Source of the DNA: an uncultured bacterium
GTDB lineage: Bacteria > Verrucomicrobiota > Kiritimatiellia > RFP12 > UBA1067
Direction of reading: 5' to 3'
Length of the DNA: 64,000 nt
NCBI GenBank assembly: GCA_902779565.1
Contig: CACZCD010000008.1
Coordinates: forward strand, 571 to 64,570
The position numbers and the translations under genes were made by a program. Numbering within the stretch: the first letter of the stretch is position 1; every line of letters begins with the position of its first letter. Below are positions 1-64,000 of the stretch, one piece after another. Under the pieces are notes generated by a model. The model saw nothing but the letters and a program-made list of their open reading frames with translations, ran no database searches and was not told where the DNA came from.

Positions 1-210
1 GTCGCGGGCGGCGAGAAGGGGCCGGCGCTGGGTGTGGCCGGATGTTCGGTGACGAACGTGGTTGACCGCGTGGTGCCGGGCGACATCACGTCCGAGACAG
101 AGATCGCGGCGGCGTGGGGCAAGGTGGACCTGCTCAAGCGCATCGCGAGCCACCACGCGCTCTTCTACCTTTCCGCCCTCCGCAAGAGGAATGAATTCCC
201 AAACCAATAG
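1..210 (+). CDS. 3' end of an unidentified gene (partial, enters from upstream of the window)
   Basis: Frame 1 is open from nt 1 to TAG 208-210 (...VVPGDITSETEIAAAWGKVDLLKRIASHHALFYLSALRKRNEFPNQ*). Codon bias is host-like. No family recognised. Confidence 0.4.
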   Translation, partial: VAGGEKGPALGVAGCSVTNVVDRVVPGDITSETEIAAAWGKVDLLKRIASHHALFYLSALRKRNEFPNQ

Positions 211-236
211 CGAGCGGGATAGTCGCTTGCGCGATG

Positions 237-245
237 TGGTATAAT
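237..245 (+). promoter_or_regulatory. extended -10 box TGGTATAAT upstream of alaS
   Basis: TGGTATAAT at 237-245, GAAAGG Shine-Dalgarno-like at 257-262, ATG at 269, giving a short leader. Confidence 0.45.
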
Positions 246-268
246 ATTACGCTTTCGAAAGGTATGAA

Positions 269-2089
269 ATGAACAATCTGACTGCAGACGAACTGAGAGA
301 GGCGTATCTGTCCTTCTTTGAATCCAAGGGGCATGCGCGCATTCCGGGGGCTTCCCTGATTCCGGAGAACGATCCGACGGTGCTTTTTACGACGGCGGGC
401 ATGCATCCGCTCGTGCCGTACCTGATGGGGCAGATGCCGCATCCGGCGGGGACGCGTCTCACCGATGTGCAGAAGTGCGTGCGCACGGGCGACATCGACG
501 AGGTGGGCGACGCCGCGCATCTCACGTTCTTCGAGATGCTCGGCAACTGGTCGCTCAACGACTACTTCAAGAAGGAGGCGATCACTTGGAGTTTCGAGTT
601 CCTTACAGAGAAGCTCGGCTTCAGCCCTGATCAGCTCAGCGTCACCGTGTTCAAGGGTGAGGGCCAGGAGGGTGAGCCGGGCTACATTCCCGCCGACGAG
701 GAAGCCGCCGCCATCTGGCGGTCGCTCGGCATCCCGGATGAGCGCATCCACCGTCTGCCCCGCGAGGACAACTGGTGGGGTCCGGCCGGCACGACCGGTC
801 CCTGCGGTCCCGATACCGAGATGTTCATCGATACGGGCAAGGAGAAGTGCGGCCCCGACTGCCGCCCCGGCTGCCACTGCGGCAAGTACATCGAGATCTG
901 GAACGACGTGTTCATGCAGTACAACAAGAACGCGGAAGGGAAGTTCGAGCCGCTCGGGCGTCACAACGTCGATACGGGCATGGGCGTGGAGCGCACGGTG
1001 TGCATGCTCTCCGGCCAGCCGACCGTGTTCGACACGGAGATCTTCGCGCCCATCATGGCGAAGATCGACGAGCTTTCCACCACGAAGCCGGACGATCCCG
1101 AGCTGACGCTCCGCGCGCGCCGCATCGTCGCGGACCACATGCGCACGGCGACGTTCATCCTCTGCGATCCGAAGGGCGGCGTGAAGCCCGGCAACCTCGG
1201 CGCGAACTACGTGCTCCGGCGTCTCATCCGCCGTGCCGTGCGCTACAGCCGCTTCCTCGGCATCGCGCCGGGATTCACGGTGAAGCTCGCCGAGACGATC
1301 TGCGAGAAGTACAAGCACATCTATCCCGAGCTGGCGGAGAACCTCGCCACGTGCAAGACCGACCTTGAGGCCGAGGAGAACCGCTTCAACCAGACGCTCG
1401 ACAAGGGCGCGGCGATGTTCGCGAAAGTTGCCGAGCAGCTGAAGCTCCACAACCAAACGCAGATTTCCGGCAAGACGGCGTTCAAGCTCTACGACACCTT
1501 CGGCTATCCGCTGGAGATGACGCTTGAACTGGCCAAGGAGCAGGGGCTGGAGGTCGATGTGGCCGGTTTCGAGGAGGCGAACCGCAAGCATCAGGAACTT
1601 TCGCGTACCACGTCGGCCGGTTCGTTCAAGGCGGGCCTGCAGGACAACTCCGAGGTCGTCACGCGGATGCACACCGCCACGCACCTCCTGCACGCGGCGC
1701 TCCACAAGGTGCTGGGTCCGACGGCGAATCAGAAGGGTTCCAACATCACGGCGGAGCGTCTGCGCTTCGACTTCACCTGGCCCGAGAAGATGACGGACGA
1801 ACAGATCGCCGCCGTCGAGAAGCTCGTCAACGAGTGGATCCAGCAGGGCATCGAGGTGACGAAGAAGACCACGACCGTCGAAGAGGCGAAGGCTGAGGGC
1901 GCGATGGCGCTCTTCGGTTCAAAGTACGGCGATCAGGTGACGCTCTACACGATCGGCGACGTCTCGAAGGAAATCTGCTGCGGTCCGCACGTGCAGAACA
2001 CGAGCGAACTGGGCAGCTTCAAGATCCAGAAGGAGCAGTCGTCCTCTGCGGGCGTGCGTCGCATCAAGGCTGTGATTGGGAATATGTGA
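269..2089 (+). CDS. alaS: alanine--tRNA ligase, compact 606-aa form (aminoacylation plus editing core, no C-Ala domain)
   Basis: N-terminus ELREAYLSFFESKGHARIPGASLIPENDPTVLFTTAGMHPLVPYLMG, FFEMLGNWS, WGPAGTTGPCGPDTEMF and NDVFMQYN are class II AlaRS motifs. Editing-site motifs HTATHLLHAAL and CCGPHV are present. Confidence 0.92.
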   Translation: MNNLTADELREAYLSFFESKGHARIPGASLIPENDPTVLFTTAGMHPLVPYLMGQMPHPAGTRLTDVQKCVRTGDIDEVGDAAHLTFFEMLGNWSLNDYFKKEAITWSFEFLTEKLGFSPDQLSVTVFKGEGQEGEPGYIPADEEAAAIWRSLGIPDERIHRLPREDNWWGPAGTTGPCGPDTEMFIDTGKEKCGPDCRPGCHCGKYIEIWNDVFMQYNKNAEGKFEPLGRHNVDTGMGVERTVCMLSGQPTVFDTEIFAPIMAKIDELSTTKPDDPELTLRARRIVADHMRTATFILCDPKGGVKPGNLGANYVLRRLIRRAVRYSRFLGIAPGFTVKLAETICEKYKHIYPELAENLATCKTDLEAEENRFNQTLDKGAAMFAKVAEQLKLHNQTQISGKTAFKLYDTFGYPLEMTLELAKEQGLEVDVAGFEEANRKHQELSRTTSAGSFKAGLQDNSEVVTRMHTATHLLHAALHKVLGPTANQKGSNITAERLRFDFTWPEKMTDEQIAAVEKLVNEWIQQGIEVTKKTTTVEEAKAEGAMALFGSKYGDQVTLYTIGDVSKEICCGPHVQNTSELGSFKIQKEQSSSAGVRRIKAVIGNM

Positions 2090-2090
2090 T

Positions 2091-2132
2091 TAGTGACTAG
2101 TGGTTAGTGGCTAGTGGCTAGTGGCTAGTAGA
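2091..2132 (+). repeat. tandem heptamer array (TAGTGRY) x6, stops in all six frames
   Basis: tagtgac tagtggt tagtggc tagtggc tagtggc tagtaga begins 1 nt after the alaS TGA and ends ~5 nt before the GAGGGAGG SD of the next gene. Confidence 0.9.
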
Positions 2133-2149
2133 TGAGAGAGGGAGGCAAG

Positions 2150-3556
2150 ATGAAGGACATAGTACTGGTGCGGGGATTTGTTGCTGCGGCGGTGTTCTGC
2201 ACGGTCGGCGCTGTGTGTGGTGCGGAGTTCACGCATGAACTCAAGAGCGAGGCGAAGCCGTGGACGAGCGAGAAGTTCCTTGATGATCCGCAGGAGTTCC
2301 ACTTTGCGATCATCGGCGATCTCACCGGCGGCGAACGCAAGGGCATCTATGCGAAGGCGGTCACGGCGCTCAACCTGCTGCGTCCGGAGTTCGTGATGTC
2401 TGTGGGCGATCTCGTGGCGGGCGGCGGGGTATCGCGGCCCGATCTCGAAAAGCAGTGGGCGAGTTTCCGCGCACGGACGGCGAAGCTGGAGATGCCGTTC
2501 TTCCATGTGGTGGGGAACCACGACATCTGGACCGGCATCAAGGGCATGACCCCTGGGCGGCAGACCTCCATCGATCTCTGGAAGGAGTTGCATGGCACGA
2601 ACACGTACTACAGCTTCACGTACAAGGGGTGTCTGTTCGTGTGCCTCAATTCGATGGAGCGGCACGACTACTATCCGCCGCGCGAACCGTTGCCGGAATC
2701 GCAGCTCGAATGGGCGGCGGGCGAGTTCGAGCGGCATGCTGACGCACGGTGGCGGTTCATCTTCCTCCACAAGCCGCTCGATTTCATGAGCGACAGTTGG
2801 CTGCGGTTCGAGCGCCGGATCCAGAAGTATGGCTACACGGTGTTCTTCGGCGACTGGCACAACCACTGTACGGCGGTGCGTCACGGGAAGAAGTACCACA
2901 TGGTCGGCACGACGGGCGGCGGATTCGACTGCGGCGCGACAGGTGACGACCTTCGGTACGGCATCATGGATTCAATCACGTGGGTCACGGTCACGAAGAA
3001 GGGACCGGTCGTCTCGAACCTCGCGCTCTCCGGCATCCACGGCGACACGATCCAGACGTGTGCGACGACGAAGGGCTGGATCGAGGCGCCGCTCGACTAT
3101 CCTTCGCATCTTTCGGAGGATCCCGCCAAGTATGCGAACGAGAAGAACACGGCGATGATCCCGACCGAAGTGATGGAGGGGCCGGGGTACGACTGGCACT
3201 TCAAGCTCGCGGTGATGTTGCGGCAGGGGTGCGTCTATGATGCTGGCATTGAGAAGTTCAAGCCGGGACGGAAGCACGTGATTCTTCTGGGCGACGAGAC
3301 GGCGAGCGCATGCGCGGCGGACTACGGCGCGGACTGGCAGGTGTTCGACATGGGCTTTCCGGGCGACAAGGTTCAGAACGTGATGTGGCGCGTCATTCAG
3401 GGGACGCTTGCGGGCTACCTCCCGGACCGGATCGTCATCTCCGTCGGCAAGCACAACAGGGGCGCGAACACGGAGGCGGAGATTGCCGCCGCGCAGGCCA
3501 AGCTAATCGGCCTCGTGCGCGAACGCGCCCCGCAGGTTGAGCTTGTGGTGAAGTGA
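2150..3556 (+). CDS. secreted calcineurin-like metallophosphoesterase with C-terminal SGNH/GDSL-like domain
   Basis: Signal-like N-terminus. Phosphoesterase motifs IIGDLTGG, SVGDLV, VVGNHD. The C-terminal part LLGDETAS...VQNVMWRV...VGKHN resembles an SGNH hydrolase, with GDE in place of GDS. ATG 2150 is preferred over track start 2132 because the GGGAGG SD lies at 2139-2144. Confidence 0.7.
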   Translation: MKDIVLVRGFVAAAVFCTVGAVCGAEFTHELKSEAKPWTSEKFLDDPQEFHFAIIGDLTGGERKGIYAKAVTALNLLRPEFVMSVGDLVAGGGVSRPDLEKQWASFRARTAKLEMPFFHVVGNHDIWTGIKGMTPGRQTSIDLWKELHGTNTYYSFTYKGCLFVCLNSMERHDYYPPREPLPESQLEWAAGEFERHADARWRFIFLHKPLDFMSDSWLRFERRIQKYGYTVFFGDWHNHCTAVRHGKKYHMVGTTGGGFDCGATGDDLRYGIMDSITWVTVTKKGPVVSNLALSGIHGDTIQTCATTKGWIEAPLDYPSHLSEDPAKYANEKNTAMIPTEVMEGPGYDWHFKLAVMLRQGCVYDAGIEKFKPGRKHVILLGDETASACAADYGADWQVFDMGFPGDKVQNVMWRVIQGTLAGYLPDRIVISVGKHNRGANTEAEIAAAQAKLIGLVRERAPQVELVVK

Positions 3557-3574
3557 CGCGGCTGGACCGTCGCG

Positions 3575-5047
3575 TTAGCGCGCCGTTTCGCTGTCTTTGC
3601 CGCTGTGGCGGGCGAGGAAGTCGCGGGTGGTGCGCATGACCACCGGCGAGAGCAGGATCAGCGCGACGAGGTTCGGGAACGCCATCAGTCCGTTGAAGAT
3701 ATCCGCGATACCCCACACCATCGAGACGGTGAGGTAGGGTCCGATCGCGACGACGGCGACGTAGAGGAGCCGGTAGCCTTTGATGATGTGGGTGCGGTGC
3801 ATCCCCACGAGGTACTCCAGGCATTTCTCCGAATAGTAGTCCCAGCCGAGAATCGTGGTGAAGGCGAAGAACGCCAGCGCCGTCATCAGGAAGAAGGGCA
3901 CGATCGCCGCGCCACCGGGAATGAAGGAGAGTCCGCGCGAGAAGGCCTCGATCGTCACGTTCACGCCCTCAAGCTTGAGGGTTGGATCCCATGCGCCGGA
4001 GAGGACGATCGTGAGGCCTGTCATGGTGCAGATCACGGTGGTGTCGATGAAAGTGCCGGTCATCGACACGAAGCCCTGCCGGGCCGGCTCGTTCGTCTTT
4101 GCGGCGGCGGCGGCGATCGGTTCGGAGCCGAGGCCGGCCTCGTTCGAGAAGATGCCGCGGGCGACGCCCTTCTGCAGGGCGATGAACAGCGTGCCGACGG
4201 CGCCGCCCGTCACGGCGGCGGGATTGAACGCCGCCTTGACGATCAGGCAGAGGGCGTCGGGGATCTTCTCGAGGTTGCCGAGCATCACCAGCAGGCAGAC
4301 GAGCGTGTAGGAGACGGCCATGAAGGGCACCACCACCATCGAGACCTTCGCGATGCGCTTGAGTCCGCCGATGACCACGAGCCCCACGCAGAGCGTGACG
4401 GCCGCGCCCGCGATCATCACGGAGAGGGAGTAGGTGTTCCCGAGTATCTGGATGCCGGTCGTGGGGTCGCTTGGGTTGAAGGAGGGGTCGAAGAACCGCT
4501 GGACGGCCGAGGCGATGCCATGGATCTGGGTGATCGTGCCGGTTCCGAAGAGTCCGGCGCAGATGCCGAACGCCGCGAACAGCACGGCGAGCGGCTTCCA
4601 TTTCCGGCCGAGTCCGCGCTCGATGTAGTAGAAGGGACCGCCCAGCACGCGTCCGTCCGGGGCGACCTCGCGGTACTTCACCGCCAGCAGGCCCTCGGCG
4701 TACTTGGTCGCCATGCCGAACAGGGCGGCGACCTCCATCCAGAAGAGCGCGCCGGGACCGCCGGTGGTGATGGCGGTCGCCACGCCGACGATGTTGCCGG
4801 TGCCGATTGTGGCGGAGAGGGCGGTGCAGAGCGCACCGAATGCCGACACCTCGCCGTGGTGCCCCTCGCCCTGATGGAACACGTACCGGAAGGCGCTCCC
4901 GAGATGGAGGATGTGCCGGAAGCGGAGCATCAGCGAGAGCACGATGCCGGTTGCGAGGATGGAGCCGATGAGCGGGATGCCCCATACGAGGTCGTCCACC
5001 TGGTTGACGATCTTTGTCAGCGATTCCAGCGTAGCGGCAAGGTCCAT
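3575..5047 (-). CDS. alanine/glycine:cation symporter (AGCS family)
   Basis: GEVSAFGALCTALSATIGTGNIVGVATAI and FSNEAGLGSEPIAAAAAKT are AGCS signatures, with multiple TM segments. ATG 5047 (MDLAATLE) is preferred; the track start is a TTG at 5068. Confidence 0.85.
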   Translation of the reverse strand: MDLAATLESLTKIVNQVDDLVWGIPLIGSILATGIVLSLMLRFRHILHLGSAFRYVFHQGEGHHGEVSAFGALCTALSATIGTGNIVGVATAITTGGPGALFWMEVAALFGMATKYAEGLLAVKYREVAPDGRVLGGPFYYIERGLGRKWKPLAVLFAAFGICAGLFGTGTITQIHGIASAVQRFFDPSFNPSDPTTGIQILGNTYSLSVMIAGAAVTLCVGLVVIGGLKRIAKVSMVVVPFMAVSYTLVCLLVMLGNLEKIPDALCLIVKAAFNPAAVTGGAVGTLFIALQKGVARGIFSNEAGLGSEPIAAAAAKTNEPARQGFVSMTGTFIDTTVICTMTGLTIVLSGAWDPTLKLEGVNVTIEAFSRGLSFIPGGAAIVPFFLMTALAFFAFTTILGWDYYSEKCLEYLVGMHRTHIIKGYRLLYVAVVAIGPYLTVSMVWGIADIFNGLMAFPNLVALILLSPVVMRTTRDFLARHSGKDSETAR

Positions 5048-5048
5048 G

Positions 5049-6443
5049 TCAGATTCTCCATCCTCCAATGTTGAAAATACGGCAGATCTCGGAAATCAAA
5101 ATCGCGAGCACCAGAAGGGGCGCGACGAACTTCACCATCACGGCGTAGAAGAGCCGGAAGCCCACGGCGCTGCCGTCGCGCTGGCATTCCGCCAAAATGC
5201 GTTTCGGGTGCAGCACCCAGCCGACGAACGCGCAGATGAGCGCGGCCACGATGGGCGTGAGAACGTTCATCGACGAGTCGAAGAAGTCGAGCGCGGGGAG
5301 CCCGAACGGCTTGAACACCGCCCAGCGTCCGTAGCCGAACGCGGAGAGCGAGCCGAGGACGACGGTCCAGAGCATGACGGCGGAGACGGCGGCGTTGCGC
5401 CGGATGTGGAAGAAGTCGCACACCGCCGCCACGCACGCCTCCGTCATCGAGATGGCGCTCGTGAACGCGGCGAAGAGAACGAGCACGAAGAAGAGGAATC
5501 CCACCCAGGCGCCGGCGGCGCCGAGCGAGGCGAACACCTTCGGGAGCGTGACGAACATGAGTCCGGGGCCGGCGTCGATCGCGGCGCGCCCGCCGCCGGA
5601 CTTCGCCGCGAACATCACCACGACGGGGATGATCATGAAGCCGGAGAGGATGGCGACGAAGGTGTCGGCGGCGACGATCCGCACGGAGGCCTTGGGGACG
5701 GAGTCGCAGCGGCGCATGTAGCTGCCGTAGGTGATCATGATGCCCATCGCGAGGGAGAGCGAGTAGAACATCTGCCCCATCGCGCCGAGGATGACCTTGC
5801 CGAGGTTGTCGCACGACGAGAAGTCGGGGATGAGGTAGAAGCGGATGCCTTCGCCGGCGCCGGGCAGCAGGGCGACATAGACGGCCAGCCCCACCGCCAT
5901 CAGCAGGAGGATCGGCATCATCACGAGGTTGGCCTTCTCGATGCCGTTCTTCACGCCCATCACGATCACGGCGCATGACACCGCCGTGAAGATCGCCATG
6001 CACACGAACGGGTCCCACGGCGCGGTGATGAACGAATCGAAGAACCCCTGCGGGTTCTCGAGTCCGCCGCCGCCCGCGACGAGCTTGAGGTAGGCGGTGA
6101 AGTACTTGATCACCCAGCCGCCGATGACGTTGTAGTAGGGGAGGATGAAGAGCGGCACGATTGTGGACAGCACGCCGAGGAAGTTCCAGCGCGGGTGGCC
6201 GAGCGCACGGAATGCCGTGAGCTGGCTCTGCCGCGAGTAGCGTCCGATCGCGATCTCCGTGATGAGCAGCGTGAAGCCGAGCGTGAGCGACAGGGCGAGG
6301 TACACGGCGATGAACACGCCGCCGCCGTAGCGCGCCGCGAGGTAGGGGAAGCGCCAGAGGTTGCCGAGGCCGATCGCCGAAGCCGCCGCCGCGAGGACGA
6401 ACGCCACCGAACCTGACCAACTCGCGCGCTTGGGCTTCTCCAT
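5049..6443 (-). CDS. sodium-dependent transporter, NSS (SNF) family
   Basis: AIGLGNLWRFPYLAARYGGGVF is the NSS family signature, with ~11-12 TM segments. ATG 6443 (MEKPKRASW) is preferred. The stop lies 1 nt before the start of the downstream AGCS gene. Confidence 0.85.
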   Translation of the reverse strand: MEKPKRASWSGSVAFVLAAAASAIGLGNLWRFPYLAARYGGGVFIAVYLALSLTLGFTLLITEIAIGRYSRQSQLTAFRALGHPRWNFLGVLSTIVPLFILPYYNVIGGWVIKYFTAYLKLVAGGGGLENPQGFFDSFITAPWDPFVCMAIFTAVSCAVIVMGVKNGIEKANLVMMPILLLMAVGLAVYVALLPGAGEGIRFYLIPDFSSCDNLGKVILGAMGQMFYSLSLAMGIMITYGSYMRRCDSVPKASVRIVAADTFVAILSGFMIIPVVVMFAAKSGGGRAAIDAGPGLMFVTLPKVFASLGAAGAWVGFLFFVLVLFAAFTSAISMTEACVAAVCDFFHIRRNAAVSAVMLWTVVLGSLSAFGYGRWAVFKPFGLPALDFFDSSMNVLTPIVAALICAFVGWVLHPKRILAECQRDGSAVGFRLFYAVMVKFVAPLLVLAILISEICRIFNIGGWRI

Positions 6444-6450
6444 GTGCCGG

Positions 6451-7125
6451 TTACGCCTTTCCGGAGAGGGTATCAATGCCGGAGGTGGTACCGAACACGA
6501 TAAGCTTGTCCTCGGCCTCGAACGCGTCGTTGTTGGGGTTCGGGATGATGATCTGGAGCGGCTTCCGGTTGTTCTTCGGGTCGGGACGGCGGATGCAGAG
6601 GACGGTCACGCCGCTCTTCTTGCGGAGATCCGCTTCGGCGAGCGTCTTGCCCACGCACGCCTCCGGCACGTCGATCTCGGCGAGGGAGAGGCCCTCGGAG
6701 ATCTCCAGAAGGTCGTAGGCGTTGTGTTCCGTGATGCTGCGCGCGAGGCGGTGGGCGCTTTCCCGGTCCGGATAGACCACGTGGTCCGCGCCGAGCTTGT
6801 CGAGGATTTTGCCGTGGATCTCGCTGGTCGCCTTGGAGATGACGTTTTTGATCCCCAGTTCCTTGCAGTTGGCGGTCACGAGCATGGAGGCCTCGACGTT
6901 CGAACCGATGGCCACGACAACGGTGTCGCATTCCGAAATGCCGGCGGATTCAAGGGCGTTGGCGCTTGTCGCGTCACACTGGATGGCCCAGGTGACCTTC
7001 TTGATGGCGCTCTGCACAAGCGCATTGTTGCGGTCGATCAGCAGAACCTCGATTCCGGTTTCCGCCAATGCTTCCGCGAGAGAGAGGCCGAACCTTCCGG
7101 CCCCGATGATTCCAACTCTTTTCAT
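6451..7125 (-). CDS. trkA: TrkA/KtrA-type RCK regulatory protein (TrkA-N plus TrkA-C)
   Basis: MKRVGIIGAGRFGLSLAEALAETGIEVLLIDRN Rossmann motif plus a C-terminal RCK_C-like part (LLEISEGLSLAEIDVPEACVGKTLAEADLRKKSGVTVLCIRR). Confidence 0.8.
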   Translation of the reverse strand: MKRVGIIGAGRFGLSLAEALAETGIEVLLIDRNNALVQSAIKKVTWAIQCDATSANALESAGISECDTVVVAIGSNVEASMLVTANCKELGIKNVISKATSEIHGKILDKLGADHVVYPDRESAHRLARSITEHNAYDLLEISEGLSLAEIDVPEACVGKTLAEADLRKKSGVTVLCIRRPDPKNNRKPLQIIIPNPNNDAFEAEDKLIVFGTTSGIDTLSGKA

Positions 7126-7154
7126 TTAAGTCCCTATTTGGTGCACAGGTGCGT

Positions 7155-7182
7155 AATGTACCATATCTTTCGGTAAAATCAA
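7155..7182 (-). promoter_or_regulatory. sigma70-type promoter of the trkA-NSS-AGCS operon
   Basis: On the minus strand: TTGATT (7182-7177), 16-nt spacer, TGgTACATT (7163-7155). An AGGGA SD precedes ATG 7125. Confidence 0.4.
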
Positions 7183-7222
7183 GCGAAAATGGGTGATAGG
7201 GAAGATTCCGCAGTGACGGCCG

Positions 7223-9529
7223 TCACGGACAGCGCTCAACGCGGAAGTCGTAGAAGAAGTTCCGGCCCTCGCAGGCGATGATGCCGGCGAGGAAGGTATC
7301 CGGCAGCCGGTCGTCAACATAGCTGAGGGTATAGCCCCCGCACGCCACCTTCATCTCCTTGCGTCCGTTCTTGTTATATGCGACGGCGACCTGGAGATCG
7401 TACCGTTCGTTGGCGCGGAACTCCGCCGCCTTCGGCAGAAGCAGCGAAGCGGCCTTGTGCCACCGCTGACGCCCGTTCACGAAGAAATGGTGCCACACGT
7501 TGATGCCGCCGTCGTAGAGGCACACCTCCCAGTGGTCGCGGAACTCCGCCGCCCCCGTCTTGGCGTCCGGCACGAGAAAGGGCGCCAGCACCACGATGGG
7601 GGCCATGCGATGGTCGAAGGACATCGTGGATGAGACGCGCGAGCCGATCTCGAAGCGGCTGCGGTGCATGAGCGCGGCGTAAACCGTGTCGTGGTGCTTC
7701 CGGTACACCTCGTCGCCGGGCACGTCCGGGCAATGGTTCACAATCGCGTCGTCGCGCTGGTCGAAGGTACCGAGGTAGTCCCAACGCCAGCTCTTCGCGG
7801 GAAAGAAGTCCGCCGGATCCCATTTCCCGCGCGCGAAGGAGACCTTCACGGGCTGCCGCCGGACGGCCTCGATCCGCTGCCCGTCCGCAATGAGGCGGGC
7901 GGCGAGCCGCGGATAGTCGAGATCCTGCGCGGCGCAGCCCGCTTCGATCGCGAGCGCGGCCGCCGTCGCGGCGGACTGCCCGAGCGCGAAGAACACCGGC
8001 TCCATGCGGATCGACCCGTAGGCGATGTGCGACGCGGAGAGGCACACCGGCACGAACAGGTTCCCGCATTCGGCCTTCTTCGGCAGGATGGCGCCGTAGT
8101 CGATCGGATAGGGACCTTTCCGCACGCCGACCTCTACGTTCCCCTCGTTCCGCACGAGGCCGCCTTCCGCCACATAGCGCCGCACATGATGCGAATCCAT
8201 CGTGTAGGCGGCGAGCGCGATCGGCCGCGGTGCCGTCTGCTCATGCGTGCAGTGGTGCTCGGTCATCACGAAATCGCCCACCATGCGGCGTGCTTCGCGC
8301 ACGTAGAGCTGCCGCTGCCAGCCGTCGCCGAAACCATCGAGGAACTCGTCCTTGCAGGTGCCCCATTTCGATGCGAAGTTGCGCACCGCCTGCGGCACGC
8401 GCGGATGGTTCGCGAGCGTCCAGAAGAACCCCTGCTGGTAGCGGAGATGGGCCGCCACGATCCGTTCGCGGTCCGCATACGACGCTTCGGCGTAGGACCA
8501 GTTCTGTCCGATGAAGTCCGTGGAGGTGCCGAGGTTGTTGTTCGTGTCCGTCTTGCGGTTCGGCTGCCGCGCATTGCCGATCACGCCAATCCCCTCGCCC
8601 GCCTCGAGGTTGCGGAAGAGCAGCTCGTAGTCGCGTTCGTCGTAGCCGGCGGGCTTCTTGAACGGGATGCGGTTCTCCGGAACATCCGTGAGGCAGCTGC
8701 GGAAGCAGTAGGCCTGCACGCGGGCGTCGCCCGTGCCGGGCGGCTCGATTGGGCCCGGCTCGATGCCCGGCAGGATGCCGCTCTTCGGATCGCCGGGCTT
8801 CACATAGGCGCTCACGCCCGGCTTGAAGTTGTGGTGGTTCGCGCTCGGCACGAACGGCTGGCAGCCGTTCAGCGTTTCGCCATAGACGCTGTTCGATTCG
8901 CGCCCGACCGTGTACGAGACGCCCGCCGCCGCCATGAGATCGCCCTCGTAGGTGGCGTCGATGAACATCTTCGCGGCGAAACGCCGCCCCGACTCCATGC
9001 GGATCGCGACGATCTTCCCCTCCGCCTTCTCCACGCCGAACCCGCCGCGGTCGAGCCGCTCGCCGCGCACGATCGTCAGCTCGTCGCGCTTCACCCAGCC
9101 CTCGAGAATCGCGAGCGCCACCTTCGGCTCGAAGGTCCACATGGCGTCTTCGCGCCAGAAGTCCGCCTCCCAGTTCTTGATCTTCGGGTGGTTCTTCTTG
9201 TAATCCTCGCGTCGCTCGTAGTTCCAGCTGGCGTCGTCCGCATAGTGGGCCTTGACGGCGCGGTAGAACTCGCGGGCGATGCCGCCGATGGCGGACTTGT
9301 TGCCGATGTCCGTCTGGCCGAGCCCACCGGTCGTGAGCCCGCCGATGCGGCCTTCAGGTGCGATCACCACGGCGCGGCACCCCATTCGCGAGGCCTGAAC
9401 CGCCGCCGAGATTCCGGCCGACGTGCCGCCGTAGATCACGATGTCGTAGAGGTTGGATGCGCTTTGCGCAGGGCTCGGAAATGTCACGGCCGAAACAAAG
9501 GCCGCCACGGCAAGAGAGATAGGTTTCAT
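7223..9529 (-). CDS. secreted FAD-dependent oxidoreductase (PF12831-like) with C-terminal beta-sandwich-like extension
   Basis: Signal peptide MKPISLAVAAFVSAVTFPSPAQS, then the dinucleotide fold YDIVIYGGTSAGISAAVQASRMG...GGLTTGG. 768 aa. Confidence 0.7.
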   Translation of the reverse strand: MKPISLAVAAFVSAVTFPSPAQSASNLYDIVIYGGTSAGISAAVQASRMGCRAVVIAPEGRIGGLTTGGLGQTDIGNKSAIGGIAREFYRAVKAHYADDASWNYERREDYKKNHPKIKNWEADFWREDAMWTFEPKVALAILEGWVKRDELTIVRGERLDRGGFGVEKAEGKIVAIRMESGRRFAAKMFIDATYEGDLMAAAGVSYTVGRESNSVYGETLNGCQPFVPSANHHNFKPGVSAYVKPGDPKSGILPGIEPGPIEPPGTGDARVQAYCFRSCLTDVPENRIPFKKPAGYDERDYELLFRNLEAGEGIGVIGNARQPNRKTDTNNNLGTSTDFIGQNWSYAEASYADRERIVAAHLRYQQGFFWTLANHPRVPQAVRNFASKWGTCKDEFLDGFGDGWQRQLYVREARRMVGDFVMTEHHCTHEQTAPRPIALAAYTMDSHHVRRYVAEGGLVRNEGNVEVGVRKGPYPIDYGAILPKKAECGNLFVPVCLSASHIAYGSIRMEPVFFALGQSAATAAALAIEAGCAAQDLDYPRLAARLIADGQRIEAVRRQPVKVSFARGKWDPADFFPAKSWRWDYLGTFDQRDDAIVNHCPDVPGDEVYRKHHDTVYAALMHRSRFEIGSRVSSTMSFDHRMAPIVVLAPFLVPDAKTGAAEFRDHWEVCLYDGGINVWHHFFVNGRQRWHKAASLLLPKAAEFRANERYDLQVAVAYNKNGRKEMKVACGGYTLSYVDDRLPDTFLAGIIACEGRNFFYDFRVERCP

Positions 9530-9612
9530 AGGTCGCGCATTATATCATAAAGCGCGCGGAGGCCGCAGCCGGACCTGCTCCAGTGTAAGATTGCGCCGCG
9601 CAGAGCGTTTTT

Positions 9613-9621
9613 TGGTATAAT
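9613..9621 (+). promoter_or_regulatory. extended -10 box TGGTATAAT, leaderless dgoD transcript
   Basis: TATAAT ends at 9621 and the dgoD ATG is at 9629 (7-nt gap). There is no room for an SD. Confidence 0.55.
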
Positions 9622-9628
9622 GCGCGCC

Positions 9629-10777
9629 ATGAAAATAACAGAAGTCAACGTCTATTTTGTCCGCCCGCGCTGGGGCTTCGTGGAAATCATCACCGACGGC
9701 GGTCTTTCGGGCTGGGGTGAAGCCGTTCTGGAAGGGCACGCGAAGGCCGTGCTCGCGTGCGTGGAGGAATACCGCGACTACCTGATCGGCCAGGATCCTT
9801 CGCGCATCGAGGATATCTGGAGCACCATCTACCGCGCGGGGTTCTACCGCGGCGGCGGCGTGATGATGAGCGCGCTCTCCGGCATCGACCAGGCGCTCTG
9901 GGACATCAAGGGCAAGGTGTTCAACGCGCCGTGCTACGAGCTGATGGGCGGACGGTGCCGCGACCGCATGAAGGTGTATTCCTGGATCGGCGGGGACCGG
10001 CCCGGCGACACGGGGCGCGCCGCCAAGGAGAAGATGGAGGCCGGCTTCTCGGCCGTGAAGATGAACGCCACCGAAGAGCTGCAGATGATCGACACCTACA
10101 ACAAGGTGGATGCCGTGCTTTCCCGCGTACAGGAGATCCGCGACGCCTGCGGCAAGTACTTCGGCATCGCGATCGACTTCCATGGACGCGTCCACAAGCC
10201 GATGGCGAAGGTGCTCGCGAAGAAGCTCGAACAGTTTGACCCGATGTTCATCGAAGAGCCCGTCCTCTGCGAGCATCTGGAGGACTTCAAGGAGATCGCC
10301 GCCGCGTGCAACGTGCCGATCGCGACGGGCGAACGCCTCTTCACGAAGTACGACTTCAAGCGTCTGCTCGCCGCGGGCGGCGTGGACATCATCCAGCCCG
10401 ACCTTTCGCACGCGGGCGGTCTCACGGAGGTGAAGAAGATCGGTGCGATGGCCGAGTCCTACGACGTGGCGCTCGCGCCGCACTGCCCGCTCGGGCCGAT
10501 CGCGCTCGCCGCCTGCCTGCAGGTGGACGCCACGAGCTACAACGCCGTCATCCAGGAGCAGTCTATCGGCATCCACTACAACGTGGGCAAGACGGTTCTT
10601 GACTATGTGACGAACAAGGACGACTTCAAGTTCACGGACGGCTATGTGAACCTGCCGCGTCTGCCCGGTCTCGGCGTGGAGGTGAACAAGGAGCTTGTCC
10701 TTGAGGAGAACAAGACGCCCCACAACTGGAAGAACCCGGTCTGGCGCCACGCCGACGGCTCCGTCGCCGAGTGGTGA
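9629..10777 (+). CDS. dgoD: D-galactonate dehydratase (enolase superfamily)
   Basis: Co-linear with E. coli DgoD as I recall it: MKITEV..., DYLIGQDPSRIEDIW, YRAGFYRGGGVMMSALSGIDQALWDIKGKV, FIEEPV, QPDLSHAGG, LAPHCPLGPIALAACL, NPVWRHADGSVAEW*. Confidence 0.92.
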   Translation: MKITEVNVYFVRPRWGFVEIITDGGLSGWGEAVLEGHAKAVLACVEEYRDYLIGQDPSRIEDIWSTIYRAGFYRGGGVMMSALSGIDQALWDIKGKVFNAPCYELMGGRCRDRMKVYSWIGGDRPGDTGRAAKEKMEAGFSAVKMNATEELQMIDTYNKVDAVLSRVQEIRDACGKYFGIAIDFHGRVHKPMAKVLAKKLEQFDPMFIEEPVLCEHLEDFKEIAAACNVPIATGERLFTKYDFKRLLAAGGVDIIQPDLSHAGGLTEVKKIGAMAESYDVALAPHCPLGPIALAACLQVDATSYNAVIQEQSIGIHYNVGKTVLDYVTNKDDFKFTDGYVNLPRLPGLGVEVNKELVLEENKTPHNWKNPVWRHADGSVAEW

Positions 10778-10781
10778 TTGC

Positions 10782-11720
10782 ATGCGCAATGGTTTAAAGG
10801 CTGCGTTCTGCGCCGTTTTGGGCGCCCTTGCGGCGGGCGTTGCAGTTGCGGGGGCGGAGAATCGGAGCGGTACGGCCTCGGGATCGCCGTCGTCTTCGCC
10901 GCCCGTGACGTTCCGTGTGGCCACATTCAATATCCGGATCGACGTTGGCAAGAAGGGCCAGCCGATCGACAAGGGCGACAATGCCTGGCCCAAACGGCTG
11001 CCACGGGTTGTGAAGGTCATACGGGACGGCGGTTTCGCCCTGATCGGATTCCAGGAGGTAACCAAGAGCATGTGGTCCAATCTCGTCACGTCCCTGCCAG
11101 AGTATGCGTTTGCCGATGGACCAGACAAGCAGGGTCCGAACCCGATCGCCTACAATCCGAAACTGTTCGAACGCATGGACTCCGGAAGGTTCGCGCTTTC
11201 GGCGAAGCCTAACGACTTCAATGCGCCGACATGGGGCGCTTCGGGCGTGCGCATTTGCCAATGGGCAAAGCTGAAGCACAAGCCGACCGGACGCATCATT
11301 CGGGTGTTCTGCCAGCATCCGGACTGGAAGAGCCAGGAGTCGCGTTCGAAGGGTATGGCGCTTGTCCTCGGGAAGGCGAAGAAGGCGATCTCCGAGGGCG
11401 AGGATGTGATTATGACAGGTGATCTGAACGAGATGATCGGCGGCACGGTTTCCTGGTCGCCGCCCGATCCCGAGCGCCCGTTCGGCGACTCCATCCGCCT
11501 GGCGAAGGACGTGCTGCGCGATGCCTTCGAAGCGACAGAAACTCCCCATACAGGCCCTGTCTTTACGTTTCATGGCTATAAACCGTCGGCAACGCTGCGT
11601 CTCGACTACATCTTCGTGTCCGACGCATTCCGTGTGCTGCGTCATCACACGCATGCAGACCGTCCGGGCGGCAAGTTCCCGTCCGACCACGACGCCGTTT
11701 CGGCCTTGCTCGGCCTTTAG
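10782..11720 (+). CDS. secreted endonuclease/exonuclease/phosphatase (EEP) family protein
   Basis: Signal peptide MRNGLKAAFCAVLGALAAGVAVAGA. EEP motifs VATFNIR, IGFQEV, GDLN and a terminal SDHDAV. ATG 10782 is preferred; the track start overlaps dgoD. Confidence 0.75.
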   Translation: MRNGLKAAFCAVLGALAAGVAVAGAENRSGTASGSPSSSPPVTFRVATFNIRIDVGKKGQPIDKGDNAWPKRLPRVVKVIRDGGFALIGFQEVTKSMWSNLVTSLPEYAFADGPDKQGPNPIAYNPKLFERMDSGRFALSAKPNDFNAPTWGASGVRICQWAKLKHKPTGRIIRVFCQHPDWKSQESRSKGMALVLGKAKKAISEGEDVIMTGDLNEMIGGTVSWSPPDPERPFGDSIRLAKDVLRDAFEATETPHTGPVFTFHGYKPSATLRLDYIFVSDAFRVLRHHTHADRPGGKFPSDHDAVSALLGL

Positions 11721-11763
11721 ATGGACGCTATTCAGCCCATTACTTCAAAATGGGCAAAAAGAC

Positions 11764-11791
11764 TTGACATAAATAGACTCTATGATATATT
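11764..11791 (+). promoter_or_regulatory. sigma70 promoter of adhesin-like gene 1
   Basis: TTGACA 11764-11769, 16-nt spacer, TGaTATATT 11783-11791. AAGGAGG SD at 11810-11816, ATG at 11826. Confidence 0.5.
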
Positions 11792-11825
11792 ACGCAGCAG
11801 TTAGTTTTTAAGGAGGATTGTTGCT

Positions 11826-12638
11826 ATGATGAGAAGAGGGTTTTGTGCGGTCGTGATTTCGTTGACGGCACTGTCGCTGTCAGTAGTCTATGCGACGGAC
11901 TACACATGGAACGGCGGAGCGTCCGGTGAATGGACGACACCATCCAACTGGCTACCCGATACCGGCTACCCGAACGCCGCGGACGATACGGCGGCGTTCA
12001 CGCCCTCGGCGGCGACGGCGGTCACCATCGGTTCGGCGGTGACGGTGCAGGGAATCACGGTGGGCGGCACAAGCGCGCTCACGATCACCGGCGAGGCGAT
12101 CACGCTCGGATCAGGCGGCATCACGAACACCTCGACGGCGGCGGTGGGCATCTCGGGTACGCTTTCCAGCTCCAATCCGGCGGGTCCGCTGCATCTCGGC
12201 GGCGTGATCTCCGGTTCGGGCGGACTGTACAAGACCGGCTCCGGCGAGCTCCACCTGTACGGCGCGAACACGTTCACGGGCAACTTTGAGGCATTGGGAA
12301 CGGGCAATACCAAGACCGGCGCGACAATCTCCAGCACAACCCTCGGTTCCGGCGAGACGTTCATCTACGACGGCAGTGCGCTTGGTGCGACGCACGCCTA
12401 CTTCGACAAAGGGAAGACTCAGGAGACCAGCTTGGGCGCACGGCTCAATGTCATCGGTCCGATGATGATCGACATCCCGATTCAGCTGACCGGCGACAAA
12501 AGCAATAACAATTCATTGCTTCTCAGCGGCGGGGACATAACGTTCAACGGGGATGTTGATAGCAAAGGCCGCGCACGGATACGCCTGAAGAGCGCCATCA
12601 AGGTCCATTTCAAGGGAAAACTGACGCATACGAACTAG
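11826..12638 (+). CDS. autotransporter-associated beta-strand-repeat adhesin-like protein 1, N-terminal part (ends at an in-frame TAG)
   Basis: Signal peptide MMRRGFCAVVISLTALSLSVVYA. TDYTWNGGASGEWTTPSNW and ITVGGTSALTITGEAITLGSGGITN match the TIGR02601-type repeat signature. The frame continues open immediately after TAG 12636-12638. Confidence 0.7.
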   Translation: MMRRGFCAVVISLTALSLSVVYATDYTWNGGASGEWTTPSNWLPDTGYPNAADDTAAFTPSAATAVTIGSAVTVQGITVGGTSALTITGEAITLGSGGITNTSTAAVGISGTLSSSNPAGPLHLGGVISGSGGLYKTGSGELHLYGANTFTGNFEALGTGNTKTGATISSTTLGSGETFIYDGSALGATHAYFDKGKTQETSLGARLNVIGPMMIDIPIQLTGDKSNNNSLLLSGGDITFNGDVDSKGRARIRLKSAIKVHFKGKLTHTN

Positions 12639-12671
12639 CTGGATCTCCATGTTGTCGTAGCCGGAGCCGAG

Positions 12672-15600
12672 GTGTACCTCTACAAGCCGATCTACAATTC
12701 CACCTGGTTCAGTGACAACAAAGTGGGCGCTAAGCTGCATCTGCTCGGTACGGGCGGGACGTTGGTGAACTGGTTCCATGACGCCGGCACCATAGTGTGC
12801 GACGACGAGGACGTAATACCTCCCCTGCTGAACTTTTTTCAGTTCAACACGGACGCCTGCATCATTGATCTCAACGGCTATGACCAGAGTTGCACAACCG
12901 TTAACGTATCGAATATCAAATTTACATACGTGCCGACGATATCGAGTCCTGAAGGGCGTCCTGCAAAGATGCGTTTTGTTGGGACAAAGCTCCGCTCGTT
13001 CGGCATGGCGATGAAGTTCACTGGCACGTCGGGCATGGAGTGGGATCCGCAAAATGCGGAGATAGCATATACGCAGAGCAACACGGTCTCCACGACCACG
13101 GGCGAGCTGGACATCAAGAGCGGCATGTACCGGCTGACCAAAGGCGCGACGTTCACGGCACTTTCCTCGTTCAAGCTTGCGGACGGCGCGAGCTTTGAGG
13201 TGGCGAGCGGTTCGGGCAACGGCTTTCAGGCCATGACCGCTGAGGTCGGGAGCACGGCGACGTTTTCGCTCCCGAGCGACGTGAACCTCTCTTTCGGAAC
13301 GCTGACCCTCGGCGGAAATCCCGTGGCGGAGGGGACGGTGCTGACGGCGACTTCACATCCCGGGTTGGTCTCTGGTGCGGGCAGGATCACGGTAACGGGC
13401 GCACGCGCGAAGGCCTACTGGAAGGGCGCGGCTGGCGGACGCTGGGGCGATGCCGCGAACTGGTCCATCAACTCGGTGCCGGACATGAACTACGATGTGG
13501 TGCTCACGAACGCGTCGGTGCTTGTGGATGAGGCGATCGCGCCGGTACACACGATCACGGTCGGCGACGGCACGAAGGCGGCCACGATTACCGTGACGAA
13601 CGCGAACTCCACGCTCACGGCGAACTATTTTGCCATCAAGGACAAGGGGGTGGTGACGAGTGCGGGGCCGTTCACGAACGCGATGTACATGTCGCGCGTG
13701 CATATCGTCTGCACGAACCTTGAGATTATGGCGGGCGGCAAGATCGATGTGTCTGAGAAGGGATGGTCGGGAGCGGTTTGGACGAACATACCTGGTGACA
13801 CGAGATACGCGGTATTGTCGCACTTCGGATATGGACCCGGCGCGGGAGGCCCCGTCATAAACGGTTTGGCTGGTTTGTCTGGCGCATGGCATGGCGGGCG
13901 CGGTTCGTCGTATTGGCTGCTCTCAAATACGCAGAAGGTGATCTATGGCGATGCGGCTCATCCGGTCACGCCGGGTTCCGGCGGAGACCTGCCGATCGGC
14001 TACGGCGGCACGGCAAGCGGCGGCGTGCGGCGCGGCTGGTCTGGCGGCGGCGTGGTGCGGATCGAGGCGACGGGAGATGTGGCTGTCAAAGGGTCGATTC
14101 TCGCAAACGGCAAAGGATCGGAGGATAGAGGCGGGAACCGCGACACGGGGTCATCCGGCGGATCCATCTGGATCACGTGCAAGACGCTCTCGGGGTCCGG
14201 CACCATCAGCGCGGAAGGCGGCAGCGGCGGCGATCCGCGCATGCCGGCGGGGTTCTGGCGCAACGACAAGACGACCGACCTCAAGTTTGGGTTCCCGGGC
14301 GGCGGTGGGCGTATCGCAATTGATTACGATTCCGCAGCGCAGGCGGAGGCCAACGTGGACGGAATCTTCATCTCGGCGGCGGCGGGTGAGCACCATACGG
14401 GCTACACTTCGCTCGCGACGCGCGACAACTGGGAGGACGCGGCGGAATCGGGGACTCTGCACTTCAGCGACACGGCGCTCGTGAAGCGCCTTTTCGGCAA
14501 GGGCATCTCCGGTCGCGTGGTGGGGCTTACGGGGCTTTCGTTCGACGGAGATCTCGATTTCACGCGCGGGTTCTTCCAGCCGATGGAGGAGGGCTTCACG
14601 CTCACGGTGGCGGGCGATCTCACGGTGACCAGCAAGACGGCGAGGCTTGAGGTGGGCGGCGTGTGCCTGACGAACCTCTCCTCGCGCCCGACGATCTGGG
14701 GCGGACGGCAGCTGAACCTGCTGACGGTGGGCGGCGACTTTACGGTGGCGAACGGCGGCTCGTTCGCGATCCGGGCGGCCGAGACGAACGCCTCGATGCG
14801 GTGGGGCGCGGAGGTGCGCGTGACGGGCGCGATGACGGTCGGCTCCAACGGCTACGTGTACGCATCGAGCGATGGCGTGAACTTCGGTGCGCCGCGTTTC
14901 CGGCCGGGGTCGCTTACGGTCGCCAGAGGCGGCACGCTTTCGGCGGACAAGCGCGGCGGGTTGGGGCGGCATGTCGATTCTACCCGACGCAATTTGGGAT
15001 ATCCCGCCGACTTGAACAACAACTATGGCTATGGCCCGGGCGGCGGGTACAAGCCGAACGCGGCGGGGCACGGCGGACGCGGCGGACGTTCCGGCATTGT
15101 GGGCGCGCAGCTGTATGGCATATATGGCGAACCGTATGACGACGAGTGGTTCCCGATCTGGCCCGGTTCCGGCGGCGGGTGCGATGCGGTCAGCGCATCC
15201 TATGGTTCAGGAGGTACGGGCGGCGGCATCATCCATGTGACGACACCGGGCGCGATCGTGGTGGATGGCACGGTGTCGGCGGATGGCGGCATGGATGCGT
15301 TCTACAGTACGGATCAAATGTACCGGTTCGGTGCGGGTTCCGGCGGCACGGTGTTCCTTTTCGGCGAGACGTTCACGGGCGGCGAGGGCGCACAGATCAC
15401 GGTAAAAGGTGGCGACGGCTACCAGCGCTCGCAAGGCAACCAGCTTACCGGCACGGGTGCGGGTGGACGCATCGCCATCTGGACGGGCTATAGCATCCAT
15501 GAAGGCGGCACGTTCCATACGCACAAGCGCATGGAATGCCCGTTCGAGTTCGCGGGGACGTTTAGCGCGGCGGCGGGCGAACGGCTGATTCCGCCAGAAG

Positions 15601-15710
15601 GCTCGCAGCCGAATTCCGCAGAGGATATCGCGTTCAGTATCGGCGAAAGCGGCACGGTGCGCTTCGGCGAGTACGTGCGCGTGCCCGGAGCGAGGATCAT
15701 CATAAGGTAG
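12672..15710 (+). CDS. adhesin-like protein 1, C-terminal ~1,020 aa (same frame as 11826..12638)
   Basis: Gly-rich beta-helix-like repeats (SGGSIWITCKTLSGSGTISAEGGSGG). Co-linear paralog of 16521..19610. Track start 12672 is a GTG with no SD, so it is probably not an independent initiation site. Confidence 0.7.
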   Translation: MYLYKPIYNSTWFSDNKVGAKLHLLGTGGTLVNWFHDAGTIVCDDEDVIPPLLNFFQFNTDACIIDLNGYDQSCTTVNVSNIKFTYVPTISSPEGRPAKMRFVGTKLRSFGMAMKFTGTSGMEWDPQNAEIAYTQSNTVSTTTGELDIKSGMYRLTKGATFTALSSFKLADGASFEVASGSGNGFQAMTAEVGSTATFSLPSDVNLSFGTLTLGGNPVAEGTVLTATSHPGLVSGAGRITVTGARAKAYWKGAAGGRWGDAANWSINSVPDMNYDVVLTNASVLVDEAIAPVHTITVGDGTKAATITVTNANSTLTANYFAIKDKGVVTSAGPFTNAMYMSRVHIVCTNLEIMAGGKIDVSEKGWSGAVWTNIPGDTRYAVLSHFGYGPGAGGPVINGLAGLSGAWHGGRGSSYWLLSNTQKVIYGDAAHPVTPGSGGDLPIGYGGTASGGVRRGWSGGGVVRIEATGDVAVKGSILANGKGSEDRGGNRDTGSSGGSIWITCKTLSGSGTISAEGGSGGDPRMPAGFWRNDKTTDLKFGFPGGGGRIAIDYDSAAQAEANVDGIFISAAAGEHHTGYTSLATRDNWEDAAESGTLHFSDTALVKRLFGKGISGRVVGLTGLSFDGDLDFTRGFFQPMEEGFTLTVAGDLTVTSKTARLEVGGVCLTNLSSRPTIWGGRQLNLLTVGGDFTVANGGSFAIRAAETNASMRWGAEVRVTGAMTVGSNGYVYASSDGVNFGAPRFRPGSLTVARGGTLSADKRGGLGRHVDSTRRNLGYPADLNNNYGYGPGGGYKPNAAGHGGRGGRSGIVGAQLYGIYGEPYDDEWFPIWPGSGGGCDAVSASYGSGGTGGGIIHVTTPGAIVVDGTVSADGGMDAFYSTDQMYRFGAGSGGTVFLFGETFTGGEGAQITVKGGDGYQRSQGNQLTGTGAGGRIAIWTGYSIHEGGTFHTHKRMECPFEFAGTFSAAAGERLIPPEGSQPNSAEDIAFSIGESGTVRFGEYVRVPGARIIIR

Positions 15711-15756
15711 TGGTTAGTGGTTAGTTGTTAGTGGTTAGTTGTTAGTGGTTAATGGA
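15708..15756 (+). repeat. tandem heptamer array (TAGTKGT) x7
   Basis: The first TAG (15708-15710) is the stop codon of adhesin gene 1. The array runs into TAATGGAGA, the SD of the next gene. Confidence 0.9.
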
Positions 15757-15763
15757 GACAACG

Positions 15764-16951
15764 ATGAAGCGAGCGGTTGTTCTTGTTGCGGCGGTGGCGG
15801 CGGTTTCGGCTTTCGCCGAGGACTATGTGTGGAACGGCGGGGCGTCCGGCGAGTGGACGCAGGCGGCAAACTGGCTGCCGAATACCGGCTATCCCGATGG
15901 CGCGGACGATACGGCGGCGTTCACGCCCTCGGCGGCGACAGAGGTCACCATCGGCTCGGCGGTGACGGTGCAGGGAATCACGGTGGATGGCACAAGCGCG
16001 CTCACGATCACCGGCGAGGCGATCACGCTTGGATCGGGCGGCCTAACGAGCACCTCAACGGCGGCGGTGGGCATCTCGAACAACCTCGTGATCGCGACGG
16101 CCGCGACGCCGCTCGCGGTCAACGGGCCGGCGACGCTCGCAGCCGCTACGCCGGCGGGTCCGCTGCACCTTGGCGGCGTGATCTCCGGCGCAGGTGGAAT
16201 TGCGAAGACGGGTTCGGGCGCGTTGCATCTGTACGGCGCGAACACGTTCACGGGAGATTTCACTTCCGAAGGCAACAGCAAGCGACCAGATGGGACGGCG
16301 ATCACGTCAGCGACTAATGGTAAGTCGTACACGAAGGATGGGTCGAGCGAAGTGTTCATCTACGACGGCGCGGCGTTGGGAGCGGGCACGGCGACGTTCG
16401 ACTCGGGAGCGGGCACCGGCAACATCAAAGGAAGCCGCCTTACGGTGGCGGGACCTATGACGGTGACGACAGACTTGGTGCTTTCCGGCGACTATGCCGA
16501 CGGTAACGGTTCGATGAAGTTTGCGGTTACGGGTGTGTACAGGTTCAAGGGCACGGTGTCTTCGCCGTTCCGCCTGCGGGTGGGGTGCCCGGACTGGCTC
16601 TACGGGGGTATTCAACATATACTACGAAGGGACGCTGAACGTGAGCCTGCTGAACGGAAGCGGAAACTATTCACATGTGTACCTGATGACCACCGGCAAC
16701 TCGTTCTCCCAAAGCGGGGCGCTGACCATGCACTGCGGGGTGGAGAATGCCTATCCCGCCACCAGAAGCGGAGTATGGCGGTGGAACAGCAACTATATGA
16801 AGCTGGATCTGGGCGGGTACGATCAGAAGATAACGTCCATCAGCGGTTACGAGGAGAAGGCGAACCAGCACGGGTTCTTGTCTGCGACACCGGCGAAGGT
16901 GCGGTTCGTGGGTGTGGGAAGCAACTTCTCGTTCGGTGGGTGCTTCTATGA
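15764..16951 (+). CDS. adhesin-like protein 2, N-terminal part (frame lost near 16,600)
   Basis: MKRAVVLVAAVAAVSAFA signal peptide and EDYVWNGGASGEWTQAANW...ITVDGTSALTITGEAITLGSGGLTS. Co-linearity with gene 1 ends after ...VYRFKGTVSSPFRLRVG. The remaining ORF tail to 16951 is out of register. Confidence 0.65.
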   Translation: MKRAVVLVAAVAAVSAFAEDYVWNGGASGEWTQAANWLPNTGYPDGADDTAAFTPSAATEVTIGSAVTVQGITVDGTSALTITGEAITLGSGGLTSTSTAAVGISNNLVIATAATPLAVNGPATLAAATPAGPLHLGGVISGAGGIAKTGSGALHLYGANTFTGDFTSEGNSKRPDGTAITSATNGKSYTKDGSSEVFIYDGAALGAGTATFDSGAGTGNIKGSRLTVAGPMTVTTDLVLSGDYADGNGSMKFAVTGVYRFKGTVSSPFRLRVGCPDWLYGGIQHILRRDAEREPAERKRKLFTCVPDDHRQLVLPKRGADHALRGGECLSRHQKRSMAVEQQLYEAGSGRVRSEDNVHQRLRGEGEPARVLVCDTGEGAVRGCGKQLLVRWVLL

Positions 16952-19610
16952 TGCCGCAGGGCTTGAGTGGGATCCGCAGAACGCCGCCCGCACGCTTACG
17001 CTCACCAACAAGACGGCCCAGACGACGGTGGGCGATCTTGTCGCGAAGAGCGGCGTGCTGCGTCTCTCCAACGGGATCACGTTCACCCGTCTCGGACATA
17101 TCTCGGTGGGCGCGAGCGGCACGTTCTCGGCGGGCGCGGGGGCGGAAATCTTCGCCACGAACGTGGTGATGGAGACGGGTGCGAAATTTGTGCTGGAGAG
17201 CGGCCGCACCATTCGCTGCATCCATGCTTCGGTTGACGGCACGCCGCTTGCCGACGGACGGTACGACGCGGACTCCACGGAAGTGGACATCGAAGGTAAC
17301 GGCGTGCTGGTGGTGGACTCCACCCAGAACATCTGGGACGGCGGCGCGACGGGGAGCTGGAGCGATCCGGCCAACTGGTCGCTGGGGATGGTTCCGCAGG
17401 CGGGGCAGTCTGCGACGCTGCCGGCCGGTTGCACCGTGACGCTCGCGGAATCGACGCCCCGGCTGAAGGAAGTGGTGGTGGCCGTCGGCGCAACGCTTGT
17501 GGCGTCCAACTGGGCGACCTGCGTGAACGCGGATCGGGTGTCGGTGGCCGGCACGGTGACGGCGACGGGGCCGTTCACGAACGAACTGCATAAGTCACGC
17601 GTCTGGATCAGCTGCGGAGATCTGGAAGTTGCGGCATCGGGCAAGATCGACGTGGCCGGCAAGGGATGGAAAGGCGGCGTGAACGGCGTATATGCCCTGT
17701 CCTACACCAACTATGCCGCGCGCGCCGGCTGGGGTCCTGGAGGCGTGAGCACCGGCTACAACGGCGCTTCACACATGGGGCTTGGCGGATATCCGTCCTA
17801 CTATTCATACCGGCTCAGCCGCACGTACGACGATCCGTTCGCCCCGGTGGAGCCTGGTTCAGGCGGATACGGCATGAACTACACCAGCGTGCAGACGCCT
17901 GACGGCGGCGGAGCGGTGAGGATCGAGGCGACGGGGGCTGTCGTGATGAACGGTTCGATCCTTGCGGATGGCGACGCGATCTACGCCATAAAGGCCGGAA
18001 CGTCCTCCAACGACGGCGACACCGGCGCGTCAGGCGGCAGCGTGTGGATCACCTGCGGATGCCTCTCTGGCTCCGGCACCATCAGCGCGACCGGCGGTGA
18101 CGGGAAGAATGGCATCTACCAGCCCAACTTCTATGCGGCCGAAGGCGGCACGAGTTCGCCTTCCCTTGCGGGTGCCGGTGGCGGCGTGCGCGTGGAGTAC
18201 AACGCCTCCCGCCAGACCGCTGAGATGGTCTCCGGCATGACGATCTCCGCCGCGGGCGGCATCTGCCACGGCAAGGTTAAGCTTACATGGCCCATCATGG
18301 ACCGGTACTGCTCCGAAGCGGAACCTGGCACGCTGACCTTCACGGACGACAAGCTTGTGACGGCGTTGATCGGCAATGGGCTCTGCGGGCGCATAATGGG
18401 GATCCAGTCCTACACCCATCCGGGCGACCTCGACTGGTCGTATGGGCACGTGAGGTTTGCGGCAACCGGCGTGACGGTGAACGTGACGGGGAACCTGACG
18501 ATCACCGGAGGAAGTTCGCGCCTTGACGTGGGCGGCGTCTATAAGCGCATCTACGCTACGCGGCCCTATGTGGTGGCGGGCGACAGCCCTGTGGCGCTCA
18601 ATGTGGGCGGAGATCTCGTCGTCTCGAACGGTGCGGCGTTTGCGGTGTACGCGGCGGCGACGAACGCGACCGACGGCTGGGGCGGCGTGGTGACGGTCGG
18701 CGGCGCCTTCTCGGTCGGCTCGGGCGGTTTCGTCTATCCCGTGAGCGACTACGTGAACACGGGCTCGCCGCGCTTCCGCGCCGGATCGTTCACGGTGGAG
18801 GAAGGCGGTTTGGTGGACGCCAACGGACGGGGAGGTTCTGGCGCGTGGTCGGCGGGCGTGTATCAGGCCAGGTACGGCGGCGAATACGCGCTCCGTTCGC
18901 GTGGCTGCGGGATTGGCGCCGGAAACAATTGCGCAAGCTCGGGGCATGGCGGAGCGGGAGCGGTCTCCTACATCGACACCTCTGTGTTCAGCGGTCGCAG
19001 CAAGAGCGCGACGGCCGGTGTCGTCTGCGACGATCCGTACAGGCCGACGCTTCCGGGCGCGGGCGGCGGCGCGCAGGGATACGGCTATCCGGGCGACGGC
19101 GGCGGCATCTTCTTCCTGGAATCGCCGGGCGCGATCCGCGTTGACGGCACGATCCGGGCGGATGGCTGGTGGGGCGTCTATTACAGCGATGGTGGCTACA
19201 TGTACCAGTTCGGCAGCGGTGCGGGCGGGACGGTGTTCCTCGGCGGCGCGACGTTCACGGCAGGCGCGAATGCAAGGCTCTCCGCGCGCGGCGGCGATTC
19301 GTGGCAGACCCGCAACGACGGCGCGGACGTCTCGGCCACGGGCGGCGGCGGACGCATCGCGGTGCAGATTGGCTACGGGCGCGAGCTTGCCGGCGAACAT
19401 TCGGCCTACATCCATACGCAGGACAGGAACCGTGTGGATCTCACGAATGCAGGATTCTCCTTCCTCGGCGTGGCGGACGCCTCCGGCGGCACGAACCGCT
19501 ACGTCACCACCACCCACGTCGAACCGCCGGCATCCGCGCTCGGCGGCGACGGCACGGTGTGGTTCACGTTGGTGCGTCCGCCGTTCGGCGTGAAGATAAT
19601 CGTGAGGTAG
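16521..19610 (+). CDS. adhesin-like protein 2, C-terminal part (+1 frame relative to 15764 ORF)
   Basis: From ~16,596 (GSTGVFNIYYEGTLNV...) it is co-linear with 12672..15710 (LDLGGYDQK, WDPQNA, GxGPGG and SGGSVWITCGCLSGSGTISATGG blocks). It ends ...PPFGVKIIVR*. Confidence 0.7.
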   Translation: MRLRVCTGSRARCLRRSACGWGARTGSTGVFNIYYEGTLNVSLLNGSGNYSHVYLMTTGNSFSQSGALTMHCGVENAYPATRSGVWRWNSNYMKLDLGGYDQKITSISGYEEKANQHGFLSATPAKVRFVGVGSNFSFGGCFYDAAGLEWDPQNAARTLTLTNKTAQTTVGDLVAKSGVLRLSNGITFTRLGHISVGASGTFSAGAGAEIFATNVVMETGAKFVLESGRTIRCIHASVDGTPLADGRYDADSTEVDIEGNGVLVVDSTQNIWDGGATGSWSDPANWSLGMVPQAGQSATLPAGCTVTLAESTPRLKEVVVAVGATLVASNWATCVNADRVSVAGTVTATGPFTNELHKSRVWISCGDLEVAASGKIDVAGKGWKGGVNGVYALSYTNYAARAGWGPGGVSTGYNGASHMGLGGYPSYYSYRLSRTYDDPFAPVEPGSGGYGMNYTSVQTPDGGGAVRIEATGAVVMNGSILADGDAIYAIKAGTSSNDGDTGASGGSVWITCGCLSGSGTISATGGDGKNGIYQPNFYAAEGGTSSPSLAGAGGGVRVEYNASRQTAEMVSGMTISAAGGICHGKVKLTWPIMDRYCSEAEPGTLTFTDDKLVTALIGNGLCGRIMGIQSYTHPGDLDWSYGHVRFAATGVTVNVTGNLTITGGSSRLDVGGVYKRIYATRPYVVAGDSPVALNVGGDLVVSNGAAFAVYAAATNATDGWGGVVTVGGAFSVGSGGFVYPVSDYVNTGSPRFRAGSFTVEEGGLVDANGRGGSGAWSAGVYQARYGGEYALRSRGCGIGAGNNCASSGHGGAGAVSYIDTSVFSGRSKSATAGVVCDDPYRPTLPGAGGGAQGYGYPGDGGGIFFLESPGAIRVDGTIRADGWWGVYYSDGGYMYQFGSGAGGTVFLGGATFTAGANARLSARGGDSWQTRNDGADVSATGGGGRIAVQIGYGRELAGEHSAYIHTQDRNRVDLTNAGFSFLGVADASGGTNRYVTTTHVEPPASALGGDGTVWFTLVRPPFGVKIIVR

Positions 19611-19663
19611 TTGTTAGTCGTTAGTTGTTAGTCGTTAGTGGTTAGTCGTTAGTGGTTAATGGA
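19608..19663 (+). repeat. tandem heptamer array (TAGTNGT) x8
   Basis: The first TAG is the stop codon of adhesin gene 2. The array is followed by the same TAATGGAGACAACGATGAAGCGAG cassette as at 15750. Confidence 0.9.
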
Positions 19664-19670
19664 GACAACG

Positions 19671-21923
19671 ATGAAGCGAGAGGTTGTTCTTGTTGCGGCG
19701 GTGGTTGCGATGGAGGCGTTTGCGGCGCTCCCGCCGGAGGCGCCGACGGTACGGCGGGATCATCCGCGCCTGTTCTTCAATTCCGAGACGTGGCCGGCGG
19801 TGAAGGCGCGCGCGTTCGGTGCGGCGAAGGGCGATCTGGACCGTCTGCTTGCGACATGCGACAAATATCCATCGAACCCCAAGTGCTCCGGCACGGAGCC
19901 GGCGCCGCCCGGATGGTCGAGCGCCACGCCGCTTCCGCCCATTAAGGAATGGGGCGTCCCGGCGGCTCGGTGTGCACTCGCGTGGCGGTTCACCGGCAAG
20001 CCCGAATATCTCGAGAAGGCGAAGCGGATGCTGGTCGTGAGCGTGGCGGCGTATGGCGAGGCGTACCGGAACCGGCGCGCGGTGTGCTGGGAGTCCACCT
20101 CGCGCATCCTCGCCATCTGCGCCTATGACTGGATCTTCGAGGCGCTCACGCCGGAGGAGCGGCGCGCGATCATCGTGCCGCTGACGCAGCATGTGGAGGA
20201 TGTGCAGCCCGGCAAGGGCCGTCCCGCGATCGTGCGGCGCAACACGGGCGCCTCGACCTCCGGGTGCTACGGCGTTCCCTCGCTCCTGTGGTATTCGGGC
20301 GTGGCGGCTTGCGGCGACGGGTTCTGCGACGAGCTGGCGACGCGCCATATCAAGCAGGGCTACAAGGTGATTCTCGATACGCTTGCCTTCCGCGACAGGA
20401 TCGCCGGCGACGACGGTGCGCTTTCGGGCGCCGTGGCGGGATACTCGATGGGCGCGTATCCGTGGGCGCACTTCAACTTCTTCCATACGCTCGCCTCCGC
20501 CGCCGGCGTGGACGCCGCCGCGGAGTATCCGAACCTCGCGCTCTTCCCCAACTGGATCTGGTGGAACTGGATTCCGTCGAAGGCGGGTCCGCTGCATTTC
20601 GGATTCGGCGATACGCGCCACGCGCAGAACCGACTGCCGGTCGGTTTCCTCTACGAGCACATGACGCAGTATGCCTTCTCCTACAGGAAGGTGTCGCCGG
20701 ACGCGGCGCGGCTCGCGATGTCCTTGCGCGAACAGGGGCCGAAAGGCGCGCTTGGCGCTACATGGCCCATGTATCCGTTCATCTTCGTGGACGTGGACGA
20801 CGTGAAGCCGTTCTCGGCGGAGGAGCTGGACGGCTTCCCGCTCAAGGCCCGCCATTTCGAGAGCGTCGGGCAGTTCGTGATGCGCAGCGGCTGGAACAAG
20901 GACGCCACGTTCTGCCTGTTCACGTCCGGCGGCGAGGTGACGCAGCACCGGCACTACGACGAGAACAACTTCGTGATCTACCGCAACGGTTTCCAGGCGC
21001 TCGATTCCGGTTCGCGCGCGCGGCAGACGGATCACAACCTCACCTACTACTACGCGCAGACGGTCGCCCACAACTGCATTCTCATCCACCGTCAGCCGGA
21101 GGAGCCGATCACGCTCTACTGGGGACTGAAGTACGATGGGCCCGAAGGGAAGTTCACGTATGGCGGACAGGGGCGTGCGAGGGCGACGCCGCTGGCGTTC
21201 GAGACGTGCGACCTATATTCCTACGTCGCATCGGACGCGACGAGCAGCTACGGCGCGAAGTGCAAGGAGGCCGTGCGGCAGTTCGTGCACGTGCTGCCGG
21301 ACGTGTTCGTGGTGTACGACCGCGTGGCGGCGGCCGAAGCCTCCTACGCGAAGGAATGGCTGCTCCACACGCAGAACGAGCCGGAGATCGAGGGAGGGCT
21401 TGTCCGCGCCTCGGCCGCGGATGGCGCAATCTGCTCGCGCACGCTGCTGCCGGAAGGGGCGGAGATCGGCAAGGTCGGCGGCCCGGGCAAGGAGTACTGG
21501 TGCTCGGGGCGGAACTGGCCGCTTGATGAACGCTACGTGCGCGATTCCGAGAAGGAATGCGCGAAGAGCGGAAACGGACCTTGGTTCGGGCAGTGGCGCG
21601 TGGAGGTGAAGCCGAAGACGTCGGCGGTTGATGACCGGTTCCTGCATGTGATCAACGTGGGCGAAACCGGATGCCGTCCGGTGGAGAGCGAATATCAGAA
21701 GGGCGCAACCACCGATGGTGTGCGCATCAAGGTGCCGGGCGCGAAGGTCCGGGGCGCGGAGGGCACGCTGGAGGTGTCGGTCGTCTTCAACCGGATAGGA
21801 TCGGTGGGCGGCGAGATCCATTTCCGCCTTGTGTCTGGCGACGGAAAGATAGTGTTTGCCGATAGCTTCCGCTTGGCGGAGACCGTCACACCCCAATCGG
21901 GCGTTTTTTCAGAAAGGAAATGA
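19671..21923 (+). CDS. secreted heparinase II/III-family polysaccharide lyase-like protein
   Basis: MKREVVLVAAVVAMEAFA signal peptide. The N-terminal alpha/alpha toroid-like part (ILAICAYDWIFEALTPEERRAII) and HRHYDENNFVIYRNG...TVAHNCILIH are typical of Hepar_II_III proteins. Confidence 0.75.
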   Translation: MKREVVLVAAVVAMEAFAALPPEAPTVRRDHPRLFFNSETWPAVKARAFGAAKGDLDRLLATCDKYPSNPKCSGTEPAPPGWSSATPLPPIKEWGVPAARCALAWRFTGKPEYLEKAKRMLVVSVAAYGEAYRNRRAVCWESTSRILAICAYDWIFEALTPEERRAIIVPLTQHVEDVQPGKGRPAIVRRNTGASTSGCYGVPSLLWYSGVAACGDGFCDELATRHIKQGYKVILDTLAFRDRIAGDDGALSGAVAGYSMGAYPWAHFNFFHTLASAAGVDAAAEYPNLALFPNWIWWNWIPSKAGPLHFGFGDTRHAQNRLPVGFLYEHMTQYAFSYRKVSPDAARLAMSLREQGPKGALGATWPMYPFIFVDVDDVKPFSAEELDGFPLKARHFESVGQFVMRSGWNKDATFCLFTSGGEVTQHRHYDENNFVIYRNGFQALDSGSRARQTDHNLTYYYAQTVAHNCILIHRQPEEPITLYWGLKYDGPEGKFTYGGQGRARATPLAFETCDLYSYVASDATSSYGAKCKEAVRQFVHVLPDVFVVYDRVAAAEASYAKEWLLHTQNEPEIEGGLVRASAADGAICSRTLLPEGAEIGKVGGPGKEYWCSGRNWPLDERYVRDSEKECAKSGNGPWFGQWRVEVKPKTSAVDDRFLHVINVGETGCRPVESEYQKGATTDGVRIKVPGAKVRGAEGTLEVSVVFNRIGSVGGEIHFRLVSGDGKIVFADSFRLAETVTPQSGVFSERK

Positions 21924-21927
21924 AGCA

Positions 21928-23130
21928 ATGAATACATCCAGAAAAGGTTTTCTCAGTTCGATGTCGCTTGCGGCGGCGTTTGCGGGATGCAGCACCACGA
22001 AGGGGATACAGCCCACGCGCTTCAAGCCGTTCGAGGTGCCGGGGCTTAAGCCGCGCCCGGACTTCTGGAAGGTGCGCCCGGCCGAGATCATCGAGCTTTG
22101 CGAGAGCGCCACGAAGTGCTCGCGCAAGGAGGTGATCTGCCATACGCCGCTCGGCTATCCCGTCTATGCGCTCTTCTACGGGGACTTCAACGAACCGCCA
22201 CCGCAGACGAACTGGTCGGCCGGCAAGGGGTCCACCACCTACCGCAACTACTACGGCCGCCAGCAGGGCGGCGTGCAGACGTTCCTGTTCATTGCCGGCG
22301 TGCATGGCGCGGAGCCGGAGACGGTGGCGGGTGCGATGAACCTCATCAAGATGCTGGAGACGGGCACCGACTTCAGGGGGCGCAAAGACCAGAAGTTCCT
22401 TGACCTCGTGGGCAAGTACCGATTCATCGTGGTGCCCTGCGTGAACATGGACGGGCGCGCGATATCGCCCGACCACCTGCATGAAGTCGATTGGGTGACG
22501 TTCCGCAAGGTGTCGCAGGGCACGTGGAAGGACGGCTCGCTCGTGGGCTGGCGCGGCAGCAAGGCGTGGTTCCCGCTGCCGCTCGACAAGGTGAGCTATC
22601 CGGGCGGCTATCCGAACGCAGACGGCTACAACATCATGCACGACGCGGCGCCGGGCGATCTCCGCACGGAGGAGGCCAAGGCGCTCCTGAAACTCGCCGC
22701 CCGCTGGCGCGTGGACGCGGTGCTGAACGGGCACTCCTACGAATGGGAGCCGTCGGTGCTGATGCCGGGCGCGATCGACTACCCGGAGAAGCTGGAGCGC
22801 ACATGCGAGGTCCGTTACCGGTGCAACCTTGCGATGCACAAGGCGGGCCTGATCAAGGTGGAGCCGAAGCCGCCGTCTGAGGACAAGCGGCGTCCGGCGG
22901 GGGCGGGGTTCAACATCAACACCCTGTTCGCGCTCGCGTCCGGCGCGCTGACGCTCACGCTCGAGTGCTCGGTCTCTTACGACAAGAACAAGCCGAACAT
23001 CTCGCCCACGCGGACGTACACGTTCGATGAACTGCTGGAGGTGACCTACGTGACGGTAAAGGCGATCCTCGAGTCCGGCCTCGAGAAGCCTTTTGTGAAC
23101 CGCGGCCCCGAGACGGTCTATAAGGATTGA
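21928..23130 (+). CDS. lipoprotein, M14-type zinc carboxypeptidase-like
   Basis: MNTSRKGFLSSMSLAAAFAGCST lipobox. IAGVHGAEPE (HxxE) and a downstream NGHSYEW His. VPCVNMDGR. Confidence 0.55.
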   Translation: MNTSRKGFLSSMSLAAAFAGCSTTKGIQPTRFKPFEVPGLKPRPDFWKVRPAEIIELCESATKCSRKEVICHTPLGYPVYALFYGDFNEPPPQTNWSAGKGSTTYRNYYGRQQGGVQTFLFIAGVHGAEPETVAGAMNLIKMLETGTDFRGRKDQKFLDLVGKYRFIVVPCVNMDGRAISPDHLHEVDWVTFRKVSQGTWKDGSLVGWRGSKAWFPLPLDKVSYPGGYPNADGYNIMHDAAPGDLRTEEAKALLKLAARWRVDAVLNGHSYEWEPSVLMPGAIDYPEKLERTCEVRYRCNLAMHKAGLIKVEPKPPSEDKRRPAGAGFNINTLFALASGALTLTLECSVSYDKNKPNISPTRTYTFDELLEVTYVTVKAILESGLEKPFVNRGPETVYKD

Positions 23131-23167
23131 GCCTCAGGCCGGCGCCTCCGCGCGGCGGGGAGGTTTG

Positions 23168-23176
23168 TGGTATAAT
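23168..23176 (+). promoter_or_regulatory. extended -10 box TGGTATAAT, leaderless transcript
   Basis: TATAAT ends at 23176 and the ATG is at 23183 (6-nt gap). Confidence 0.5.
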
Positions 23177-23182
23177 TGGGGC

Positions 23183-23698
23183 ATGAATCAAGACCAGACA
23201 ATGTTTGCGGAGATGCTCGGAATCCGCAAGACGCCGCCGCCCGAGGAGAAGCCCCACGTCGTGAGGTCCGTGGACCACGGCGCGTCGGAGGCGGGCGAGT
23301 TCATCGACGAGCTGGACATCCAGAAGGAGGTCGTCGAGGAGATGGCCCGCGAGAAGGCCGAGCTCGAGGAACGCTATGGTCTGCTCGAGACCGAACGCCA
23401 GAAGCTCGAGACCGAGAAGCAGACGCTTGAAGCGGAGAAGCAGACCCTCGAAAACGAGAAGAAGGCGCTGGTGGAGGCGCGCGCCGCCCTTGAGGAGTCG
23501 AAACGCGCGGTCGAGGCGGAGAAGGAGGCGCTTGAGGCGCGCCTTTCCGCGATGGAGGGCGACTTCGCGGAGCTGAAGAGCGAACTGGAGCGCGCACGGC
23601 TCGACAACAGCGAACTGGAGGAGAAGCTGGCGCGGATGGGACGTTCCCTCGCCGCCGCCCGGCGCGCACGCTACACCTCGACGGCGGACAAGTCATGA
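23183..23698 (+). CDS. coiled-coil protein, unknown function
   Basis: Long heptad-like E/K/L-rich stretch (LETERQKLETEKQTLEAEKQTLENEKKALVEARAALEESK...). The stop overlaps the next start (ATGA at 23695). Confidence 0.55.
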   Translation: MNQDQTMFAEMLGIRKTPPPEEKPHVVRSVDHGASEAGEFIDELDIQKEVVEEMAREKAELEERYGLLETERQKLETEKQTLEAEKQTLENEKKALVEARAALEESKRAVEAEKEALEARLSAMEGDFAELKSELERARLDNSELEEKLARMGRSLAAARRARYTSTADKS

Positions 23699-24720
23699 TG
23701 GAGATTCTTTTCTCGGGCTGCCGGAGCGGCAAGTTCCCGCTTGAATACGCGCGCGCGCACCATAGCGACAAGGTGACGGTGCATGCCTACGACGCGTATC
23801 AAGCGCGCAAGATCCGTGAGGACGTCGGGCCGAAGACGAACGTCACCGTCCTCTGCGAGGAACATTTGCCGGACGGCGCGAGCTACGCCCACGCGTACTA
23901 TTACGCCACGTCGAAGCTCGTGAGCGCGGAGCTGGAACTGGACACGCTTCAGGATATCTATCTTCATCTCGACGAAGGTGCCCGCCTCGTCACCGAGGGC
24001 GTCGCGCCCGAAACGCTCGGGAAGCTCTTCGCGAAGGTCGAGAGCACGCGCGCCTCGCGGCGCGGTCCCGTTCGGTGCGTCTGCACGAAGAAGGGGGCGC
24101 TGAAGCGCGTCCGCACGTTCGCCGCCGAATTCGAGGCGTCCGTCCCCGGCGGCGAGAAGCTGAAGTTCGTCTCGCTGCCCGGCTGTTTCTGCCATCGCCG
24201 TCCCGACGAAGGCGGGCTCGCGTTGGCGGAGGTCGTCGCGAAGGCCGTCGCGGAATTGCCGTCGCCGCTGGTGACGTCGTTTCCGGTTCTGGATATCGGC
24301 TGCGGCTGCGGCCTCGTCGGTCTTCTCGTTGCCGATGCGCTGCGCCGCCGCGGCGTGACGGAGGCCCCGCTCACGCTCGTCGATTCGCATACGCGCGCCA
24401 TCGCCGCCGCGCGCCGGAACGCCGATGTCCTCTACCCTGCCGCCGAATGTCTGCTTTCGGATTGCGGCCTGCCGCCGGATCATCCGAACCGCGGACGCTT
24501 CCGCTTTGCGCTCGCCAATCCACCCTACTATGGCGAAGGACGCATCGCCGATCTCTTCGCGGAAATCGCCGCCGCCTCGCTCGCGCCGGATGGCGTGTGC
24601 TGGATGGTCGCGAAAACCCCCGACATCATCCGCGCGGCATGCGAGAAGTGCTTCAGCAAGGTGGAAACCCTCAAACGCCGCGGCTACACGGTGTTGAAAG
24701 CATTAGTTGTTAGTGGCTAG
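23695..24720 (+). CDS. class I SAM-dependent methyltransferase (RsmC/RlmG-like small-MTase domain)
   Basis: VLDIGCGCGLVGL (motif I) and FALANPPYY (motif IV). The last codons (ALVVSG*) already lie inside the heptamer array. Confidence 0.65.
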   Translation: MMEILFSGCRSGKFPLEYARAHHSDKVTVHAYDAYQARKIREDVGPKTNVTVLCEEHLPDGASYAHAYYYATSKLVSAELELDTLQDIYLHLDEGARLVTEGVAPETLGKLFAKVESTRASRRGPVRCVCTKKGALKRVRTFAAEFEASVPGGEKLKFVSLPGCFCHRRPDEGGLALAEVVAKAVAELPSPLVTSFPVLDIGCGCGLVGLLVADALRRRGVTEAPLTLVDSHTRAIAAARRNADVLYPAAECLLSDCGLPPDHPNRGRFRFALANPPYYGEGRIADLFAEIAAASLAPDGVCWMVAKTPDIIRAACEKCFSKVETLKRRGYTVLKALVVSG

Positions 24721-24794
24721 TGGTTAGTGACTAGTGGCTAGTGGTTAGTGGTTAGTTGTTAGTGGTTAGTTGTTAGTGGCTAGTTGTTAGTTTA
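24704..24794 (+). repeat. tandem heptamer array (TAGTKGY) x13
   Basis: 13 consecutive 7-nt units. The third TAG (24718-24720) is the methyltransferase stop codon. Confidence 0.92.
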
Positions 24795-24856
24795 GGGTTT
24801 CCAGTTTGGAGTTTAGCGGTTCCGCATTCGCTGAAGCCACGGCGCGATAAAAGTCG

Positions 24857-24905
24857 TAGTGGTTAGTGGTTGGTTGTTAGTTGTTAGTGGCTAGTTGTTA
24901 ATTGC
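24857..24905 (+). repeat. tandem heptamer array x7 (second block)
   Basis: tagtggt tagtggt tggttgt tagttgt tagtggc tagttgt taattgc. Confidence 0.85.
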
Positions 24906-24926
24906 CACACGGGGAAGCATTGCCAC

Positions 24927-25035
24927 AAACTCTCCCCCTGAGACAGGGGGAGTGCCCCGGAGGGGCGAGGGGGTATGATTCCGTCCCCCGTCATACTCCC
25001 CCGGCCTGCGGCCACCCCCTCTATCTTAGAGGGGG
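24927..25035. repeat. REP-like cluster of four G/C-rich hairpins; the first 55 nt recur at 29396-29449
   Basis: Four hairpins: CTCCCCCTG-aga-CAGGGGGAG (24932-24952), GCCCC-gga-GGGGC (24954-24966), GGGGGTATGA...TCATAC(T)CCCCC (24969-25002) and CCCCCTCT-atctt-AGAGGGGG (25015-25035). Confidence 0.75.
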
Positions 25036-25085
25036 AGCCAGCAATGCGCGGAGCGCCCGAAGGGGCGGCGAGACGGCGGGAGACA

Positions 25086-25155
25086 CGCACCGCGCCCCGC
25101 GCCCCACGCACCACGCACCACGCACCCCGCACCACGCACCAGGCACCGCGCACCA
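25086..25155. repeat. tandem heptamer array (CGCMCCR) x10, G/C-rich and stop-free
   Basis: cgcaccg cgccccg cgcccca cgcacca cgcacca cgcaccc cgcacca cgcacca ggcaccg cgcacca. The minus strand reads TGGTGCG, sharing TGGT with the TGGTTAG units. Confidence 0.85.
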
Positions 25156-25219
25156 CACACTTACGCATCAGGCGTAGACACGCAATTCACTAACCCATGA
25201 CGAACTTCACGGACAAATG

Positions 25220-25228
25220 TGATATAAT
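25220..25228 (+). promoter_or_regulatory. extended -10 box TGaTATAAT, leaderless murI transcript
   Basis: TATAAT ends at 25228 and the ATG is at 25237 (8-nt gap). Confidence 0.5.
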
Positions 25229-25236
25229 CGGGGGCC

Positions 25237-26352
25237 ATGAAAACGATTCTTATTTTGGCGGCGGTGATCGCATCGGGTGCGTGGGCATCCGATCGGCCGA
25301 TCGGCGTGTTCGATTCCGGCACCGGCGGATTGACGGTGCTGGAGAAACTGTTGGCGGCCGACGCGTTCGACAACGTCACCGGCGAGCAGGTCGCGGACGG
25401 CAAGCCCGACTTCTCGTCCGAGAACTTCGTCTATTTCGGCGACCAGGCGAACATGCCCTACGGCATGTACGACGCCGAAGGCAAGGCGGACTTCCTGCGC
25501 GAACTCGTGGTGCGCGATGCGCAGTTCGTGCTGGGCAAAGAGGACCACGCGCCCGCGAAGATCATCGTGATCGCCTGCAACACGGCCACCGCCTACGGCC
25601 TCGAGGCCGCGACGAAGACGGCGAAGCCGAAAGGCGTGAAGGTCATCGGCGTGGTCAACGCCGGCGTGGCGGCCACGATGGACGCGCTCGACGCGAAGAA
25701 GGGCATGGCGCCGTTCGCCGTCGGCGTGATCGCCACGCCCGGCACGATCGCCTCGGGCGTGTACGAACGCACGCTGCGCGCCGAGCTCGACGCGCGCGGC
25801 ATCACGGGCTACGAGATCGCGAACCGCGGCGGCATCGGCCTTGCGGAGGCCGTGGAGAACGACGAGCCCGGCATGAAGGACTGCGCGCGCACGAACTTCG
25901 TCGCGCTCGTCGAGGGCTACCGTGCGCGCGGCGGCAAAGCGCCGATGCGTGCCGTCATCCTCGGCTGCACGCACTACCCGTTCGTGCTTTCGGTGTTCCA
26001 GGAGACGCTCGCCGCGCTGCGGGCCGACCCGAAGTACAGCGGACTGCTGGCACCGGATCTCGTGTTCGTGGATCCGGCCGTCTATACGGCGATCCAGTGC
26101 TTCCGCGCCCTGAAGGCGGATAAGCTCCTGAACCGGAAGGGCGCCGCCACGCCGCGCGTGAAGGCGTTCATGTCCGTCGGGCGCAACGGACCGCTCTCCC
26201 ACGCCATCAAGTACGGCCGCTCCGTCGGACAGCTGGATATCGGCACCAAGATCGTCCCGATGACGGACCAGACGATGTCGGCGGACGCGGTGAAGCGTCT
26301 TCGCGCGCTTCTGCCCGAATCGGCGAAGGAGATCTTCCCGACGAAACAATGA
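25237..26352 (+). CDS. murI: glutamate racemase (long form, 371 aa)
   Basis: IGVFDSGTGGLTVL, FGDQANMPYG, VIACNTATA and LGCTHYPF are MurI motifs. The hydrophobic N-terminus and a ~80-aa C-terminal extension are atypical. An alternative in-frame GTG start exists at 25264. Confidence 0.85.
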   Translation: MKTILILAAVIASGAWASDRPIGVFDSGTGGLTVLEKLLAADAFDNVTGEQVADGKPDFSSENFVYFGDQANMPYGMYDAEGKADFLRELVVRDAQFVLGKEDHAPAKIIVIACNTATAYGLEAATKTAKPKGVKVIGVVNAGVAATMDALDAKKGMAPFAVGVIATPGTIASGVYERTLRAELDARGITGYEIANRGGIGLAEAVENDEPGMKDCARTNFVALVEGYRARGGKAPMRAVILGCTHYPFVLSVFQETLAALRADPKYSGLLAPDLVFVDPAVYTAIQCFRALKADKLLNRKGAATPRVKAFMSVGRNGPLSHAIKYGRSVGQLDIGTKIVPMTDQTMSADAVKRLRALLPESAKEIFPTKQ

Positions 26353-26412
26353 TTTGCAAGTGGATCCAGAGCGGTTCTGTGGTTTCAGGCTGGACTCGAC
26401 TGGAGACAGGAA

Positions 26413-27963
26413 ATGCAAAACGACGACGCGTTGGCGGTAGGGGTGGATTTCGGCACGGACTCGGCCCGCGCCCTGCTGGTTCGGACGTGCGACGGAGCGG
26501 TGCTCGCCTCCTGTTCGCATCCCTATGCGCGGTGGGGGAAGGGTCTTTACAGCGAGGCGGCGCGGATGCGGTTCCGCCAGCACCCGCACGACTACGCCGA
26601 GGCGCTGCGGGCGGTTCTCCACGGCGTGCTGGGCGGACGGAATGATAGGGACCGCGTCGCCTGCATCGGTGTGGACGCCACCGCGTCCACACCGTGCCTG
26701 ACCGATGCCGAGGGACTTCCGCTTTCGTTGCAGCCGGCGTTCGCGGCGGAACCGGATGCCATGTTTGTCCTGTGGAAGGATCATACGGCGGAACGTGAGG
26801 CGCGCCAGATTACGGAAGCAGCACGGCCGCACGGCTACTGCCTGAACAACGGTGGGGTCTATTCGCCGGAAAACGGCTGGGCGAAGGTGTGGCACATCCT
26901 CTTGACGAACCCCGCCGTCGCAAACGCGGCCGCGTCTGTTGTGGAGGCAGGGGATTACATCGTTTCGCTTCTCACCGGCACGGCCATAACGCCGTCGTAT
27001 TGCGCGGCGGCCTACAAGTGGATGTGGCGCGCATCGTGGGGCGGCTATCCGCCCGAGGCGTTCTTCCGCGAACTGGGCGGCGAACGGCTGGCGGCGATAC
27101 GCGCCTCGCTCTCGAAGAAACCCATCGCGGCGTCGGCGAGCGTCGGCACGCTGTCGCGGGCATGGGCGGAGGAACTGGGTCTGTCGGACGGTGTGACGGT
27201 CGCCGGCGGGAACATAGACGCACATTCCGGTGCCGTCGGCGCGGGATGCAACAAAGGAACGGCGGCGCTCATTCTCGGCACGTCCGGATGCGTCATGTGC
27301 GTGGCGCCGCGCGAGGATTTCGGCGGCAAACCCGTGACGGGCGTGTTCGGTCAGGCGCCGGATAGCATCATCGCCGGGCTTGAAGGATTCGAGGCTGGAC
27401 TGGCCGCCTTCGGCGACAGCCATGCTTGGGTCGGTCGTCTCGTATCGGAACCGCTCGCGTCGCTCGACCGCAAGGCGGCGGCGCTGGAGCTGGACGACTC
27501 CGTGCCGGTGGCGACGGACTGGTTCAACGGGCGGCGTTCGCCGTTTCAGGATCCGTCCGTGCGGGCGACGGTCACCGGGCTCGGGCTGGGCACGGATGCG
27601 GTGCGTCTCTATTTTGCTGTGGTGGAGGCGACGGCGTTCGGCGTCCGTGCGGCGGTGGAGCATCTGGAGGCGAACGGCGTCCGTGCCGACCGCAACGTCG
27701 CCATCGGTGGAATCGCCAGCAAATCGCCGTTCGTGATGCAGATGTTGGCCGATGTGATGGGGCGGATGATCGAGGTGTCGTCTTCCGTAGATGCCAGTGC
27801 TCTCGGCTCGGCGATCAATGCCGCCGTTGCGGCGGGGCTGTACGGGAACGTCGCCGAGGCGCAGAAGCGGATGTGCGCGCCGTCATGTGCAACGTACACC
27901 CCCCGCCCGAACCGCAGCCACAACGCGCGTTACGCCCTCTACAAACGGCTCTCGGGAATCTAA
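26413..27963 (+). CDS. araB: ribulokinase (FGGY family)
   Basis: Co-linear with E. coli AraB as I recall it: VGVDFGTDSARAL, FRQHPHDY, PDAMFVLWKDHTA, WFNGRRSP, GGIA.KSPFVMQ. Confidence 0.8.
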   Translation: MQNDDALAVGVDFGTDSARALLVRTCDGAVLASCSHPYARWGKGLYSEAARMRFRQHPHDYAEALRAVLHGVLGGRNDRDRVACIGVDATASTPCLTDAEGLPLSLQPAFAAEPDAMFVLWKDHTAEREARQITEAARPHGYCLNNGGVYSPENGWAKVWHILLTNPAVANAAASVVEAGDYIVSLLTGTAITPSYCAAAYKWMWRASWGGYPPEAFFRELGGERLAAIRASLSKKPIAASASVGTLSRAWAEELGLSDGVTVAGGNIDAHSGAVGAGCNKGTAALILGTSGCVMCVAPREDFGGKPVTGVFGQAPDSIIAGLEGFEAGLAAFGDSHAWVGRLVSEPLASLDRKAAALELDDSVPVATDWFNGRRSPFQDPSVRATVTGLGLGTDAVRLYFAVVEATAFGVRAAVEHLEANGVRADRNVAIGGIASKSPFVMQMLADVMGRMIEVSSSVDASALGSAINAAVAAGLYGNVAEAQKRMCAPSCATYTPRPNRSHNARYALYKRLSGI

Positions 27964-27965
27964 AA
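27850..27965 (+). repeat. 116-bp direct repeat, copy A (authentic araB 3' end)
   Basis: 113/116 identical to 29262-29377 with a constant offset of 1412 nt and no indels. Confidence 0.9.
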
Positions 27966-28035
27966 GCCGCGCGTCTCCGTGAAGAGCCTTCTTTCCTTTC
28001 TTGCCTGGTAGCAGAAACGGAAAGAATATAAAATC

Positions 28036-28086
28036 AGCGCCTGAAATCAATGGTTTGAGCAATGCCCAGACGTTGTTTCAGGCGCT
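28036..28086. terminator. long inverted repeat between convergent araB and the membrane-protein gene (possible bidirectional terminator)
   Basis: AGCGCCTGAAA (28036-28046) pairs with TTTCAGGCGCT (28076-28086), an 11-bp stem with a 29-nt loop, followed by TCTTCT. Confidence 0.35.
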
Positions 28087-28132
28087 TCTTCTCACGAATA
28101 ACCGTGAAGATCCGCAATGGCCTTGGATGGCT

Positions 28133-28999
28133 TTACTTCTTCAGCTCGTCCAGCTTGCGCGGAACCGAGACGATTGCCTTGTAGAAGTCAAGCGTGAACA
28201 CCACGATAAGGTAGAAGAAATACACGAGCAGCGGAATCGCGAACGGGATGAGCGCCGTTGCGCCAAACACTATCGCAGCGTAAAGCCCATCGTCAAACCA
28301 CTGCACAATGCCATAGACGAGACCGCCAACTGCGCCCATGCCGATGAGCAGGGTGAGCAGCGCGATGACCACCCTGACCGGTAACAGCACAAGAGCAATC
28401 ACCTCTTCGACGCAGTTCACCGGATACCCAGGCTTTACGCCGACAATGCTGGGGCGCTCAAGGCATATGATCATCAGAACGGCGAAGATTATCGCGGCTA
28501 TCGCAATAGCCACTAAATCCTTGTCGAAGTTCAGAAGCAGGTACACGCCGAGGAGGATTCCGCCGATTCCACACACCACTTTCATAATGTACATCAATTC
28601 AGGACGGATGAGCACGGACTCGCCTTTGTCAACAAACGAGCGCGTAAGCGCGAGCGCCTTGGGAGCCAGATGCATGGCAAAGAGGACTGGGATGAGAATG
28701 AAAAGCTGCTTCATGACCCAGGAGAACGGGGCGTCGTTCTTTATCATGGTGATCAAGCCCGTCAAGCACGCGAGAACGCCGGCAAGGGCGATTACCGCAG
28801 GCAGGAACATGGAGATGTATTTGTTGGCGGTGCCGAGCCATGAATCCCATGGACGGTTGCCAATGATGCCAAGTGCACCTTCGACCCAGTTATCAACCTT
28901 ACCGCTGTACTCACTGATCTTCGCAGTTACCTTCTGGGAGGTGTTGTTGCTATCGGTGGGTTCGGCGACCCCGTCGCCATTTACGTTGTTTTCGCTCAT
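28133..28999 (-). CDS. polytopic membrane protein, unknown function
   Basis: 288 aa with ~6-7 hydrophobic helices. Strong AAGGAG SD upstream of ATG 28999. Visibly lower G+C than the flanks. Confidence 0.6.
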   Translation of the reverse strand: MSENNVNGDGVAEPTDSNNTSQKVTAKISEYSGKVDNWVEGALGIIGNRPWDSWLGTANKYISMFLPAVIALAGVLACLTGLITMIKNDAPFSWVMKQLFILIPVLFAMHLAPKALALTRSFVDKGESVLIRPELMYIMKVVCGIGGILLGVYLLLNFDKDLVAIAIAAIIFAVLMIICLERPSIVGVKPGYPVNCVEEVIALVLLPVRVVIALLTLLIGMGAVGGLVYGIVQWFDDGLYAAIVFGATALIPFAIPLLVYFFYLIVVFTLDFYKAIVSVPRKLDELKK

Positions 29000-29261
29000 G
29001 TTGCTTTTCTCCTTTTGCGTGTATGCCCGTCAGCAATTATTGCTCCGGCAATGAAATATGTTGAACCACAAAGTACACGAAAGCCACAAAGCTATGAGAT
29101 CTTTGTGATCTTTGTGTCTAATAATCACAACATATCATTGCCGCTTCTATAATCAGCGCAACACCAGTTGCGTAGCCTTGTGCTGACGATGCGTTCCTTT
29201 CTTTTGGCGCACATTATAGCAAAACCGATTAGGTGATGCAAGGGGGCGTCTCCTGGTCTCA

Positions 29262-29377
29262 GTTGCCGAGGCGCAGAAGCGGATGTGCGCGCCGTCATGT
29301 GCAACGTACACCCCCCGCCCGAACCGCGACCACAACGCGCGTTACGCCCTCTACAAACGGCTCTCGGGAATCTAAAA
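29262..29377 (+). repeat. 116-bp direct repeat, copy B (orphan duplicate of the araB 3' end)
   Basis: See 27850-27965. It includes the last ~37 codons and the TAA of araB, but no upstream araB sequence. Confidence 0.9.
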
Positions 29378-29395
29378 CCGCCCCCGCTTGCTCCA

Positions 29396-29449
29396 AAACT
29401 CTCCCCCTGAGACAGGGGGAGTGCCCGGAAGGGCGAGGGGGTATGATTC
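29396..29449. repeat. second copy of the REP-like hairpin element
   Basis: aaactctccccctgagacagggggagtgcccggaagggcgagggggtatgattc matches 24927-24981, differing by one 1-nt indel and one substitution. Confidence 0.85.
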
Positions 29450-29501
29450 TCACGCTTAACCAACCAACCACCAGCCTTCGCTAAAGCTACGGCTCGGCAA
29501 G

Positions 29502-29550
29502 CTAATCACTAACGACTAACGACTAACCACTAGCCACTAACCACTAACCA
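29502..29550 (-). repeat. tandem heptamer array x7 in inverted orientation (CTAACSA)
   Basis: ctaatca ctaacga ctaacga ctaacca ctagcca ctaacca ctaacca is the reverse complement of TGGTTAG-type units. It ends 9 nt before the promoter at 29559. Confidence 0.9.
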
Positions 29551-29558
29551 CTGACTTA

Positions 29559-29567
29559 TGGTAAAAT
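29559..29567 (+). promoter_or_regulatory. extended -10 box TGgTAAAAT for the RhuM-Mrr-ATPase operon
   Basis: TGGTAAAAT at 29559-29567. The in-frame ATG at 29592 is preceded by GAAAGG (29577-29582). Confidence 0.45.
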
Positions 29568-29591
29568 ATGCGGCATGAAAGGCAAGGGTGG

Positions 29592-30509
29592 ATGAGCGCA
29601 AGCGAAAATCAGATTGTTGTGTATCAGCCGAACGAGACCGTGCGGCTGGATGTGCGGCTTGAAAACGAGACGGTGTGGCTGACGCAGCTGAAGATTGCCG
29701 AGTTGTTTGGGGTTCAGAAGGCTGCGATCAGCAAGCACGTCAAAAACATATTTGCTTCTGGTGAACTCGTCAGGGACGCAACAGTTTCCAAATTGGAAAC
29801 AGTTCAAACGGAAGGTGGACGCACGGTTGTTCGCACACAGGAGTTCTTCAATCTAGATGTCATTATTGCGGTTGGCTATAGGGTGAATTCTCGACGCGCG
29901 ACACAGTTCCGCATCTGGGCGACAAAAGTACTCAAGGAATACCTCCTTCGCGGATATTCGGTCAATTCCCGACTGAACCAACTAGAAGATACGATGCATC
30001 GTAATCTTGCCAAACATGATGACCGCATCGCCACCCTTGAACAGAAGGTTGATTTCTTCGTGCAGACGCAGACGCCGCCGTTGCAGGGCGTGTTTTATGA
30101 TGGCCAGTTGTGGGATGCGCGGGCGCTGGTGCTGAAGCTGATTCAAAGCGCGAAACGTTCGCTGATACTCATCGACAACTGGGCGACGCCGGAGGTGCTG
30201 GATCTTTTCGCGAAGAAGCGCAAGGGTGTGCGGCTGACAATCTTCACATCGGAGCATTTCAAGAAGGGTGTTCCGAAACACCTGATTTCCCCTGCCGACA
30301 TCTCGACCTTCAACGCACAGTACCCGAAACTCGCCGTCCGCTACAACGAATCCTTCCACGACCGCTTCCTCATCATCGACGACAAGGAACTGTTCCTGAT
30401 AGGCGCGTCGCTGAAAGACCTCGGCAGCAAATGTTTCGCCTTCACGAAACTGGACGCGGGCGAAATCCGGCGAATCAAGAGGTCGGCGTTTGGGGCGGGC
30501 GTAAGGTAA
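29592..30509 (+). CDS. RhuM-family protein with C-terminal PLD/HKD-like domain (H-x-R-x4-D variant)
   Basis: IVVYQPNETVRLDVRLENETVWLTQ...IIAVGYRVNSRRATQFRIWATKVLKEYLLRGY is the RhuM signature. The C-terminus reads SLILIDNWAT...HDRFLIIDDKELFLIGASLKDLG. The track start 29568 lies inside the -10 box, so 29592 is preferred. Confidence 0.7.
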   Translation: MSASENQIVVYQPNETVRLDVRLENETVWLTQLKIAELFGVQKAAISKHVKNIFASGELVRDATVSKLETVQTEGGRTVVRTQEFFNLDVIIAVGYRVNSRRATQFRIWATKVLKEYLLRGYSVNSRLNQLEDTMHRNLAKHDDRIATLEQKVDFFVQTQTPPLQGVFYDGQLWDARALVLKLIQSAKRSLILIDNWATPEVLDLFAKKRKGVRLTIFTSEHFKKGVPKHLISPADISTFNAQYPKLAVRYNESFHDRFLIIDDKELFLIGASLKDLGSKCFAFTKLDAGEIRRIKRSAFGAGVR

Positions 30510-30527
30510 TTTACGGAGGAACATGAA

Positions 30528-31445
30528 ATGAGAAAAGAAGATGGTGTGAAACTGAGCAAGAGGACGGCTGATGGGAAGATTGCGTATCTGATCAAGCCCA
30601 TTTTAAAGGTGTTGCAGGACGCGGGTGGGCAGTTGGAGCGTTCGGAAATAAAAGAACGCATAGCTGATTTGGATGACCAGATTGCCGAGTATGCCGAAAA
30701 AGTGACGATATCGAAGAAAAAGGGGAATACTTACAAGGAGTTCAATTTCAAGTTCAACTTTGCAGTCAAGGATTTGCTTTTTAATGGGTTGGTGACATTC
30801 TCGCGTTCATCTCCCGTGGTGCTAACGGAGAAGGGTGAAAACCTCAATTTAAACACGCTTGATGTTTGGAAGATCATAGAGGCGTCTAAAACGCATTGGG
30901 AAGAACTTAGCGAGAACAGGAAGAAGAAAGACTTTGACCTGAACGACAGCGAAGAGGAGACGCAGGCAGAGGAAAAGATCAAGGATGAATTCAAGGAATC
31001 CTTGCTTGCAGCTATCGCAAAAATGTCGCCCAAAAAGTTTGAGGCGTTTTCAAGGGCGCTGTTAAACAAGATGGGTGTGGAGTTCACGGAAAAGGGCGTT
31101 CAAGTCAGCAATGATGGCGGTATTGATGGATACGGTTATCATGTTGATCGTAACGATTTTCGAACGACGCGGGTGGTGATTCAGTGCAAGCGGTATAATG
31201 TTGGGCCCGTGTCCGAGCCAGAGATCAACCAGTTTTTGGGCGCGATGAACAAGTACCAAGCAGATTACGGCGTGTTCATCACAAATGGTAGGTTTACAAG
31301 CGCGGCAAAAACCGCCGCAAAAGAAGGTTCGCCGATTACTTTGATCGACGGCAACGAATTGGTGAGACTGGTCATAAGATACGAATTGTATATCAAGCCG
31401 GTTCAGACCTATGTGTTGGATGATTTCTATGATTCAGACGAGTAA
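30528..31445 (+). CDS. Mrr-like type IV restriction endonuclease (Mrr_N wHTH plus Mrr_cat)
   Basis: GGIDGYGYH...RVVIQCKRY...YGVFITNGRFTSAAKTAAKEG..ITLIDGNELVRLVIRY is the Mrr catalytic-core pattern. The gene is AT-rich. Confidence 0.75.
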   Translation: MRKEDGVKLSKRTADGKIAYLIKPILKVLQDAGGQLERSEIKERIADLDDQIAEYAEKVTISKKKGNTYKEFNFKFNFAVKDLLFNGLVTFSRSSPVVLTEKGENLNLNTLDVWKIIEASKTHWEELSENRKKKDFDLNDSEEETQAEEKIKDEFKESLLAAIAKMSPKKFEAFSRALLNKMGVEFTEKGVQVSNDGGIDGYGYHVDRNDFRTTRVVIQCKRYNVGPVSEPEINQFLGAMNKYQADYGVFITNGRFTSAAKTAAKEGSPITLIDGNELVRLVIRYELYIKPVQTYVLDDFYDSDE

Positions 31446-31457
31446 GGAGATTTTTAG

Positions 31458-33146
31458 ATGGCAAACACGATCACAGCTACAAGGGAATATGTAGACAGGA
31501 AGTTCGAGGAATTGAGGGATCAATTGGCGAAAGAAAGTAAAGATGACGCCTCTATGATTCGTCCTGAGCCCATGATATTACGTGGTGTGCAATTTGTTGA
31601 ACACCCAGTATTGCAAGGCCTTAAGTTAGATTTTTGTAATGCACAAGGTGTGCCTTCTGATACGATTATTTTTGCTGGAGAAAATGGAACTGGTAAAAGT
31701 GCTATTATAAGTTCGATAGATGATATTATTTCTAGAAGCTATTCAATAAAGCAAAAGATTATTCTTGAAGTGCAGACCGAACGAGGGGTTTGTTTTGTCA
31801 ACTATAATGTTCGGCAGAAAGGAATAGCGGATAGGTATTGTCAAGATTCGTCAGGAAAGCAATTCATTTTCACGGGGCTTAATTTTAGTAAGTCCATATA
31901 TTCTGATGTCGATATAAATTTCAAAGGAGGAGTTGTTAGAACTGTCACAAGCCTAGCATTTGATTCTGAATCGGGGAGTATGCATTCTACGCCAGAGCTT
32001 GCTACGGAAATCAAGCAATTGATTGTTGACATACAAAGTCTTGATGATGCAAGTACTGCACGTTGGGTTAGAAAAAACATCGGCAATGGCAAAACCATCG
32101 ACGAAGCGCCAAGTCAAGTTCGTTTGAACAGATTGACAAAAGCGTTCGACTATATTTTCTCCGATTTGCAATATGATAGGATTGAGAATCGGGATAACCA
32201 TAAAACAATCATTTTCAAGAAGTGTGGTGTTGATGTCCCGATAGATGCCTTGAGTTCTGGAGAAAAGCAGATTGTGTATCGAGGCTGTTTTATGCTGCGC
32301 AACATAAACGCTTTGACGGGGGCGTTTGTATTTATTGATGAGCCTGAGATAAGCATGCATCCCGAATGGCAGAAGAAGATATTGAATTTCTACAAGCGAA
32401 TATTCACTACGGAAAGCGGGATACAAACATCGCAAATTTTTGTTGTTACACATTCGCCGTTTATTATCCATAATGAGAATAGATACAATGATAAGGTTAT
32501 AGTTTTGGAACGAGATAAGGATAATAACATAATAGTTAAGGACAAGCCTGAATATTACAGATGTGATTCGGTGGAAGTGGTGTCGGATGCCTTTCATGTT
32601 GATTTCAATGTTCAGGGACAACGTCCAGTGGTTTATGTTGAAGGAAAGACGGATGAGCGATATTTCTCGGAAGCGGCAACTGTCTTTGGGATGGTATTAC
32701 CATTTGACTTTTGTTGGATTGGGCATATTAATGACAATGGTAAAGAGGATAATTCCGGCGATACCGGATTAAGACGTGCCGCGACACACTATAAGGCAAA
32801 CAATCCACCTATGAAGATTGTGATACAATATGACTGCGATAAACCGCATCAACTTGAACAGCAGGGAAATCTTATTGTGAGATCTGTTGAAAGTTATCCT
32901 AATGTCAAGAATTGTAAAAAGGGCTCGGAAAATGCCCTTGTACTGGATGTGATAGATGAAGTAAAGTGGAATGAATTTTTTGAGCGTAAAGAGAACGATA
33001 AGGGATATGGGAAATCTAACATCGAGTACGAACTACGAAAATCGGAACTGTGTAACTACATCTGCGGTTTGCCTGATGAAGTCAAGCGACATGTGTTTGC
33101 GAATCTAAAAACTGAAATTGAAACGTTGATAGATTTACTGAAGTAA
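31458..33146 (+). CDS. ABC-type ATPase fused to a C-terminal TOPRIM-like (DUF4435/OLD-type) domain; OLD-family or merged-PARIS (AriA-AriB)-like defence candidate
   Basis: Walker A GENGTGKS, ABC signature LSSGEKQ, Walker B VFIDEPE, H-loop VVTHSP. These are followed by VYVEGKTDERYF (TOPRIM Glu) and QYDCDKP (DxD). This is the most AT-rich gene in the window. Confidence 0.65.
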   Translation: MANTITATREYVDRKFEELRDQLAKESKDDASMIRPEPMILRGVQFVEHPVLQGLKLDFCNAQGVPSDTIIFAGENGTGKSAIISSIDDIISRSYSIKQKIILEVQTERGVCFVNYNVRQKGIADRYCQDSSGKQFIFTGLNFSKSIYSDVDINFKGGVVRTVTSLAFDSESGSMHSTPELATEIKQLIVDIQSLDDASTARWVRKNIGNGKTIDEAPSQVRLNRLTKAFDYIFSDLQYDRIENRDNHKTIIFKKCGVDVPIDALSSGEKQIVYRGCFMLRNINALTGAFVFIDEPEISMHPEWQKKILNFYKRIFTTESGIQTSQIFVVTHSPFIIHNENRYNDKVIVLERDKDNNIIVKDKPEYYRCDSVEVVSDAFHVDFNVQGQRPVVYVEGKTDERYFSEAATVFGMVLPFDFCWIGHINDNGKEDNSGDTGLRRAATHYKANNPPMKIVIQYDCDKPHQLEQQGNLIVRSVESYPNVKNCKKGSENALVLDVIDEVKWNEFFERKENDKGYGKSNIEYELRKSELCNYICGLPDEVKRHVFANLKTEIETLIDLLK

Positions 33147-33284
33147 AATCTGGATGAACACGTGTATGCATGATGAAAGGAAAATGATAGATGATAAAAC
33201 AGGACATTGAAGAAAATGAAAAAGCGAGTGTTGCTGGTCGCGGTGTTGGCCGCGTTAAACCTATTTGCTGAAGGAGAGCCGAAG

Positions 33285-34913
33285 ATGCCGACGTTGAACT
33301 GGATGGGAAGGGAAAAGGCGACGAAGTCCGTCAAGGATGTCGTCATGAAGATTCTGCGCGAGGACAAGTCGCTGTCGTACCATGCAGACGGATTGCTTTC
33401 GCTACGGGGAGTTTCGGAGTCTCGGAGAGAGGGCGAAGACTCTAAAAATTCTCCAGATCTCCAAAACTCCAAGACTCCCAGTAGCGAAAGCAACAATGTC
33501 CTCGTCCACGGCGACAACTTGGAGGCGCTGAAGGCGCTGTTGCCGTTCTATGCCGGGCAGGTGAAGTGCATTTACATCGATCCGCCGTACAACACTGGCT
33601 CCGCGTTCGAGCATTACGATGACAACCTCGAACACTCCACATGGCTCAACATGATGTACCCGCGCCTTAAGCTCCTACGCGATTTCATGCGCGAGGACGG
33701 TAGCATTTGGATATCCATCGATGACGATGAGCAGGCGTACATGAAGGTCATGTGCGACGAGATATTTGGAAGGCAGAACTTTGTGGCAACCGTCGTCTGG
33801 CAAAAACGCACATCGCCAGACAATCGCTTGCGCCTTGGTGATGCGCACGATTACATTCTCGTTTATCAGAAGCACAAAGATAAATGGTTGTTTAATCAGA
33901 TAGAGGCGGGAGAGGATAGAAAGAAAGATTTTAAGAACCCTGATAACGATCCCCGCGGTCCTTGGGCCTCCGTTGATATTACAGGAATGAAGGGCCACGC
34001 TACGTCAAATCAGTTTTATACGATAATAACTCCAGCAGGTGTAGCCTTCCCGCCTCCGGATGGAAGATGCTGGGCATTGGCTGAAGACACATTTAATAAG
34101 TTACGTTCAGAGAATAGAATATGGTTTGGCAAAGATGGCAAATCGCGGCCAAGACAAAAAAGGTATCTTTCGGAGCTGAAGGGTCAAAATTGCTGGACGT
34201 GGTGGACTAAGGAGGAGGTTGGTCATAACCAAGAAGCAAAGAAAGAAGTCAATGTTCTATTCGGGGCGGATAACCCATTTGACACTCCAAAGCCAGAGCG
34301 CCTAATACAACGTATATTGACTCTTGCGACGAATCCGGGTGACCTTGTGCTTGATTCGTTTCTTGGCTCTGGTACGACAACGGCGGTTGCGCACAAGATG
34401 GGGCGGCGGTGGATCGGTATTGAGATGGGCGAACACGCGAAGACACATTGCGTGGTGAGGATGAAGAAGGTAGTCGATGGCGAACAGGGCGGAATCTCCA
34501 AGGCGGTGAAGTGGCAAGGTGGTGGCGGTTTCCGTTACTACGAGCTGGGCGAGGCAATCTTGAACGAGGACGGTTCGTTGACGGGTGACATTCCGTTTGA
34601 CGTGATGGCGGCGCATGTTTGGTTCTCCGAAACGAAGACGCCTTATATGGGCGGCAAGAAATCCACCGTTCTTGGAGTACATGTGGGGACGGCGTATGTG
34701 CTTCTGTACAATGGCATCCTCAAGGACAGGAGCGTGAACGGCGGCAATGTGTTGACGCGCAAGACGCTAGAGGTGATACAGGCGGATCTGGCGGGGCGTG
34801 ACTATGAGAAGATAGTCGTCTATGGCGAGGCGTGTCGTTTGATGGCGCCAACATTGGAGGCGTTGAAGATCGAGTTCCGCCAGACTCCTTACGACTTGGT
34901 GACGAGGAGGTGA
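33285..34913 (+). CDS. mod: type III restriction-modification methyltransferase (Mod, N6-adenine/N4-cytosine family)
   Basis: MPTLNWMGREKA start, VHGDNLEALKAL, IYIDPPYNTG (motif IV), DSFLGSGTT (motif I). AAGGAGAG SD at 33271-33278. The track start 33207 adds a spurious signal-peptide-like extension. Confidence 0.8.
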   Translation: MPTLNWMGREKATKSVKDVVMKILREDKSLSYHADGLLSLRGVSESRREGEDSKNSPDLQNSKTPSSESNNVLVHGDNLEALKALLPFYAGQVKCIYIDPPYNTGSAFEHYDDNLEHSTWLNMMYPRLKLLRDFMREDGSIWISIDDDEQAYMKVMCDEIFGRQNFVATVVWQKRTSPDNRLRLGDAHDYILVYQKHKDKWLFNQIEAGEDRKKDFKNPDNDPRGPWASVDITGMKGHATSNQFYTIITPAGVAFPPPDGRCWALAEDTFNKLRSENRIWFGKDGKSRPRQKRYLSELKGQNCWTWWTKEEVGHNQEAKKEVNVLFGADNPFDTPKPERLIQRILTLATNPGDLVLDSFLGSGTTTAVAHKMGRRWIGIEMGEHAKTHCVVRMKKVVDGEQGGISKAVKWQGGGGFRYYELGEAILNEDGSLTGDIPFDVMAAHVWFSETKTPYMGGKKSTVLGVHVGTAYVLLYNGILKDRSVNGGNVLTRKTLEVIQADLAGRDYEKIVVYGEACRLMAPTLEALKIEFRQTPYDLVTRR

Positions 34914-34917
34914 GGTT

Positions 34918-37596
34918 ATGAGCATGACATTGACGCATTATCAAGATCATACTTTGGCGGCGGTCAAGGCGTATTTCGAGCGCTGCGCTTTCGAGTCGCC
35001 GGAGGCCGCCTACAAGACGGTAACGGCGGAGGGCGACACGCGGCTGCGCCTGGGTGCGGACCATGGCTACAAGTCGCCGAAGGGGATGGAGAACGTGCCA
35101 ACTGTCTGCATCAAGGTTCCGACGGGCGGCGGCAAGACGATACTTGCGGCGCATTCGCTGAAAATCATCGCCGAGGCGCAGTCAAAGGATTATCCGTTCG
35201 TGTTATGGTTTGCGCCGAGCGACACGATACGGAAGCAGACGGCGGATGCATTCAAAAACGTGTTGCATCCGTATCGACAGGAACTTGACCGTCAGTTCGA
35301 AGGGCGCGTCAAGGTGTTCGACCTTGACGAGAAGTTCCAGATATTGCCGGAGGACATCGCGGACAACCTATGTATCGTTGTCAGTACCGTTCAGGCGTTC
35401 GTCCATGAGGAAACCGGAAAATACAACGTCTATCGGCATAACGAAGACATGGAGAAGCATTTCGGTGACATTGCGCTTGAGCCCGGTATGGAGGCGCAGG
35501 ACGAGGCGGTTGGCGGCGATCCGACGAAACCGAAGTTCTCTTTCGCCAATTTCCTGTGCCACATACGCCCGATCATCATTGTTGACGAGGCGCATCACAT
35601 GGTGACAGACCTCTCGCAGAAATCGTTGGTGCGTCTGAATCCATGCGCTGTCCTGGGCTTGACGGCGACGCCAGGACGCGACAACAATGTCCTTTACAGC
35701 GTCTATGCGCAGGAGCTTTTTGACGAAGAGATGGTCAAGTTACCGATTGAGCTGACGGAGTACAAGCTTGATTGGGAAAAGGCCGTTGTGTCGGCAAACG
35801 CCAAACGCGCGCAGTTGGCGAAGCTTGCGGCGGCGGAGAATGCCGCAAAAGAGGGCAAATATGTCCGGCCGATCGTTTTGTTTCAGGCGACGCCGAAGAA
35901 CGGCGACGTTCCCGTCGAGAAGCTGAAGGAGTATCTGACGGACACGTTGAAGATTCCGGAAGAGGAAGTCAAGATCGCAACGGGTGACCAGAAGGAACTG
36001 GACGATGTCAATGTCATGGATTCAGCCTGCAAGGTCAATTACGTCATTACCGTCCAGGCGTTGAAGGAAGGGTGGGATTGCCCGTTCGCCTACGTTTTCT
36101 GTTCACTCGCAAATGTCGGCAGCAGCAAGGACACGATTCAGTTGTTGGGGCGTGTGATGCGCATGCCGTATGCAAAAAGGCGCAAAACGCGCGAGTTGAA
36201 CCGTGCGTATGCGTTCGTCATGAGCAAGGAGTTCGGTTCCGCCGCCAAGGAGCTGACGGAAGGTCTCAAGAAGAAGGGCTTTTCGGAGGTTGAGGCATTC
36301 AAGGCCGTGCAGGAGAATCTGCCGGAGACAGGGGGCCTGGGCGACTTGTTCTCCGTGCCGTCGGATGTGGTCAAGTTGGACAAGGCGACGCTGGATGGCC
36401 TAGTCTTGCCTGTGGGAATCAAGGTTCAGGATTTTGCAAGCGGCGACGGAGAGATACAGCTTTCAGGTTCTGAAGACGACGGGGTGATTGAGCAAGTGGC
36501 CGTGCAACTTGCTCAAAACGGCATGCAGGAAAAGGCGCACGAGCTGAAGCTCAAGCACCAGAAGAAGAAGGCGCAAGTCGCAGCGCCGATTCCGGCGAAG
36601 AGCCATCCATGGAGGTTCCCGAGGCTTGGCGTTGAGATAGACGGGGACAGTCTGTTTTCGACAGATGCTGTCTATGAGACGATTGGGGACTCCATACTTG
36701 GCTTTCTGCCAGAGGCTCTTTCCGGGGATGAAATATCAATAAGCGGCAACGACGGGAAGACATTCATCCTGAAACTGGACGGAAACGAGATGACCGCACG
36801 GTTCGCGGCAGATGCACATGCCGAGTATTTAAAAGGTTTCTCGGGGAAGATAGAAGATTCTGATGTCGTCAATGTGTTGGACGGCATTACCAAGGATTGC
36901 GTGTTGTTGTTGCAGTCAGAAAAGCGGCATTGGTTGACTCAGATCGTTGCCGATCTTCGGGCCAATCATGGCATGACCTGCGAACAGATGGTTTTGGTGC
37001 GCTTCCAGATCAAGCAACGGTTGGAATGGCATCTGAGCGAGGCGCTTGGCAAGGCAAGGCGCAAGGCGTATCAGCAGACGTTCTGCCTGGGCGGCGATTA
37101 CAAGCTGTCTTTGGATCTGCCCAGAGGATTTGCGCTTGATGAACATATATACGCGGGTAATTCAGATGTATACAATGGAAGCTGGCGGTTCAAGAAACAC
37201 TATTTGGGGACTTATGCCATACCTAAGTTTGACGGCAAGAAACCATTTGGCGAGGGAGAGGAATTCGAATGTGCGAAGCTGATTGATTCTTCGTCAAAGG
37301 TCCTTTATTGGCTTCGAAACAAGGATTCCGATTCGGCTTCGTTTCGTTTGCCAATGGGAGGCAGGACGGAGTGGTTCTATCCTGACTTTGTCGGGGAACT
37401 TGTGGACGGCCGGTTTTTCGTGTTGGAATACAAGGGCGAGCTTACTGGGCAATCCGCTGATACAGTCGAAAAGACGGCCATCGGGAAACTCTGGGCCGCG
37501 CAAGATGCATCGCGCTATGTCTATGCCACGATATACGGTTCTTCGCCAAGCGGCCTGACTGTAGCGCAACAGATAGAAGATGCCTTCAAGAATTAA
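34918..37596 (+). CDS. res: type III restriction enzyme Res subunit (SF2 helicase plus C-terminal PD-(D/E)xK nuclease)
   Basis: VPTGGGKT (Walker A), IIVDEAHH (DEAH box), and a C-terminal YPDF...FVLEYKG nuclease motif. It starts 4 nt after the mod stop. Confidence 0.8.
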   Translation: MSMTLTHYQDHTLAAVKAYFERCAFESPEAAYKTVTAEGDTRLRLGADHGYKSPKGMENVPTVCIKVPTGGGKTILAAHSLKIIAEAQSKDYPFVLWFAPSDTIRKQTADAFKNVLHPYRQELDRQFEGRVKVFDLDEKFQILPEDIADNLCIVVSTVQAFVHEETGKYNVYRHNEDMEKHFGDIALEPGMEAQDEAVGGDPTKPKFSFANFLCHIRPIIIVDEAHHMVTDLSQKSLVRLNPCAVLGLTATPGRDNNVLYSVYAQELFDEEMVKLPIELTEYKLDWEKAVVSANAKRAQLAKLAAAENAAKEGKYVRPIVLFQATPKNGDVPVEKLKEYLTDTLKIPEEEVKIATGDQKELDDVNVMDSACKVNYVITVQALKEGWDCPFAYVFCSLANVGSSKDTIQLLGRVMRMPYAKRRKTRELNRAYAFVMSKEFGSAAKELTEGLKKKGFSEVEAFKAVQENLPETGGLGDLFSVPSDVVKLDKATLDGLVLPVGIKVQDFASGDGEIQLSGSEDDGVIEQVAVQLAQNGMQEKAHELKLKHQKKKAQVAAPIPAKSHPWRFPRLGVEIDGDSLFSTDAVYETIGDSILGFLPEALSGDEISISGNDGKTFILKLDGNEMTARFAADAHAEYLKGFSGKIEDSDVVNVLDGITKDCVLLLQSEKRHWLTQIVADLRANHGMTCEQMVLVRFQIKQRLEWHLSEALGKARRKAYQQTFCLGGDYKLSLDLPRGFALDEHIYAGNSDVYNGSWRFKKHYLGTYAIPKFDGKKPFGEGEEFECAKLIDSSSKVLYWLRNKDSDSASFRLPMGGRTEWFYPDFVGELVDGRFFVLEYKGELTGQSADTVEKTAIGKLWAAQDASRYVYATIYGSSPSGLTVAQQIEDAFKN

Positions 37597-37677
37597 GATG
37601 AAATGCGGACTGCTGGCTGGAGGGGGTGCTAGAGGGACAGACCCAATTTGTGGAGTAGAAATGGTGGAGTAGAGACT

Positions 37678-37818
37678 ATGGCGATGCCGCAGAGAGACGA
37701 TACGATAGAGGCGATCAAGCGACTTGACGCCTTGCTTGAGTATGCTGTCATGCATGGAGACGAGGAAGAGGCCGAACGCATCCGCGAGGAGTTGCGCAAG
37801 CTGACGGAATCGGTTTGA
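37678..37818 (+). CDS. 46-aa helical small protein, copy 1 of a 3-member family
   Basis: MAMPQRDDTIEAIKRLDALLEYAVMHGDEEEAERIREELRKLTESV*. It is not in the ORF track (<60 aa). It is conserved at protein level with 44250..44390 and the split copy at 41007. Confidence 0.55.
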   Translation: MAMPQRDDTIEAIKRLDALLEYAVMHGDEEEAERIREELRKLTESV

Positions 37819-38082
37819 ATGGCGGCAGTATGGTATGATCTGGCGAGGAGGAACACTATGATAACGAAGAGCGAATTGGGAAATCTGCTTGAGCCCACGG
37901 AGACGTGCCGTGTCGAGCAAACCAAGTCCACGACGGACAAGGACAAGTTCGGCGAGGCCGAGACGGGGAAGTCGGTCGTACTGGCGCCAGCGCCAACTGA
38001 CGACGAGGTGCTTGAATGACAAAGAGGGTGAACGGATGAAAATCTTAAACACACGAATGAACATTTTCAGAGGAGGCGGGAA

Positions 38083-39174
38083 GTGAAGAAGAAGATCGGT
38101 GTTCACCTTGCACACGGAAATAAAAGACCTGTCAAGACGCGGAAGTCAAGTCTTGCAGATCGCATCATAACGCTTGTCGAGGAGGCAAAGCGCAAGGTTG
38201 TCTCGGCGGTCAATGTCGCTCTTGTCTATACCTACTACGAAGTCGGGCGAATGATTGTGGAGGAGGAGCAGGGGGGCAAGAAACGTGCCCAATACGGCAA
38301 GGCACAGCTCCAGGCACTGTCGAAGAAGTTGACGGCACAGCTCGGCAAGGGATGGAGCGCGACGAATCTAGAATACATGCGCAAGTTGTTCCGCGTGTAT
38401 TCAAATTCACCAATTCCTCAAACCGGGTTTGAGGAATCTGACGTAAGTCCTCGGTCCGTGTATCCGTTTCGCCTAAGCTGGTCGCACTATCTCGTGTTGA
38501 TGAGGATGGACAATCCTGACGAGAGACGCTTCTATGAAATCGAAGCCGCCGAAAACGGTTGGGATCTGGACGAGTTGAAGCGACAATTCAATTCCTCTCT
38601 TTACGAGAGGCTTGCCCTCAGTCGCGACAAGAAGGGCGTACTCGAATTGGCGAAAAAAGGGCAAATTGTCAAAAGGCCGGAAGATGTCGTCAAAGATCCG
38701 TATGTGCTTGAATTCCTCGGCCTGGAAGAGAAAGCGCGATACAGCGAAACGGAATTGGAGTCACGGATAATCGAACACGTCGAGCAGTTCATACTAGAAA
38801 TGGGCAAAGGATTCATTCTGGTTGGGCGGCAAGTACGTTTCACCTTCGAGGAAAAGCATTTCAGGGTGGATCTCGTGTTTTACAATCGGATTCTTCGGAG
38901 CTTCGTGGTCGTCGACCTGAAAACAGGCGAGTTGACGCATCAGGATATCGGGCAGATGCAGATGTACGTGAACTACTACGACCGAATGGTGAAGCTGCCG
39001 GAAGAGAATCCGACCATCGGGATACTCCTTTGTGCGGACAAGAACGACGCCATTGTTGAAATGACGCTGCCGCAAGGCTCCAAGCGCATATTCGCGAGCA
39101 AGTACATGACCGTTCTTCCCGATAAGGAAACCTTGCGTCTACTCGTCCGCAAGCAGCTCGGAGGCGAGAAATGA
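38083..39174 (+). CDS. DUF1016/YhcG-family PD-(D/E)xK nuclease, copy 1
   Basis: WSHYLVLMRMDNPDERRFYEIEA, DPYVLEFLGL, ESELESRIIEH..FILEMGKGF.LVGRQ and RVDLVFYNRILRSFVVVDLKTGEL match the YhcG pattern. GTG start follows a GGAGG SD. Confidence 0.75.
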   Translation: MKKKIGVHLAHGNKRPVKTRKSSLADRIITLVEEAKRKVVSAVNVALVYTYYEVGRMIVEEEQGGKKRAQYGKAQLQALSKKLTAQLGKGWSATNLEYMRKLFRVYSNSPIPQTGFEESDVSPRSVYPFRLSWSHYLVLMRMDNPDERRFYEIEAAENGWDLDELKRQFNSSLYERLALSRDKKGVLELAKKGQIVKRPEDVVKDPYVLEFLGLEEKARYSETELESRIIEHVEQFILEMGKGFILVGRQVRFTFEEKHFRVDLVFYNRILRSFVVVDLKTGELTHQDIGQMQMYVNYYDRMVKLPEENPTIGILLCADKNDAIVEMTLPQGSKRIFASKYMTVLPDKETLRLLVRKQLGGEK

Positions 39175-39500
39175 AGAAGCAGGCCACGAAAAAGAACGAC
39201 AAAGAATACGACAGATTGGTTGCCGACATCTCGAAGATGGCCAAGTCGTTGGCGGGGCATTACGAGCAGTCTTGTGCCTTGCTCAAACCGACAATAGATG
39301 ACGCCTGTCGGAATCCCAGTTCGTACAGCGAAAAGGAGATCGAGCGGATTTTCGATCAGATACTGGATGTGTCGTGCTACAAGAAGGGGAAGCTGCTCTT
39401 CGACAGGCTGTGCAAGTGTTTTATGCCGATCTATCCTGATGCGGTTCGGTTCTACATCGACAGCGAAAAGGAAATGTATGGTGACGAAAACGACACTTGA
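39171..39500 (+). CDS. hypothetical 109-aa protein between the two DUF1016 genes
   Basis: The start overlaps the upstream stop (ATGA at 39171). No recognisable motif. Confidence 0.45.
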   Translation: MKKQATKKNDKEYDRLVADISKMAKSLAGHYEQSCALLKPTIDDACRNPSSYSEKEIERIFDQILDVSCYKKGKLLFDRLCKCFMPIYPDAVRFYIDSEKEMYGDENDT

Positions 39501-39553
39501 AGAACCTAAGAAACAGATTGCCGACGACGAGTGTGAGCTGATGGAGGTGAAAC

Positions 39554-40945
39554 ATGCGCAGTAAAAAGAAAACTGACTTTGAAAGTCTGGTCGGTCGGAT
39601 TCAGGCAACGTCGGAGGCGTTGCAGCAGGACGCGCTTGTGGTCATCAACCGCAGCGTAACAGCGCGGGCGTGGCTCACGGGCTACTACATCGTCGAGTAC
39701 GAACAGCACGGTGCTGACCGTGCAAAGTATGGCGAGAGGTTGTTGAAGAAACTTTCATCGAGGTTGGGATCTGATAAATACGCCGTTCCCACATTGAAAA
39801 CATATCGTCTTTTCTATAAGCTTTATCCTGAGCTTGCCGCTGAGATTTGCAGGTATCTGGAGAGCCGTTTCGGAAAAGGATCGACAGTGTCGAGCCAATT
39901 GCCGGGCGGCAACATCAACGTCTTGCCGGGAAAAGGATCGACACTGTCGAGCTTATCTGTGGAGCAGGGATTGCTTGTCTATTCTGGTGATGATATCGGC
40001 ATAGCACCATTCGCACTCTTCAACAACCTTTCGTATTCTCACATTTGCGAGTTGTTGCATCTTCCTGATCCGATGATGCGGACGTTCTATGCATTTGAGG
40101 CAATCCGCGGAACGTGGAGCGTGCGGGCCTTGCGCCGGCAGATTGACAGCCAGTACTATCAGCGCGTGGGATGGGCGAAGAATCCGCACAAGATCGCAGC
40201 GTTGGCGCAAGGGCGGGCGGAGAAGCTGGACGCGAAGGATTTCATCAAGCAGAAGACGGTTCTTGAATTCCTTGGATTGAAGCCCCGGGAAGATTGGGAT
40301 GAGTCGGATCTTGAGAAGGGGATCCTTGACAATCTCAAGAACTTCATTCGAGAGATGGGGGCCGGTTTCTGTTTCGAGGATCAGCAGCAGCACATCCTCA
40401 TCGATGATGTGTACGAACGGATTGATCTTGTATTCTACCACCGCATCCTTAAGTGCCACATCCTCATTGAGCTTAAGCCGAAGAAGCTCAACTACAAGGA
40501 TATTGCGCAACTTTCGCTCTATATGGCTTACTACCGTAAGAACAAGATGACGGCGGGCGACAATCCGCCGATCGGCATCCTTCTGTGCACGGGCGTAGGT
40601 AAAGAGACGGCCGAGTACCTCGCACCATTCACCGATCCGCAGCTTTTCCTCTCCGAGTATCAACTTCAGCTTCCCACGAAGGAGAGGTTCACCGAGTTCC
40701 TCAAGAAGGAAAACGAGGGGCTTCAGGCAAGTGTGGGAAAAGGTGTGGTAAAAAGTGGGGTAAAGATTCTGGAACTTCTCAAGGAGTTTCCGGAGATGAC
40801 GCGTGAAAGGCTGGCGGCGGAAGTGGGCCTGTCGGTAAGAGGCGTTGAAAAGAATCTCGCGCAACTGAAGGCTGCGGGCAAGATTCGCAGAATCGGTGGA
40901 CGCAAGGGCGGTCATTGGGAGGTCGTAAAAGGCGGCGGGAAGTAG
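39554..40945 (+). CDS. DUF1016/YhcG-family PD-(D/E)xK nuclease, copy 2, fused to a C-terminal winged-helix domain
   Basis: WSVRALRRQIDSQYYQR, LEFLGL, GAGFCFEDQQ and RIDLVFYHRILKCHILIELKPKKL. The C-terminal ILELLKEFPEMTRERLAAEVGLSVRGVEKNLAQLKAAGKIRRIGGRKGGHWEVV is a wHTH of the kind found at the C-terminus of AlbA_2/Schlafen-type proteins. Confidence 0.75.
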   Translation: MRSKKKTDFESLVGRIQATSEALQQDALVVINRSVTARAWLTGYYIVEYEQHGADRAKYGERLLKKLSSRLGSDKYAVPTLKTYRLFYKLYPELAAEICRYLESRFGKGSTVSSQLPGGNINVLPGKGSTLSSLSVEQGLLVYSGDDIGIAPFALFNNLSYSHICELLHLPDPMMRTFYAFEAIRGTWSVRALRRQIDSQYYQRVGWAKNPHKIAALAQGRAEKLDAKDFIKQKTVLEFLGLKPREDWDESDLEKGILDNLKNFIREMGAGFCFEDQQQHILIDDVYERIDLVFYHRILKCHILIELKPKKLNYKDIAQLSLYMAYYRKNKMTAGDNPPIGILLCTGVGKETAEYLAPFTDPQLFLSEYQLQLPTKERFTEFLKKENEGLQASVGKGVVKSGVKILELLKEFPEMTRERLAAEVGLSVRGVEKNLAQLKAAGKIRRIGGRKGGHWEVVKGGGK

Positions 40946-41006
40946 TAGTTGGCTATTTGTGGTTAGAGCTGGGAAGTTGACAGAGTAGAATGCATAGGGA
41001 AGCATC

Positions 41007-41427
41007 ATGGCGATGCCGCAGAGAGGCGATCCGCCTACGCCAAGGCTTCCGACTCCGCTGAAGCTTCCACCTACGCTAAAGCTACCGCCGCCGCGCTTTG
41101 CGCTAGGACGGACAAGACGGCGGACAAGACGGCGGACAAGTATGATCCTCCTTCGCGCTTGCGAGCTTCCGCCTTCGCCGAGCCTCCCCCCGTCACATCT
41201 TCATGCCCCACCCCTCCGACACATATTGCAATATGTGTACGAGCGTGTACGGTTGGTGATTAGTGGCTTCCGCCTCCGCGTATATGCTTTTGCGCGTCAA
41301 GTGCGTTGCTTGAATACGCCGTCAGGCCATTCCCGCTTTTATATAAATCCGGGAATGACCTGATATCGCCGAAGCCGAGGCCGCGCGCCTCCGTGAAGAG
41401 TTGAAGCGCCTCACCGACTCGATCTGA
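41007..41427 (+). pseudogene. split copy 2 of the 46-aa small-protein gene (about 336 bp replaces its middle)
   Basis: The 5' part atggcgatgccgcagaga (MAMPQRGD) is at 41007-41030. The 3' part ...AEAEAARLREELKRLTDSI* is at ~41364-41427. Unrelated repeat DNA lies between them. Confidence 0.6.
41063..41185 (+). repeat. 123-bp direct repeat, copy 1 (built from 18-nt and 12-nt sub-repeats)
   Basis: 119/123 identical to 42828-42950. It contains CCRCCTACGCTRAAGCTT-type 18-mers and GACGGCGGACAA x2. Confidence 0.85.
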
Positions 41428-41537
41428 AAGGAATCAAACCATGTTCACAGTTTATAAACCATGGACATCGTTGGTTACCACCGGATTTATATAAGTGCGG
41501 TGGTAAATGTGAGTGGTTTTTATATGCGCTGGCAGAT

Positions 41538-41566
41538 TTGCGGCAAAGGGCGGGGTGTGGTACAAT
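41538..41566 (+). promoter_or_regulatory. sigma70 promoter (TTGCGG-N17-TACAAT with TG extension), repeated at 44190-44218
   Basis: ctggcagatttgcggcaaagggcggggtgtggtacaat is near-identical to 44181-44218. It lies ~245 nt upstream of the second RhuM-like gene. Confidence 0.5.
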
Positions 41567-41812
41567 ACGCGGCGCTTTCGGGGATTGATGCCCTAGGTAG
41601 GGCTATAAAGCGAAAGTCGTCCGGACCGGGCTTGTGGCAAGCTGAGATCCACAGGAAACCGCATGGGCCGGGTAGCGAGGAAATCCGCTGAAACAACGCG
41701 GACGCCACTTCGGTGGCATGGCTGGCAGAGCCGATTCCAGACTGCAGCGGCGGCGTGTGCCGCCGATGATACGGCAACACATCCCGCATAGGCGGGCGAA
41801 AGGAATCGGACA

Positions 41813-42727
41813 ATGGGATACAACACGGAGTTTGAAGGCGAGTTTGCCTTGAGCAAAAAGAATGAGATTATCGTCTATCAGCCGAATGAAACCATGCGGC
41901 TGGATGTTCGGCTTGAAAACGAAACAGTTTGGTTGACTCAAAGCCCAATGGGGATTTTGTTTGGATGTACGACACGAAACATAAGGCTGCACCTTGAGAA
42001 CATCTACTCATGCGGAGAACTGACGCAGGAGGCAACTAGGAAGGATTTCTTCCTAGTTCGGCAAGAAGGAGACCGGCAAGTAAAAAGGAATGTCACCTGC
42101 TACAATCTTGACGCAATAATATCCGTCGGTTATAGGGTTAATTCCGTGTTGGGCGTGAAGTTCAGACAATGGGCGACCCAAGTTCTCAAAGATTACATGC
42201 TTCGCGGCTATGCGTTCAGCCAACGTTTGAACCAGCTTGAAGACAAGATGGATCGGCGGCTTTCGAAGCACGATCAGGAGATTGTAGAGCTGAAGGACAA
42301 GGTGGATTTCTTCGTCCAGACTTCGCTGCCGCCGATGCAGGGCGTGTTCTACAACGGACAGGTCTTTGACGCGAAGGTGTTTGCGGCAAAGCATATCTTG
42401 AGCGCGAAGAAGTCGATCCTACTCATTGACAGTTGGGTGGATGTCGTGACGCTTGAACTGCTAGCGAAAAAAGCAAAGGGCGTGACGGTCGAGATTGTTG
42501 CCTCGCACAGAGGTAATAAGATTTCGCCAAGTGACATTGCAACATTCAACAGTCAGTATGGTGGCTTGACGGTGCGCCAAAGTCGAAACTTCCACGACCG
42601 TTTTCTCATCATCGATGACAAGGTGCTGTATCTCATCGGCGCGTCGTTGAAAGACCTTGGTTGGAAATGTTTCGCCTTCACGAAACTTGATGCCGCCGAA
42701 ATCCCCAACCTGAAGGCGAGGGTGTAA
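41813..42727 (+). CDS. RhuM-family protein with PLD/HKD-like C-terminal domain, copy 2
   Basis: Paralog of 29592..30509: IIVYQPNETMRLDVRLENETVWLTQ, ISVGYRVNSVLGVKFRQWATQVLKDYMLRGY, HDRFLIIDDKVLYLIGASLKDLG. Confidence 0.7.
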   Translation: MGYNTEFEGEFALSKKNEIIVYQPNETMRLDVRLENETVWLTQSPMGILFGCTTRNIRLHLENIYSCGELTQEATRKDFFLVRQEGDRQVKRNVTCYNLDAIISVGYRVNSVLGVKFRQWATQVLKDYMLRGYAFSQRLNQLEDKMDRRLSKHDQEIVELKDKVDFFVQTSLPPMQGVFYNGQVFDAKVFAAKHILSAKKSILLIDSWVDVVTLELLAKKAKGVTVEIVASHRGNKISPSDIATFNSQYGGLTVRQSRNFHDRFLIIDDKVLYLIGASLKDLGWKCFAFTKLDAAEIPNLKARV

Positions 42728-42827
42728 TGCGCGTACCCTAATTTCAGGCGGCAGTTTGGTCTAATTCCCGCTGTAAAAAGTAGGTCAACAAGTTGGAGTA
42801 GTTTGAACAATAGAAATACTCTTGCGA

Positions 42828-42950
42828 GCTTCCGCCTACGCTGAAGCTTCCGCCGCCGCGCTTTGCGCTAGGACGGTCAAGACGGCGGACAAGACGGCGG
42901 ACAAGTATGATCCTCCTTCGCGCTTGCGAGCTTCCGCCTTCGCCGAGCCT
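42828..42950 (+). repeat. 123-bp direct repeat, copy 2
   Basis: See 41063-41185. Together the two copies bracket the second RhuM-like gene and its leader. Confidence 0.85.
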
Positions 42951-42993
42951 ACCCCCGCTGCTCGTGTGAGATGGGGAAGCATCTGAGCAGCTC

Positions 42994-43081
42994 GGGCGTG
43001 AAAACTGAAAATGCACATTTCACGCCCAAAATCGGCATGTCCAAAATGGGCGTGAAATCTGCAAATGCATGTTTCACGCCC
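42994..43081. repeat. two 34-bp inverted repeats GGGCGTGAAA-N14-TTTCACGCCC, 54 bp apart
   Basis: Located at 42994-43027 and 43048-43081. Each has a perfect 10-bp arm and a 14-nt centre containing TGCA. Confidence 0.8.
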
Positions 43082-43159
43082 ATATTCGATTGACTTCAGC
43101 CCTGCCGAAACCTCGCCGATCTTGAATCAATTGCGGCGCGCCTGAATCCTAACCAAGTT

Positions 43160-43398
43160 CATAGTTTGCAAACTATGGTTCTTAGATTGGGCGGCACTTC
43201 GCGATACGACAGATTCAAAGTTTGCAAACAGTGGTTTCCGAGTGGCGCCACATTCCACATGGCGATAACATGTTCATAGTTTGCAAACTATGGTTTCCGC
43301 CCGATCCTTTCGTGCCTCATAGATACACAGTTTGCAAACTATGGATTTCGATTGGGCGATACTTCGCCATACCACAGGTTCAAAGTTTGCAAACTATG
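43160..43398. repeat. array of five 18-bp palindromes (consensus CATAGTTTGCAAACTATG), period 51-59 bp
   Basis: Copies at 43160-43177, 43216-43233, 43275-43292, 43326-43343 and 43381-43398. The segments between them are partly similar to each other. The array sits just downstream of the wHTH gene. Confidence 0.9.
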
Positions 43399-43406
43399 AA
43401 ATTGTG

Positions 43407-43988
43407 TTAGGAGGGAGATAGGGGCTGCAATGCGAGGGCGAGCAGGGTGCGGGCGAGAGGGTCGGATGGTTTCCCGAGTTCGTAGATGCGATGTCCGTCT
43501 GGCGCGTCGCAGGGGATGACTATCTGCGCCGCAATCAAGATGCCAAGCTGCCGCCGCAGCGTAGCGAACGGAAGATCCGTTGCTTTGGCAAGTTCCTCAA
43601 AGCCGCATCGCGCGTTGGAGGAGAGGGACTGCAGGATGCGGATGCGGACATGGTGGGCAAAGGCGTTGATCGTGTTGAGAAGGGGCTTCTGCCAGTCCAG
43701 TTCGCAGGAAGCCGCGAAGAGTCTTGCCAAGACCATCTGAAGCCTGTACACGGGCGATGCCTTCTCCGGTTCGCCGGAACAGATGACATACCGTCCCGTA
43801 CGTTCGACCGAAAGAAACCCCGCCTCGGCCAGCTGCTTGAGGTATTGGCTGGCGGCGGCCTTTTTGAGACCGACGAATTCGCCCGCCTGGACGACATGCA
43901 GTTCGCGGTTGGGCGATGTGGCGATTTCCCGCAGCAGCGACAACCGAATCTCGTTGTTGAGAACCCGACAGATTTTCCAGAACTCCAT
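43407..43988 (-). CDS. transcriptional regulator with two tandem ArsR-like winged-helix domains
   Basis: WKICRVLNNEIRLSLLREIA...GLKKAAASQYLKQLAEAGFLSVERTGRYV and FAHHVRIRILQSLSS...LAKATDLPFATLRRQLGILIAAQIV give two ArsR/SmtB-type wHTH units in one 193-aa chain. Confidence 0.65.
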   Translation of the reverse strand: MEFWKICRVLNNEIRLSLLREIATSPNRELHVVQAGEFVGLKKAAASQYLKQLAEAGFLSVERTGRYVICSGEPEKASPVYRLQMVLARLFAASCELDWQKPLLNTINAFAHHVRIRILQSLSSNARCGFEELAKATDLPFATLRRQLGILIAAQIVIPCDAPDGHRIYELGKPSDPLARTLLALALQPLSPS

Positions 43989-44034
43989 ACCTCTCCTTTC
44001 GCCCCAAAGTATATCACACCTTACCTCTGAAAAC

Positions 44035-44168
44035 CATAGTTTGCAAACTGTGGTTTTCAGGTGGGTGTCGCCGCGCCTTACTACAGGTTCAAAGTTTGCA
44101 AACTATGGCTTCGCGGTGGCTGCACATGGTACATAACGATATCACATGTTCATAGTTTGCAAACTGTG
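44035..44168. repeat. three more copies of the 18-bp palindrome upstream of the wHTH gene
   Basis: Copies at 44035-44052 (part of an extended near-palindrome at 44030-44057), 44090-44107 and 44151-44168. Spacing is 55 and 61 bp. Confidence 0.9.
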
Positions 44169-44189
44169 GTTTCGCATGGGCTGGCAGAT

Positions 44190-44218
44190 TTGCGGCAAAG
44201 GGCGGGGCGTGGTATAAT
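44190..44218 (+). promoter_or_regulatory. sigma70 promoter (TTGCGG-N17-TATAAT with TG extension)
   Basis: Second copy of the 41538-41566 promoter module. GAAGGTGA SD and ATG 44250 lie downstream. Confidence 0.5.
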
Positions 44219-44249
44219 ATGCGGCGGAATGAATCGAAGGTGAATGACC

Positions 44250-44390
44250 ATGGCGATGCCACAGAGAGACAATGTGATTGAGGAAATCAAGCGGCTGGAT
44301 CTGTTGCTTGAATATGCCGTTCAGCATGGTGACGAAGCCGAGGCCGAGCGCCTCCGCGAAGAGCTGAAGCGCCTCACCGAACGTTTATGA
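44250..44390 (+). CDS. 46-aa helical small protein, copy 3
   Basis: MAMPQRDNVIEEIKRLDLLLEYAVQHGDEAEAERLREELKRLTERL*. Same length as copy 1, and the differences are largely conservative or synonymous-type. Confidence 0.55.
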   Translation: MAMPQRDNVIEEIKRLDLLLEYAVQHGDEAEAERLREELKRLTERL

Positions 44391-44414
44391 CGAAAACCCA
44401 AAAGGAGAAGAACT

Positions 44415-44630
44415 ATGCACTATTCGCGCTACAAAGTTGTGGTGATTGAGGAAAGCGGGCTGAGCACGCTGCTGGTCGGTTCCGCGAAGATGCCGTTGGG
44501 CAAAATCGAGCAGACATTTAACCAATATGCACAACAGGGTTGGCAAGTCGTCTTTCAGATTGTCGAGAAACGGCGCTTCCTCCTGTTCTGGTCGCGCGAG
44601 GCGATGATCGTTACATTTGGACATGTCTGA
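44415..44630 (+). CDS. small DUF4177-like protein
   Basis: 71 aa: MHYSRYKVVVIEESGL...IEQTFNQYAQQGWQVVFQIVEKRRFLLFW. The pattern resembles DUF4177 (from memory, unverified). Confidence 0.45.
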   Translation: MHYSRYKVVVIEESGLSTLLVGSAKMPLGKIEQTFNQYAQQGWQVVFQIVEKRRFLLFWSREAMIVTFGHV

Positions 44631-44765
44631 TCCGACGTCGGCAACCACCGGACTTCTATAAATGCGGTGGTAAATGCGCGCCGCCCGAAAAGCCCCACCC
44701 CCGTACGCATATTGCAATATGTGCACGGGAGCGTGTGCGCTTGGGGAAACGCGAAGCGAAAGGCA

Positions 44766-44774
44766 TGGTATAAT
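44766..44774 (+). promoter_or_regulatory. extended -10 box TGGTATAAT, leaderless uORF transcript
   Basis: TATAAT ends at 44774 and the ATG is at 44781 (6-nt gap). Confidence 0.5.
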
Positions 44775-44780
44775 ACGCCC

Positions 44781-44876
44781 ATGAATTCTAAAGATGAAAT
44801 GCGGGTGGGGATGGCAGACGATGGAAAGGTTTCGTCATCCGTCGCCCGGGAGAATATGGTAGGCTTAAGATCATGA
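44781..44876 (+). CDS. 31-aa upstream ORF overlapping the next gene by ATGA
   Basis: MNSKDEMRVGMADDGKVSSSVARENMVGLRS*. Its TGA (44874-44876) overlaps ATG 44873 of the downstream gene. Confidence 0.35.
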   Translation: MNSKDEMRVGMADDGKVSSSVARENMVGLRS

Positions 44877-45895
44877 AAATAAAGACAATCCTATTGGGCG
44901 CCGCGTTGGCGGCAACCATCCCGATGAAGGCGGCGCAAAGTTACTTCGTCATATTCGACAGCTTGCTCCGCGTCCCTGCGCTGTGCTACCCGCTCCCTCC
45001 CGGCTGGACCGGCATGGGCTGGGTCAAGTGGAACGTGCCCGCGCGCTCGAATCCGTATCTCCAGAGCACCATCCTGATGAACCCGTCGGAACGGCGCATC
45101 GTGCAGGAGGCGGGCTTCATCGGCAGGGGCGCGTTCCTCCTTAGTCAGTCCGGCGGCATCTACTCCAACCCCGACGCCATGGCCCAGCACCTCGCCCGGG
45201 AAATCAATTCGGGCATCGTGGTTCCCGGGCTGTCCAGCTTCCGGGCGAAGGGGGGACGCTTCAGCGACAATATCCCGCCGAAGACGCAGCGGGCCGTGGC
45301 GTTTCGGTTCGCGTCCGACCGCGCATCCACGTTCAAGAAGGCGTTCAAGGTGGAGTGTTTCTTCGACTGCGACTACAACGGCGCGCGGTGCGAGGCGCTC
45401 TACGAGTTCGTCTGCGCGTTCAGCGCGGTGCAGGTGCGGCCGAACGTGCCGGCCATGGCGTCGGCCATGGATTTCGACACCTTCCTGACCGTGGCGCCGC
45501 CCGGCAAACTCGCCGAGACGAAGAAGGTCGGCGGACGCCTGCTGGCCGGAGGGTTCGAGAACCGGCTGTGGAGACACGCCGCGAATCGGATGATGACGGC
45601 GATCCTCAAGGGCCAGATGATCGGCATGAACGAAGGCATGGACCTCATGCGCCAGGCGCGGATCGAGAACGAGAAGACGATGGACAAAGTCCGTCGCCAG
45701 TGGAGCGAGATGATCCGCGAGGTGAAGACGGTGGACAACCCGCTCTCGCCCGGCGACAAGATCGAGCGTCCGATTTATTTCAACCATTCGCTGATCAACT
45801 CGCGTCAGGACACCTTGATCATGAGCGACCGGACGATCGAGCCGCATGAAGCCGAGAAGCTCATGGGGCAGGGTTTCTGGACGGTCGTGGATTGA
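44873..45895 (+). CDS. secreted hypothetical protein
   Basis: Signal peptide MKIKTILLGAALAATIPMKAAQS. 340 aa with host-like GC. No family recognised. Confidence 0.55.
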   Translation: MKIKTILLGAALAATIPMKAAQSYFVIFDSLLRVPALCYPLPPGWTGMGWVKWNVPARSNPYLQSTILMNPSERRIVQEAGFIGRGAFLLSQSGGIYSNPDAMAQHLAREINSGIVVPGLSSFRAKGGRFSDNIPPKTQRAVAFRFASDRASTFKKAFKVECFFDCDYNGARCEALYEFVCAFSAVQVRPNVPAMASAMDFDTFLTVAPPGKLAETKKVGGRLLAGGFENRLWRHAANRMMTAILKGQMIGMNEGMDLMRQARIENEKTMDKVRRQWSEMIREVKTVDNPLSPGDKIERPIYFNHSLINSRQDTLIMSDRTIEPHEAEKLMGQGFWTVVD

Positions 45896-45949
45896 GGTTG
45901 CGGGATTGGCGGTTGGAAAGAGGGGGGGATTTCTCCCGTGGTTTGATTA

Positions 45950-45958
45950 TGGTATAAT
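45950..45958 (+). promoter_or_regulatory. extended -10 box TGGTATAAT, leaderless buk transcript
   Basis: TATAAT ends at 45958 and the ATG is at 45966 (7-nt gap). Confidence 0.55.
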
Positions 45959-45965
45959 TCACATC

Positions 45966-47075
45966 ATGAAAAAATTCAGGATTTTGGTGATCAATCCTGG
46001 CTCCACCTCCACGAAGGTGAGTCTGTTCGAGGACGAGACGTCGGTTTTCGAACACAAGCTCTTCCACGAGGCGTCCGTGCTCCTCAAGTTCTCGCATGTC
46101 AACGAACAGATGCCGTTCCGGCGCGAAGTGATCCTCGACATGCTCAAGTCGGAGGGGGTGGATCCTGCCTCGATCGATGCGTTCGTCGGTCGCTGCGGCG
46201 GAACGCACTCCCAGCCCAGTGGCATCATACGCGTCGACCAGAATGTCTTCGACGACGCCGCCAAGGGCCTTGATGGTTCGGAGCATCCCGCCAAGCTCGG
46301 GGTGATGCTCGCGTGGAAGTTCGCGGAGGAGTTCGGGAAGTCTGCCTTCACGCTCAATGCCACGACCGTGGACGAGCTCAACGACTACGCGCGCCTCACG
46401 GGCATCAAGGGTGTGTACCGCTTTGCGCACACGCACTGCCTGAACCAGAAGGCCGTGGCCCAGTTCCACGCCGAGAAGATCGGCCGCCGGTACGAGGACT
46501 GCAACTTCATCGTCGCGCACATCGACGGCGGCATCACCGTGGCCGCCCACGAGCACGGCAGGACGGTGGACAGCAACATGGGCGCGGACGGGGACGGCGC
46601 ATTCTCCCCCACCCGCATAGGGTCTCTGCCGGTCTTGACGGTGCTCAACTACCTTGAGACGCATTCCACCGAAGAACTGCGCCGCCGCTGCACGCGATCC
46701 GGCGGATTCGTCGATTTCTTCGGCACTTCCAACGCCGACACCGTCCACGAACGTATCGAGAAGGGTGACCGCGCGGCGACGCTGGTCTGGAACACGATGA
46801 TCTACCAGATCTGCAAGTTGATCGGCGAGATGGCGGTGGTCCTTTGCGGAAAGGTGGACGGCATCCTCCTCACGGGCGGACTCATCCGCTTTGCCGACAT
46901 CGTCGAAGGCATCGAGAAGCATTGCGGCTTCATCGCGCCGGTGTTCGCCTATCCCGGCGAGATGGAGCAGGAGGCGCTTGCGCTGCCCACGCTCAAGGTG
47001 CTGCGCGGCGAGCTGACGGCGCAGACCTACACGGGCCGGGACGTCTGGGGCGGGTTCGGGGATATCGGGCTGTAG
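45966..47075 (+). CDS. buk: butyrate kinase
   Basis: MKKFRILVINPGSTSTKVSLFEDE N-terminus and ASKHA-fold length (369 aa). The track start 45846 lies upstream of the promoter. Confidence 0.85.
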   Translation: MKKFRILVINPGSTSTKVSLFEDETSVFEHKLFHEASVLLKFSHVNEQMPFRREVILDMLKSEGVDPASIDAFVGRCGGTHSQPSGIIRVDQNVFDDAAKGLDGSEHPAKLGVMLAWKFAEEFGKSAFTLNATTVDELNDYARLTGIKGVYRFAHTHCLNQKAVAQFHAEKIGRRYEDCNFIVAHIDGGITVAAHEHGRTVDSNMGADGDGAFSPTRIGSLPVLTVLNYLETHSTEELRRRCTRSGGFVDFFGTSNADTVHERIEKGDRAATLVWNTMIYQICKLIGEMAVVLCGKVDGILLTGGLIRFADIVEGIEKHCGFIAPVFAYPGEMEQEALALPTLKVLRGELTAQTYTGRDVWGGFGDIGL

Positions 47076-47103
47076 GTTCGACGGAAGTCAGGGAGGAAGC
47101 GAC

Positions 47104-48045
47104 ATGAAACTTGTGGAACGCATGAAGGCGGCGGCGCGCGCGGACGTGAAGCGCATCGTGCTGCCGGAGGGTGACGAGCCGCGTACCGTCAAGGCGGCGG
47201 TGATCCTGAAGGACGAAGGGATTGCCGAGCCGATCCTCCTCACGAAGGCGCTGATCGAAGCGCCGTCCAACGCGGCGCGTCTCGCGTCCTATGCGGCGAC
47301 GCTCTACGAACTGCGGAAGGCGAAAGGGCTTACCGAGGAGAAGGCGGCGGCACTGGCGGCCGATCCGATGTACTACGGCATGCTGGCGGTGAAGGCCGGC
47401 GAAGCCGATGGTCTCGTCTCCGGCGCCATCCACTCCACGGGCGATATGCTGCGTCCGGCGCTTCAGGTGATCCGGACGGCGCCCGGGATGAAACTGGTTT
47501 CGTCGAGCTTCCTCGTGGAGTGCCCCAACCGGTCGGTCGGCGAGGAGGGGCTGCTCGTGCTGGCCGATGGCGTGGTGAATCCGTGCCCGACGGCCGAGGA
47601 GCTGGCGCACATTGCGGTGGCGACCGCCGAGACGGCGCGGAAGCTGTGCGGGGTTGAGGAGCCGCGCGTGGCCATGCTGTCGTTCTCCACGAAAGGCAGC
47701 GCGGAACATGCGCTCGTCGAGAAGGTGCGGGAGGCGACGGCAATCGCGAAAGGTCTCGCGCCGGCGCTTCTGATCGACGGCGAACTTCAGCTCGATGCGG
47801 CGCTCGTGCCGGAGGTGGGTGCGCTGAAGGCGCCGGGGAGCCCCGTGGCGGGACGCGCCAACGTGCTCGTGTTTCCGGATCTGCAGTCGGGGAACATCGG
47901 GTACAAGATCGCGCAGCGTCTCGGCGGCGCGTCGTGCTTTGCGGTGCTGCAGGGCTTGGCGCGTCCGTGCAACGATCTTTCGCGCGGCTGCTCCGTCGAG
48001 GACATCGTGAACACGGTGGCCGCCACGGCGCTTCAGGCCCGGTAG
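47104..48045 (+). CDS. pta: phosphate acetyl/butyryl-transferase (short Pta-type)
   Basis: RIVLPEGDEPRTVKAA, ADGLVSGAIHSTGDMLRPALQVI, GELQLDAAL and FPDLQSGNIGYKIAQRL are Pta/EutD-type motifs. Confidence 0.8.
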   Translation: MKLVERMKAAARADVKRIVLPEGDEPRTVKAAVILKDEGIAEPILLTKALIEAPSNAARLASYAATLYELRKAKGLTEEKAAALAADPMYYGMLAVKAGEADGLVSGAIHSTGDMLRPALQVIRTAPGMKLVSSSFLVECPNRSVGEEGLLVLADGVVNPCPTAEELAHIAVATAETARKLCGVEEPRVAMLSFSTKGSAEHALVEKVREATAIAKGLAPALLIDGELQLDAALVPEVGALKAPGSPVAGRANVLVFPDLQSGNIGYKIAQRLGGASCFAVLQGLARPCNDLSRGCSVEDIVNTVAATALQAR

Positions 48046-48052
48046 GCGGACC

Positions 48053-49174
48053 TCACATCATCTTTGCCCGCCAAGCGCGCGGGGTGGTGCCGGTCGCGGC
48101 GTGGAACGCATTGGAAAGATGCGAGGGGGTGCAGAATCCCGTGGCCGCCGCGATTTCCGATACGGACATCTTGGTGTTGCGGAGGAGCAGCTTGACCTTG
48201 GCGAGACGTCGGCGGGCGATCTCCTTGCCGACAGAACGCCCCAGCTCGGCGGTGAAGTGCTTGTGCAGCACGTTCTGCGTGATGCCGAGCGCATTTGCGA
48301 TCTGCACCGCGCCGAAACTCGTCGCGAGGTTCGCCTCGATGTATTTCAGCCCTTGCCGGACGAGCGGATCGGTGACGGCGATCACGTCGGTGGAGCGGCG
48401 GAGCACCACGCCTGCGGGCGGCACGAGGATGGGGCTTGCCGGCGGTCTGCCGCCCTCCATCAGCCGATGCAGGAGGGAGGCCGCCTCGTAGCCGCCGCGT
48501 TCGAGGTTCTGGTCGATGGAGGAGAGCGGCACGGACTGGTTTTCGCAGATGAGCGGGTCGTTGCCGATGGAGAGGATGGCCAGCTCCTCCGGCACGGAGA
48601 CACCCGTTCGCTCCGCCACGTCCAGAAGGCGGGCGGCGTCCGATTCGTCGTAGGTGAGCGCGGCGAGCGGTTTGGGTGCCGCCTTCAGCTTGGACGAGAG
48701 CCAGCGCAGAAAGGCATCCCAGTCGTTCCGCCGTGTCTTCGGCATCTCTTCCTCCGCGACCCAGCGCGCGGCGGGTGTCCGTTCGGTGAGGCCAAGGTAC
48801 CGCAGCTCCTGCACTTTCCCCCAGCCGGTCGAGAACCAGACGATGTTCCGGAAGTTGCGCTCCGCGAAATGCTCGGCGGCGAGGCGTCCGATCGCGGTGT
48901 GGTCGCTCATGACGCGGGGAACCTTGATGTCGGGACGGCTGATGGTGAGATCCACCACCGGGATGCCGCGCTTCATCAACCTCTTGACGGCATCGACCGA
49001 GACGGGGTCGGAGCGGAGCGCGGCGATCACGCCGTTGCCGTCCCAGGCGAGCGGATGGTAGCCGAGGCGGTCCTGGATCATCAGGTGCCATCCCTGCTCG
49101 TGCGCATAGCGGGCGATGCCCGCGATGCGGGCGGCGCTCATCGGCGACACCATGGCCAACACTTTCTCTCTCAT
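48053..49174 (-). CDS. XylR-like regulator (periplasmic-binding-protein-like sensor plus AraC-type HTH)
   Basis: C-terminal ...SVSEIAAATGFCTPSHLSNAFHAATGTTPRAWR is an AraC HTH. The N-terminal sugar-binding-like fold begins MREKVLAMVSPM. ATG 49174 is preferred. Confidence 0.75.
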   Translation of the reverse strand: MREKVLAMVSPMSAARIAGIARYAHEQGWHLMIQDRLGYHPLAWDGNGVIAALRSDPVSVDAVKRLMKRGIPVVDLTISRPDIKVPRVMSDHTAIGRLAAEHFAERNFRNIVWFSTGWGKVQELRYLGLTERTPAARWVAEEEMPKTRRNDWDAFLRWLSSKLKAAPKPLAALTYDESDAARLLDVAERTGVSVPEELAILSIGNDPLICENQSVPLSSIDQNLERGGYEAASLLHRLMEGGRPPASPILVPPAGVVLRRSTDVIAVTDPLVRQGLKYIEANLATSFGAVQIANALGITQNVLHKHFTAELGRSVGKEIARRRLAKVKLLLRNTKMSVSEIAAATGFCTPSHLSNAFHAATGTTPRAWRAKMM

Positions 49175-49252
49175 GGCGCGCAGTATAGCACAGGGTGGAT
49201 GGGAGATGCAAGTTTTCCAAAATAATTTGCAAGTGAAATTGGAGGGGGCTTG

Positions 49253-49261
49253 TGCTATCAT
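49253..49261 (+). promoter_or_regulatory. extended -10-like box TGcTATCAT, leaderless transcript
   Basis: The box ends at 49261 and the ATG is at 49269 (7-nt gap). It is divergent from the XylR-like gene. Confidence 0.4.
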
Positions 49262-49268
49262 ACACGGC

Positions 49269-50645
49269 ATGAAAGCAAAGGCATGGAGACTTTACGGGGC
49301 GCGCGATGCGCGTCTTGAAGACATTGAACTTGAACCAGCCGGCGAGGAAGGCATTGTCGTCGAGCTGGTGACGAACACGATCTGCCTCAGCGACTACAAG
49401 GGCGCGACCCTCGGCACCGGGCACAAGCGAGTGCCGCGCGACATCGCGACGCGGCCGACGATGTTCGGGCACGAGGTTTCGGGCATCGTGCGCGAGGTGG
49501 GCACGAAGTGGAAAGACCAGTTCCACGTGGGTCAGCATGTGGGGCTTCAGCCGTCGCTGAACATTCCCGGGCACGAGCTGGAGACGGTCGGCTACGCCTG
49601 GCACACGATCGGCGGCGAAACGACGCACGTGTACCTCCCCTCCATCGTGATGGAGATGGGGTGCCTTCTGCCGTACGACGGCGATGCGTTCTTCAAGTGT
49701 TCGCTCGCCGAGCCGATCAGCTGCATCGTCTCGGGCTTTCGCACGAACTACCACAACGCGTTCTGCTCGCACGACCTTGAAGTGGGCATCGTCGATAAGG
49801 GCACGATGCTCCTGATGGCGGGTTGCGGCGCGATGGGCCTCGGCTGCATCGACATCGCCTGCCACTCGCCGGAGAAGCGTCCGCGCAGGCTTGTTGTGAC
49901 GGACATCGACGACACGCGCATGGCGCGCGCGGCGCAGATATTTGGCCTCTCCTACGCGAACGGCCGGGCCGACGGCGAGCTGAACGGCGTGGAGCTCCAC
50001 TTCATCAACGTGAAGGACATCGCGGACCCCGTTGCGACGTTGAAGGCGTACAATCGGACGGACGACGCCCGCGCCGACAATCCCACTTCGACGGGCGGCG
50101 GCTACGACGACATCTTCCTGATGGCGGCGGCACCTGCGCTGATCACGCAATGCTCCGACCTTCTTGGTTTCGGGGGCTGCCTCAACTTCTTCGCGGGTCC
50201 GACGGACCAGCATCTGATGGCGAGCTTCAACTTCTACAACGTCCACTACCTGATGCACCATGTGGTCGCAAACTCCGGCGGCGACGTGAAGGACATGGCC
50301 GATTCCGTCGATTGGATCGGGAAGGGCTATCTGCACCCGGAGGTGATGATCACGCATGTGGGCGGACTCGACTCCGCCGCCGAGGCGACCTTCGACATGC
50401 TGAAGATTCCGGGCGGCAAGCGCCTCGTTTATACGCACGTCAATATGCCGATGACGGCCATTGCGGATTTCGCGGAGAAGGGGAAGTCCGATCCGTTCTA
50501 TGCGGAGCTTGACCGCATCTGCTCGGCGAACAAGGGTCTTTGGTGCAAGGAGGCGGAGGACTACCTTCTCGCCCACGCGCCCAAGGTCGAGATCGGCGAG
50601 CCGAAAGAACTCGTCAAGGAGCGGATCTTAAGAGTAAGGAGTTGA
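49269..50645 (+). CDS. MDR-family (zinc-type) polyol/alcohol dehydrogenase-like protein, 458 aa
   Basis: MKAKAWRLYGARDARLEDIELEPAG..., ICLSDYK, GHE.SG and GCGAMGLG nucleotide-fold motifs. Confidence 0.65.
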   Translation: MKAKAWRLYGARDARLEDIELEPAGEEGIVVELVTNTICLSDYKGATLGTGHKRVPRDIATRPTMFGHEVSGIVREVGTKWKDQFHVGQHVGLQPSLNIPGHELETVGYAWHTIGGETTHVYLPSIVMEMGCLLPYDGDAFFKCSLAEPISCIVSGFRTNYHNAFCSHDLEVGIVDKGTMLLMAGCGAMGLGCIDIACHSPEKRPRRLVVTDIDDTRMARAAQIFGLSYANGRADGELNGVELHFINVKDIADPVATLKAYNRTDDARADNPTSTGGGYDDIFLMAAAPALITQCSDLLGFGGCLNFFAGPTDQHLMASFNFYNVHYLMHHVVANSGGDVKDMADSVDWIGKGYLHPEVMITHVGGLDSAAEATFDMLKIPGGKRLVYTHVNMPMTAIADFAEKGKSDPFYAELDRICSANKGLWCKEAEDYLLAHAPKVEIGEPKELVKERILRVRS

Positions 50646-50651
50646 TAAGTC

Positions 50652-51716
50652 ATGGAGAAGAGAACAGAGATTGGAAGACGGGAGTTCATCAGCGCGGCGG
50701 CGCTCGCGGCCGGTGGCGTGCTGACGGGGCGGGGCGTGCCGCCGGCCGGCAAGGATGGTTTCATCTGGTCGGCGCTCCTGCACATGGGCACGAACATGTG
50801 GAGCGATCAGCCCGTCACCTCCTGGGGGCCCTACAAGGGCGAGGATCTGAAGCTTGTGTGCCAGGCGGATCACGTGCGCTTCGATGAGTCGGTGTGGCGC
50901 AGAGTGACGGACCGCATGGTGAAGGTGGGCATGAACATGGTGATCATCGATCTCGGCGAGGCGATCCAGTATCCCAGCCATCCTGAGCTGTGGGTGAAGG
51001 GCAGCTGGGAGATCGAGCGGTTCCGCAAGGAACTGGCGCGCCTCCGGGCGATGGGTCTGGAGCCGATTCCCAAGATGAACTTCTCCGCCGCGCATGACGT
51101 GTGGCTCAAGCAGTACGAGCGCATGCTCTCCACAAAGACGTACTACCAGGTCTGTTCCGACCTCATCCGGGATGTGTATGAGATCTTCGACCATCCGCGC
51201 TTCCTGCACCTCGGCTACGATGAGGAGACGGTGGGGCATCAGCGCAAGTACCTCTACTGCACCGTGCGTCAGGGCGAACTGTGGTGGAACGACTTCCTGT
51301 GGTTCGTGAAGGAGACGGAGAAGACGGGGATGCGTCCGTGGATCTGGAGCGACTACGTGTGGCATCACCCCGATCTGTTCTTCAGCCGCATGCCGCGGAG
51401 TGTCCTGCAGTCCAACTGGTACTACAGCAGTCTGTTCAGCGAGGAGAAGCTGAAGGCGGCGGGCAAGGAGAGGTACATCACGTACGTCAAGGCCTACGAG
51501 CTGCTCGACAAGGCGGGCTTTGATCAGGTGCCGACAGGGTCGAACTGGAGCCATGACGACAACTTCGCGGGCACGGTGGACCACTGCCGGAGGGTCTGTG
51601 CGCCCGACCGGCTGAAGGGCTTCATGATGGCGCCGTGGTTCTTCACGCTGCCCGGATGGGAGAAGAAACTCCTGGAGGGCATTGACCAGGTTGGGGCGGA
51701 GATCAAGAAGGGATAG
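50652..51716 (+). CDS. Tat-signal protein, TIM-barrel glycoside-hydrolase-like (family not identified)
   Basis: The twin-arginine signal GRREFISAAALAAGGVL is clear. The rest is only weakly suggestive (IPKMNFSAAHDVWL, HLGYDEE). Confidence 0.5.
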   Translation: MEKRTEIGRREFISAAALAAGGVLTGRGVPPAGKDGFIWSALLHMGTNMWSDQPVTSWGPYKGEDLKLVCQADHVRFDESVWRRVTDRMVKVGMNMVIIDLGEAIQYPSHPELWVKGSWEIERFRKELARLRAMGLEPIPKMNFSAAHDVWLKQYERMLSTKTYYQVCSDLIRDVYEIFDHPRFLHLGYDEETVGHQRKYLYCTVRQGELWWNDFLWFVKETEKTGMRPWIWSDYVWHHPDLFFSRMPRSVLQSNWYYSSLFSEEKLKAAGKERYITYVKAYELLDKAGFDQVPTGSNWSHDDNFAGTVDHCRRVCAPDRLKGFMMAPWFFTLPGWEKKLLEGIDQVGAEIKKG

Positions 51717-51719
51717 AAG

Positions 51720-52748
51720 ATGGGAATCGGTCGTAGAGGTTTCATCGGCGCCGGCGTGGCGTCGCTGTTTGCGGGGAGCCTATCGGCCAAGTCGGCGGCG
51801 GATGAAGTGAAGTTCTGCGCGTTCGCGGACATTCACTACTATCCGGGCGTGTTCCCGCACGACACGCGCGAATGGCTGGAGCGCGTGTTGAACCGCGCCG
51901 AGAGGTCAAAGGTCGATTTCATCATCCACATGGGCGATTTCACCCACACGCCGGCCAAGTGCAAGGACTATGTGGACTTCTACAACGACTTCCGCATCAA
52001 GACCTACCACACGGTCGGCAACCACGACGACGACGGCAACTCTCACGAGGAGACGCTTGCCGCCTATCGTCTCGACCGGGGATACTACCACTTCGACCGG
52101 GGAGGGTTTCGCTTCATCGTGACGGACACCAACAACTGTCTAATGGACGGCAAGTGGGTGCATTATTCTAGCAGTAACTACTATGCCGTCGGGCGAAAGA
52201 GCGGTAGTCTCATCACCCGCGTTCCGCCTGAACAGCTGGAGTGGCTGAAGGCGGCCATTGAAAGTTCGCCGTATCCGTGCATCGTGACGAGCCACGCCAG
52301 CTACGAGCGTGAGGACGGCTCGCCGGACCGCGCGGCCGTCCGCAAGATCTTCGACGACGCGAACGCGAAGCACCCCGGACGCGTCCGCCTTGTGATCAAC
52401 GGTCACCACCACTGCGACCACGTGCGCATCTTGGAGAACATCGTCTATCTCGATCTCAACTCGGCCAGCTACGACTGGATGGTGAAGACGCACACGGCCT
52501 ATCCCGAGGAAGACGTGAAGCGCTGGAAGCACGCCCGGCACGTGATCGCATGGAACGATCCCGTGAGCGCCATCATCACCATCAACCAGAACGGGCATCT
52601 GAAGGTGGAGGGACAGCGGAGCGAGTTCTACCGGGGCGTCACGCCGGTGATGGCGGGGTTGCCTGCGACGAACGGTCGTCAGAATCGACTCATCACGCCG
52701 AACGTCCAGTCTTTCGAGATGACGATGTCCTATTCTCACAGCATTTGA
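51720..52748 (+). CDS. Tat-signal calcineurin-like metallophosphoesterase
   Basis: GRRGFIGAGVASLFAG, FADIHY, HMGDFTH, VGNHDDDG, NGHHH. Confidence 0.7.
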   Translation: MGIGRRGFIGAGVASLFAGSLSAKSAADEVKFCAFADIHYYPGVFPHDTREWLERVLNRAERSKVDFIIHMGDFTHTPAKCKDYVDFYNDFRIKTYHTVGNHDDDGNSHEETLAAYRLDRGYYHFDRGGFRFIVTDTNNCLMDGKWVHYSSSNYYAVGRKSGSLITRVPPEQLEWLKAAIESSPYPCIVTSHASYEREDGSPDRAAVRKIFDDANAKHPGRVRLVINGHHHCDHVRILENIVYLDLNSASYDWMVKTHTAYPEEDVKRWKHARHVIAWNDPVSAIITINQNGHLKVEGQRSEFYRGVTPVMAGLPATNGRQNRLITPNVQSFEMTMSYSHSI

Positions 52749-52792
52749 ACAGTTAAGGAAGCAAGTAAGGAAGTAAAGGGAAGTAAAGAAGA

Positions 52793-53692
52793 ATGAATAG
52801 ACTTGTTTTTGCATCAGCCGTGGCGGTTGTCATGGCGGTGCGGTGCGACGCGATCGATCTGTCGAGGGGAAGCTGGAAGGTGCCGAGCTGGGATCCGCGT
52901 CTGACGCAGGCGGGGGCGGTCAAGGAATTCGTTGACAAGACGTGGTGCGGACACGTGCAGGGAATGTGCGCCAACTCCAATGCGCTCTACTTTGCCTACC
53001 ATACGCAGATCGTGAAGACCGACTGGTGCGGGCACCTGATAAAGCGTGTTGAGGTCGAACGCCATACTGGCGACATCTGTCTCTGGGAAGGGCGGCTGTA
53101 CACGGCGCTGTGCCATGCCGACAAGGGGAAGGGACGTGGGCGCATACAGGTGTTCGACGAGGATCTGAACTTCATCAAAGAGACGTACCTTGCGCGCCCG
53201 GGGGACGGAATTACGTGTCTGGACGGCGTGTTGTACGTGGGGCTGGGACCTGCCGGCACAAAGGCCGAGCCGTATCGCGGCAACTGGTACGGCAAGTTCG
53301 ATGCCGAGACGCTCAAGCCGCTCTGCGAGCCGTTCAGGCTCGACCACGGCTACGACTGCTGCGCGGGCGTTCAGAACATGACGACGGACGGGAAGTACAT
53401 CTACGCCAACTACTACTGTCCCGACGAGACGGCGGACACGCCGTGCTTCATCGTGTTTGACAGGGACATGAACGTGAAGGGCGCGCATCTCTTCGGCTGG
53501 CGGCAGGGAATGGACGTTGTGCCCGGTGGGAAGGACGGCGCAGTTCGCTTCATCTACTGCACCACGATCAATTGGTACGGGACGAAGCACCATGCCGCCG
53601 TCCAGGCGCTCATCCAGTTCGCTGAACTTAAGAACGGCAGGATACGCGATATCTCGCGCCACTGCATCTTCGACAAGCCCATTGACCGGTAA
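52793..53692 (+). CDS. secreted Cys/Trp-rich protein, family A copy 1 (unknown function)
   Basis: Signal peptide. Paralog of 56220..57134, sharing blocks GHVQG.C..SNA.Y, DW.GHL, GDIC.W.G.LYTA.C, GITC.DGVLYVGLGPA, YGKFDAETL.PLCEPF..DHGYDC.AGVQN. Confidence 0.55.
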   Translation: MNRLVFASAVAVVMAVRCDAIDLSRGSWKVPSWDPRLTQAGAVKEFVDKTWCGHVQGMCANSNALYFAYHTQIVKTDWCGHLIKRVEVERHTGDICLWEGRLYTALCHADKGKGRGRIQVFDEDLNFIKETYLARPGDGITCLDGVLYVGLGPAGTKAEPYRGNWYGKFDAETLKPLCEPFRLDHGYDCCAGVQNMTTDGKYIYANYYCPDETADTPCFIVFDRDMNVKGAHLFGWRQGMDVVPGGKDGAVRFIYCTTINWYGTKHHAAVQALIQFAELKNGRIRDISRHCIFDKPIDR

Positions 53693-53905
53693 CGTAGGCG
53701 CATGTGGCACTCCCTGCTGCCGCGAGGATTTGAGGAATGTCAAATGGCACTTCGACTCCACGTGGCAAAAAACTGTCCAATTCCATAGTAGGGAAGGCAT
53801 GGCGTGGCGAGGGTGGATGAGATATGCAAGTTTTGAATTTCAATATGCAATTGAAAGTGGATGGTCGATATGGTACCTTATGTGTCCAAAGGAAAGGAAT
53901 CGACG

Positions 53906-56143
53906 ATGAAATTCAGTACAGTTCTTGCGTGCAGTGCCGCCGTCGCGTTCACATTCGCCTCGTCCGCGTTCGGCGAGGATGCCTACATCGAATCCGATGG
54001 CTCTGACGGCGCCGGCATCAATACCGGCTTCTTTGTCGGTCCGCAGACCAAGATCGAGATCGACTTCCAGCTGACGACGAATTCCCAGAATCAGGTGCGT
54101 TTCTTCGGTGCGAAGGGAACGGAAAAGAGCGATACCGACCCCGAATGCGAGTGCTACGTCGGCAAGAACGGCTCCGGTACGGAGTGCTTCTCCTTCATCA
54201 GTGGCGCGAGCGGCGGCACCCGGCAGGCTAGCAATCTCAAGGCGATCGATACGCTGCGTCACAGGATCGTGCTGGACTTCTATGAGGCAAAGGAGTTTCA
54301 GGTATGGACGGGCGACTCGAAGACCAAGAAGGATCTCAGCGATTTCCCTGCCCACCGGCAGAACTATCCGCTGGTGTTCTTCTGCAAGAACTACACTTCC
54401 TACGGAACCTACTCGTCCTATACGACGACCCTTGCGTATCCCGCCAAGATGAGGGTCTATCGCTTCCGCATCTGGGAGGCGGGTGTGCTTGTCAGGGACT
54501 ATACGCCTTTCAAGAAGGGCGGCATTGCGGGCTTCAAGGAGAATTGCTCCGGACGGTTCGTGATGGGTGAGAACATCGCAGCATTCACGGCAGGGGGTGA
54601 TGTGGAAGAAGGACCGGATGACCCTTACATTACATCCGAGGGCAGGAATCTTCCGGGGCAATCCGTAAGCGGGAGCACCATCTACATAGATACCGGGTAT
54701 CTGTTCAATCCGACCACCCGTATCGAATTTGACTATGCACTTATGACAAACTGGGCCACGAACAATCTATATGGTTCGGACTCCAAGAACATCTTTACAG
54801 GCCCATCTTCCAATGGCTATATCGTCTATCTGTTCATGCATGGTGGCGCTGCAAACGTAGGTTACTACTACACGAAGGTCGGAAAGGCCGAAGGTAGCGC
54901 TTCGGGGATCGGCCTCGCAACCGCCTATGGCGTGCGACGTAGCGCATCGGTGAACAGCAACAAGTTCCACATTATCACGGCGGGATACACGAACCACACG
55001 AGGACGGCATCTGCGGAGCAGGCGATTACGACGACGCTTGCAGGAACGCTGAAGCTTGGCACCTATCTGCCGATGAGGATCTATGGGCTTAAGATCTATG
55101 AATCGGATGTGCTGGTCAAGAATTATCTGCCGTTTGTGAAAAACGGCGTTGCGGGGCTTACCAACAGCTTGGACGCCTCCGACATCAAGCTTTCCACAAC
55201 AGTCGGGCTGACTTCACCCATCACTGCCGTGTATGACGCGGGTGGCGACATCACGGACGATGATTACGAGAAGGAGGCGTACGTCGAATTCCCGGGCGTG
55301 GCAGGGCAGGGCGTCAACACGGGCCATATCGTCACGAAGGATACGTGCATCGAAATGGATTTCTCGTGCTGGAACACGACTTCCACCAGTGAACCCTTCT
55401 TCTTCGAGCAGATGGGTGCAAACGGAAGTGTGCATGCGCGCCTTTTCCGGCGCAGCAACAATTACTTCTCCTATCGCTTTGAGGATCTTCCATCTTCGAA
55501 TTGGACAAATGTCCGGGCGCTCGACAACGAGCGCTACCAGTTCAAGTTCGATGCTCCGAAAGGCTGCATGACGATTCAAAAGAATGGCGAGGAGCTGTAC
55601 AACGAGTCCATGCCCGGCTCCCTCACGGCTACGACTTGCAGCACCAACCTTTGGATCGGTTGCAACTGGGCCGGATTGACGCACAATGCGTTCATGCGGC
55701 TCTACAACTTCAAGATCACCGAAGCGGGCGAAGTTGTGCGCAACTACGTGCCGTGCGTCCGCAACGGGCAGGCGGGGCTTTACGATCTTGTGAACAACAC
55801 CTTTTCGGCGGTTGCCGGCGGCAAGGTGCGCGGCGCGACGCTTGCGGGGCAGGAGTTCCAGATTTCGCCGCAGCCTGCGACGCTGACGCACCAGGAGGGA
55901 GAAAACACCACCACGCTCACCTGCCTTGCCGCCGGTGCGCAGCGCTATGAATGGTACCTGAACGGCGAGAAGGAGGACATTGATTCCGATTCCGTCACGG
56001 TGACGTGGACGCACAAGAGGCCACATGTCCGTACCTACTCGGTCGTGCCTGTTTACACGGTTTTCAACGAGACGGTCAAGGGGACCCCGATCACGGCTAC
56101 GGTGGAGATGACGCCGCGTGGCACTGTCGTGAAGATTCGGTAA
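53906..56143 (+). CDS. secreted triple-repeat protein with C-terminal Ig-like domain, family B copy 1
   Basis: Signal peptide MKFSTVLACSAAVAFTFASSAFG. Three ~230-aa repeats each start [DE]xAY[IV]E...TG and end MR[IVL]Y.[FL][KR]I.E.G..V[RK][ND]Y.P..[KR].G.AG. An Ig-like tail follows (TTLTCLAAGAQRYEWY). Paralog of 60125..62473. Confidence 0.6.
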   Translation: MKFSTVLACSAAVAFTFASSAFGEDAYIESDGSDGAGINTGFFVGPQTKIEIDFQLTTNSQNQVRFFGAKGTEKSDTDPECECYVGKNGSGTECFSFISGASGGTRQASNLKAIDTLRHRIVLDFYEAKEFQVWTGDSKTKKDLSDFPAHRQNYPLVFFCKNYTSYGTYSSYTTTLAYPAKMRVYRFRIWEAGVLVRDYTPFKKGGIAGFKENCSGRFVMGENIAAFTAGGDVEEGPDDPYITSEGRNLPGQSVSGSTIYIDTGYLFNPTTRIEFDYALMTNWATNNLYGSDSKNIFTGPSSNGYIVYLFMHGGAANVGYYYTKVGKAEGSASGIGLATAYGVRRSASVNSNKFHIITAGYTNHTRTASAEQAITTTLAGTLKLGTYLPMRIYGLKIYESDVLVKNYLPFVKNGVAGLTNSLDASDIKLSTTVGLTSPITAVYDAGGDITDDDYEKEAYVEFPGVAGQGVNTGHIVTKDTCIEMDFSCWNTTSTSEPFFFEQMGANGSVHARLFRRSNNYFSYRFEDLPSSNWTNVRALDNERYQFKFDAPKGCMTIQKNGEELYNESMPGSLTATTCSTNLWIGCNWAGLTHNAFMRLYNFKITEAGEVVRNYVPCVRNGQAGLYDLVNNTFSAVAGGKVRGATLAGQEFQISPQPATLTHQEGENTTTLTCLAAGAQRYEWYLNGEKEDIDSDSVTVTWTHKRPHVRTYSVVPVYTVFNETVKGTPITATVEMTPRGTVVKIR

Positions 56144-56219
56144 TTGGGTAAGAGTTATGGTCTATACGGCGGATCATCTGCGCTTTGACGAAGCCGTTCG
56201 GCGTCGCGTCGCGGATCGC

Positions 56220-57134
56220 ATGAAAAGAACGATCTTGGCGGTTTCGCTTGTTGCGGCGGTGTTAGGATTGAATGCGGCACCCGCTGTCGCTGATGGTTCC
56301 GGCGTGGCAAGGCCCGCGCCACCGGTGCCGCCGAACTGGGAACCGATCCTGACGCGTCCGGGCGCGCTCGCGAAGGGCAGCGGACACGTTCAGGGTTTCT
56401 GCGTGACGTCTAACGCGATCTACGCGACGCTCCACGACGGGTTGTACAAGTTCGACTGGTACGGTCATCTCCTGATGCACGTCTCCGCCGACAAACACCA
56501 GGGCGACATCTGCTACTGGAACGGCAAGCTCTACACGGCGGTGTGCATCCCGAAGGACGTGCCGAAGCGTGGGCGCATCGATGTGTGGGACGAGAACCTG
56601 AAGCGCATAAAGACCACGGAGTTCGTGCGTTCCGCCGACGGCATCACGTGCATGGACGGCGTGCTGTACGTGGGGCTTGGCCCGGCGCGCATCCCAGACA
56701 AGCCCTTTCGCGGCAACTATTTCGGTAAGTTCGACGCCGAGACGCTCCAGCCGCTCTGCGAGCCGTTCCTCGTTGACCATGGCTACGACTGCAGCGCCGG
56801 CGTCCAGAACATCGCGACGGACGGCGAGCGGCTCTACATCAACTTCTATACGCCGGAAGAGGACTATCCGTGCTTCTTCGTGTTCGACAAGGACTTCAAC
56901 GTGCTGCAGTCGCACGTATTCGGCTGGCGGCATGGCGTCGATCTTGTGGGCGGCGGCGAACCGGGGGCGGTGCGGCTCATCTACGCTTTAACGATCAACT
57001 GCTGGTCGAAGGCGAGCAAGCAACAGCTGGATCCGGCGCCCTCGCAGAACCTCTTTAGATACGCAGAGCTGAAGGACGGGACGATACGCGACATCACGCG
57101 TTACATCAAGTTCCGCAACGAGAAGAAGCGGTAA
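56220..57134 (+). CDS. secreted Cys/Trp-rich protein, family A copy 2
   Basis: MKRTILAVSLVAAVLGLNA signal peptide. Co-linear with 52793..53692. Confidence 0.55.
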   Translation: MKRTILAVSLVAAVLGLNAAPAVADGSGVARPAPPVPPNWEPILTRPGALAKGSGHVQGFCVTSNAIYATLHDGLYKFDWYGHLLMHVSADKHQGDICYWNGKLYTAVCIPKDVPKRGRIDVWDENLKRIKTTEFVRSADGITCMDGVLYVGLGPARIPDKPFRGNYFGKFDAETLQPLCEPFLVDHGYDCSAGVQNIATDGERLYINFYTPEEDYPCFFVFDKDFNVLQSHVFGWRHGVDLVGGGEPGAVRLIYALTINCWSKASKQQLDPAPSQNLFRYAELKDGTIRDITRYIKFRNEKKR

Positions 57135-57186
57135 AGTCGGCGGTTGGTTTTAGCGGATGCCACATCGATAAGTGTGGAAAATCACC

Positions 57187-57807
57187 TTAGAGTTTCAGAA
57201 GGTGTTTACGGAAGGTAATGGCGACGGCCTCCGAGCGGTTGGCTGCGCCGAGCTTCGCGAATATCGCGTTTACATGTTCTTTGACGCTGTCTTCGCGGAT
57301 GCCCAAGGACTTGGCGATGTCGGCGTTGGTAAGGCCGCGCGTGATGCAATGGAGGATCTCGGTCTGGCGCGACGTCAGGTCGGGCACGGGAGGGTCTTCG
57401 GCAAGCTGGCGCGCGATCTCCGGTGCTATGACACGTCCCCCGGCGGCAATGGTACGAATGGCGGCGACAAATTCTGAAAACTCCGTGCTCTTCATCAACG
57501 CTCCCGTTGCACCCGCCGAAAGCGCATGCGCAATTCCGTCCGACGCGCCGTAGGACGTAAGGATCATGATCTTGGTGTCTGGAAACTGGCGGTGTATTTC
57601 AGCCGTTGCGTCGAAGCCGTCCATCTTGGGCATCATGAGATCCATGATGACGACATCAGGCCTCAGCTTGAGGGTCTTGCGCACGGCATCTTCGCCGTCC
57701 TCGGCCTCGCCAACGACATCGATGTCGCTTTGCGTGCCGAGCAAAGATGCCAGTCCCATGCGCACGATCGCATGGTCATCTGCCAGCAGGACTTTGATTG
57801 GTTTCAT
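57187..57807 (-). CDS. NarL/FixJ-family response regulator (REC plus LuxR HTH)
   Basis: KVLLADDHAIVRMGL, DVVIMDLMMPKMDG, and C-terminal LTSRQTEILHCITRGLTNADIAKSLGIREDSVKEHVNAIFAKLG. Confidence 0.88.
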   Translation of the reverse strand: MKPIKVLLADDHAIVRMGLASLLGTQSDIDVVGEAEDGEDAVRKTLKLRPDVVIMDLMMPKMDGFDATAEIHRQFPDTKIMILTSYGASDGIAHALSAGATGALMKSTEFSEFVAAIRTIAAGGRVIAPEIARQLAEDPPVPDLTSRQTEILHCITRGLTNADIAKSLGIREDSVKEHVNAIFAKLGAANRSEAVAITFRKHLLKL

Positions 57808-57823
57808 GGTGGAGAATGATGGT

Positions 57824-59965
57824 TTATTGGCGATGGGTTGTTTGGATTGAAATGGTCACTTTCGTGCCTTTGCCCGGAGCGCTCGCGATCTCGATCTTGC
57901 CGCCGAACCGCATGACCCGCTCCCTGATGCCTTGCAAGCCGAAGTGTCCTTGCAGGATGCCGGGGTGGTCATCGGGATCGAATCCGCATCCATTGTCCTG
58001 TACGGAAAAAAGAAGTTGCTCCGCTTCGAGGCTTCCGGCGATCTTGACCGTATTCGCATGTCCGTGCCGGATGGCGTTCTGAACCAGTTCGCGGATCATC
58101 CGAAGGAGCGCATGGGCGGTGCCGTCGGAAAGCCGTTCGCGCGGAACGTTGAAGCGCACGACGAGTTCCGTACCATCTATGAACTGCGCAAGTGTCCTAC
58201 GTATCGCCGAATCCATCGTCTTCTCTTCCAGCGCGTCGTTGCGGAGGTCCCAGAGGCAGTTGCGAAGCTCTTCGCGGCAGGATTTCACCGTCTTCGAGGC
58301 AATCTTCAGGTGGCGGTGCGCCTTGGATGGATCGTCGTCGATCAACACGTCGGTGGTTTCGATCTCCAGCGCGGCTCCGGTCAGGTTCTGCGAGAGCGCA
58401 TCGTGCAGCTCGATCGCCAGGCGCGTACGCTCACCCACTTTCAGGTCTGCCGTCACGCGGGCGACCGTCTCTTCGGTCAGTTCGCGTCCGCGCCGCTCCG
58501 CGACCCGGTTGAGCTGCCGGTTCCATACAAACACGCCCGCGAGCGCGGCCAGAAGCGTGCCGATTACGGATAGCAGCCGTCCGGTTGTCAACCAGGGCGG
58601 GCGGGACAGAATGCGCACGTCGTCAGGTGTGCGTACGACGACGGCGAAGTCGTCCACGCGCGGAAAGGGTTCGTTCGGCCGCCAGTTCTCCATCTCGAAA
58701 AGGCAGATGCCCGCCACTTCGATCACGCATCCGATCTCCACACCTGCAAGGGCCTGCGGACATGCGCTCACATCGATGGGTATAATGTACCTGTCGCAGT
58801 CAAGCGACAGTCTGCCGTCGGAATAGTCCGGGGAGGGAAGGCTCCGCACGACGCCCTTCAGCCTGACGGCCTTGCCGTGATACCGAATCTGGACGGCAGG
58901 TCTGCCGCCGCCGTCATTCAGCAGCCGCCGGGCGGTCACATCCACTGGTGGCGGTTCGGCCGCCACGGCGACGCTGTTCGTACGCCAGATGGCGCGGGAG
59001 AGGTTGAGGCGGTAGAGATCCGTTTCCGGCTTGCCCGCCGCTTCGATGCACATTCCGTATGACGGCGGCCTACGCTCGGCGAGATCGACCCTCGCTAAGT
59101 TCCCCTCGGCCGTTCTCAGGAGCAGCCGGTCTCCGTGCCATACGGCAATCACGCGCCCTGTCATCCGCCGTCGCGCCATGCTGTTGATGACGGCGGCGCT
59201 ATCGTGCTGTTTCGCGGTAAGCGCCGGAACGTCAAATGGATCGGCTGGCGCTGGACGGATCACCGAGACGGCGTCACGGCCGGAGATCAGGATGAAACGC
59301 CCCGAATGAAATCTCGGTTCGGTGATCAGCTCGGAATAGAACCCCGTGATGGTGATTTCGGCACCGATCAGGTCGTTCATGTCGTCGTGGGCCGACTGGG
59401 AGGACGCAAAACAGGCATAGATGGATTCGCGGCCGCTCCGGAGGATCAGAAACCCCCACAGCGGATCGATGTCGTCGAGGAACGCGTCCACGACGGTACC
59501 CTTGAAGCGCACAAGCTTGTTGTCGAAAAGACCTTCCGCCAAGTCGGCTGCATCGACCTCGACCGGCGGAGGAATGGGCGCTTGGGAAAGCACATCGGCG
59601 GTCTTGGCGATGGCATAGCAGGAATGGCCCCGAAATCCGGATTTGGTTGATCCTCTGATGTGGACGTGATCGCCTTTCGACAGGCGGTTTTCAGGCGATG
59701 TCTCCGACATTTCGATCATGATGGCGCCGGTGGCGTCCTGCACGGCACACCGATACATGTTCTTCGTGTACGGCTGAATGATGGTTGCCGTTATGTCAAA
59801 CGGCATTCCGTTTCTGCCCTCGCGCAGGGCTTCCGTGAGTGCGGCGACAGACGAAATCGCGTTTTGGTTTCCGGTTTCGGCGAAAGCCGAAAACAGGAAC
59901 GCGAACAGAACGACACCTGCCGACAATAGGCGCTTCACGCGGGAGCTCTTGAGGATAATCTTCAT
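57824..59965 (-). CDS. sensor histidine kinase (HisKA_3/NarX-type) with a large extracytoplasmic N-terminal region
   Basis: Signal/TM MKIILKSSRVKRLLSAGVVLFAFLFSAFA and a second TM ~LLSVIGTLLAALAGVFVW. H-box RLAIELHDALSQNL. HATPase motifs NAIRHG, DNGCGF, GLQGIRERV. Confidence 0.85.
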   Translation of the reverse strand: MKIILKSSRVKRLLSAGVVLFAFLFSAFAETGNQNAISSVAALTEALREGRNGMPFDITATIIQPYTKNMYRCAVQDATGAIMIEMSETSPENRLSKGDHVHIRGSTKSGFRGHSCYAIAKTADVLSQAPIPPPVEVDAADLAEGLFDNKLVRFKGTVVDAFLDDIDPLWGFLILRSGRESIYACFASSQSAHDDMNDLIGAEITITGFYSELITEPRFHSGRFILISGRDAVSVIRPAPADPFDVPALTAKQHDSAAVINSMARRRMTGRVIAVWHGDRLLLRTAEGNLARVDLAERRPPSYGMCIEAAGKPETDLYRLNLSRAIWRTNSVAVAAEPPPVDVTARRLLNDGGGRPAVQIRYHGKAVRLKGVVRSLPSPDYSDGRLSLDCDRYIIPIDVSACPQALAGVEIGCVIEVAGICLFEMENWRPNEPFPRVDDFAVVVRTPDDVRILSRPPWLTTGRLLSVIGTLLAALAGVFVWNRQLNRVAERRGRELTEETVARVTADLKVGERTRLAIELHDALSQNLTGAALEIETTDVLIDDDPSKAHRHLKIASKTVKSCREELRNCLWDLRNDALEEKTMDSAIRRTLAQFIDGTELVVRFNVPRERLSDGTAHALLRMIRELVQNAIRHGHANTVKIAGSLEAEQLLFSVQDNGCGFDPDDHPGILQGHFGLQGIRERVMRFGGKIEIASAPGKGTKVTISIQTTHRQ

Positions 59966-60124
59966 TGTTCCACGCCGCAAATTATAGCATAATGAGCCGC
60001 AGGCGTGTGGCGGGAAAGGGGACACTTGCCCTCGTCATCACCCCCCTAAAGTGGGGTGTTGGAACGGGGCATAGTTTGATATACTTCTGCCGTTACTTTG
60101 AACAGTCATTAGGAGATGAACACG

Positions 60125-62473
60125 ATGAAACTGACATCAATGGCTTTTGCGTGCAGTGTAGTCGCCACGTTGGCGTTCGCTTCGCCCGCCTTCTGTGAGG
60201 ATGCCTACATCGAAAATGCGAATGGCAACCAGTATTTCAATACAGGCCACTTCATCGGGCCGCATACCCGAATCGAAATCGACCTCCAGCTGCTGGAAAT
60301 CAAAGGGCAGATACAACCATTTGGCGTGTTGGGCTCTGTTGACGACACGCTTCCCTTTTGCGCGCTATACCTTGGACAGGCGGTGACGGACGGCCCTTGG
60401 GTCTGGTCCTATCAAGCATCAAAATCCGATTATACCTCGCAGGCGTGGAACGCAGGGGACTGCCCAGCCGATCTTGAACGACACAAGATCGTGCTCGACT
60501 TCAATTCAAGTCCCAAGAAGTTTGAGGTGTGGACGGGGGGCACGAAGAACATTGACAGGAACTTGGCCGCCGTTCCTGACGGAACGCAGACATATCCGCT
60601 AGGTCTTTTTGCAAGGTGCTGTCGCGAGTATGGAACATATTCGTCTGTGAAAAGCACATTCGATAACCCTGCCAAGATGCGGCTCTACAGTTTCAGAATC
60701 TACGAATCGGGCACGCTTGTGAAGGAGTTCCTGCCGTGGGTGAAAGGCGGCATTGCGGGCTTGAAGGAAACAAGGTCTGGCCAGTTCCATTCGGGCGAAA
60801 ACGCACGCGCCTGCGTCGCGGGCGGCGATGTGACGATTGAAAAAGACGACCCTTATGTCTCGATGCCCGACAACACGATTGCATCGGCGGCGGTCAAGGG
60901 GAAGTCCCTTTACTTCAACACGGGCTATACTTTCAAGCCAACGTCCAGGATGGAGCTCGATTATGCGTTGCTGACGCCAGATTGGACGGCCAGCACCAAA
61001 TGGTCCTATGAGGCACATGTGTTTTTTGCCAATAGTTCCAGCCAAATGCTGTATCTTATGCCGTATGGAAAGGACAGCGCCGGATGCTATTACTACAAGG
61101 TCGGCTCTCAAGAGAGCCGAGTCAGAGAAGTCGGCTTGGATTATGCCTACAATGTTCGCAGAAAGGTTTCAGCAAGCGCAAACAATATTCGACTGGAGAC
61201 CGCTGGCTATACAAACTTCAATATCACGTCCTCCAGTCCCGTAACGGCGAATTTGAATTCTACGTTGCTTCAGATCGGCCTCCGCTCCGGCAGTTTCCCT
61301 ACGATGCCGATGAAGATCTATGGACTCAAGATCTACGAGACGGAGGGAGGCATTGAGACATTGGTAAGAGACTACCGGCCGTGCATCTCCAACAGCGTAC
61401 CGATTCTGCGTGACGTGCTAGCCGCGCCGACTCTGGGGCTTCTCCCCACGGTGTACGGTAGCCGCAACTCGACGACGTACGGCAGCCCCGACACTAACGC
61501 CCACACGAACATCGTGTGCGAGGCCGGTGGCGACATTCAGGGGGACGAGGCGGCGAAGGAGGCCTACCTCGACTTCGACGGTGTGGACGGACATCTGATC
61601 AATACAGAATATGTGGTTACCAAGGATAGCCGGGTCGAGACGGACTTCGCCGTATGGAACAACAATTTCAGGCTTTCCGCCACTGCTGCTCCGGTATTCT
61701 TCCACCAGAAGAGCGGTACCGACGGCATTTGGTTCAGCCTTTATTATCCGTCCGGCGCATTCCGATATGGCTGGCGCTTCACGGATTACAATACCGGAAA
61801 GAACGAATGGGTCAAGAAGACGTTCATTACAAATGAACGAGTGAAGTTCGTTTTCGATGCGCCGAATAATACTCTTACGTCATATAGGGGAGGCGTAGCG
61901 CTTGAATCCTTGACACTGGCGCAGGGCACGGGTGCAACTCTTAACTCCACTACGTGTTCAACGACTCTTCGGATTGGAGGCAGTTGCGATGGCAGATATG
62001 CGGCCGGCATGCGCCTCTACAGCGTGAAGATCTACAAGTCAGGCGTTTTGGATAGGTGCTTCGTGCCTTGCCTGACGAACGGCGTGGCGGGGTTGTACGA
62101 GACCTGCCAGAACAGGTTCTTCCCGCTCACGGGCGGCAAGGTGCGCGGCAAGGGCTACCAGGGGCAGACCGGCGAATTTGAGATTTCGCCGCAGCCGGCG
62201 ACGCTCACGTACAAGGAAGGCGAGAACTCCACCACGCTCACCTGTCTTGCCGCCGGCGCGCAGAGCTACGAATGGTACGAGGATGGTGTTCTCATGCCTG
62301 GCGAGACTTCGGATTCACTGACGTTGACATGGATACACACCAAGGCAAAGTCTCAAACCCACACCTATTCCGTCAAGCCAATCTACACGGTATTTAATGA
62401 GAGGGTCGTCGGGGAGCCTGTTTCGGCAACGGTGGAATATACGCCGCTCGGTACCAGAGTCATCATCAAGTAG
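60125..62473 (+). CDS. secreted triple-repeat protein with C-terminal Ig-like domain, family B copy 2
   Basis: MKLTSMAFACSVVATLAFASPAFC signal peptide and the same three-repeat architecture (MRLYSFRIYESGTLVKEFLPWVKGGIAGL, MKIYGLKIYETEGG, MRLYSVKIYKSGVLDRCFVPCLTNGVAGLYE). AGGAG SD at 60111-60115. Confidence 0.6.
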   Translation: MKLTSMAFACSVVATLAFASPAFCEDAYIENANGNQYFNTGHFIGPHTRIEIDLQLLEIKGQIQPFGVLGSVDDTLPFCALYLGQAVTDGPWVWSYQASKSDYTSQAWNAGDCPADLERHKIVLDFNSSPKKFEVWTGGTKNIDRNLAAVPDGTQTYPLGLFARCCREYGTYSSVKSTFDNPAKMRLYSFRIYESGTLVKEFLPWVKGGIAGLKETRSGQFHSGENARACVAGGDVTIEKDDPYVSMPDNTIASAAVKGKSLYFNTGYTFKPTSRMELDYALLTPDWTASTKWSYEAHVFFANSSSQMLYLMPYGKDSAGCYYYKVGSQESRVREVGLDYAYNVRRKVSASANNIRLETAGYTNFNITSSSPVTANLNSTLLQIGLRSGSFPTMPMKIYGLKIYETEGGIETLVRDYRPCISNSVPILRDVLAAPTLGLLPTVYGSRNSTTYGSPDTNAHTNIVCEAGGDIQGDEAAKEAYLDFDGVDGHLINTEYVVTKDSRVETDFAVWNNNFRLSATAAPVFFHQKSGTDGIWFSLYYPSGAFRYGWRFTDYNTGKNEWVKKTFITNERVKFVFDAPNNTLTSYRGGVALESLTLAQGTGATLNSTTCSTTLRIGGSCDGRYAAGMRLYSVKIYKSGVLDRCFVPCLTNGVAGLYETCQNRFFPLTGGKVRGKGYQGQTGEFEISPQPATLTYKEGENSTTLTCLAAGAQSYEWYEDGVLMPGETSDSLTLTWIHTKAKSQTHTYSVKPIYTVFNERVVGEPVSATVEYTPLGTRVIIK

Positions 62474-62487
62474 CAATCAGGGAGGAT

Positions 62488-63426
62488 ATGATGCAAGGGA
62501 AATTCAGGGTAGGGGTGATCGCGTTCCTCATCTGCGCTCTTGCGGGTACGACCTATGGATCGACGCGGCTTCTCTACTGGAACATCCAGGACGGGATGTG
62601 GGATGGTCAGACCGACAACTTCAACCGTTTCGTCGCGTGGGTGCAGAAGCAGTCGCCGGACATCTGCGTCTTCGCGGAGGTGCGGACCAAGCGGCAGACG
62701 GGCAAGACGGACCATGTGAAAGACGAATCGCAGCGGATTCTCCCCGCCGGTTGGCCGGAGCTGGCGGCGCGCTATGGGCATGGCAACGTCTGGATCAGCT
62801 CGGACAATCCGAAGTGCTACATGCAGGGCATCACGTCGCGCTTCCCCATCGAGAGCGTCGCCAAGGATCTCGTGCCGACCGGATCGGGATGGGCGCGGAT
62901 CCGGGTGGGCACGAACGTCTTGAACTTCGTGACCGTCCATCTCAACTGGACGCCGTGGGGGCACGGCTGCAAGACGGACGCGGAGCGCAAGGCCAGCGCG
63001 GCGAAATTCGGCGGCGATCTGGCGCGGCGTGACGAGATTGAGACCGTTCTCAGAGGGTCGTTCTTCACGGTGCCGGACGCATCAAACCAGTTCTGGGTCG
63101 TTGCGGGCGACTACAATGCTCGTTCGCCGGTCGATAGCCGGATGTACGATCTTCCGCTCGATTCCCCGCGCTACGCTGTCCATCGGTGGTTGATCGAAAA
63201 CACGCCGCTCGTCGATCTCATGCACGAATGGTTGCCGGGCGATTTTCAGGTCACTTGCGGAGCGAAGTCGCGCATAGACTATGTTTACATGACGCGGGGG
63301 CTCTACGACCATGTGCTGGAGGCGCGGGTTGTTGTTGATCGCTATACGCGCCCGACCTACGCGGGAGTGAGCGACATCTGGCGTCCCTCCGACCACCGCC
63401 CGATCCTCGTCGATCTCGATTTCTGA
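62488..63426 (+). CDS. secreted endonuclease/exonuclease/phosphatase (EEP) family protein
   Basis: Signal peptide. LLYWNIQ, CVFAEV, AGDYN and a terminal PSDHRPILVDLDF. Confidence 0.75.
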   Translation: MMQGKFRVGVIAFLICALAGTTYGSTRLLYWNIQDGMWDGQTDNFNRFVAWVQKQSPDICVFAEVRTKRQTGKTDHVKDESQRILPAGWPELAARYGHGNVWISSDNPKCYMQGITSRFPIESVAKDLVPTGSGWARIRVGTNVLNFVTVHLNWTPWGHGCKTDAERKASAAKFGGDLARRDEIETVLRGSFFTVPDASNQFWVVAGDYNARSPVDSRMYDLPLDSPRYAVHRWLIENTPLVDLMHEWLPGDFQVTCGAKSRIDYVYMTRGLYDHVLEARVVVDRYTRPTYAGVSDIWRPSDHRPILVDLDF

Positions 63427-63506
63427 TGCGCTCGGAGAACAATTAGCAACATCCCATGTAAATCTCACGCAGAGATGCTGAGAGCGCAGAGAGAACAGGA
63501 GAAAAA

Positions 63507-64000
63507 TTGATTAATAAGTGCTCTCTTACAGTAGCCGCAGTGCTGTGTGCGGCGGTGGCCGTCGCGCACACGACCATAGACAATCTGCGCGTATGTCACC
63601 TTGTGGATCCCTCCGACATCGTGCGGCCTGTCTTTTCGTGGCAGATGCAGACGGAGCGGCGGGGGGCGGAGCAGAAGGCGTACGCGATTGAGCTGCGTAC
63701 CGCGTCCGGCGAGAATGTCTGGCGGTCAGGCAAGATCGGCGAGGCGGCGTCCCATGCCGCGCCCTACACGGGCCCTGCGCTGAAGAGCGCCACGCGGTAC
63801 ATCTGGTCGGTTGCCGTGACGGATGAGCGCGGGCGTGAGACCTCTTCTAAGCGAGCGGCATTTACGATGGGGCTGATTACGGATGCCGACTGGAAGGGCA
63901 GCGAATGGATCGCCGTGCCGAACGGGACGACGGATGTTTCCGAAGAGGCGCGTAGCCGTCGGCGTGCCATGCCGGGTGCTTCATGTTTCGCGAAGCGTCT
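63507..64000 (+). CDS. alpha-L-rhamnosidase (GH78) N-terminal part, partial (runs off window end)
   Basis: AGGAG SD then TTG 63507, then a signal peptide. PVFSWQMQTERRGAEQKAYAIELRTASGENVWRSGKI...YTGPALKSATRYIWSVAVTDERG matches the GH78 N-terminal domain pattern. The ORF is open to the window end, so it is absent from the ORF track. Confidence 0.65.
   Translation, partial: MINKCSLTVAAVLCAAVAVAHTTIDNLRVCHLVDPSDIVRPVFSWQMQTERRGAEQKAYAIELRTASGENVWRSGKIGEAASHAAPYTGPALKSATRYIWSVAVTDERGRETSSKRAAFTMGLITDADWKGSEWIAVPNGTTDVSEEARSRRRAMPGASCFAKR

What the first reader, a model, noticed from the sequence alone, without database searches (positions are those of the whole stretch)
29378..44780. 15-kb defence island without a recombinase, built from repeated junction modules
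Seen in sequence: a run of + strand genes, with visibly AT-rich blocks inside a >60% GC chromosome. The genes encode RhuM/PLD-like proteins (x2), an Mrr-like nuclease, an ABC-ATPase::TOPRIM fusion, type III Mod/Res and two DUF1016 PD-(D/E)xK nucleases. The gene blocks are separated by recurring short modules. These are a 46-aa ORF (three copies), hairpins with a conserved TTATATAA-type loop, palindromes of the CATA..TTGCAA..TATG type, a duplicated promoter (TTGCGG-N17-TAYAAT), 123-bp direct repeats and heptamer arrays. No integrase, transposase or tRNA target is present. Inference: the island may grow by homologous or site-specific exchange at these modules, in a cassette-like way, rather than by a classical mobile element.
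Basis: partly seen in the sequence, partly recalled or inferred. Interest (0 to 1): 0.65.

Follow-up and report, generated by a model that had tools for sequence, protein, structure and literature searches.

The report
Recombinase-free defence hotspot with reusable junctions
A 17-kb low-GC block between a sugar-kinase gene and a butyrate-kinase operon of an uncultured rumen bacterium is an anti-phage defence hotspot; its cargo differs between strains, no recombinase is present, blocks have been gained or lost at short shared sequences, and a previously undescribed 46-residue gene sits at the end of many different defence operons.

Summary
A 38-56% GC block lies in 62-70% GC DNA, and all the named genes and repeats are there. 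The exceptions: the TOPRIM domain is unconfirmed, the heptamer arrays occur outside the island too, and the island starts at 27964, not 29378. No integrase, transposase or tRNA lies in the island or within about 10 kb of it.

Other strains carry different cargo in the same araB...buk interval (McrBC-like, helicase-DUF559, Abi_C, RlaP, HsdR, an IS).

Two blocks have filled and empty alleles:
- A 1.3-kb membrane-protein gene is flanked by a 113-116-bp duplication of the araB 3' end.
- A 46aa-DUF4177 unit is flanked by diverged ~120-bp palindrome+promoter modules, with the crossover inside the -10 box.

The modules are not one system:
- The 46-aa ORF is a real gene (dN/dS 0.13-0.22; 1,672 clusters). 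In 57 of about 61 loci a co-oriented gene, most often defence-type, ends just upstream.
- The palindromes are probably operators of two related wHTH regulators.
- The promoters match the host's extended -10 type.

Verdict: a core defence hotspot remodelled by recombination at short homologies, which is a new variant of known kinds, plus a new small-protein family.

The parts
26413..27963 (+). araB-like FGGY sugar kinase; left conserved flank
   Evidence: Pfam FGGY_N/FGGY_C. The flank 25217-27970 is 97.6% identical in strain L126.
27850..27965 (+). Direct repeat copy 1: the last ~37 codons and stop of araB
   Evidence: 113-116 nt, 97-98% identical to 29262-29377.
27966..29261 (.). 1.3-kb insert. 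It opens with a 21-nt remnant of the 46-aa ORF 3' part (27966-27986) and carries a 288-aa polytopic membrane protein gene (28133-28999, minus strand).
   Evidence: Absent in L126/L127, where the araB stop runs straight into the 29378-29438 sequence. Present with the same junctions in L081, L082 and L216. No Pfam, NCBIfam or PADLOC hit.
29262..29377 (+). Direct repeat copy 2 of the araB 3' end
29378..29556 (+). G-rich hairpin module and CACTAAC heptamer array; repeats also found outside the island
   Evidence: Copies at 24927-24981, 24703-24900, 15708-15751, 19608-19658 and 2090-2129.
29568..30509 (+). RhuM/PDC-S05 no. 1 with PLD-like C-terminus (likely true start 29592)
   Evidence: Pfam Virulence_RhuM 2e-23; PADLOC PDC-S05 5e-108. 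90.8% DNA identity to the second RhuM of L126, in a different context.
30528..31445 (+). Mrr-type (type IV) restriction nuclease
   Evidence: Mrr_N + Mrr_cat; PADLOC mREase_IV and PDC-S02.
31458..33146 (+). ABC ATPase of the AriA/PtuA/OLD type with an unassigned C-terminal domain
   Evidence: AAA_15/AAA_21; PtuA 1e-35; AriA structures 7e-8. TOPRIM not confirmed. The protein is the only member of its cluster. The segment is missing from Logan contigs of three other samples.
33207..37596 (+). Type III restriction-modification system, Mod (33207-34913) and Res (34918-37596)
   Evidence: PADLOC MTase_III 2e-183 and REase_III 4e-133.
37623..37818 (+). Leader plus 46-aa gene copy c1 (ORF 37678-37818)
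   Evidence: Intact ORF. Family evidence.
38083..39500 (+). DUF1016/YhcG nuclease no. 1 plus overlapping 109-aa ORF; a portable cassette
   Evidence: Pfam and PADLOC PDC-S02. 96-97% identical, with sharp ends at 38084 and 39494, at a different hotspot in L208-L215.
39554..40945 (+). DUF1016/YhcG nuclease no. 2 with C-terminal wHTH
41007..41427 (+). 46-aa gene copy c2, a pseudogene. ORF nt 1-24, 54-75 and 84-141 are kept; foreign blocks lie at 41031-41304 and 41328-41369.
   Evidence: Alignment to c1 and c3. The same start-plus-repeat junction is present at 88% identity in L105-L108 and L113.
41062..41192 (+). 131-nt direct repeat, copy 1 (copy 2 at 42827-42957), built of 18-mer and 12-mer units
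   Evidence: 96% identity. The same unit family is inserted after nt 24 of other 46-aa ORFs.
41205..41263 (.). palP module (CCCCACCCC..CATATTGCAATATG..), copy 1
   Evidence: Up to four copies around the HTH197 gene in L106-L108.
41469..41509 (+). Hairpin with TTATATAA loop (related copy at 44636-44676; a different stem with the same loop at 41325-41368)
   Evidence: DNA folding z -5.1, -3.2 and -3.1. These are the only such hairpins in the window.
41524..41812 (+). Promoter copy (41524-41574) plus 238-nt leader of RhuM no. 2
   Evidence: 92% identical to 44176-44226. Promoter plus leader is 91% identical in L123, in front of a different gene. RNA fold z -2.0; no Rfam family.
41813..42727 (+). 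RhuM/PDC-S05 no. 2
   Evidence: 58% aa identity to no. 1.
42994..43088 (.). Two tandem GGGCGTGAAA...TTTCACGCCC hairpins
   Evidence: z -5.0 and -5.5.
43150..44173 (-). Tandem-wHTH ArsR-like regulator (43407-43988, minus strand) embedded in about eight 18-bp palindromes CATAGTTTGCAAACTATG
   Evidence: The module is 86.5% identical in L123/L124, next to a different defence island. It is a paralogue of HTH197 (28% identity, E 2e-21), which is flanked by palP instead.
44176..44630 (+). Promoter copy (44176-44226), 46-aa gene c3 (44250-44390) and DUF4177 gene (44415-44630)
   Evidence: Absent in strains L105-L112 and present in L113-L122. Found in metatranscriptome contigs.
44692..44814 (+). palP module copy 2 plus the portable promoter module (GAAGCGAAAGrCATGGTATAATAC...GGATGG) in front of the 340-aa gene. 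The conserved right flank starts here.
   Evidence: Homology with L105-L112 starts at 44700. The same module also precedes the 46-aa gene and RlaP genes in L113, L118, L119 and L121.
44873..48045 (+). Right conserved flank: 340-aa secreted protein, butyrate/acetate kinase, phosphotransbutyrylase
   Evidence: Pfam. 95-97% identical in L105-L112.

Best explanation
The segment is a chromosomal defence hotspot of an uncultured rumen bacterium of the PVC group. It sits between araB and a 340aa-buk-ptb operon.

It holds at least six defence units: two RhuM/PDC-S05, an Mrr type IV nuclease, an AriA/PtuA/OLD-like ABC ATPase, a type III RM system, and two DUF1016/PDC-S02 nucleases. A tandem-wHTH regulator sits within arrays of its presumed operators.

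The hotspot is not a self-mobile element. Its content turns over between strains by host recombination. This happens partly through the conserved flanks and partly through short sequences that many blocks share:
- a host-type extended -10 promoter module;
- the leader and 5' end of a conserved 46-aa gene;
- operator-palindrome modules;
- duplicated target segments.

Shown here:
- The cargo varies between strains.
- There are filled and empty alleles with 113-120-bp flanking repeats.
- In one of these alleles the crossover lies inside the -10 box.
- One deletion went through a 6-bp microhomology.

Inferred:
- Blocks enter as circles by a single crossover, or as linear DNA by a double crossover after uptake or transduction.
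- Blocks leave by recombination between the flanking repeats.

The 46-aa ORF is not a recombination site as such. It is a translated two-helix protein gene that this clade places at the 3' end of very diverse defence operons. Its function is unknown; my guess is a protein-binding adaptor or regulator. Its ubiquity supplies incidental homology at block borders.
For: Low GC and gene content.

No recombinase or tRNA in the island or its flanks.

The same flanks hold different cargo:
- L126/L127: araB-RhuM-ORF6N x2-DUF1016_N-RhuM-473aa-McrB-like-DUF2357.
- L105-L112: Abi_C, helicase-DUF559, or an IS, next to the 340-aa gene.
- L113-L122: HsdR, RlaP x2 and others, next to 46aa-DUF4177.

First filled/empty pair. 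L126 has a single araB end followed by 29378-29438. The window has the 1.3-kb insert between 113-116-nt repeats.

Second filled/empty pair:
- L105 is identical to L118 up to CATGGTATAATAC, and then follows the downstream module.
- The two modules of the filled allele are about 83-88% alike.
- L105 is therefore the recombinant of the two.
- L118 additionally lost 305 bp through GAAAGC microhomology.

Portable blocks with sharp ends:
- DUF1016+109aa is 96-97% identical at the FTHFS hotspot, bounded by 46-aa leader copies.
- RhuM no. 1 is 91% identical to a RhuM in another context.
- The regulator + palindromes + promoter + leader unit is 86-91% identical at a third locus.

The 46-aa gene:
- 1,672 clusters and 410 clusters at 50% identity.
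- A co-oriented upstream gene within 400 bp in 57 of about 61 loci, with a median gap of about 50 bp.
- The upstream genes are very diverse and mostly defence families.
- Pooled pN/pS is 0.22 and median dN/dS 0.13. Third-position variability is 3.5 times that of positions 1 and 2.
- In 56 copies with unrelated flanks, identity is at background outside the ORF and 0.7-0.96 inside it.
- AlphaFold predicts a helical hairpin, pLDDT 90.
- RNA contigs contain it.
Against: - Direction of the events (gain or loss) cannot be told from the alleles. The origin of the first 116-nt duplication is unknown.
- Several block borders have no shared module at all, for example RhuM no. 1 | Mrr (18 bp) and ABC | Mod. 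Illegitimate joining must therefore also occur.
- The 46-aa copies are diverged (pS 0.48), which makes them poor partners for homologous recombination within a genome.
- No strain with araB directly next to the 340-aa gene was found, so a fully empty hotspot is not documented.
- All comparisons use metagenome contigs. Repeats of this length can break or mis-join assemblies, and upstream/downstream pairings around the 46-aa ORF could in part be chimeric.
Confidence: 0.6

Rival explanations
1. The repeats play no part. The island is an ordinary defence hotspot shuffled by illegitimate recombination and by exchange through the conserved flanks only. The recurring sequences are just regulatory parts (promoters, operators, terminators), a common small gene, and the repeat families that are abundant in this clade.
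For: - The heptamers and G-rich hairpins occur outside the island.
- TGGTAHAAT is the host promoter consensus.
- The palindromes pair with paralogous regulators.
- Most modules are absent from other loci that carry the 46-aa gene.
- Some borders lack any module.
- A microhomology deletion is seen in L118.
Against: - The empty allele L105 is exactly the recombinant of the two flanking modules of the filled allele.
- The 1.3-kb insert is bounded by 113-116-nt repeats.
- The DUF1016 cassette is bounded by 46-aa leader copies at two different hotspots.
- Homology starts within 5 bp of the 46-aa start codon behind at least six different neighbours.
Confidence: 0.22
2. The island is the decayed remnant of one or more classical integrative elements that targeted the 3' end of araB. 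The integrase has since been lost, and the araB duplication is the att scar.
For: - The duplicated 3' end of a gene is the classical signature of integrase-mediated insertion.
- The low GC indicates foreign origin.
Against: - The repeats bracket only 1.3 kb with a single membrane-protein gene, not the island.
- There is no third copy near the right end.
- No integrase is found in any of the strain variants.
- There is no tRNA.
- Strain L126 shares the left junction but has different cargo.
Confidence: 0.08
3. A site-specific system encoded elsewhere in the genome (Xer-like, integron-like, or a Y1/RAYT-type enzyme acting on hairpins) moves cassettes. It would use the palindromes, the TTATATAA hairpins or the invariant 5' end of the 46-aa ORF as its sites.
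For: - Truncations and insertions recur after nt 19-24 of the 46-aa ORF.
- Arg6 is AGA in 76 of 76 copies, although the other Arg codons vary.
- The hairpins keep the loop while the stems differ.
- Cargo is almost always co-oriented with the 46-aa gene.
Against: - No recombinase lies near any of more than 100 loci, apart from shufflon-type integrases next to hsdS.
- The 46-aa ORF DNA has no attC-like fold (z -0.9).
- The hairpins and palindromes are nearly absent from the wider set of 46-aa loci.
- The one mapped crossover lies in a promoter -10 box, not in a palindrome.
- The insertions at nt 24 belong to a repeat family that earlier notes report inside unrelated genes as well.
Confidence: 0.1

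Closest known systems
Core defence hotspots without mobile-element hallmarks (cDHS1/cDHS2 of Pseudomonas aeruginosa, PMC10250203; hotspot no. 37 of E. coli, PMC10121019)
   Same: - The region is fixed between conserved core genes.
- It is filled with very different defence systems in different strains.
- Its composition is foreign.
- No identifiable means of mobilisation is present.
- Those authors propose transfer by transduction plus homologous recombination through the flanks, and state that how such hotspots are built is open.
   Different: - Here, internal borders also coincide with short shared sequences.
- Filled and empty alleles recombining at those sequences are visible.
- The host is an uncultured rumen PVC bacterium.
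- A dedicated small gene marks the ends of operons.
Insertion with long target duplication of restriction-modification genes (Nobusato et al. 2000, as cited in Furuta, Abe and Kobayashi 2010, PMC2853133)
   Same: A gene block without mobility genes is present in one strain and absent in another. It is flanked by direct repeats of more than 30 bp that correspond to a single copy in the empty genome and overlap the 3' end of a gene. The 1.3-kb insert, with its 113-116-nt araB repeats and the empty site in L126, fits this pattern.
   Different: - The insert carries a membrane protein of unknown function, not R and M genes.
- The second case here has diverged (83-88%) repeats. It therefore looks like recombination between pre-existing homologous modules rather than a fresh target duplication.
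Integron gene-cassette arrays (from general knowledge, not tested against a reference here)
   Same: A one-directional array of single-function cassettes separated by recurring short elements, rich in defence genes in some sedentary integrons.
   Different: - No IntI is present.
- There are no attC-type folded sites; the 46-aa ORF DNA does not fold.
- Each cassette brings its own promoter.
- The recurring element is a translated gene.
Minimal mobile elements of Neisseria and pdif modules of Acinetobacter plasmids (from general knowledge, not tested here)
   Same: Cassette exchange without a recombinase encoded in the cassette, through conserved flanking sequences (MMEs) or host Xer sites (pdif).
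   Different: - MMEs use the flanking core genes only.
- pdif modules need 28-bp XerC/XerD sites. The perfect 14-20-bp palindromes here do not look like those, and the mapped crossover is not in a palindrome.
UVR-domain helical hairpins (UvrB C-terminus, McsA, ClpC linker)
   Same: The AlphaFold model of the 46-aa protein superposes on these hairpins (TM 0.74-0.92). The second helix, EEAERIREELRKL, resembles the UVR motif.
   Different: - Foldseek E-values are not significant (0.75 or more).
- There is no Pfam UVR hit.
- hhalign probability is 33%.
- The 150 listed hits of the library-wide profile search are all small proteins of 38-148 aa.
- This is a resemblance only.

Membership tests
Core defence hotspot (cDHS-type) | Bounded by genes conserved in related strains | tested here: met
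   The left flank 25217-27970 is 97.6% identical in L126. The right flank from 44700 is 95-97% identical in L105-L112.
Core defence hotspot (cDHS-type) | Content differs between strains and is dominated by defence genes | tested here: met
   Cargo includes McrBC-like, helicase-DUF559, Abi_C, RlaP, HsdR, type III RM, Mrr and DUF1016.
Core defence hotspot (cDHS-type) | No hallmark genes of a mobile element | tested here: met
   No integrase or transposase family among the island ORFs or within about 10 kb of the flanks. One strain has an IS at the border (L109).
Insertion with long target duplication | Related genome lacks the insert and has one copy of the repeat | tested here: met
   L126/L127 compared with the window.
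Insertion with long target duplication | Direct repeats longer than 30 bp, and no mobility gene in an insert shorter than 20 kb | tested here: met
   113-116 nt at 97-98% identity. The 1.3-kb insert carries one membrane-protein gene.
Insertion with long target duplication | Insert contains R and M genes (criterion of PMC2853133) | tested here: not met
   The insert encodes only a 288-aa membrane protein with no family hit.
Classical integrative island / prophage | Integrase gene at one end | tested here: not met
Classical integrative island / prophage | att repeats bracketing the whole island, often at a tRNA gene | tested here: not met
   The araB repeats bracket 1.3 kb only. There is no copy near 44700 and no tRNA in the 64 kb.
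Integron | attC-like folded recombination sites between cassettes | tested here: not met
   The 46-aa ORF and the 131-nt repeat do not fold better than shuffles (z -0.9 and -0.6).
Integron | IntI integrase with an adjacent attI | not testable with these tools
   None in the window region.
Type III restriction-modification | Adjacent Mod methyltransferase and Res helicase-nuclease | tested here: met
   PADLOC MTase_III 2e-183 and REase_III 4e-133; Pfam N6_N4_Mtase and ResIII.
OLD / PARIS-type ATPase-TOPRIM nuclease | ABC-type ATPase domain | tested here: met
   AAA_15/AAA_21; PtuA 1e-35; AriA and OLD structures.
OLD / PARIS-type ATPase-TOPRIM nuclease | TOPRIM (DUF4435-like) nuclease domain | tested here: inconclusive
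   The C-terminal 192 aa gave only DUF3226 at E 0.15. No structure hit covers this part.
UVR domain (PF02151), for the 46-aa protein | Significant match to the family profile | tested here: not met
   No UVR hit at E up to 5. The 150 listed hits of the library-wide profile search are all small proteins.
UVR domain (PF02151), for the 46-aa protein | Antiparallel helical hairpin of about 35-45 residues | tested here: inconclusive
   The model is a hairpin that superposes on McsA, UvrB-C and ClpC, but with E of 0.75 or more. hhalign probability is 33%.

The most novel reading that the evidence does not exclude
Rumen PVC (Kiritimatiellae-like) bacteria may organise their defence islands with a dedicated grammar. 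Promoter-led cassettes would be closed by a conserved 46-residue helical-hairpin protein gene. That gene would have two roles. As DNA, it would provide portable homology for swapping cassettes between hotspots and strains. As protein, it would act as a general accessory factor for many unrelated defence systems, for example a UVR-like adaptor that couples nucleases and ATPases to a host repair or protease machine. This would be an undescribed, recombinase-free cassette system analogous in role to integrons.
Probability: 0.15. Interest if true: 0.8.

Novelty: new variant of a known kind. Interest (0 to 1): 0.58.

Why it matters
How defence hotspots that lack any mobility gene are assembled is an openly stated gap (PMC10250203).

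This locus gives base-level examples. One cassette was gained or lost by a crossover inside a shared -10 promoter box. One insert has a 116-nt target duplication. One nuclease cassette is bounded by copies of a small gene's leader at two different hotspots. These examples turn 'recombination through flanks' into specific, checkable junctions.

The analysis also uncovers a large, unannotated family of 46-residue proteins: 1,672 clusters, with no Pfam, phage or plasmid match. In this clade the gene sits at the tail of very different defence operons. It could serve as a marker for finding new defence genes in PVC bacteria, and it is a candidate general co-factor worth testing.

Tried and rejected
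- The genome-contig scan with araB found only distant relatives (best 65%), which were useless for synteny.
- Logan contigs of other samples were too fragmented. Most of their 'joints' are cross-mapping between paralogous copies, not real deletions.
- Rfam found nothing in the island, and there is no tRNA.
- The simple promoter scan does not see the TTGCGG-N17-TAYAAT sites because the -35 is weak. They fit an extended -10 consensus instead.
- The 46-aa protein has no hit in the phage, plasmid or IMG/VR collections, no solved relative by sequence and no significant fold match.
- I rejected the attC-like reading of the 46-aa ORF.
- I rejected reading the L118 allele as a simple 13-bp-repeat insertion. 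It is a filled allele that has also suffered a microhomology deletion.
- The last context look-up, for the 288-aa gene, only found the same araB insertion again, not a donor context.

Full report
**What is there.**
The window has 62-70% GC on both sides of a block from about 28000 to 45000 that drops to 38-56%. The Mrr/ABC-ATPase part falls to 38-46%.

Profile searches confirm the gene list:
- Two RhuM/PDC-S05 proteins with a weak PLD-like C-terminus.
- An Mrr type IV nuclease.
- An ABC ATPase related to AriA, PtuA and OLD.
- A type III Mod/Res pair.
- Two DUF1016/YhcG (PDC-S02) nucleases, the second with a wHTH tail.
- A tandem-wHTH ArsR-like regulator on the minus strand.
- A DUF4177 gene.

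The claimed TOPRIM domain of the ATPase could not be confirmed. Its C-terminal 192 residues give only DUF3226 at E 0.15.

No tRNA is present in the 64 kb. No recombinase family appears among the island ORFs or among the called genes within about 10 kb on either side.

**Corrections to the observation.**
- The island starts at 27964, not 29378. Between the araB stop and 29378 lie a 1.3-kb low-GC segment with one 288-aa membrane-protein gene and a second copy of the last 113-116 nt of araB.
- The heptamer arrays and the G-rich hairpin after araB also occur at four other places in the window, so they are repeats found well outside the island.
- The middle '46-aa ORF' is a pseudogene. ORF nucleotides 1-24, 54-75 and 84-141 survive around two foreign blocks.
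- The first five genes (RhuM-Mrr-ABC-Mod-Res) are packed with 12-60-bp gaps and have no modules between them.

**The locus is a hotspot.**
- Strains L126/L127 share the left flank at 97.6% identity. After araB they carry RhuM, two ORF6N genes, a DUF1016_N fragment, a second RhuM (91% identical to the window's RhuM no. 1), a 473-aa gene and a McrBC-like pair.
- On the right side, eight contigs (L105-L112) match the window at 95-97% identity from position 44700 (44713 in L109) onward. Upstream they carry a different wHTH regulator and Abi_C, a helicase-DUF559 protein or an IS.
- Ten further contigs (L113-L122) match from 44245-44250, the start of the third 46-aa gene. That start is preceded by at least six different neighbours, among them HsdR, two RlaP genes and a DUF1016 gene.
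- More distant araB relatives have a RhuM-led island, an XRE regulator or no island.

**Blocks gained or lost at repeats.**
Two filled/empty pairs were found.
- *First pair.* In L126 the araB stop is followed directly by the sequence that in the window follows the second araB copy. The 1.3-kb segment is thus an insert bounded by a 113-116-nt duplication of its target. This matches 'insertion with long target duplication' described for restriction-modification genes (PMC2853133), except that the cargo is a membrane protein. The left end of the insert carries a 21-nt remnant of the 46-aa gene.
- *Second pair.*
  - In the filled strains, the 46aa-DUF4177 unit is flanked by two diverged copies (about 83-88%) of a ~120-nt palindrome-plus-promoter module.
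  - The empty allele L105 equals the upstream copy up to CATGGTATAATAC and the downstream copy after it. The exchange therefore took place inside the -10 box.
  - L118 shows a further 305-bp deletion through the microhomology GAAAGC.

The same promoter module also precedes RlaP genes in L113, so it travels with different cassettes.

**Portable blocks.**
- The DUF1016 no. 1 + 109-aa cassette (38084-39494) is 96-97% identical in L208-L215, at a different hotspot upstream of a formate-tetrahydrofolate ligase gene. Its ends there are sharp. It is preceded by a 46-aa gene and followed by a truncated 'leader + first 19-23 nt' of that gene.
- The regulator with its 18-bp palindromes, promoter and leader is 86-91% identical next to an SNF2-Fic-DUF1156 island at a third locus.

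**The 46-aa gene.**
- It is a large family: 1,672 clusters at 90% identity and 410 at 50% identity. It has no Pfam, phage, plasmid or IMG/VR match.
- One identical protein sits in at least five unrelated loci.
- In 80 further metagenome loci, 57 of about 61 with enough sequence have a co-oriented gene ending within 400 bp upstream, with a median gap of about 50 bp.
- Those upstream genes are extremely varied and mostly defence families: HsdR, GmrSD, Fic, T5orf172, PDDEXK, NYN, Uzume and many PDC candidates. A few are housekeeping genes.
- Downstream genes are a mix of defence and core genes.
- Among 76 distinct sequences, pooled pN/pS is 0.22 and median dN/dS is 0.13. Third positions vary 3.5 times more than first and second positions.
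- In 56 copies with unrelated flanks, identity is at background outside the ORF, 0.4 over the ribosome-binding site, and 0.7-0.96 inside the ORF.
- It is therefore a translated gene, not a mere site. AlphaFold gives a two-helix hairpin, pLDDT 90. The model resembles UVR-domain hairpins without statistical support. Metatranscriptome contigs contain it.
- Caveat: retrieval by protein similarity biases dN/dS downward, and assemblies can mis-join at such repeats.

**The other modules.**
- The two palindrome types share a CATA..TGCA..TATG skeleton. Each surrounds one of two paralogous wHTH regulators (28% identity, E 2e-21), so they are most simply operators.
- The promoters carry TGGTAHAAT. This word occurs eight times in the window, all on the coding strand, against 0.22 expected. 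That makes it the host's extended -10 type.
- palP, pal18, the promoter duplicate and hairpin A are almost absent from the 80 wider 46-aa loci.
- The modules therefore do not form one system.

**Conclusion.**
The best reading is a core defence hotspot of the kind known from Pseudomonas and E. coli. It is remodelled by host recombination through the flanks and through short shared sequences inside it, with illegitimate joins as well.
- A decayed integrative element is unlikely, because the araB repeats bracket only 1.3 kb.
- A trans-acting site-specific system is not excluded, but nothing positive supports it. The only mapped crossover lies in a promoter.

The genuinely new items are the base-level junction evidence and the 46-aa family.

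Noticed in passing
window 41031-41304; L140/L141 (after nt 24 of the ORF at 7219/3563); L200:7025; L123 minus strand ~9625: A GC-rich repeat family (CCGCCTACGCCAAGGCT.. / CCTCCTTCGCGCT.. / ..ACGGrGGACAAG) sits exactly after nucleotide 24 of the 46-aa ORF in at least four independent copies. Twice it is a 30- or 33-nt in-frame insertion that leaves the ORF open. The window's 131-nt direct repeats are built of the same units.
   Followed up: partly
46-aa ORF codon 6 (window 37693-37695, 44265-44267): Arg6 is AGA in 76 of 76 distinct copies, although the other arginines use varying CGN codons. The first ~20 nt of the ORF are more conserved than the protein requires. Truncated copies end at nt 19-24.
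   Followed up: partly
L162:7, L208:6740, L140:7219: The N-terminal 14 residues, MAMPQRDDTIEAIK, are also found fused to a different lysine/alanine-rich C-terminus (KRRAAEKKAAEEKKKAE...). Many 50%-identity cluster representatives match only residues 1-29 to 1-38 or 18-46. These are chimeric or truncated small ORFs, or assembly chimeras.
   Followed up: no
window 30528-33146: The Mrr + ABC-ATPase pair is the most AT-rich part (38-46% GC). The ATPase is the only member of its 90% cluster, and Logan contigs of three other samples that hold araB lack 31148-33139. This looks like a recent, strain-specific acquisition.
   Followed up: partly
window 29607-29686 / 41861-41940 and 30353-30468 / 42589-42704: The two RhuM genes are 84% identical in DNA at both ends but only about 66% in the middle. 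This mosaic pattern suggests exchange between paralogues.
   Followed up: no
window 41575-41812: A 238-nt leader between the promoter and RhuM no. 2 is conserved at 91% in front of an unrelated 112-aa gene in L123. It folds slightly better than shuffles (z -2.0) and matches no Rfam family.
   Followed up: partly
L216 (reverse strand) ~1700-1760: Another strain with the same araB insertion has a tandem duplication of about 17 nt (CCCGAACCGCAACCACG) inside the first araB 3' copy, giving a 528-aa kinase. It also has an 84-bp deletion in the membrane-protein gene.
   Followed up: no
L208, L209: A hotspot upstream of a formate-tetrahydrofolate ligase gene repeats the same gene grammar as the window: RM system, RhuM, ATPase or Abi gene, 46-aa gene, wHTH/Schlafen-like gene, DUF1016, 110-aa gene.
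   Followed up: partly
window 237, 9613, 23168, 29559, 41558, 44210, 44766, 45950: TGGTAHAAT occurs eight times, always on the plus (coding) strand, against 0.22 expected. It is probably the extended -10 promoter consensus of this organism.
   Followed up: partly
window 39171-39500: The 109-aa ORF overlapping the end of DUF1016 no. 1 belongs to a 123-member cluster and always follows a DUF1016 gene in eight other loci. It is a probable two-gene unit with no family assignment.
   Followed up: partly

Follow-up and report, generated by a model that had tools for sequence, protein, structure and literature searches.

Exchangeable defence genes, including an OLD-like ABC ATPase with a predicted TOPRIM-fold domain, ahead of type III restriction-modification genes in an uncultured member of the Kiritimatiellia

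In a 64,000-nucleotide stretch of genomic DNA from an uncultured bacterium of the Kiritimatiellia (hereinafter the window) three consecutive genes, which the original prediction had presented as a three-gene operon and a candidate composite defence module, prove to be exchangeable accessory genes at the head of a type III restriction-modification (R-M) operon, and form no fixed system. They are the first three of five genes that are clustered in the same orientation, namely gene 1, an Mrr gene (gene 2), gene 3 and the mod and res genes of the type III system. The conserved unit in this locus is gene 3 beside the type III mod, the latter of which was left outside the span first proposed. We favor, with modest confidence, the interpretation that the locus consists of defence modules which move separately and are stacked on the type III R-M system as their anchor, with gene 3 as a proposed R-M-linked back-up.

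All five genes lie on the forward (+) strand, namely gene 1 (29592-30509), gene 2 (30528-31445, identified as an ORF with Pfam matches), gene 3 (31458-33146), mod (33216-34913) and res (34918-37596). By ORF coordinates the spacers between genes 1 and 2 and genes 2 and 3 are 18 and 12 nt, exactly as had been stated, and are followed by spacers of 69 nt between gene 3 and mod and 4 nt between mod and res. A scan of the cluster found no convincing terminator between gene 3, mod and res. The three co-directional ORFs of the proposed operon are real, but its boundary was wrongly drawn, since mod and res continue past position 33146. Each of the three belongs to a defence-associated family, and all five genes of the cluster are contained in a 17 kb low-GC defence island within a high-GC genome, the chromosome flanking which has a GC content of 0.60-0.64. 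The greater AT-richness reported for the two distal genes is also evident, with the GC content being 0.53, 0.46 and 0.39 respectively in genes 1, 2 and 3, and the corresponding GC3 values 0.66, 0.58 and 0.375.

Just 5' of gene 1 is a tandem repeat of the heptamer CTAACCA (29502-29552, +; 7.3 copies, TRF score 74), after which comes the site of the single promoter that had been proposed at 29559-29567 (+). An extended -10-like element, TGGTAAAAT, can indeed be read from the sequence at this position, but it has no visible -35 and was not reported by a sigma-70 scan, and we accordingly treat it as putative. This element abuts the first ATG of the longest ORF of gene 1 (29568-30509, +); thus, if it were a genuine promoter, the start codon would have to be the called ATG at 29592, yielding a protein of 305 aa. 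Independent gene calls on identical contigs also give a 305-aa product. The promoter scan additionally recovered several AT-rich promoter-like sites inside gene 3, which count against taking co-transcription of the cluster for granted.

Gene 1 is predicted to encode a RhuM-type DNA-binding domain (residues ~1-140) joined via a coiled linker to a Nuc-like phospholipase D (PLD) domain with a variant HKD motif (~170-300). Over its first 140 residues the protein aligns with the beginning of the RhuM model (83 bits), but this Pfam match spans only positions 1-69 of the 252 in the profile, whereas a RhuM from a related locus (L017) matches positions 16-247. Gene 1 does not match the whole RhuM profile (PF13310) with its C-terminal putative toxin region; the canonical region corresponding to positions 70-252 is absent and a PLD-like domain is found instead. 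The same protein has a full-length match to the PADLOC PDC-S05 model PDLC04879 (E=5e-108). A profile of the gene 1 family aligned with the PLD-superfamily endonuclease Nuc (1byr; E=1.6e-4) across its catalytic HxK region, with HDR placed on HDK, while the Pfam PLDc_2 model remained below threshold (17.7 vs 27 bits). Of the earlier label of a RhuM/PLD-like protein, the RhuM part is matched at the N-terminus only, and the PLD part corresponds to the putative Nuc-like C-terminus. The degenerate motif that had been pointed out, H256-D-R258-F-L-I-I-D263 (30357-30380, +), with arginine in place of lysine and followed by G271-A-S-x-K-D, is present and characterizes the whole family, in whose alignment H256, D257, R258, D263, G271, A272, S273, K275 and D276 are invariant. 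Relative to the canonical HxK(x)4D(x)6GSxN signature, H256, D263 and the G-A-S segment are retained, whereas the lysine is replaced by Arg258 and the asparagine by Lys275, both without exception. Thus, unlike in Nuc, the catalytic lysine position is occupied by arginine in every family member.

Gene 2 is predicted to be an intact Mrr-type, i.e. type IV or modification-dependent, restriction enzyme that combines an Mrr_N winged helix with an Mrr_cat PD-(D/E)xK domain. Both Pfam models score above threshold (Mrr_cat 111 bits against a cut-off of 21; Mrr_N 44 bits against 29.5), in agreement with the initial identification of an Mrr-like nuclease; the PADLOC matches are to PDC-S02/mREase_IV, and the catalytic D...QxK motif is intact (GIDG...VIQCK). 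We noticed no notable difference from known Mrr type IV enzymes. The allele is unremarkable and has been transferred very widely, being found at >=80 % identity across several phyla, in many cases without gene 3. The two genes at the other end of the cluster are predicted to encode full-length type III enzymes that are complete on their own. Mod, a predicted beta-class N6-adenine methyltransferase, matches the PADLOC MTase_III model over its full length (E=1.6e-183) and Pfam N6_N4_Mtase with 181 bits, and displays DPPY and FLGSGTT motifs. Res, likewise full-length against REase_III (E=3.7e-133), has the TGGGKT and DEAH motifs of an SF2 helicase and a C-terminal PD...ExK nuclease motif.

The N-terminal part of gene 3 (31458-32609, +) begins with a 48-residue helical extension, a feature seen in its closest clade, and continues into an OLD/PtuA/AriA-like domain that we predict to be an ABC ATPase, the catalytic motifs of which are all present: Walker A (GENGTGKS, 74-81), signature (LSSGEKQ, 265-271), Walker B (FVFIDEPE, 290-297) and H-loop (THSP, 331-334), of which GENGTGKS, LSSGEKQ, DEPE and THSP are invariant in the family alignment. 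AAA_15 and AAA_21 exceed the Pfam thresholds, and PDB profile matches were obtained to AriA, PtuA and OLD (6p74). The best PADLOC match is to PtuA (E=1.3e-35, residues 39-370), with the NCBIfam PtuA model reaching 50 bits against a cut-off of 500 and the PADLOC AriAB model covering residues 224-402 only.

The C-terminal 178 residues of gene 3 (32610-33146, +) are likely to adopt a TOPRIM-like nuclease fold. In the family alignment this region shows a set of invariant acidic residues, E395-G-x-T-D399, D459-x-D461 and E491, and its AF2 model (pLDDT 91.8) recovered retron Eco2 (E=2.6e-4), the PARIS chain 8ux9_A (prob 0.90) and the C-terminal regions of OLD (6njv and 6nk8, prob 0.6-0.87) in Foldseek searches, although for AriB and OLD the E-values are poor (E=0.05-0.1). 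None of the Pfam, PADLOC, NCBIfam or PDB sequence models for TOPRIM or DUF4435 matched gene 3; PF20469 (OLD-like_TOPRIM), DUF4435 and RloB were each without a match, DUF4435 even at E<=5, and no HEPN domain was found. The TOPRIM assignment thus draws on fold and motifs and not on recognition by a sequence model. Of the ABC-ATPase::TOPRIM fusion that had been predicted, the ATPase is recovered by profiles and the TOPRIM part by these structural features, but not by DUF4435 or any other TOPRIM model; among the models suggested for checking the three genes, RhuM (in part), Mrr_cat and AAA_15/AAA_21 matched and DUF4435 did not. With its full set of conserved acidic residues the modelled fusion would correspond to the OLD-family architecture. 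The gene 3 family has >2000 homologues; relatives of the C-terminal domain fall into ~300 clusters at 50 % identity (293), most of which are ~500-620 aa proteins with the domain at the C-terminus. In public records the gene 3 family is named only 'AAA family ATPase'.

A comparison of gene neighbourhoods showed that members of the closest clade of gene 3 adjoin a type III mod in 7/7 lineages with 50-100 % identity (the window with L090-94, L001-6, L007, L008/9, L107, L108 and L117). The gene 3-mod junction is conserved in 4/7 of these, and the intergenic region (33147-33215, +), which shows conservation at the nucleotide level in the four, may carry the mod promoter or a regulatory element. The genes 5' of gene 3 differ in the other six lineages, comprising a 160-aa uncharacterized protein, a Fic gene with Mrr, an AAA/S8-protease pair with Mrr, a lone ORF6N-PLD gene, an HTH protein, or in one case mod. 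Gene 3 is absent from most of the loci in which close relatives of gene 1 and of Mrr were found, and the PLD-Mrr pair recurs in three contexts. In L187 and L188 a PLD-type gene is followed, at the same 18-nt spacing, by a 98 %-identical Mrr, with an AAA/S8-protease pair taking the place of gene 3 upstream of mod; in L098 a KAP NTPase occupies the gene 3 slot, and in L189 Mrr precedes a type I system. More distant relatives of gene 3 (39-48 % identity) are found between hsdM and hsdS/hsdR (L010, L011, L013, L017, L023, L025 and L033), in type I operons that often also hold RhuM, Bro-N or ORF6N-PLD genes.

These contexts bear on how far the modules are functionally coupled. The chief alternative, which we consider possible but less probable, is that they are independent, and that their adjacency merely reflects defence genes piling up and being exchanged at one hot spot. 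Beyond the abundance of close relatives of each gene in other contexts, this is favored by a solitary relative of gene 3, which is the terminal cargo gene of a small serine-recombinase element on many gut contigs, and by others that lie beside housekeeping genes with no R-M system nearby; such relatives imply that the protein can work alone and that its R-M adjacency may be co-location only. Identities are also incongruent across lineages (84 % for gene 3 vs 48 % for Res in L001; 65 % vs 86 % in L008), contrary to what would be expected if gene 3 and Res had co-evolved tightly, and the sharp GC differences between the genes of the cluster suggest separate acquisitions. Set against this are the invariable adjacency of mod in the seven lineages, the four conserved junctions and the placement of gene 3 relatives within type I operons, between hsdM and hsdS.

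A two-gene module of Mrr and gene 3, comparable to OLD-type ATPases paired with PD-(D/E)xK, HNH or PIN nucleases, or a role for gene 3 as an extra type III subunit, appears improbable. Mrr is directly 5' of gene 3 in three lineages (12-21 nt gaps, 79-100 % Mrr identity), and pairs of an ABC ATPase with an REase-fold protein have been described (PMC12839542); however, Mrr is missing from 4/7 gene 3 lineages, is common in many phyla without gene 3, and would be joined to a protein with a nuclease-like domain of its own. Likewise, while the conserved junction could speak for a type III subunit, Mod and Res already appear complete. That all three genes constitute an obligate three-component system, as originally put forward with a lack of conserved co-occurrence as the refuting outcome, is highly improbable despite their common strand, tight spacing and repetition on five metagenomic contigs (L090-L094), because these contigs carry a 100 %-identical gene 3 and count as one lineage, no other lineage examined holds the trio, and each gene is swapped for unrelated ones in sister islands; the neighbourhood comparison thus largely refutes a conserved composite module.

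The individual elements of the cluster have several precedents. Gene 3 resembles the OLD family (P2 Old, Thermus scotoductus OLD) in having an ABC ATPase with a helical insert at the N-terminus and a putative TOPRIM-fold domain with conserved acidic residues at the C-terminus, as well as in its profile and Foldseek matches to 6p74, but it is not recognized by the Pfam OLD-like_TOPRIM model and its ATPase is nearer to PtuA/AriA. OLD proteins have been classified by context into class 1 (single-gene, defined as not adjoining other defence genes), class 2 (with a UvrD helicase) and class 3 (with a retron RT) (PMC10568477); gene 3 has neither UvrD nor RT adjacent to it, yet is not solitary, being flanked by Mrr and mod/res. 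With PARIS (AriA ABC ATPase and AriB TOPRIM, or fused AriAB) it shares the combination of ABC ATPase and, putatively, TOPRIM effector, the AriA/AriAB matches in the ATPase and the structural match to 8ux9_A, and its R-M linkage would fit an anti-anti-restriction role. However, its TOPRIM half is matched neither by the AriAB model nor by DUF4435, and PARIS, which is characterized by activation through the Ocr anti-restriction protein and by tRNA cleavage, is typically found in P4/P2 hot spots rather than in an R-M operon. The anticodon nucleases PrrC and RloC similarly unite an ABC-type ATPase with a C-terminal nuclease encoded inside an R-M operon, but their effector is a HEPN domain, and no sequence relationship to gene 3 was found beyond the ATPase fold. 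They also belong to type I loci, where RhuM- or Doc-like genes frequently accompany them (PMC3710099), while gene 3 is partnered with type III enzymes. Septu PtuA, along with the PtuA of retrons Ec78/Ec83, provides the best PADLOC and structural matches for the ATPase, but no PtuB HNH gene is present in the cluster and the fused TOPRIM-fold domain would take the nuclease role.

Returning to the interpretation of a stack of modules anchored on the type III system, Mod/Res would cut unmethylated incoming DNA, and Mrr would cut DNA with foreign base modifications, which some phages use against such enzymes. By analogy, gene 3 could be a back-up of the PrrC or PARIS type: its ATPase would sense an infection cue, such as an anti-restriction protein, an R-M complex put out of action or damaged DNA, whereupon the TOPRIM nuclease would be released on tRNA or DNA and the infection aborted. 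Gene 1 might be a further DNA-targeting effector or sensor that dimerizes via its single HKD-like domain. A more specific proposal, which we consider rather unlikely, is that the gene 3 clade with the N-terminal extension functions as a dedicated type III guardian that docks on Mod/Res, perhaps through the 48-residue helical extension, and fires its TOPRIM nuclease once a phage anti-restriction factor has put this complex out of action.

Layered defence islands have already been described in outline, and ABC-ATPase-nuclease fusions and RhuM/Doc-like genes inside R-M loci have been published (PMC3710099, PMC12839542), including OLD-ABC/TOPRIM modules that serve as back-up in BREX and R-M-like loci (PMC12839542); PrrC, the guardian paradigm, and PARIS are both regarded as R-M guardians (PMC12707154). 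The locus hence extends a known comparative-genomics pattern and overturns nothing. It is a clear example of accessory defence genes, namely PLD-type, Mrr, OLD-like, AAA/S8-protease, KAP NTPase and Fic genes, being exchanged in a slot 5' of an R-M core. If the role proposed for gene 3 is correct, it would enlarge the known range of ABC-ATPase/TOPRIM abortive-infection effectors by a sizeable family and offer a tractable example of a guard that is tied to type III R-M instead of type I or BREX. Should the guardian proposal hold, type III systems would have their first demonstrated PrrC-like guard, and a TOPRIM domain that present sequence models fail to recognize would be an abortive-infection effector.

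The original prediction had drawn a three-gene defence operon at 29559-33146, and the three open reading frames are present as described, all on the plus strand with spacers of 18 and 12 nt: gene 1 (29568-30509), encoding a protein with a RhuM-type N-terminal DNA-binding region and a predicted Nuc-like PLD module; gene 2 (30528-31445), encoding Mrr; and gene 3 (31458-33146), encoding an ABC ATPase joined to a putative TOPRIM-fold domain. The distal genes are indeed the more AT-rich, GC falling from 0.53 in gene 1 through 0.46 in gene 2 to 0.39 in gene 3 (GC3 0.66, 0.58 and 0.375, respectively); the chromosome flanking the cluster has a GC of 0.60-0.64. The proposed boundary does not hold, as co-directional type III genes continue past gene 3, namely a full-length methyltransferase, Mod (33216-34913, 69 nt after gene 3; PADLOC E=1.6e-183), and a full-length restriction subunit, Res (34918-37596, four nt after Mod; PADLOC E=3.7e-133). 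Terminator-like matches in the cluster region occur at chance level only and all lie within coding sequence. The cluster is part of a low-GC island of ~17 kb (about 27966-44870), bordered on one side by a sugar-kinase gene and on the other by ordinary chromosomal genes, in which an Rfam scan found no known RNA, retron ncRNA included.

As for the promoter proposed at 29559-29567, an extended -10-like element (TGGTAAAAT) is present, but it has no -35 and is absent from the output of a consensus scan. This element touches the first ATG, and its transcript could therefore not encode the first eight codons. Gene 1 likely starts at ATG 29592, with a product of 305 aa; this is the start picked by gene callers on identical metagenomic contigs and the point at which family-model matches begin. 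Directly upstream of the -10-like element lies a tandem repeat of the heptamer CTAACCA (7.3 copies, 29502-29552), which might act as a slipped-strand switch or serve as a spacer. Within mod, towards the 5' end of the coding region, there is a 45-nt inverted repeat (33393-33437 and 33449-33493, 80 % complementary, 11-nt loop) with an 8-nt tandem repeat within each arm, which could have a part in phase variation or regulation of mod.

Residues 49-384 of the gene 3 product form an AAA_15/AAA_21-type ABC ATPase with invariant Walker A, signature, Walker B and H-loop motifs, which by sequence and fold is closest to PtuA (Septu, retron Ec78/Ec83), then to AriA and then to OLD. No Pfam, PHROG, NCBIfam or PDB sequence model picks up residues 385-562. 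Sequence searches for TOPRIM (Pfam at E<=5, PHROGs, a C-terminal-only PDB profile, and hhalign against an OLD-like TOPRIM protein of locus L018) gave nothing significant, the last aligning only the motif-1 segment VYVEGKTDE at the start of the OLD TOPRIM domain. Because a fold search with the whole protein was dominated by the ATPase, the C-terminal domain was modelled alone (pLDDT 91.8). Its best structural matches include cryo-EM structures of retron Eco2 (Ec67; E=2.6e-4 to 9e-4), whose reverse transcriptase bears a fused TOPRIM domain; further matches are to chain 8ux9_A of the PARIS immune complex (probability 0.90), presumably AriB going by its 306-residue length, and to the C-terminal TOPRIM regions of Xanthomonas and Burkholderia OLD proteins (probability 0.6-0.87). 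The invariant residues of the domain are E395-G-x-T-D399, D459-x-D461 and E491, and since this glutamate-then-DxD pattern and the fold matches fit TOPRIM, we accept the predicted ABC-ATPase::TOPRIM architecture on the modelled fold and motifs. The C-terminal domain family is compact, with 293 clusters at 50 % identity among 1.84 billion proteins, most members being ~500-620 aa long with the domain at the C-terminus. Membership of gene 3 in TIGR04435 ("restriction system-associated AAA ATPase") was ruled out, the score being 56 bits versus a cut-off of 300.

The closest clade of gene 3, defined by 50-100 % identity and a common 48-residue N-terminal extension, spans seven distinct lineages, in all of which a type III mod adjoins it. 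The window and the contigs with a 100 %-identical gene 3 (L090-L094) have the order gene 1, Mrr, gene 3, Mod, Res. Ahead of gene 3, Mod and Res there is an unassigned 160-aa protein in loci L001-L006, Fic and Mrr in L007, an AAA/S8 protease and Mrr in L008 and L009, and an HTH protein in L107; L117 has ORF6N-PLD, gene 3 and Mod, and L108 has Mod followed by gene 3. The 69-nt spacer between gene 3 and Mod is conserved at the nucleotide level in four of the seven lineages, and the junction is therefore old. That the 160-aa protein replacing Mrr (L001-L004) is a truncated Mrr was ruled out, as it has no similarity to Mrr and no family match. Beyond this clade, full-length gene 3 relatives at 35-48 % identity were found at 24 genome loci, in seven of which the gene is inside a type I operon, typically in the order hsdM, a RhuM, Bro-N or ORF6N-PLD gene, gene 3, hsdS and, further on, hsdR. 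The relative in L018 belongs to a defence island and adjoins a Gabija-like pair, and those in L026-L028 lie beside housekeeping genes. A metagenome scan for close relatives yielded three loci only, too few for statistics; a plasmid search gave only three matches, all partial and from Clostridium; and a scan of viral contigs gave one near-full-length (L120) and one partial match (L136), so that a phage-borne origin is not supported. A very common gut allele 49 % identical to gene 3 (P0033, in L109-L116) is the terminal gene of a small R-M-free element with the order serine recombinase, DUF5986, HTH/ImmA-like peptidase, PBECR4, gene 3, and this element occupies several different chromosomal insertion sites in human-gut contigs.

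The pairs that recur are PLD-Mrr, Mrr-gene 3 and gene 3-Mod. Relatives of gene 1 at 87-91 % identity stand alone (L095); others come before another RhuM-type gene, a KAP NTPase and type III Mod/Res (L098), or before a TIR gene and a type II-like methylase (L101). In L187 and L188 the 18-nt spacer of the window recurs between a PLD-type gene and a 98 %-identical Mrr allele behind it, and an AAA/S8-protease pair and other genes occupy the stretch ahead of Mod; an 81 %-identical Mrr allele heads a type I operon. The picture suggested by these gene orders is of a slot upstream of the restriction-modification (R-M) core that receives shuffled accessory modules. The pair of AAA ATPase and S8 peptidase genes (L008 3469-6803, L187 8010-11284, L188 2527-5801) itself shifts among these islands, lying upstream of Mrr in L008 and in the place of gene 3 in L187 and L188, and is probably another accessory defence module.

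Gene 2, proposed as Mrr-like, encodes an ordinary, standard Mrr: Mrr_N and Mrr_cat both score well over threshold, and the catalytic motif GIDG...VIQCK is present. Alleles at >=80 % identity are found in MAGs of Planctomycetes, Firmicutes and Kiritimatiellae, and the mrr gene is highly mobile. The RhuM assignment of gene 1 applies to its N-terminal part, where residues 63-130 of 305 match positions 1-69 of the 252 in the profile, but nothing in the protein corresponds to the canonical C-terminal region of RhuM. The product matches one PADLOC model, PDC-S05, end to end (E=5e-108), and its architecture is thus already catalogued as a defence candidate. Its C-terminal 130 residues are PLD-like, with a PLDc_2 score below threshold; the family profile matches the Salmonella endonuclease Nuc (1byr, E=1.6e-4), with H-D-R aligned to the catalytic H-D-K of Nuc. 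The variant HKD motif noted earlier is real, H256-D-R258-x4-D263...G271-A-S-x-K275-D being invariant in the family, and the Lys-to-Arg change is therefore a fixed family feature and not decay. The same motif is kept in relatives at 23-32 % identity that bear another N-terminal domain (ORF6N). The protein may be a DNA cutter or only a DNA binder. Its closest named relatives are from Kiritimatiellae MAGs, and the host is therefore probably a Kiritimatiellae bacterium of the gut or rumen. At 41813-42727, 12 kb further along, there is a second gene of this RhuM-N/PLD-variant type with 58 % identity to gene 1, and tandem pairs of such paralogues also occur in L098 and L101. The L187 gene at 6041-6982, likewise 18 nt ahead of Mrr, has a PLD-like C-terminal half 77 % identical to that of gene 1 and an ORF6N N-terminal domain in place of the RhuM-type one, apparently an N-terminal domain swap on the same PLD effector module.

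The island holds several repeats. The FGGY sugar-kinase gene has its 3' end duplicated as a 116-nt direct repeat (27850-27965 and 29262-29377, 97 % identical), an arrangement that resembles a scar left by site-specific insertion at the end of this gene; the sole gene in the 1.3 kb between the two copies (28133-28999, minus strand) encodes a 288-aa multi-pass membrane protein with no family match. A 46-aa open reading frame (MAMPQRDDTIEAIKRLD...EAERIREELRKLTE) occurs three times at module junctions (37678-37818, 41007-41363, disrupted, and 44250-44390), and as a 21-nt fragment directly after the kinase stop codon (27966-27986). Other organisms carry it in their sister islands with 72-91 % identity (L008 14579-14716, L001 15570-15707, L003 8538-8675, L004 8194-8331), and it may encode a small regulator or else be a joint at which modules are exchanged by recombination. 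A 131-nt direct repeat (41062-41192 and 42827-42957, 96 % identical), which holds the 12-nt tandem CGGACAAGACGG and resembles a small repeat element, brackets the second RhuM-PLD gene and breaks one copy of the 46-aa frame; upstream of gene 1 there are 19 nt of the same 131-nt repeat (29475-29493). The palindrome CATAGTTTGCAAACTATG is present in at least 8 copies at 43150-44172, within larger repeats of 46-84 nt and on either side of a minus-strand gene (43407-43988) for a protein with two winged-helix domains, and looks like an operator or iteron array. Downstream of Res are two DUF1016/YhcG PDDEXK-nuclease genes (38083-39174 and 39554-40945, the second with an extra C-terminal wHTH); such genes also occur within type I operons beside gene 3 relatives (L013, L025).

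These five proteins, with their domains and catalytic motifs, and the conserved association between gene 3 and R-M genes have explicit parallels in known systems. PrrC is encoded within a type Ic locus and fires when the enzyme is inhibited by T4 Stp, and PARIS detects the anti-restriction protein Ocr and cuts tRNA-Lys (PMC12707154); Anantharaman et al. described R-M operons that contain ABC-ATPase-HEPN proteins together with RhuM- or Doc-like genes as multi-level defence (PMC3710099); and in BREX and R-M-like loci, OLD-type ABC ATPases that come with a TOPRIM or another nuclease have been described as embedded back-up effectors (PMC12839542). By analogy, we give about an even chance to a guard-type layered defence with gene 3 as the R-M back-up. 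Mod and Res would restrict unmethylated DNA and Mrr foreign-modified DNA; gene 3 would serve as back-up in the way of PrrC and PARIS, with an ATPase that senses subverted restriction or ongoing infection and a TOPRIM domain that then cuts tRNA or DNA, by which infection would be aborted; gene 1 would be an additional DNA-directed effector or sensor.

A purely independent stack of modules is possible, if the more doubtful reading: gene 3 relatives are clearly found alone too, and the identities of gene 3 and Res to the window are incongruent (84 % and 48 % in L001, 65 % and 86 % in L008), and the old gene 3-Mod junction has to be set beside these. That gene 3 serves type III restriction enzymes as their dedicated guardian, the boldest of the readings, is unlikely. 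An obligate system of gene 1, Mrr and gene 3, as their close spacing might suggest, is very improbable, the trio having been found in a single lineage, that of the window and L090-L094.

The possible back-up role of gene 3 aside, its product is of the OLD type by architecture, yet falls in none of the context-defined OLD classes (PMC10568477). By sequence it is not assigned to PARIS (no DUF4435), Septu (no PtuB, and a sub-threshold PtuA score) or PrrC/RloC (no HEPN). Gene 1 is a catalogued PDC-S05 candidate with a Nuc-like HxR variant. The organising principle of accessory modules at an R-M core is already in the literature; gene 3 itself is most aptly called an R-M-linked and uncharacterised subfamily among the ABC-ATPase/TOPRIM effectors.

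Follow-up and report, generated by a model that had tools for sequence, protein, structure and literature searches.

A fused double ArsR-type regulator gene bracketed by arrays of its probable palindromic operators at the edge of a defense island

The 64-kb stretch of DNA analyzed here (hereafter the window) contains a minus-strand gene for a 193-aa protein in which two winged helices are fused in one chain, and this gene is bracketed by two arrays of an 18-bp palindrome. Judging from how the palindromes accompany the gene in related genomes, they almost certainly serve as binding sites for the protein encoded between them. The sites are conserved, they track the gene, and they change together with the clade of the protein. 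We consider it probable that the locus is an autoregulated repressor gene with multiplied operators, which would also control the adjacent defense-type genes. The elements of the locus are given below in order of position.

41446-41463, unstranded: single palindrome with a TA center, CACAGTTTATAAACCATG, of the sister-clade operator type
41538-42727, plus strand: paralogous promoter (41538-41566), conserved leader of ~240 nt (41575-41812) and RhuM unit
41813-42727, plus strand: RhuM-family / PDC-S05 candidate defense gene
42994-43027 and 43048-43081, unstranded: two 34-bp hairpin palindromes, GGGCGTGAAA-N14-TTTCACGCCC
43160-43398, unstranded: downstream array of five 18-bp palindromes (43160-43177, 43216-43233, 43275-43292, 43326-43343 and 43381-43398)
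43407-43988, minus strand: gene encoding the 193-aa protein with tandem ArsR/SmtB-like winged helices (Pfam, NCBIfam, AF2, hhalign and Foldseek)
44008-44036, minus strand: predicted regulator-gene promoter, read by eye (TGGTTT, 17 nt, TATACT, with TGA before it as an extended -10)
44035-44168, unstranded: upstream array of three 18-bp palindromes (44035-44052, 44090-44107 and 44151-44168)
44190-44218, plus strand: predicted divergent promoter (TTGCGG, 17 nt, TATAAT, with TG), 21 nt to the right of the palindrome at 44151-44168
44244-44390, plus strand: small ORF for a 48-aa helical product, behind the divergent promoter
44415-44630, plus strand: gene for a DUF4177 protein, behind the divergent promoter

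A sequence-only reading of this region had described an array of at least eight palindromes with center-to-center spacings of 56, 59, 51 and 55 bp downstream of the gene and 55 and 61 bp upstream, and both the copies and the spacings are exactly where it placed them. Specifically, the window holds eight matches to CATAGTTTGCAAACTATG, against 0.01 expected, and none of 100 shuffled sequences reached this number. Two copies are perfect (43160 and 43275), five carry one mismatch (43326, 43381, 44035, 44090 and 44151) and one carries three (43216). When one mismatch is allowed, the 12-nt core AGTTTRYAAACT occurs nine times in the window (0.11 expected), the ninth being the copy at 41446-41463, and the other 62 kb contain no further copies of the 18-mer. 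Five palindromes lie downstream of the gene and three lie upstream, an arrangement we denote 3+5. The gene-proximal member of the downstream array is centered 17 nt past the stop codon, whereas the palindrome at 44035-44052 is centered 55 nt 5′ of the ATG and is embedded in a perfect 30-bp palindrome (44029-44058). Because two independent rumen assemblies (L048 and L049) encode the identical protein together with the same 3+5 sites, the arrangement is not an assembly artifact.

Among the repeat units of the window, the palindrome core is 92% identical, compared with 45% for the remainder of the unit. The spacers are homologous to one another, and the units are too diverged for the arrays to be reported by TRF. 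The ~55-bp periodicity proposed earlier does hold for the duplicated unit of this lineage, but it does not extend to the family, in which sites are 43 to 137 bp apart and helical phasing is rejected (Rayleigh p ≥ 0.4). This unphased spacing argues against a regular filament. We also considered and rejected a CRISPR array: the spacers are mutually homologous, cas genes are absent among the scanned ORFs, and the arrays sit at fixed offsets around the regulator gene.

The proposal that the enclosed gene encodes two ArsR-like domains in one chain is confirmed by profile matches, by a structural model and by alignment of the protein to itself. NCBIfam NF033788 (ArsR/SmtB) matches two stretches of the protein at 64.4 bits (cut-off 55), and Pfam matches include HTH_20 (35.8 versus a cut-off of 27), HTH_5 (32.2 versus 22) and MarR_2. 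In the single-chain AF2 model (pLDDT 90.6, pTM 0.86), the secondary structure shows the complete α1-α2-α3-αR-β-β-α5 fold twice, and the two halves align to each other (hhalign E 1e-4) with 12% identity. Single-domain Foldseek matches are to CzrA, SqrR, HlyU and BigR (TM 0.6-0.76) and also to NolR, and matches to PDB sequences are to Rv0081, BigR and ArsR. The winged-helix fold and the significant profiles together place the protein in the ArsR/SmtB superfamily. A canonical member is a homodimer of single-domain subunits, whereas here both domains are fused; by its sequence, then, the regulator is a fused variant rather than a canonical member. Approximately 236 clusters at 50% identity match it at E ≤ 1e-10, nearly all over their full length. 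A metal motif (CXC in α3, or D/H-x-H...H/E in α5) is not readable in the alignment of the family, and the conserved residues C7, C70, H112 and H113 sit outside the positions of such motifs.

About 35 related loci share one common architecture, with palindromes at fixed offsets from the regulator gene, down to 44% protein identity. In 31 of 31 loci, the promoter-side palindrome, represented in the window by the copy at 44035-44052, is centered ~55 nt before the start codon and lies against the -35 element of a promoter of the extended -10 type. Another palindrome is present just past the stop codon (+17 to +41) in 26 of 32 loci and is missing from the remaining 6. Extra copies number from 1 to 7 and differ even among near-identical strains, such that proteins with 92-100% identity are accompanied by 1+2, 1+5 or 3+5 sites, and many family members have 1+1 sites only. 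Both the spacings and the unit sequences are lineage-specific. The five-copy downstream array of the window is orthologous to those of L020, L048 and L049, and the upstream sides of L020, L001 and L022 carry a single copy only, which is the promoter-proximal one. The difference between 1+5 and 3+5 in near-identical strains might indicate near-neutrality of the extra copies.

The operator sequence also changes with the protein. Among 101 distinct sites, dyad positions 2-5 are identical, and the TTGCAA center and inner stem are invariant and show no covariation. In a sister protein clade the operator is AGTTTATAAACT, in which the center is TA instead of GC, and this switch coincides with the boundary between the protein clades. 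Residues that fully discriminate the GC clade from the TA clade include F38, L41, A45 and A46, which directly precede the invariant S47-Q48-Y49 of the first recognition helix; these four fall inside one 9-residue stretch among 22 discriminating positions of 193, a comparison that is confounded with phylogeny. The operator array suggested by the sequence-only reading was thus of the right class, given that the sites track the gene, switch with the clade and preserve their core. Its further suggestion that each monomer binds one palindrome is doubtful. The two recognition helices are dissimilar (SQYLKQ in the first, LRRQLG in the second), the site is strictly symmetric, and the discriminating residues are at the first helix only. 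From the combination of unlike heads and a symmetric palindrome, we infer that each site is probably bound by two protomers, each through its first winged helix.

More distant relatives (L050 and L052, ~25-39% identity) are without the window motif, yet each has its own palindrome on both sides of the gene, for example ATCACACTTCGGAAGGTGTGAT, and CACACTT..AAGTGTG is the palindrome that flanks the gene on both sides in such distant relatives. In a Verrucomicrobiota MAG, an array is present beside the regulator gene (L013) and at two other loci (L006 and L016), one of which is upstream of a hemB-like gene. These arrays suggest a regulon-like use of the operator.

The predicted promoter of the regulator gene would place the operator center at about -42.5 relative to the transcription start. 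The same geometry is present in L002, L026, L032-L043 and L046, and across clades the order is palindrome, hexamer, 17 nt and then a TATACT or TATAAT element preceded by TG. A simple sigma-70 promoter scan does not call these extended -10 promoters, and a simple terminator scan finds no terminators at the arrays. In ArsR-type autorepression, an operator of the 12-2-12 inverted-repeat type at or near the -35 element of the regulator's own promoter is the usual geometry. A position near -42.5 is also the classic one for a class II activator, and autoactivation would be a possible alternative sign of regulation.

On the other side of the upstream array, the small ORF and the DUF4177 gene behind the divergent promoter are probable local targets in the window strain, and the same arrangement is found in L048. 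In L001, L020 and L022 the divergent promoter adjoins the single palindrome, which is shared, and in sister strains the cargo of this promoter is a structured leader with either a RhuM/PDC-S05 gene or a metallophosphatase/PDC-S10 gene behind it. The divergent promoter has a paralogous copy within the window at 41538-41566, where it drives the ~240-nt leader and the RhuM/PDC-S05 gene, and in L020 this entire promoter-leader-RhuM unit directly adjoins the operator of the regulator. The palindrome at 41446-41463, from which the paralogous promoter is 74 nt downstream, had been described as a degenerate copy. The site does exist, but it is of the TA-centered operator type of the sister clade; a gene for a TA-type regulator is absent from the window. 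A XylR-like neighbor of TA-type loci matches the copy in the window (48053-49270) at the protein level only, which makes the two paralogues rather than the same locus. The leader was considered as a known riboswitch and rejected: Rfam is blank, and folding yields a z-score of only -1.5. More broadly, Rfam returns nothing relevant for the whole window at gathering thresholds or for positions 41400-44300 at E ≤ 1. Finally, the inverted repeats at 42994 and 43048 are present as described earlier, but they form a separate element that is confined to this lineage. They belong to a different sequence family that is shared with L001 only, and any link between these hairpins and the regulator would be putative.

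The locus marks the edge of a low-GC defense island on a chromosomal backbone, and GC content climbs from ~0.53 to more than 0.62 at ~44.9 kb. Candidate defense genes near related loci include PDC-S01, PDC-S10, AbiU/AIPR, NERD, DUF2357 and E1-E2/JAB. These neighbors are swapped between strains while the regulator module is kept, and no neighboring gene is shared across ~33 related loci. Elsewhere the module resides inside islands or beside metabolic genes. The silencing and switching of phage-defense islands are poorly known beyond regulators of the BrxR/CapW type, and are essentially unknown in uncultured rumen and gut bacteria related to Verrucomicrobiota.

We propose that the regulator is a sequence-specific DNA-binding repressor built from two fused ArsR/SmtB-type winged helices, with the CAYAGTTTGCAAACTRTG palindromes (cores AGTTTGCAAACT) as its operators. 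The conserved core of the system would comprise the operator against the -35 element of the regulator's own extended -10 promoter and the operator just past the stop codon. Occupancy of the promoter operator most likely turns off transcription of the regulator gene, and in the lineage of the window the same operator probably also acts on the divergent promoter with its variable cargo. The site past the stop codon most likely has one of two roles: it may act jointly with the upstream site, the ~650-bp gene being looped out between them, or protein bound there might form a roadblock that insulates the gene against neighboring transcription. Because 6 of 32 loci lack the downstream site, neither looping nor a roadblock is essential to the family. 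Extra copies probably arose through tandem duplication of operator-containing units of 50-80 bp, and would be retained by selection because they sharpen or strengthen repression or buffer free repressor. A more elaborate scheme, which we consider decidedly unlikely, would have the locus serve as a looped multi-site nucleoprotein switch that keeps toxic defense genes silent, with a threshold tuned by the gain and loss of operators, or would have the array serve as a titration store. In the former case, repressor occupying both flanks would fold the gene that encodes it and silence neighbors such as RhuM/PDC-S05 and PDC-S10; in the latter, defense genes would be released once the repressor loses activity or is diverted elsewhere in the course of infection. 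If true, either would represent a new regulatory logic for defense islands in PVC-group gut bacteria.

Several other explanations for the arrays need to be weighed against an autoregulated repressor with multiplied operators. It is unlikely, though conceivable, that only the promoter-proximal and stop-proximal sites matter, and that slippage or unequal recombination at long palindromes has produced extra copies that are close to neutral and have no role of their own. The variable copy number among strains with 92-100% identical proteins, the many 1+1 family members and the lineage-specific spacings and units are all compatible with this explanation. However, the extra palindromes of the window are 83-100% intact, whereas the spacers have diverged to ~45% identity. 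Intact palindromes amid decayed spacers imply purifying selection, or else conversion that is confined to the 18-mer. In addition, the five-copy downstream array has remained stable in the window, L020, L048 and L049. There is a small chance that the sites form a boundary, in which a multi-site nucleoprotein block seals the right-hand edge of the island and insulates it from backbone genes while regulating no specific promoter. Such a role would suit the position of the locus exactly at the rise in GC content, the presence of sites on both sides of the gene and the exchange of neighbors around a constant module. It is less easily reconciled with family members that mostly have just one site per side, with modules located inside islands or beside metabolic genes, or with unphased spacings that give no sign of a continuous filament.

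The chance is very small that the palindromes are transcribed hairpins (3′ stabilizers, terminators or attenuators) or REP/BIME-like elements whose link to the winged-helix gene is incidental. Palindrome arrays after genes do resemble BIMEs, the stop-proximal copy lies within the 3′ end of the mRNA, and the palindrome overlaps the ribosome-binding site in L050 and L052 and contains the stop codon in L037-L043. Nevertheless, the obligatory upstream copy precedes the predicted promoter of the gene and hence is outside that transcript, and three of the eight copies in the window would have A-A or U-U type mismatches (CAAAG...CTATG). The TTGCAA center and inner stem are invariant rather than covarying, and a terminator-like tail and an Rfam match are both absent. 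REP/BIME elements would occur as many dispersed copies per genome, independent of any one gene and often with a RAYT transposase. Within the 64-kb window, the remaining 62 kb are free of copies, and the sites keep fixed offsets in 31 of 31 loci. In a distant MAG, two more arrays are located at other promoters. Scarcely probable, and largely refuted, is a centromere or iteron role, which the sequence-only reading had raised for an integrated element. The arrays would then be a partition centromere (of the TubR/tubC, AspA, ParR/parC or SopB/sopC type) or copy-control iterons (of the P1 incC/incA type) belonging to a plasmid or phage, integrated or former, for which the protein would be the centromere binder or initiator. 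The layout is similar in that a small winged-helix binder is encoded between arrays of its sites, but an array beside the binder gene is a feature that ordinary operators share. Iteron Rep proteins also have a tandem winged helix, yet profile matches to Rep families (Rep_3 / RepA WH1-WH2) and PDB matches to Rep proteins are both absent. The nearest approaches are a sub-threshold match to the RepC N-terminal domain (18.4 bits versus a cut-off of 24.4), which covers a generic HTH stretch, and a weak match to AspA (E 0.3; Foldseek rank 38, one domain only). ParA, ParM, TubZ, Rep and integrase genes are not found among the scanned window genes, a tRNA scan of the window is negative, and no neighboring gene recurs across ~33 loci. 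Neither homologues nor arrays are present in 72,556 PLSDB plasmids or in IMG/VR viral contigs, and PHROG gives no match. The direct repeats of ~17-22 bp at ~22-bp spacing that define iterons, with their DnaA boxes, AT-rich region and replicon, are likewise not found: DnaA boxes are absent within 10 kb, GC content does not fall below 0.45, and the sites are palindromes at unphased distances of 43-137 bp rather than direct repeats at 11 or 22 bp. Moreover, the backbone is chromosomal, several paralogues occur together on one contig (L005), and arrays precede metabolic genes in one MAG.

As in the ArsR/SmtB repressors SmtB, CzrA, ArsR, BigR, SqrR, HlyU and NolR, the full ArsR fold is present in each half of the protein, and the operator is a long palindrome that adjoins or overlaps the -35 element of the regulator's own promoter. 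Unlike these repressors, the protein fuses two folds with 12% mutual identity and has no readable CXC or α5 metal motif, and its operator is repeated past the stop codon and multiplied into arrays in a defense island rather than in a metal- or sulfur-resistance operon. Two winged helices in one chain of ~190-250 aa are also found in SarS of S. aureus (1p4x) and in the archaeal proteins PH1932 (1uly, 2cwe) and PF0095 (2quf). These are the only full-length Foldseek matches, and they are weak enough (TM ~0.3, rmsd 14-19 Å) to indicate that the domain arrangement differs; we know of no operator arrays described for any of the three. Lambda CI with OR and OL (and cI-rex between them), 186 CI with FL and FR, and TP901-1 CI with OR, OL and OD cooperate through DNA looping. 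In these phages, as in the window, the repressor gene is flanked on either side by several palindromic operators, of which one set is at its own promoter, and divergent promoters share the operator region. These looping repressors are the closest match for the probable mode of action of the locus, although the protein family is unrelated, no prophage is present, the sites number up to 7 and vary between strains, and a separate oligomerization domain is not visible.

Partition and copy-control regions offer another likeness. The pB171 region is parC1-parAB-parC2, and in F sopC a 43-bp unit containing an inverted repeat is repeated 12 times. The regions of lambda, P1 and pB171 all bracket the gene for a DNA-binding protein with arrays of its sites. 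In P1 the gene order is incA-repA-incC (PMC6906374). Like the window, the P1, pB171 and F regions have tandem one-site units that flank a binder gene and vary in a manner resembling copy number, and iteron Rep proteins share the tandem winged helix. The window differs in having palindromic rather than direct sites, which are unphased, and in lacking a replicon or partition partner and any occurrence on plasmids or phages. The earlier statement that no described system has this layout was thus overstated, since lambda cI-rex (between OR and OL), P1 incA-repA-incC and pB171 parC1-parAB-parC2 all bracket binder genes. The BrxR/CapW repressors are small winged-helix proteins with WYL domains that bind inverted repeats, are encoded in or beside defense islands and accompany a wide variety of defense systems (PMC9122601). 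Only this co-location with defense genes is shared with the window, whose regulator has no WYL domain and no homology to them, and BrxR has two sites in its island rather than arrays that bracket its own gene. A search of the literature on the motif, and on tandem ArsR proteins with palindrome arrays, found nothing pertinent.

The locus defines an uncharacterized family of fused double ArsR-type regulators in which the operator is directly legible in the genome sequence, with natural GC and TA specificity variants that point to the residues reading it. It provides a testable model for the role of operator multiplicity and gene bracketing in autoregulation, for the travel of a regulatory module with defense cargo, and for the coding of site specificity. 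It also cautions that palindrome arrays beside small winged-helix genes should not be equated with centromeres or CRISPR-like elements when a partner NTPase or cas genes are lacking. In the Verrucomicrobiota MAG, each repeat unit contains TGGTATAAC, and a promoter in every unit is plausible there; this is not claimed for the window, whose array units contain only weak GATAAC/CATAAC remnants. A scan of the genome collection for paired cores at a distance of 38-68 nt also picked up unrelated sequences that were set aside: BlaI/BlaR1 operators of Mucilaginibacter, coding repeats such as LRR, and assorted tandem repeats.

A scan of the window for the 18-mer CATAGTTTGCAAACTATG at no more than three mismatches recovers eight copies, versus 0.01 expected by chance. 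Two copies are free of mismatches, five carry one and one carries three. They form two groups, with the regulator gene between them:

43160, 43216, 43275, 43326 and 43381: starts of the palindromes downstream of the gene
43407-43988, minus strand: regulator open reading frame
44035, 44090 and 44151: starts of the palindromes upstream of the gene

Across the 64 kb scanned, the 12-nt core AGTTTRYAAACT matches these eight copies and positions 41449-41460, and no others. Pairwise identity is 92% for the 18-mers versus 45% for the remainder of the repeat units. An identical regulator with the same three upstream and five downstream copies (3+5) occurs on a 59-kb rumen metagenome contig (L048) and on a Logan contig (L049), which indicates that the arrays are real and stable. 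Thus, the array described in the sequence-only reading is confirmed. The periodicity of about 55 bp proposed alongside it holds within the window, where centre-to-centre spacings are 56, 59, 51 and 55 bp downstream and 55 and 61 bp upstream. However, the distance between adjacent sites ranges over 43-137 bp in the family without helical phasing (mean resultant length 0.11-0.15, p ≥ 0.4), so the interval only reflects how long the duplicated unit is in this lineage.

Approximately 35 loci encoding relatives of the regulator were gathered from metagenomes and MAGs. A palindrome lies upstream of the start codon in all 31 loci with enough 5′ flank, centred 53-57 nt before it (71-74 nt in two loci, L040 and L041). 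Similarly, 26 of the 32 loci with enough 3′ flank carry a palindrome at or just past the stop codon. In the clade with GC-centred sites (GC-type) its centre is at +17 to +20; in the TA-centred sister clade (TA-type) it is at +41 or falls on the stop codon itself. The number of extra copies ranges from one to seven on the upstream side and from one to five on the downstream side. Repeat number varies among strains, a comparison suggested from the sequence alone: at 92-100% protein identity, upstream and downstream counts are 1+2 in locus L001, 1+5 in L020, and 3+5 in the window, L048 and L049. Two regulator paralogues on a rumen MAG contig (L005), 3.4 kb apart, each have their own upstream array. 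A comparison of 101 distinct sites, taken from all loci, shows essentially no variation at positions 2-5, 8 and 9 from the dyad, in contrast to positions 7 and 10-15, which vary. The palindromes prove to be conserved, selected, gene-linked and clade-specific in this analysis, which is sequence comparison throughout and draws on related contigs that are mostly short.

Both halves of the protein belong to the ArsR/SmtB winged-helix group by Pfam and NCBIfam, with two stretches matching NF033788 (64.4 bits versus a cut-off of 55). A confident AlphaFold2 model (pLDDT 90.6, pTM 0.86), computed from a 16-sequence family alignment, contains the complete a1-a2-a3-aR-b-b-a5 fold twice, in agreement with the proposal of two ArsR-like winged helices in one chain. 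The halves align with each other by hhalign at E 1e-4 and only 12% identity, and their recognition helices are unlike (KAAASQYLKQL versus PFATLRRQLGIL). Foldseek recovers single ArsR domains (CzrA, SqrR, HlyU, NolR and BigR; TM 0.6-0.76); full-length likeness to the single-chain tandem winged helices SarS, PH1932 and PF0095 is weak, and the match to AspA is non-significant. An exhaustive profile search yields 236 clusters (50% identity) at E ≤ 1e-10, nearly all of 185-210 aa and matching end to end, versus only 14 at E ≤ 1e-30. These counts indicate that the fused architecture constitutes a sizeable uncharacterised family, and that the close family is small. The regulator descends from the ArsR/SmtB group, of which it is a fused-domain variant. 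More speculatively, residues C7, C70, H112 and H113, conserved in the family alignment, might form a sensing site.

Members of the sister clade, 44-55% identical, have AGTTTATAAACT at the equivalent positions. The window site at 41446-41463, previously taken for a degenerate copy, is indeed a palindrome, but of this TA type. Twenty-two alignment positions fully separate the clades. Four of them (F38, L41, A45 and A46) lie within the nine residues that immediately precede S47-Q48-Y49, an invariant triplet of recognition helix 1, and none falls in recognition helix 2. The location of this cluster is suggestive of a tie to site specificity that is confounded by phylogeny.

A relative in a Verrucomicrobiota MAG (L013; 27% identity) retains AGTTTGCAAACT with different outer arms (TTCGC...GCGAA). 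Two further three-copy arrays in the same MAG lack a regulator gene, and one of the two precedes a hemB-like gene. Distant relatives (L050 and L052) lack the window motif and have their own palindromes (ATCACACTTCGGAAGGTGTGAT; CACACTT-N-AAGTGTG) ahead of the start codon and immediately past the stop codon, so bracketing of the gene by a cognate palindrome is an old family trait. In Mucilaginibacter MAGs (L008, L015, L017 and L019), AGTTTGCAAACT centres two longer palindromes between BlaI/BlaR1-like genes. Because this unrelated winged-helix family has the same core, the tandem family cannot be diagnosed from the 12-mer by itself.

The regulator promoter, predicted by eye on the gene strand, comprises the proximal operator, TGGTTT, 17 nt, and TATACT preceded by TGA, with the ATG 19 nt downstream of TATACT. 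The succession of palindrome, hexamer, 17 nt and TATAAT or TATACT with upstream TG recurs in other clades. Relative to the start implied by this predicted promoter, the operator centre lies at about -42.5 and overlaps -35. One single palindrome separates the regulator promoter from a divergent promoter in L001, L020 and L022; the window has two extra units, yet the distance from palindrome to each promoter is unchanged. The divergent promoter, with the differing cargo it would drive in each strain, is as follows:

44190-44218: predicted divergent promoter (TTGCGG, 17 nt, TATAAT with TG), 21 nt past the outermost palindrome
Window and L048: 48-aa open reading frame and DUF4177
L020: conserved leader of ~240 nt and RhuM/PDC-S05
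L001: same ~240-nt leader and a metallophosphatase
L022: same ~240-nt leader and another gene

The L001 metallophosphatase groups with that of L040 and L041, and the L040 protein matches PDC-S10. The leader (window 41575-41812, plus strand; L001 7639-7914; L020 2082-2367; L022 791-1087) is ~95% conserved in the four loci, above the promoter itself, and the genes downstream differ (RhuM, metallophosphatase, another gene). It carries a cUUCGg hairpin, has a fold z-score of only -1.5 and no Rfam match, and may be a portable cis-regulatory RNA.

We infer that the palindromes are operators of the enclosed protein, which would repress its own promoter. An operator at or over the regulator's own promoter is the usual ArsR-type geometry. 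An operator centre near -42.5 would, however, suit activation as well. The regulator probably also influences the divergent promoter and, through it, the adjacent defence-type cargo. For the stop-proximal site, the probable roles are cooperation with the upstream site via a loop of ~650 bp, or a block to transcription that enters or leaves the gene; extra sites would add binding capacity or cooperativity. One pseudo-dimeric monomer per palindrome, as envisaged in the sequence-only reading, is less likely than two protomers, given that a symmetric site is read by two heads that differ from each other.

Other readings were put to test (tests of the ALTERNATIVES): partition/replication, REP/BIME, RNA hairpin and CRISPR. 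The centromere or iteron function suggested initially is disfavoured because the window genes scanned include no NTPase (the cognate partner sought), Rep or integrase and the window has no tRNA, because no DnaA box, AT-rich region, or plasmid or viral occurrence of array or regulator was found, and because the sites are palindromic and unphased. As regards a REP/BIME element, the 64-kb window holds no dispersed copies, and offsets from the gene are fixed in related loci. As for an RNA hairpin, the obligatory upstream copy lies outside the gene's predicted transcript, non-pairing mismatches occur in three of the eight copies, the centre is invariant and not free to vary, and there is no Rfam match. 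Against CRISPR, the spacers are homologous to each other and no cas genes occur among the reading frames scanned.

This regulator-operator system is unusual in its operator multiplicity but does not amount to a new class of element. It resembles in layout lambda OR/OL, 186 and TP901-1, where operators lie on both sides of the repressor gene. More superficial is the likeness in layout to pB171 parC1/parC2, F sopC and P1, with its gene order incC-repA-incA (PMC6906374). BrxR-type defence-island repressors (PMC9122601) are an ecological parallel without homology. No published description of the tandem family or its motif was found in the literature searched, and the system is tidy and experimentally tractable.

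The locus lies at the right edge of a low-GC island rich in defence genes (GC 0.40-0.56 at ~28-45 kb, window ~28000-44900, versus 0.60-0.68 around). Island genes encode two RhuM/PDC-S05 proteins, Mrr, a PtuA-like ATPase, a type III methyltransferase and restriction enzyme, and two YhcG/PDC-S02 proteins, one with a fused C-terminal winged helix. No integrase or tRNA lies at the island borders, and the backbone is chromosomal (alaS, transporters, ptb-buk, a histidine kinase). Neighbours in other loci include PDC-S01, PDC-S10, an AbiU-like AIPR protein, NERD, DUF2357/PDDEXK_7 and an E1-E2/JAB protein; none of the neighbours is kept throughout the family. The helical 48-aa reading frame (MAMPQRD..EEIKRLD..LEYAV.HGDE.EAER.REEL..LTE), without a family match, has three island copies (37679-37819; 41007-41429, disrupted; 44244-44390) that precede differing genes (the YhcG region, nothing, DUF4177), and another in L021 (963-1093).

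Several other repeats occur in the window and in related loci. TAGTGGT/TTAGTGG tandem heptamers (5-13 copies) occupy several backbone intergenic gaps and the left edge of the island:

2086-2129, 15708-15755, 19608-19658, 24703-24792, 24857-24904 and 29502-29552 (CTAACCA on the other strand): heptamer repeats

A (CACGCAC)x11 run is also present, at 25084-25160. A 131-nt repeat of GCTTCCGCC-type and GGCGGACAAGACGG-type subrepeats (41062-41192 and 42827-42957, 96% identical; L001 ~8890-8990; locus L046 8770-8860) flanks the promoter-leader-RhuM unit in the window, and looks MITE-like since its first copy and related short inserts interrupt small reading frames. Small palindromic elements around CCGSATTTATATAARTSCGG (41322-41363, 41475-41504 and 44644-44673; locus L002 ~1350-1375 and ~1640-1665) probably represent a hairpin repeat dispersed through these genomes; the first is a 42-nt perfect-armed insertion inside a 48-aa frame copy. 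Two 34-bp hairpin palindromes, GGGCGTGAAA-N14-TTTCACGCCC (42994-43027 and 43048-43081, 54 bp apart; L001 8767-8853), sit between the array and the 131-nt repeat in this lineage only. Finally, runs of GTCCGT/GCCCGT motifs, spaced ~11 bp apart, precede the proximal operator in TA-type loci (L032 1-200, L033 120-330, L035 290-500). A similar motif, CGTCTTGTCCG, is present at window positions 42870-42905 and also in L002, in the spacers of its repeat units; such motifs may constitute a second kind of binding-site array.
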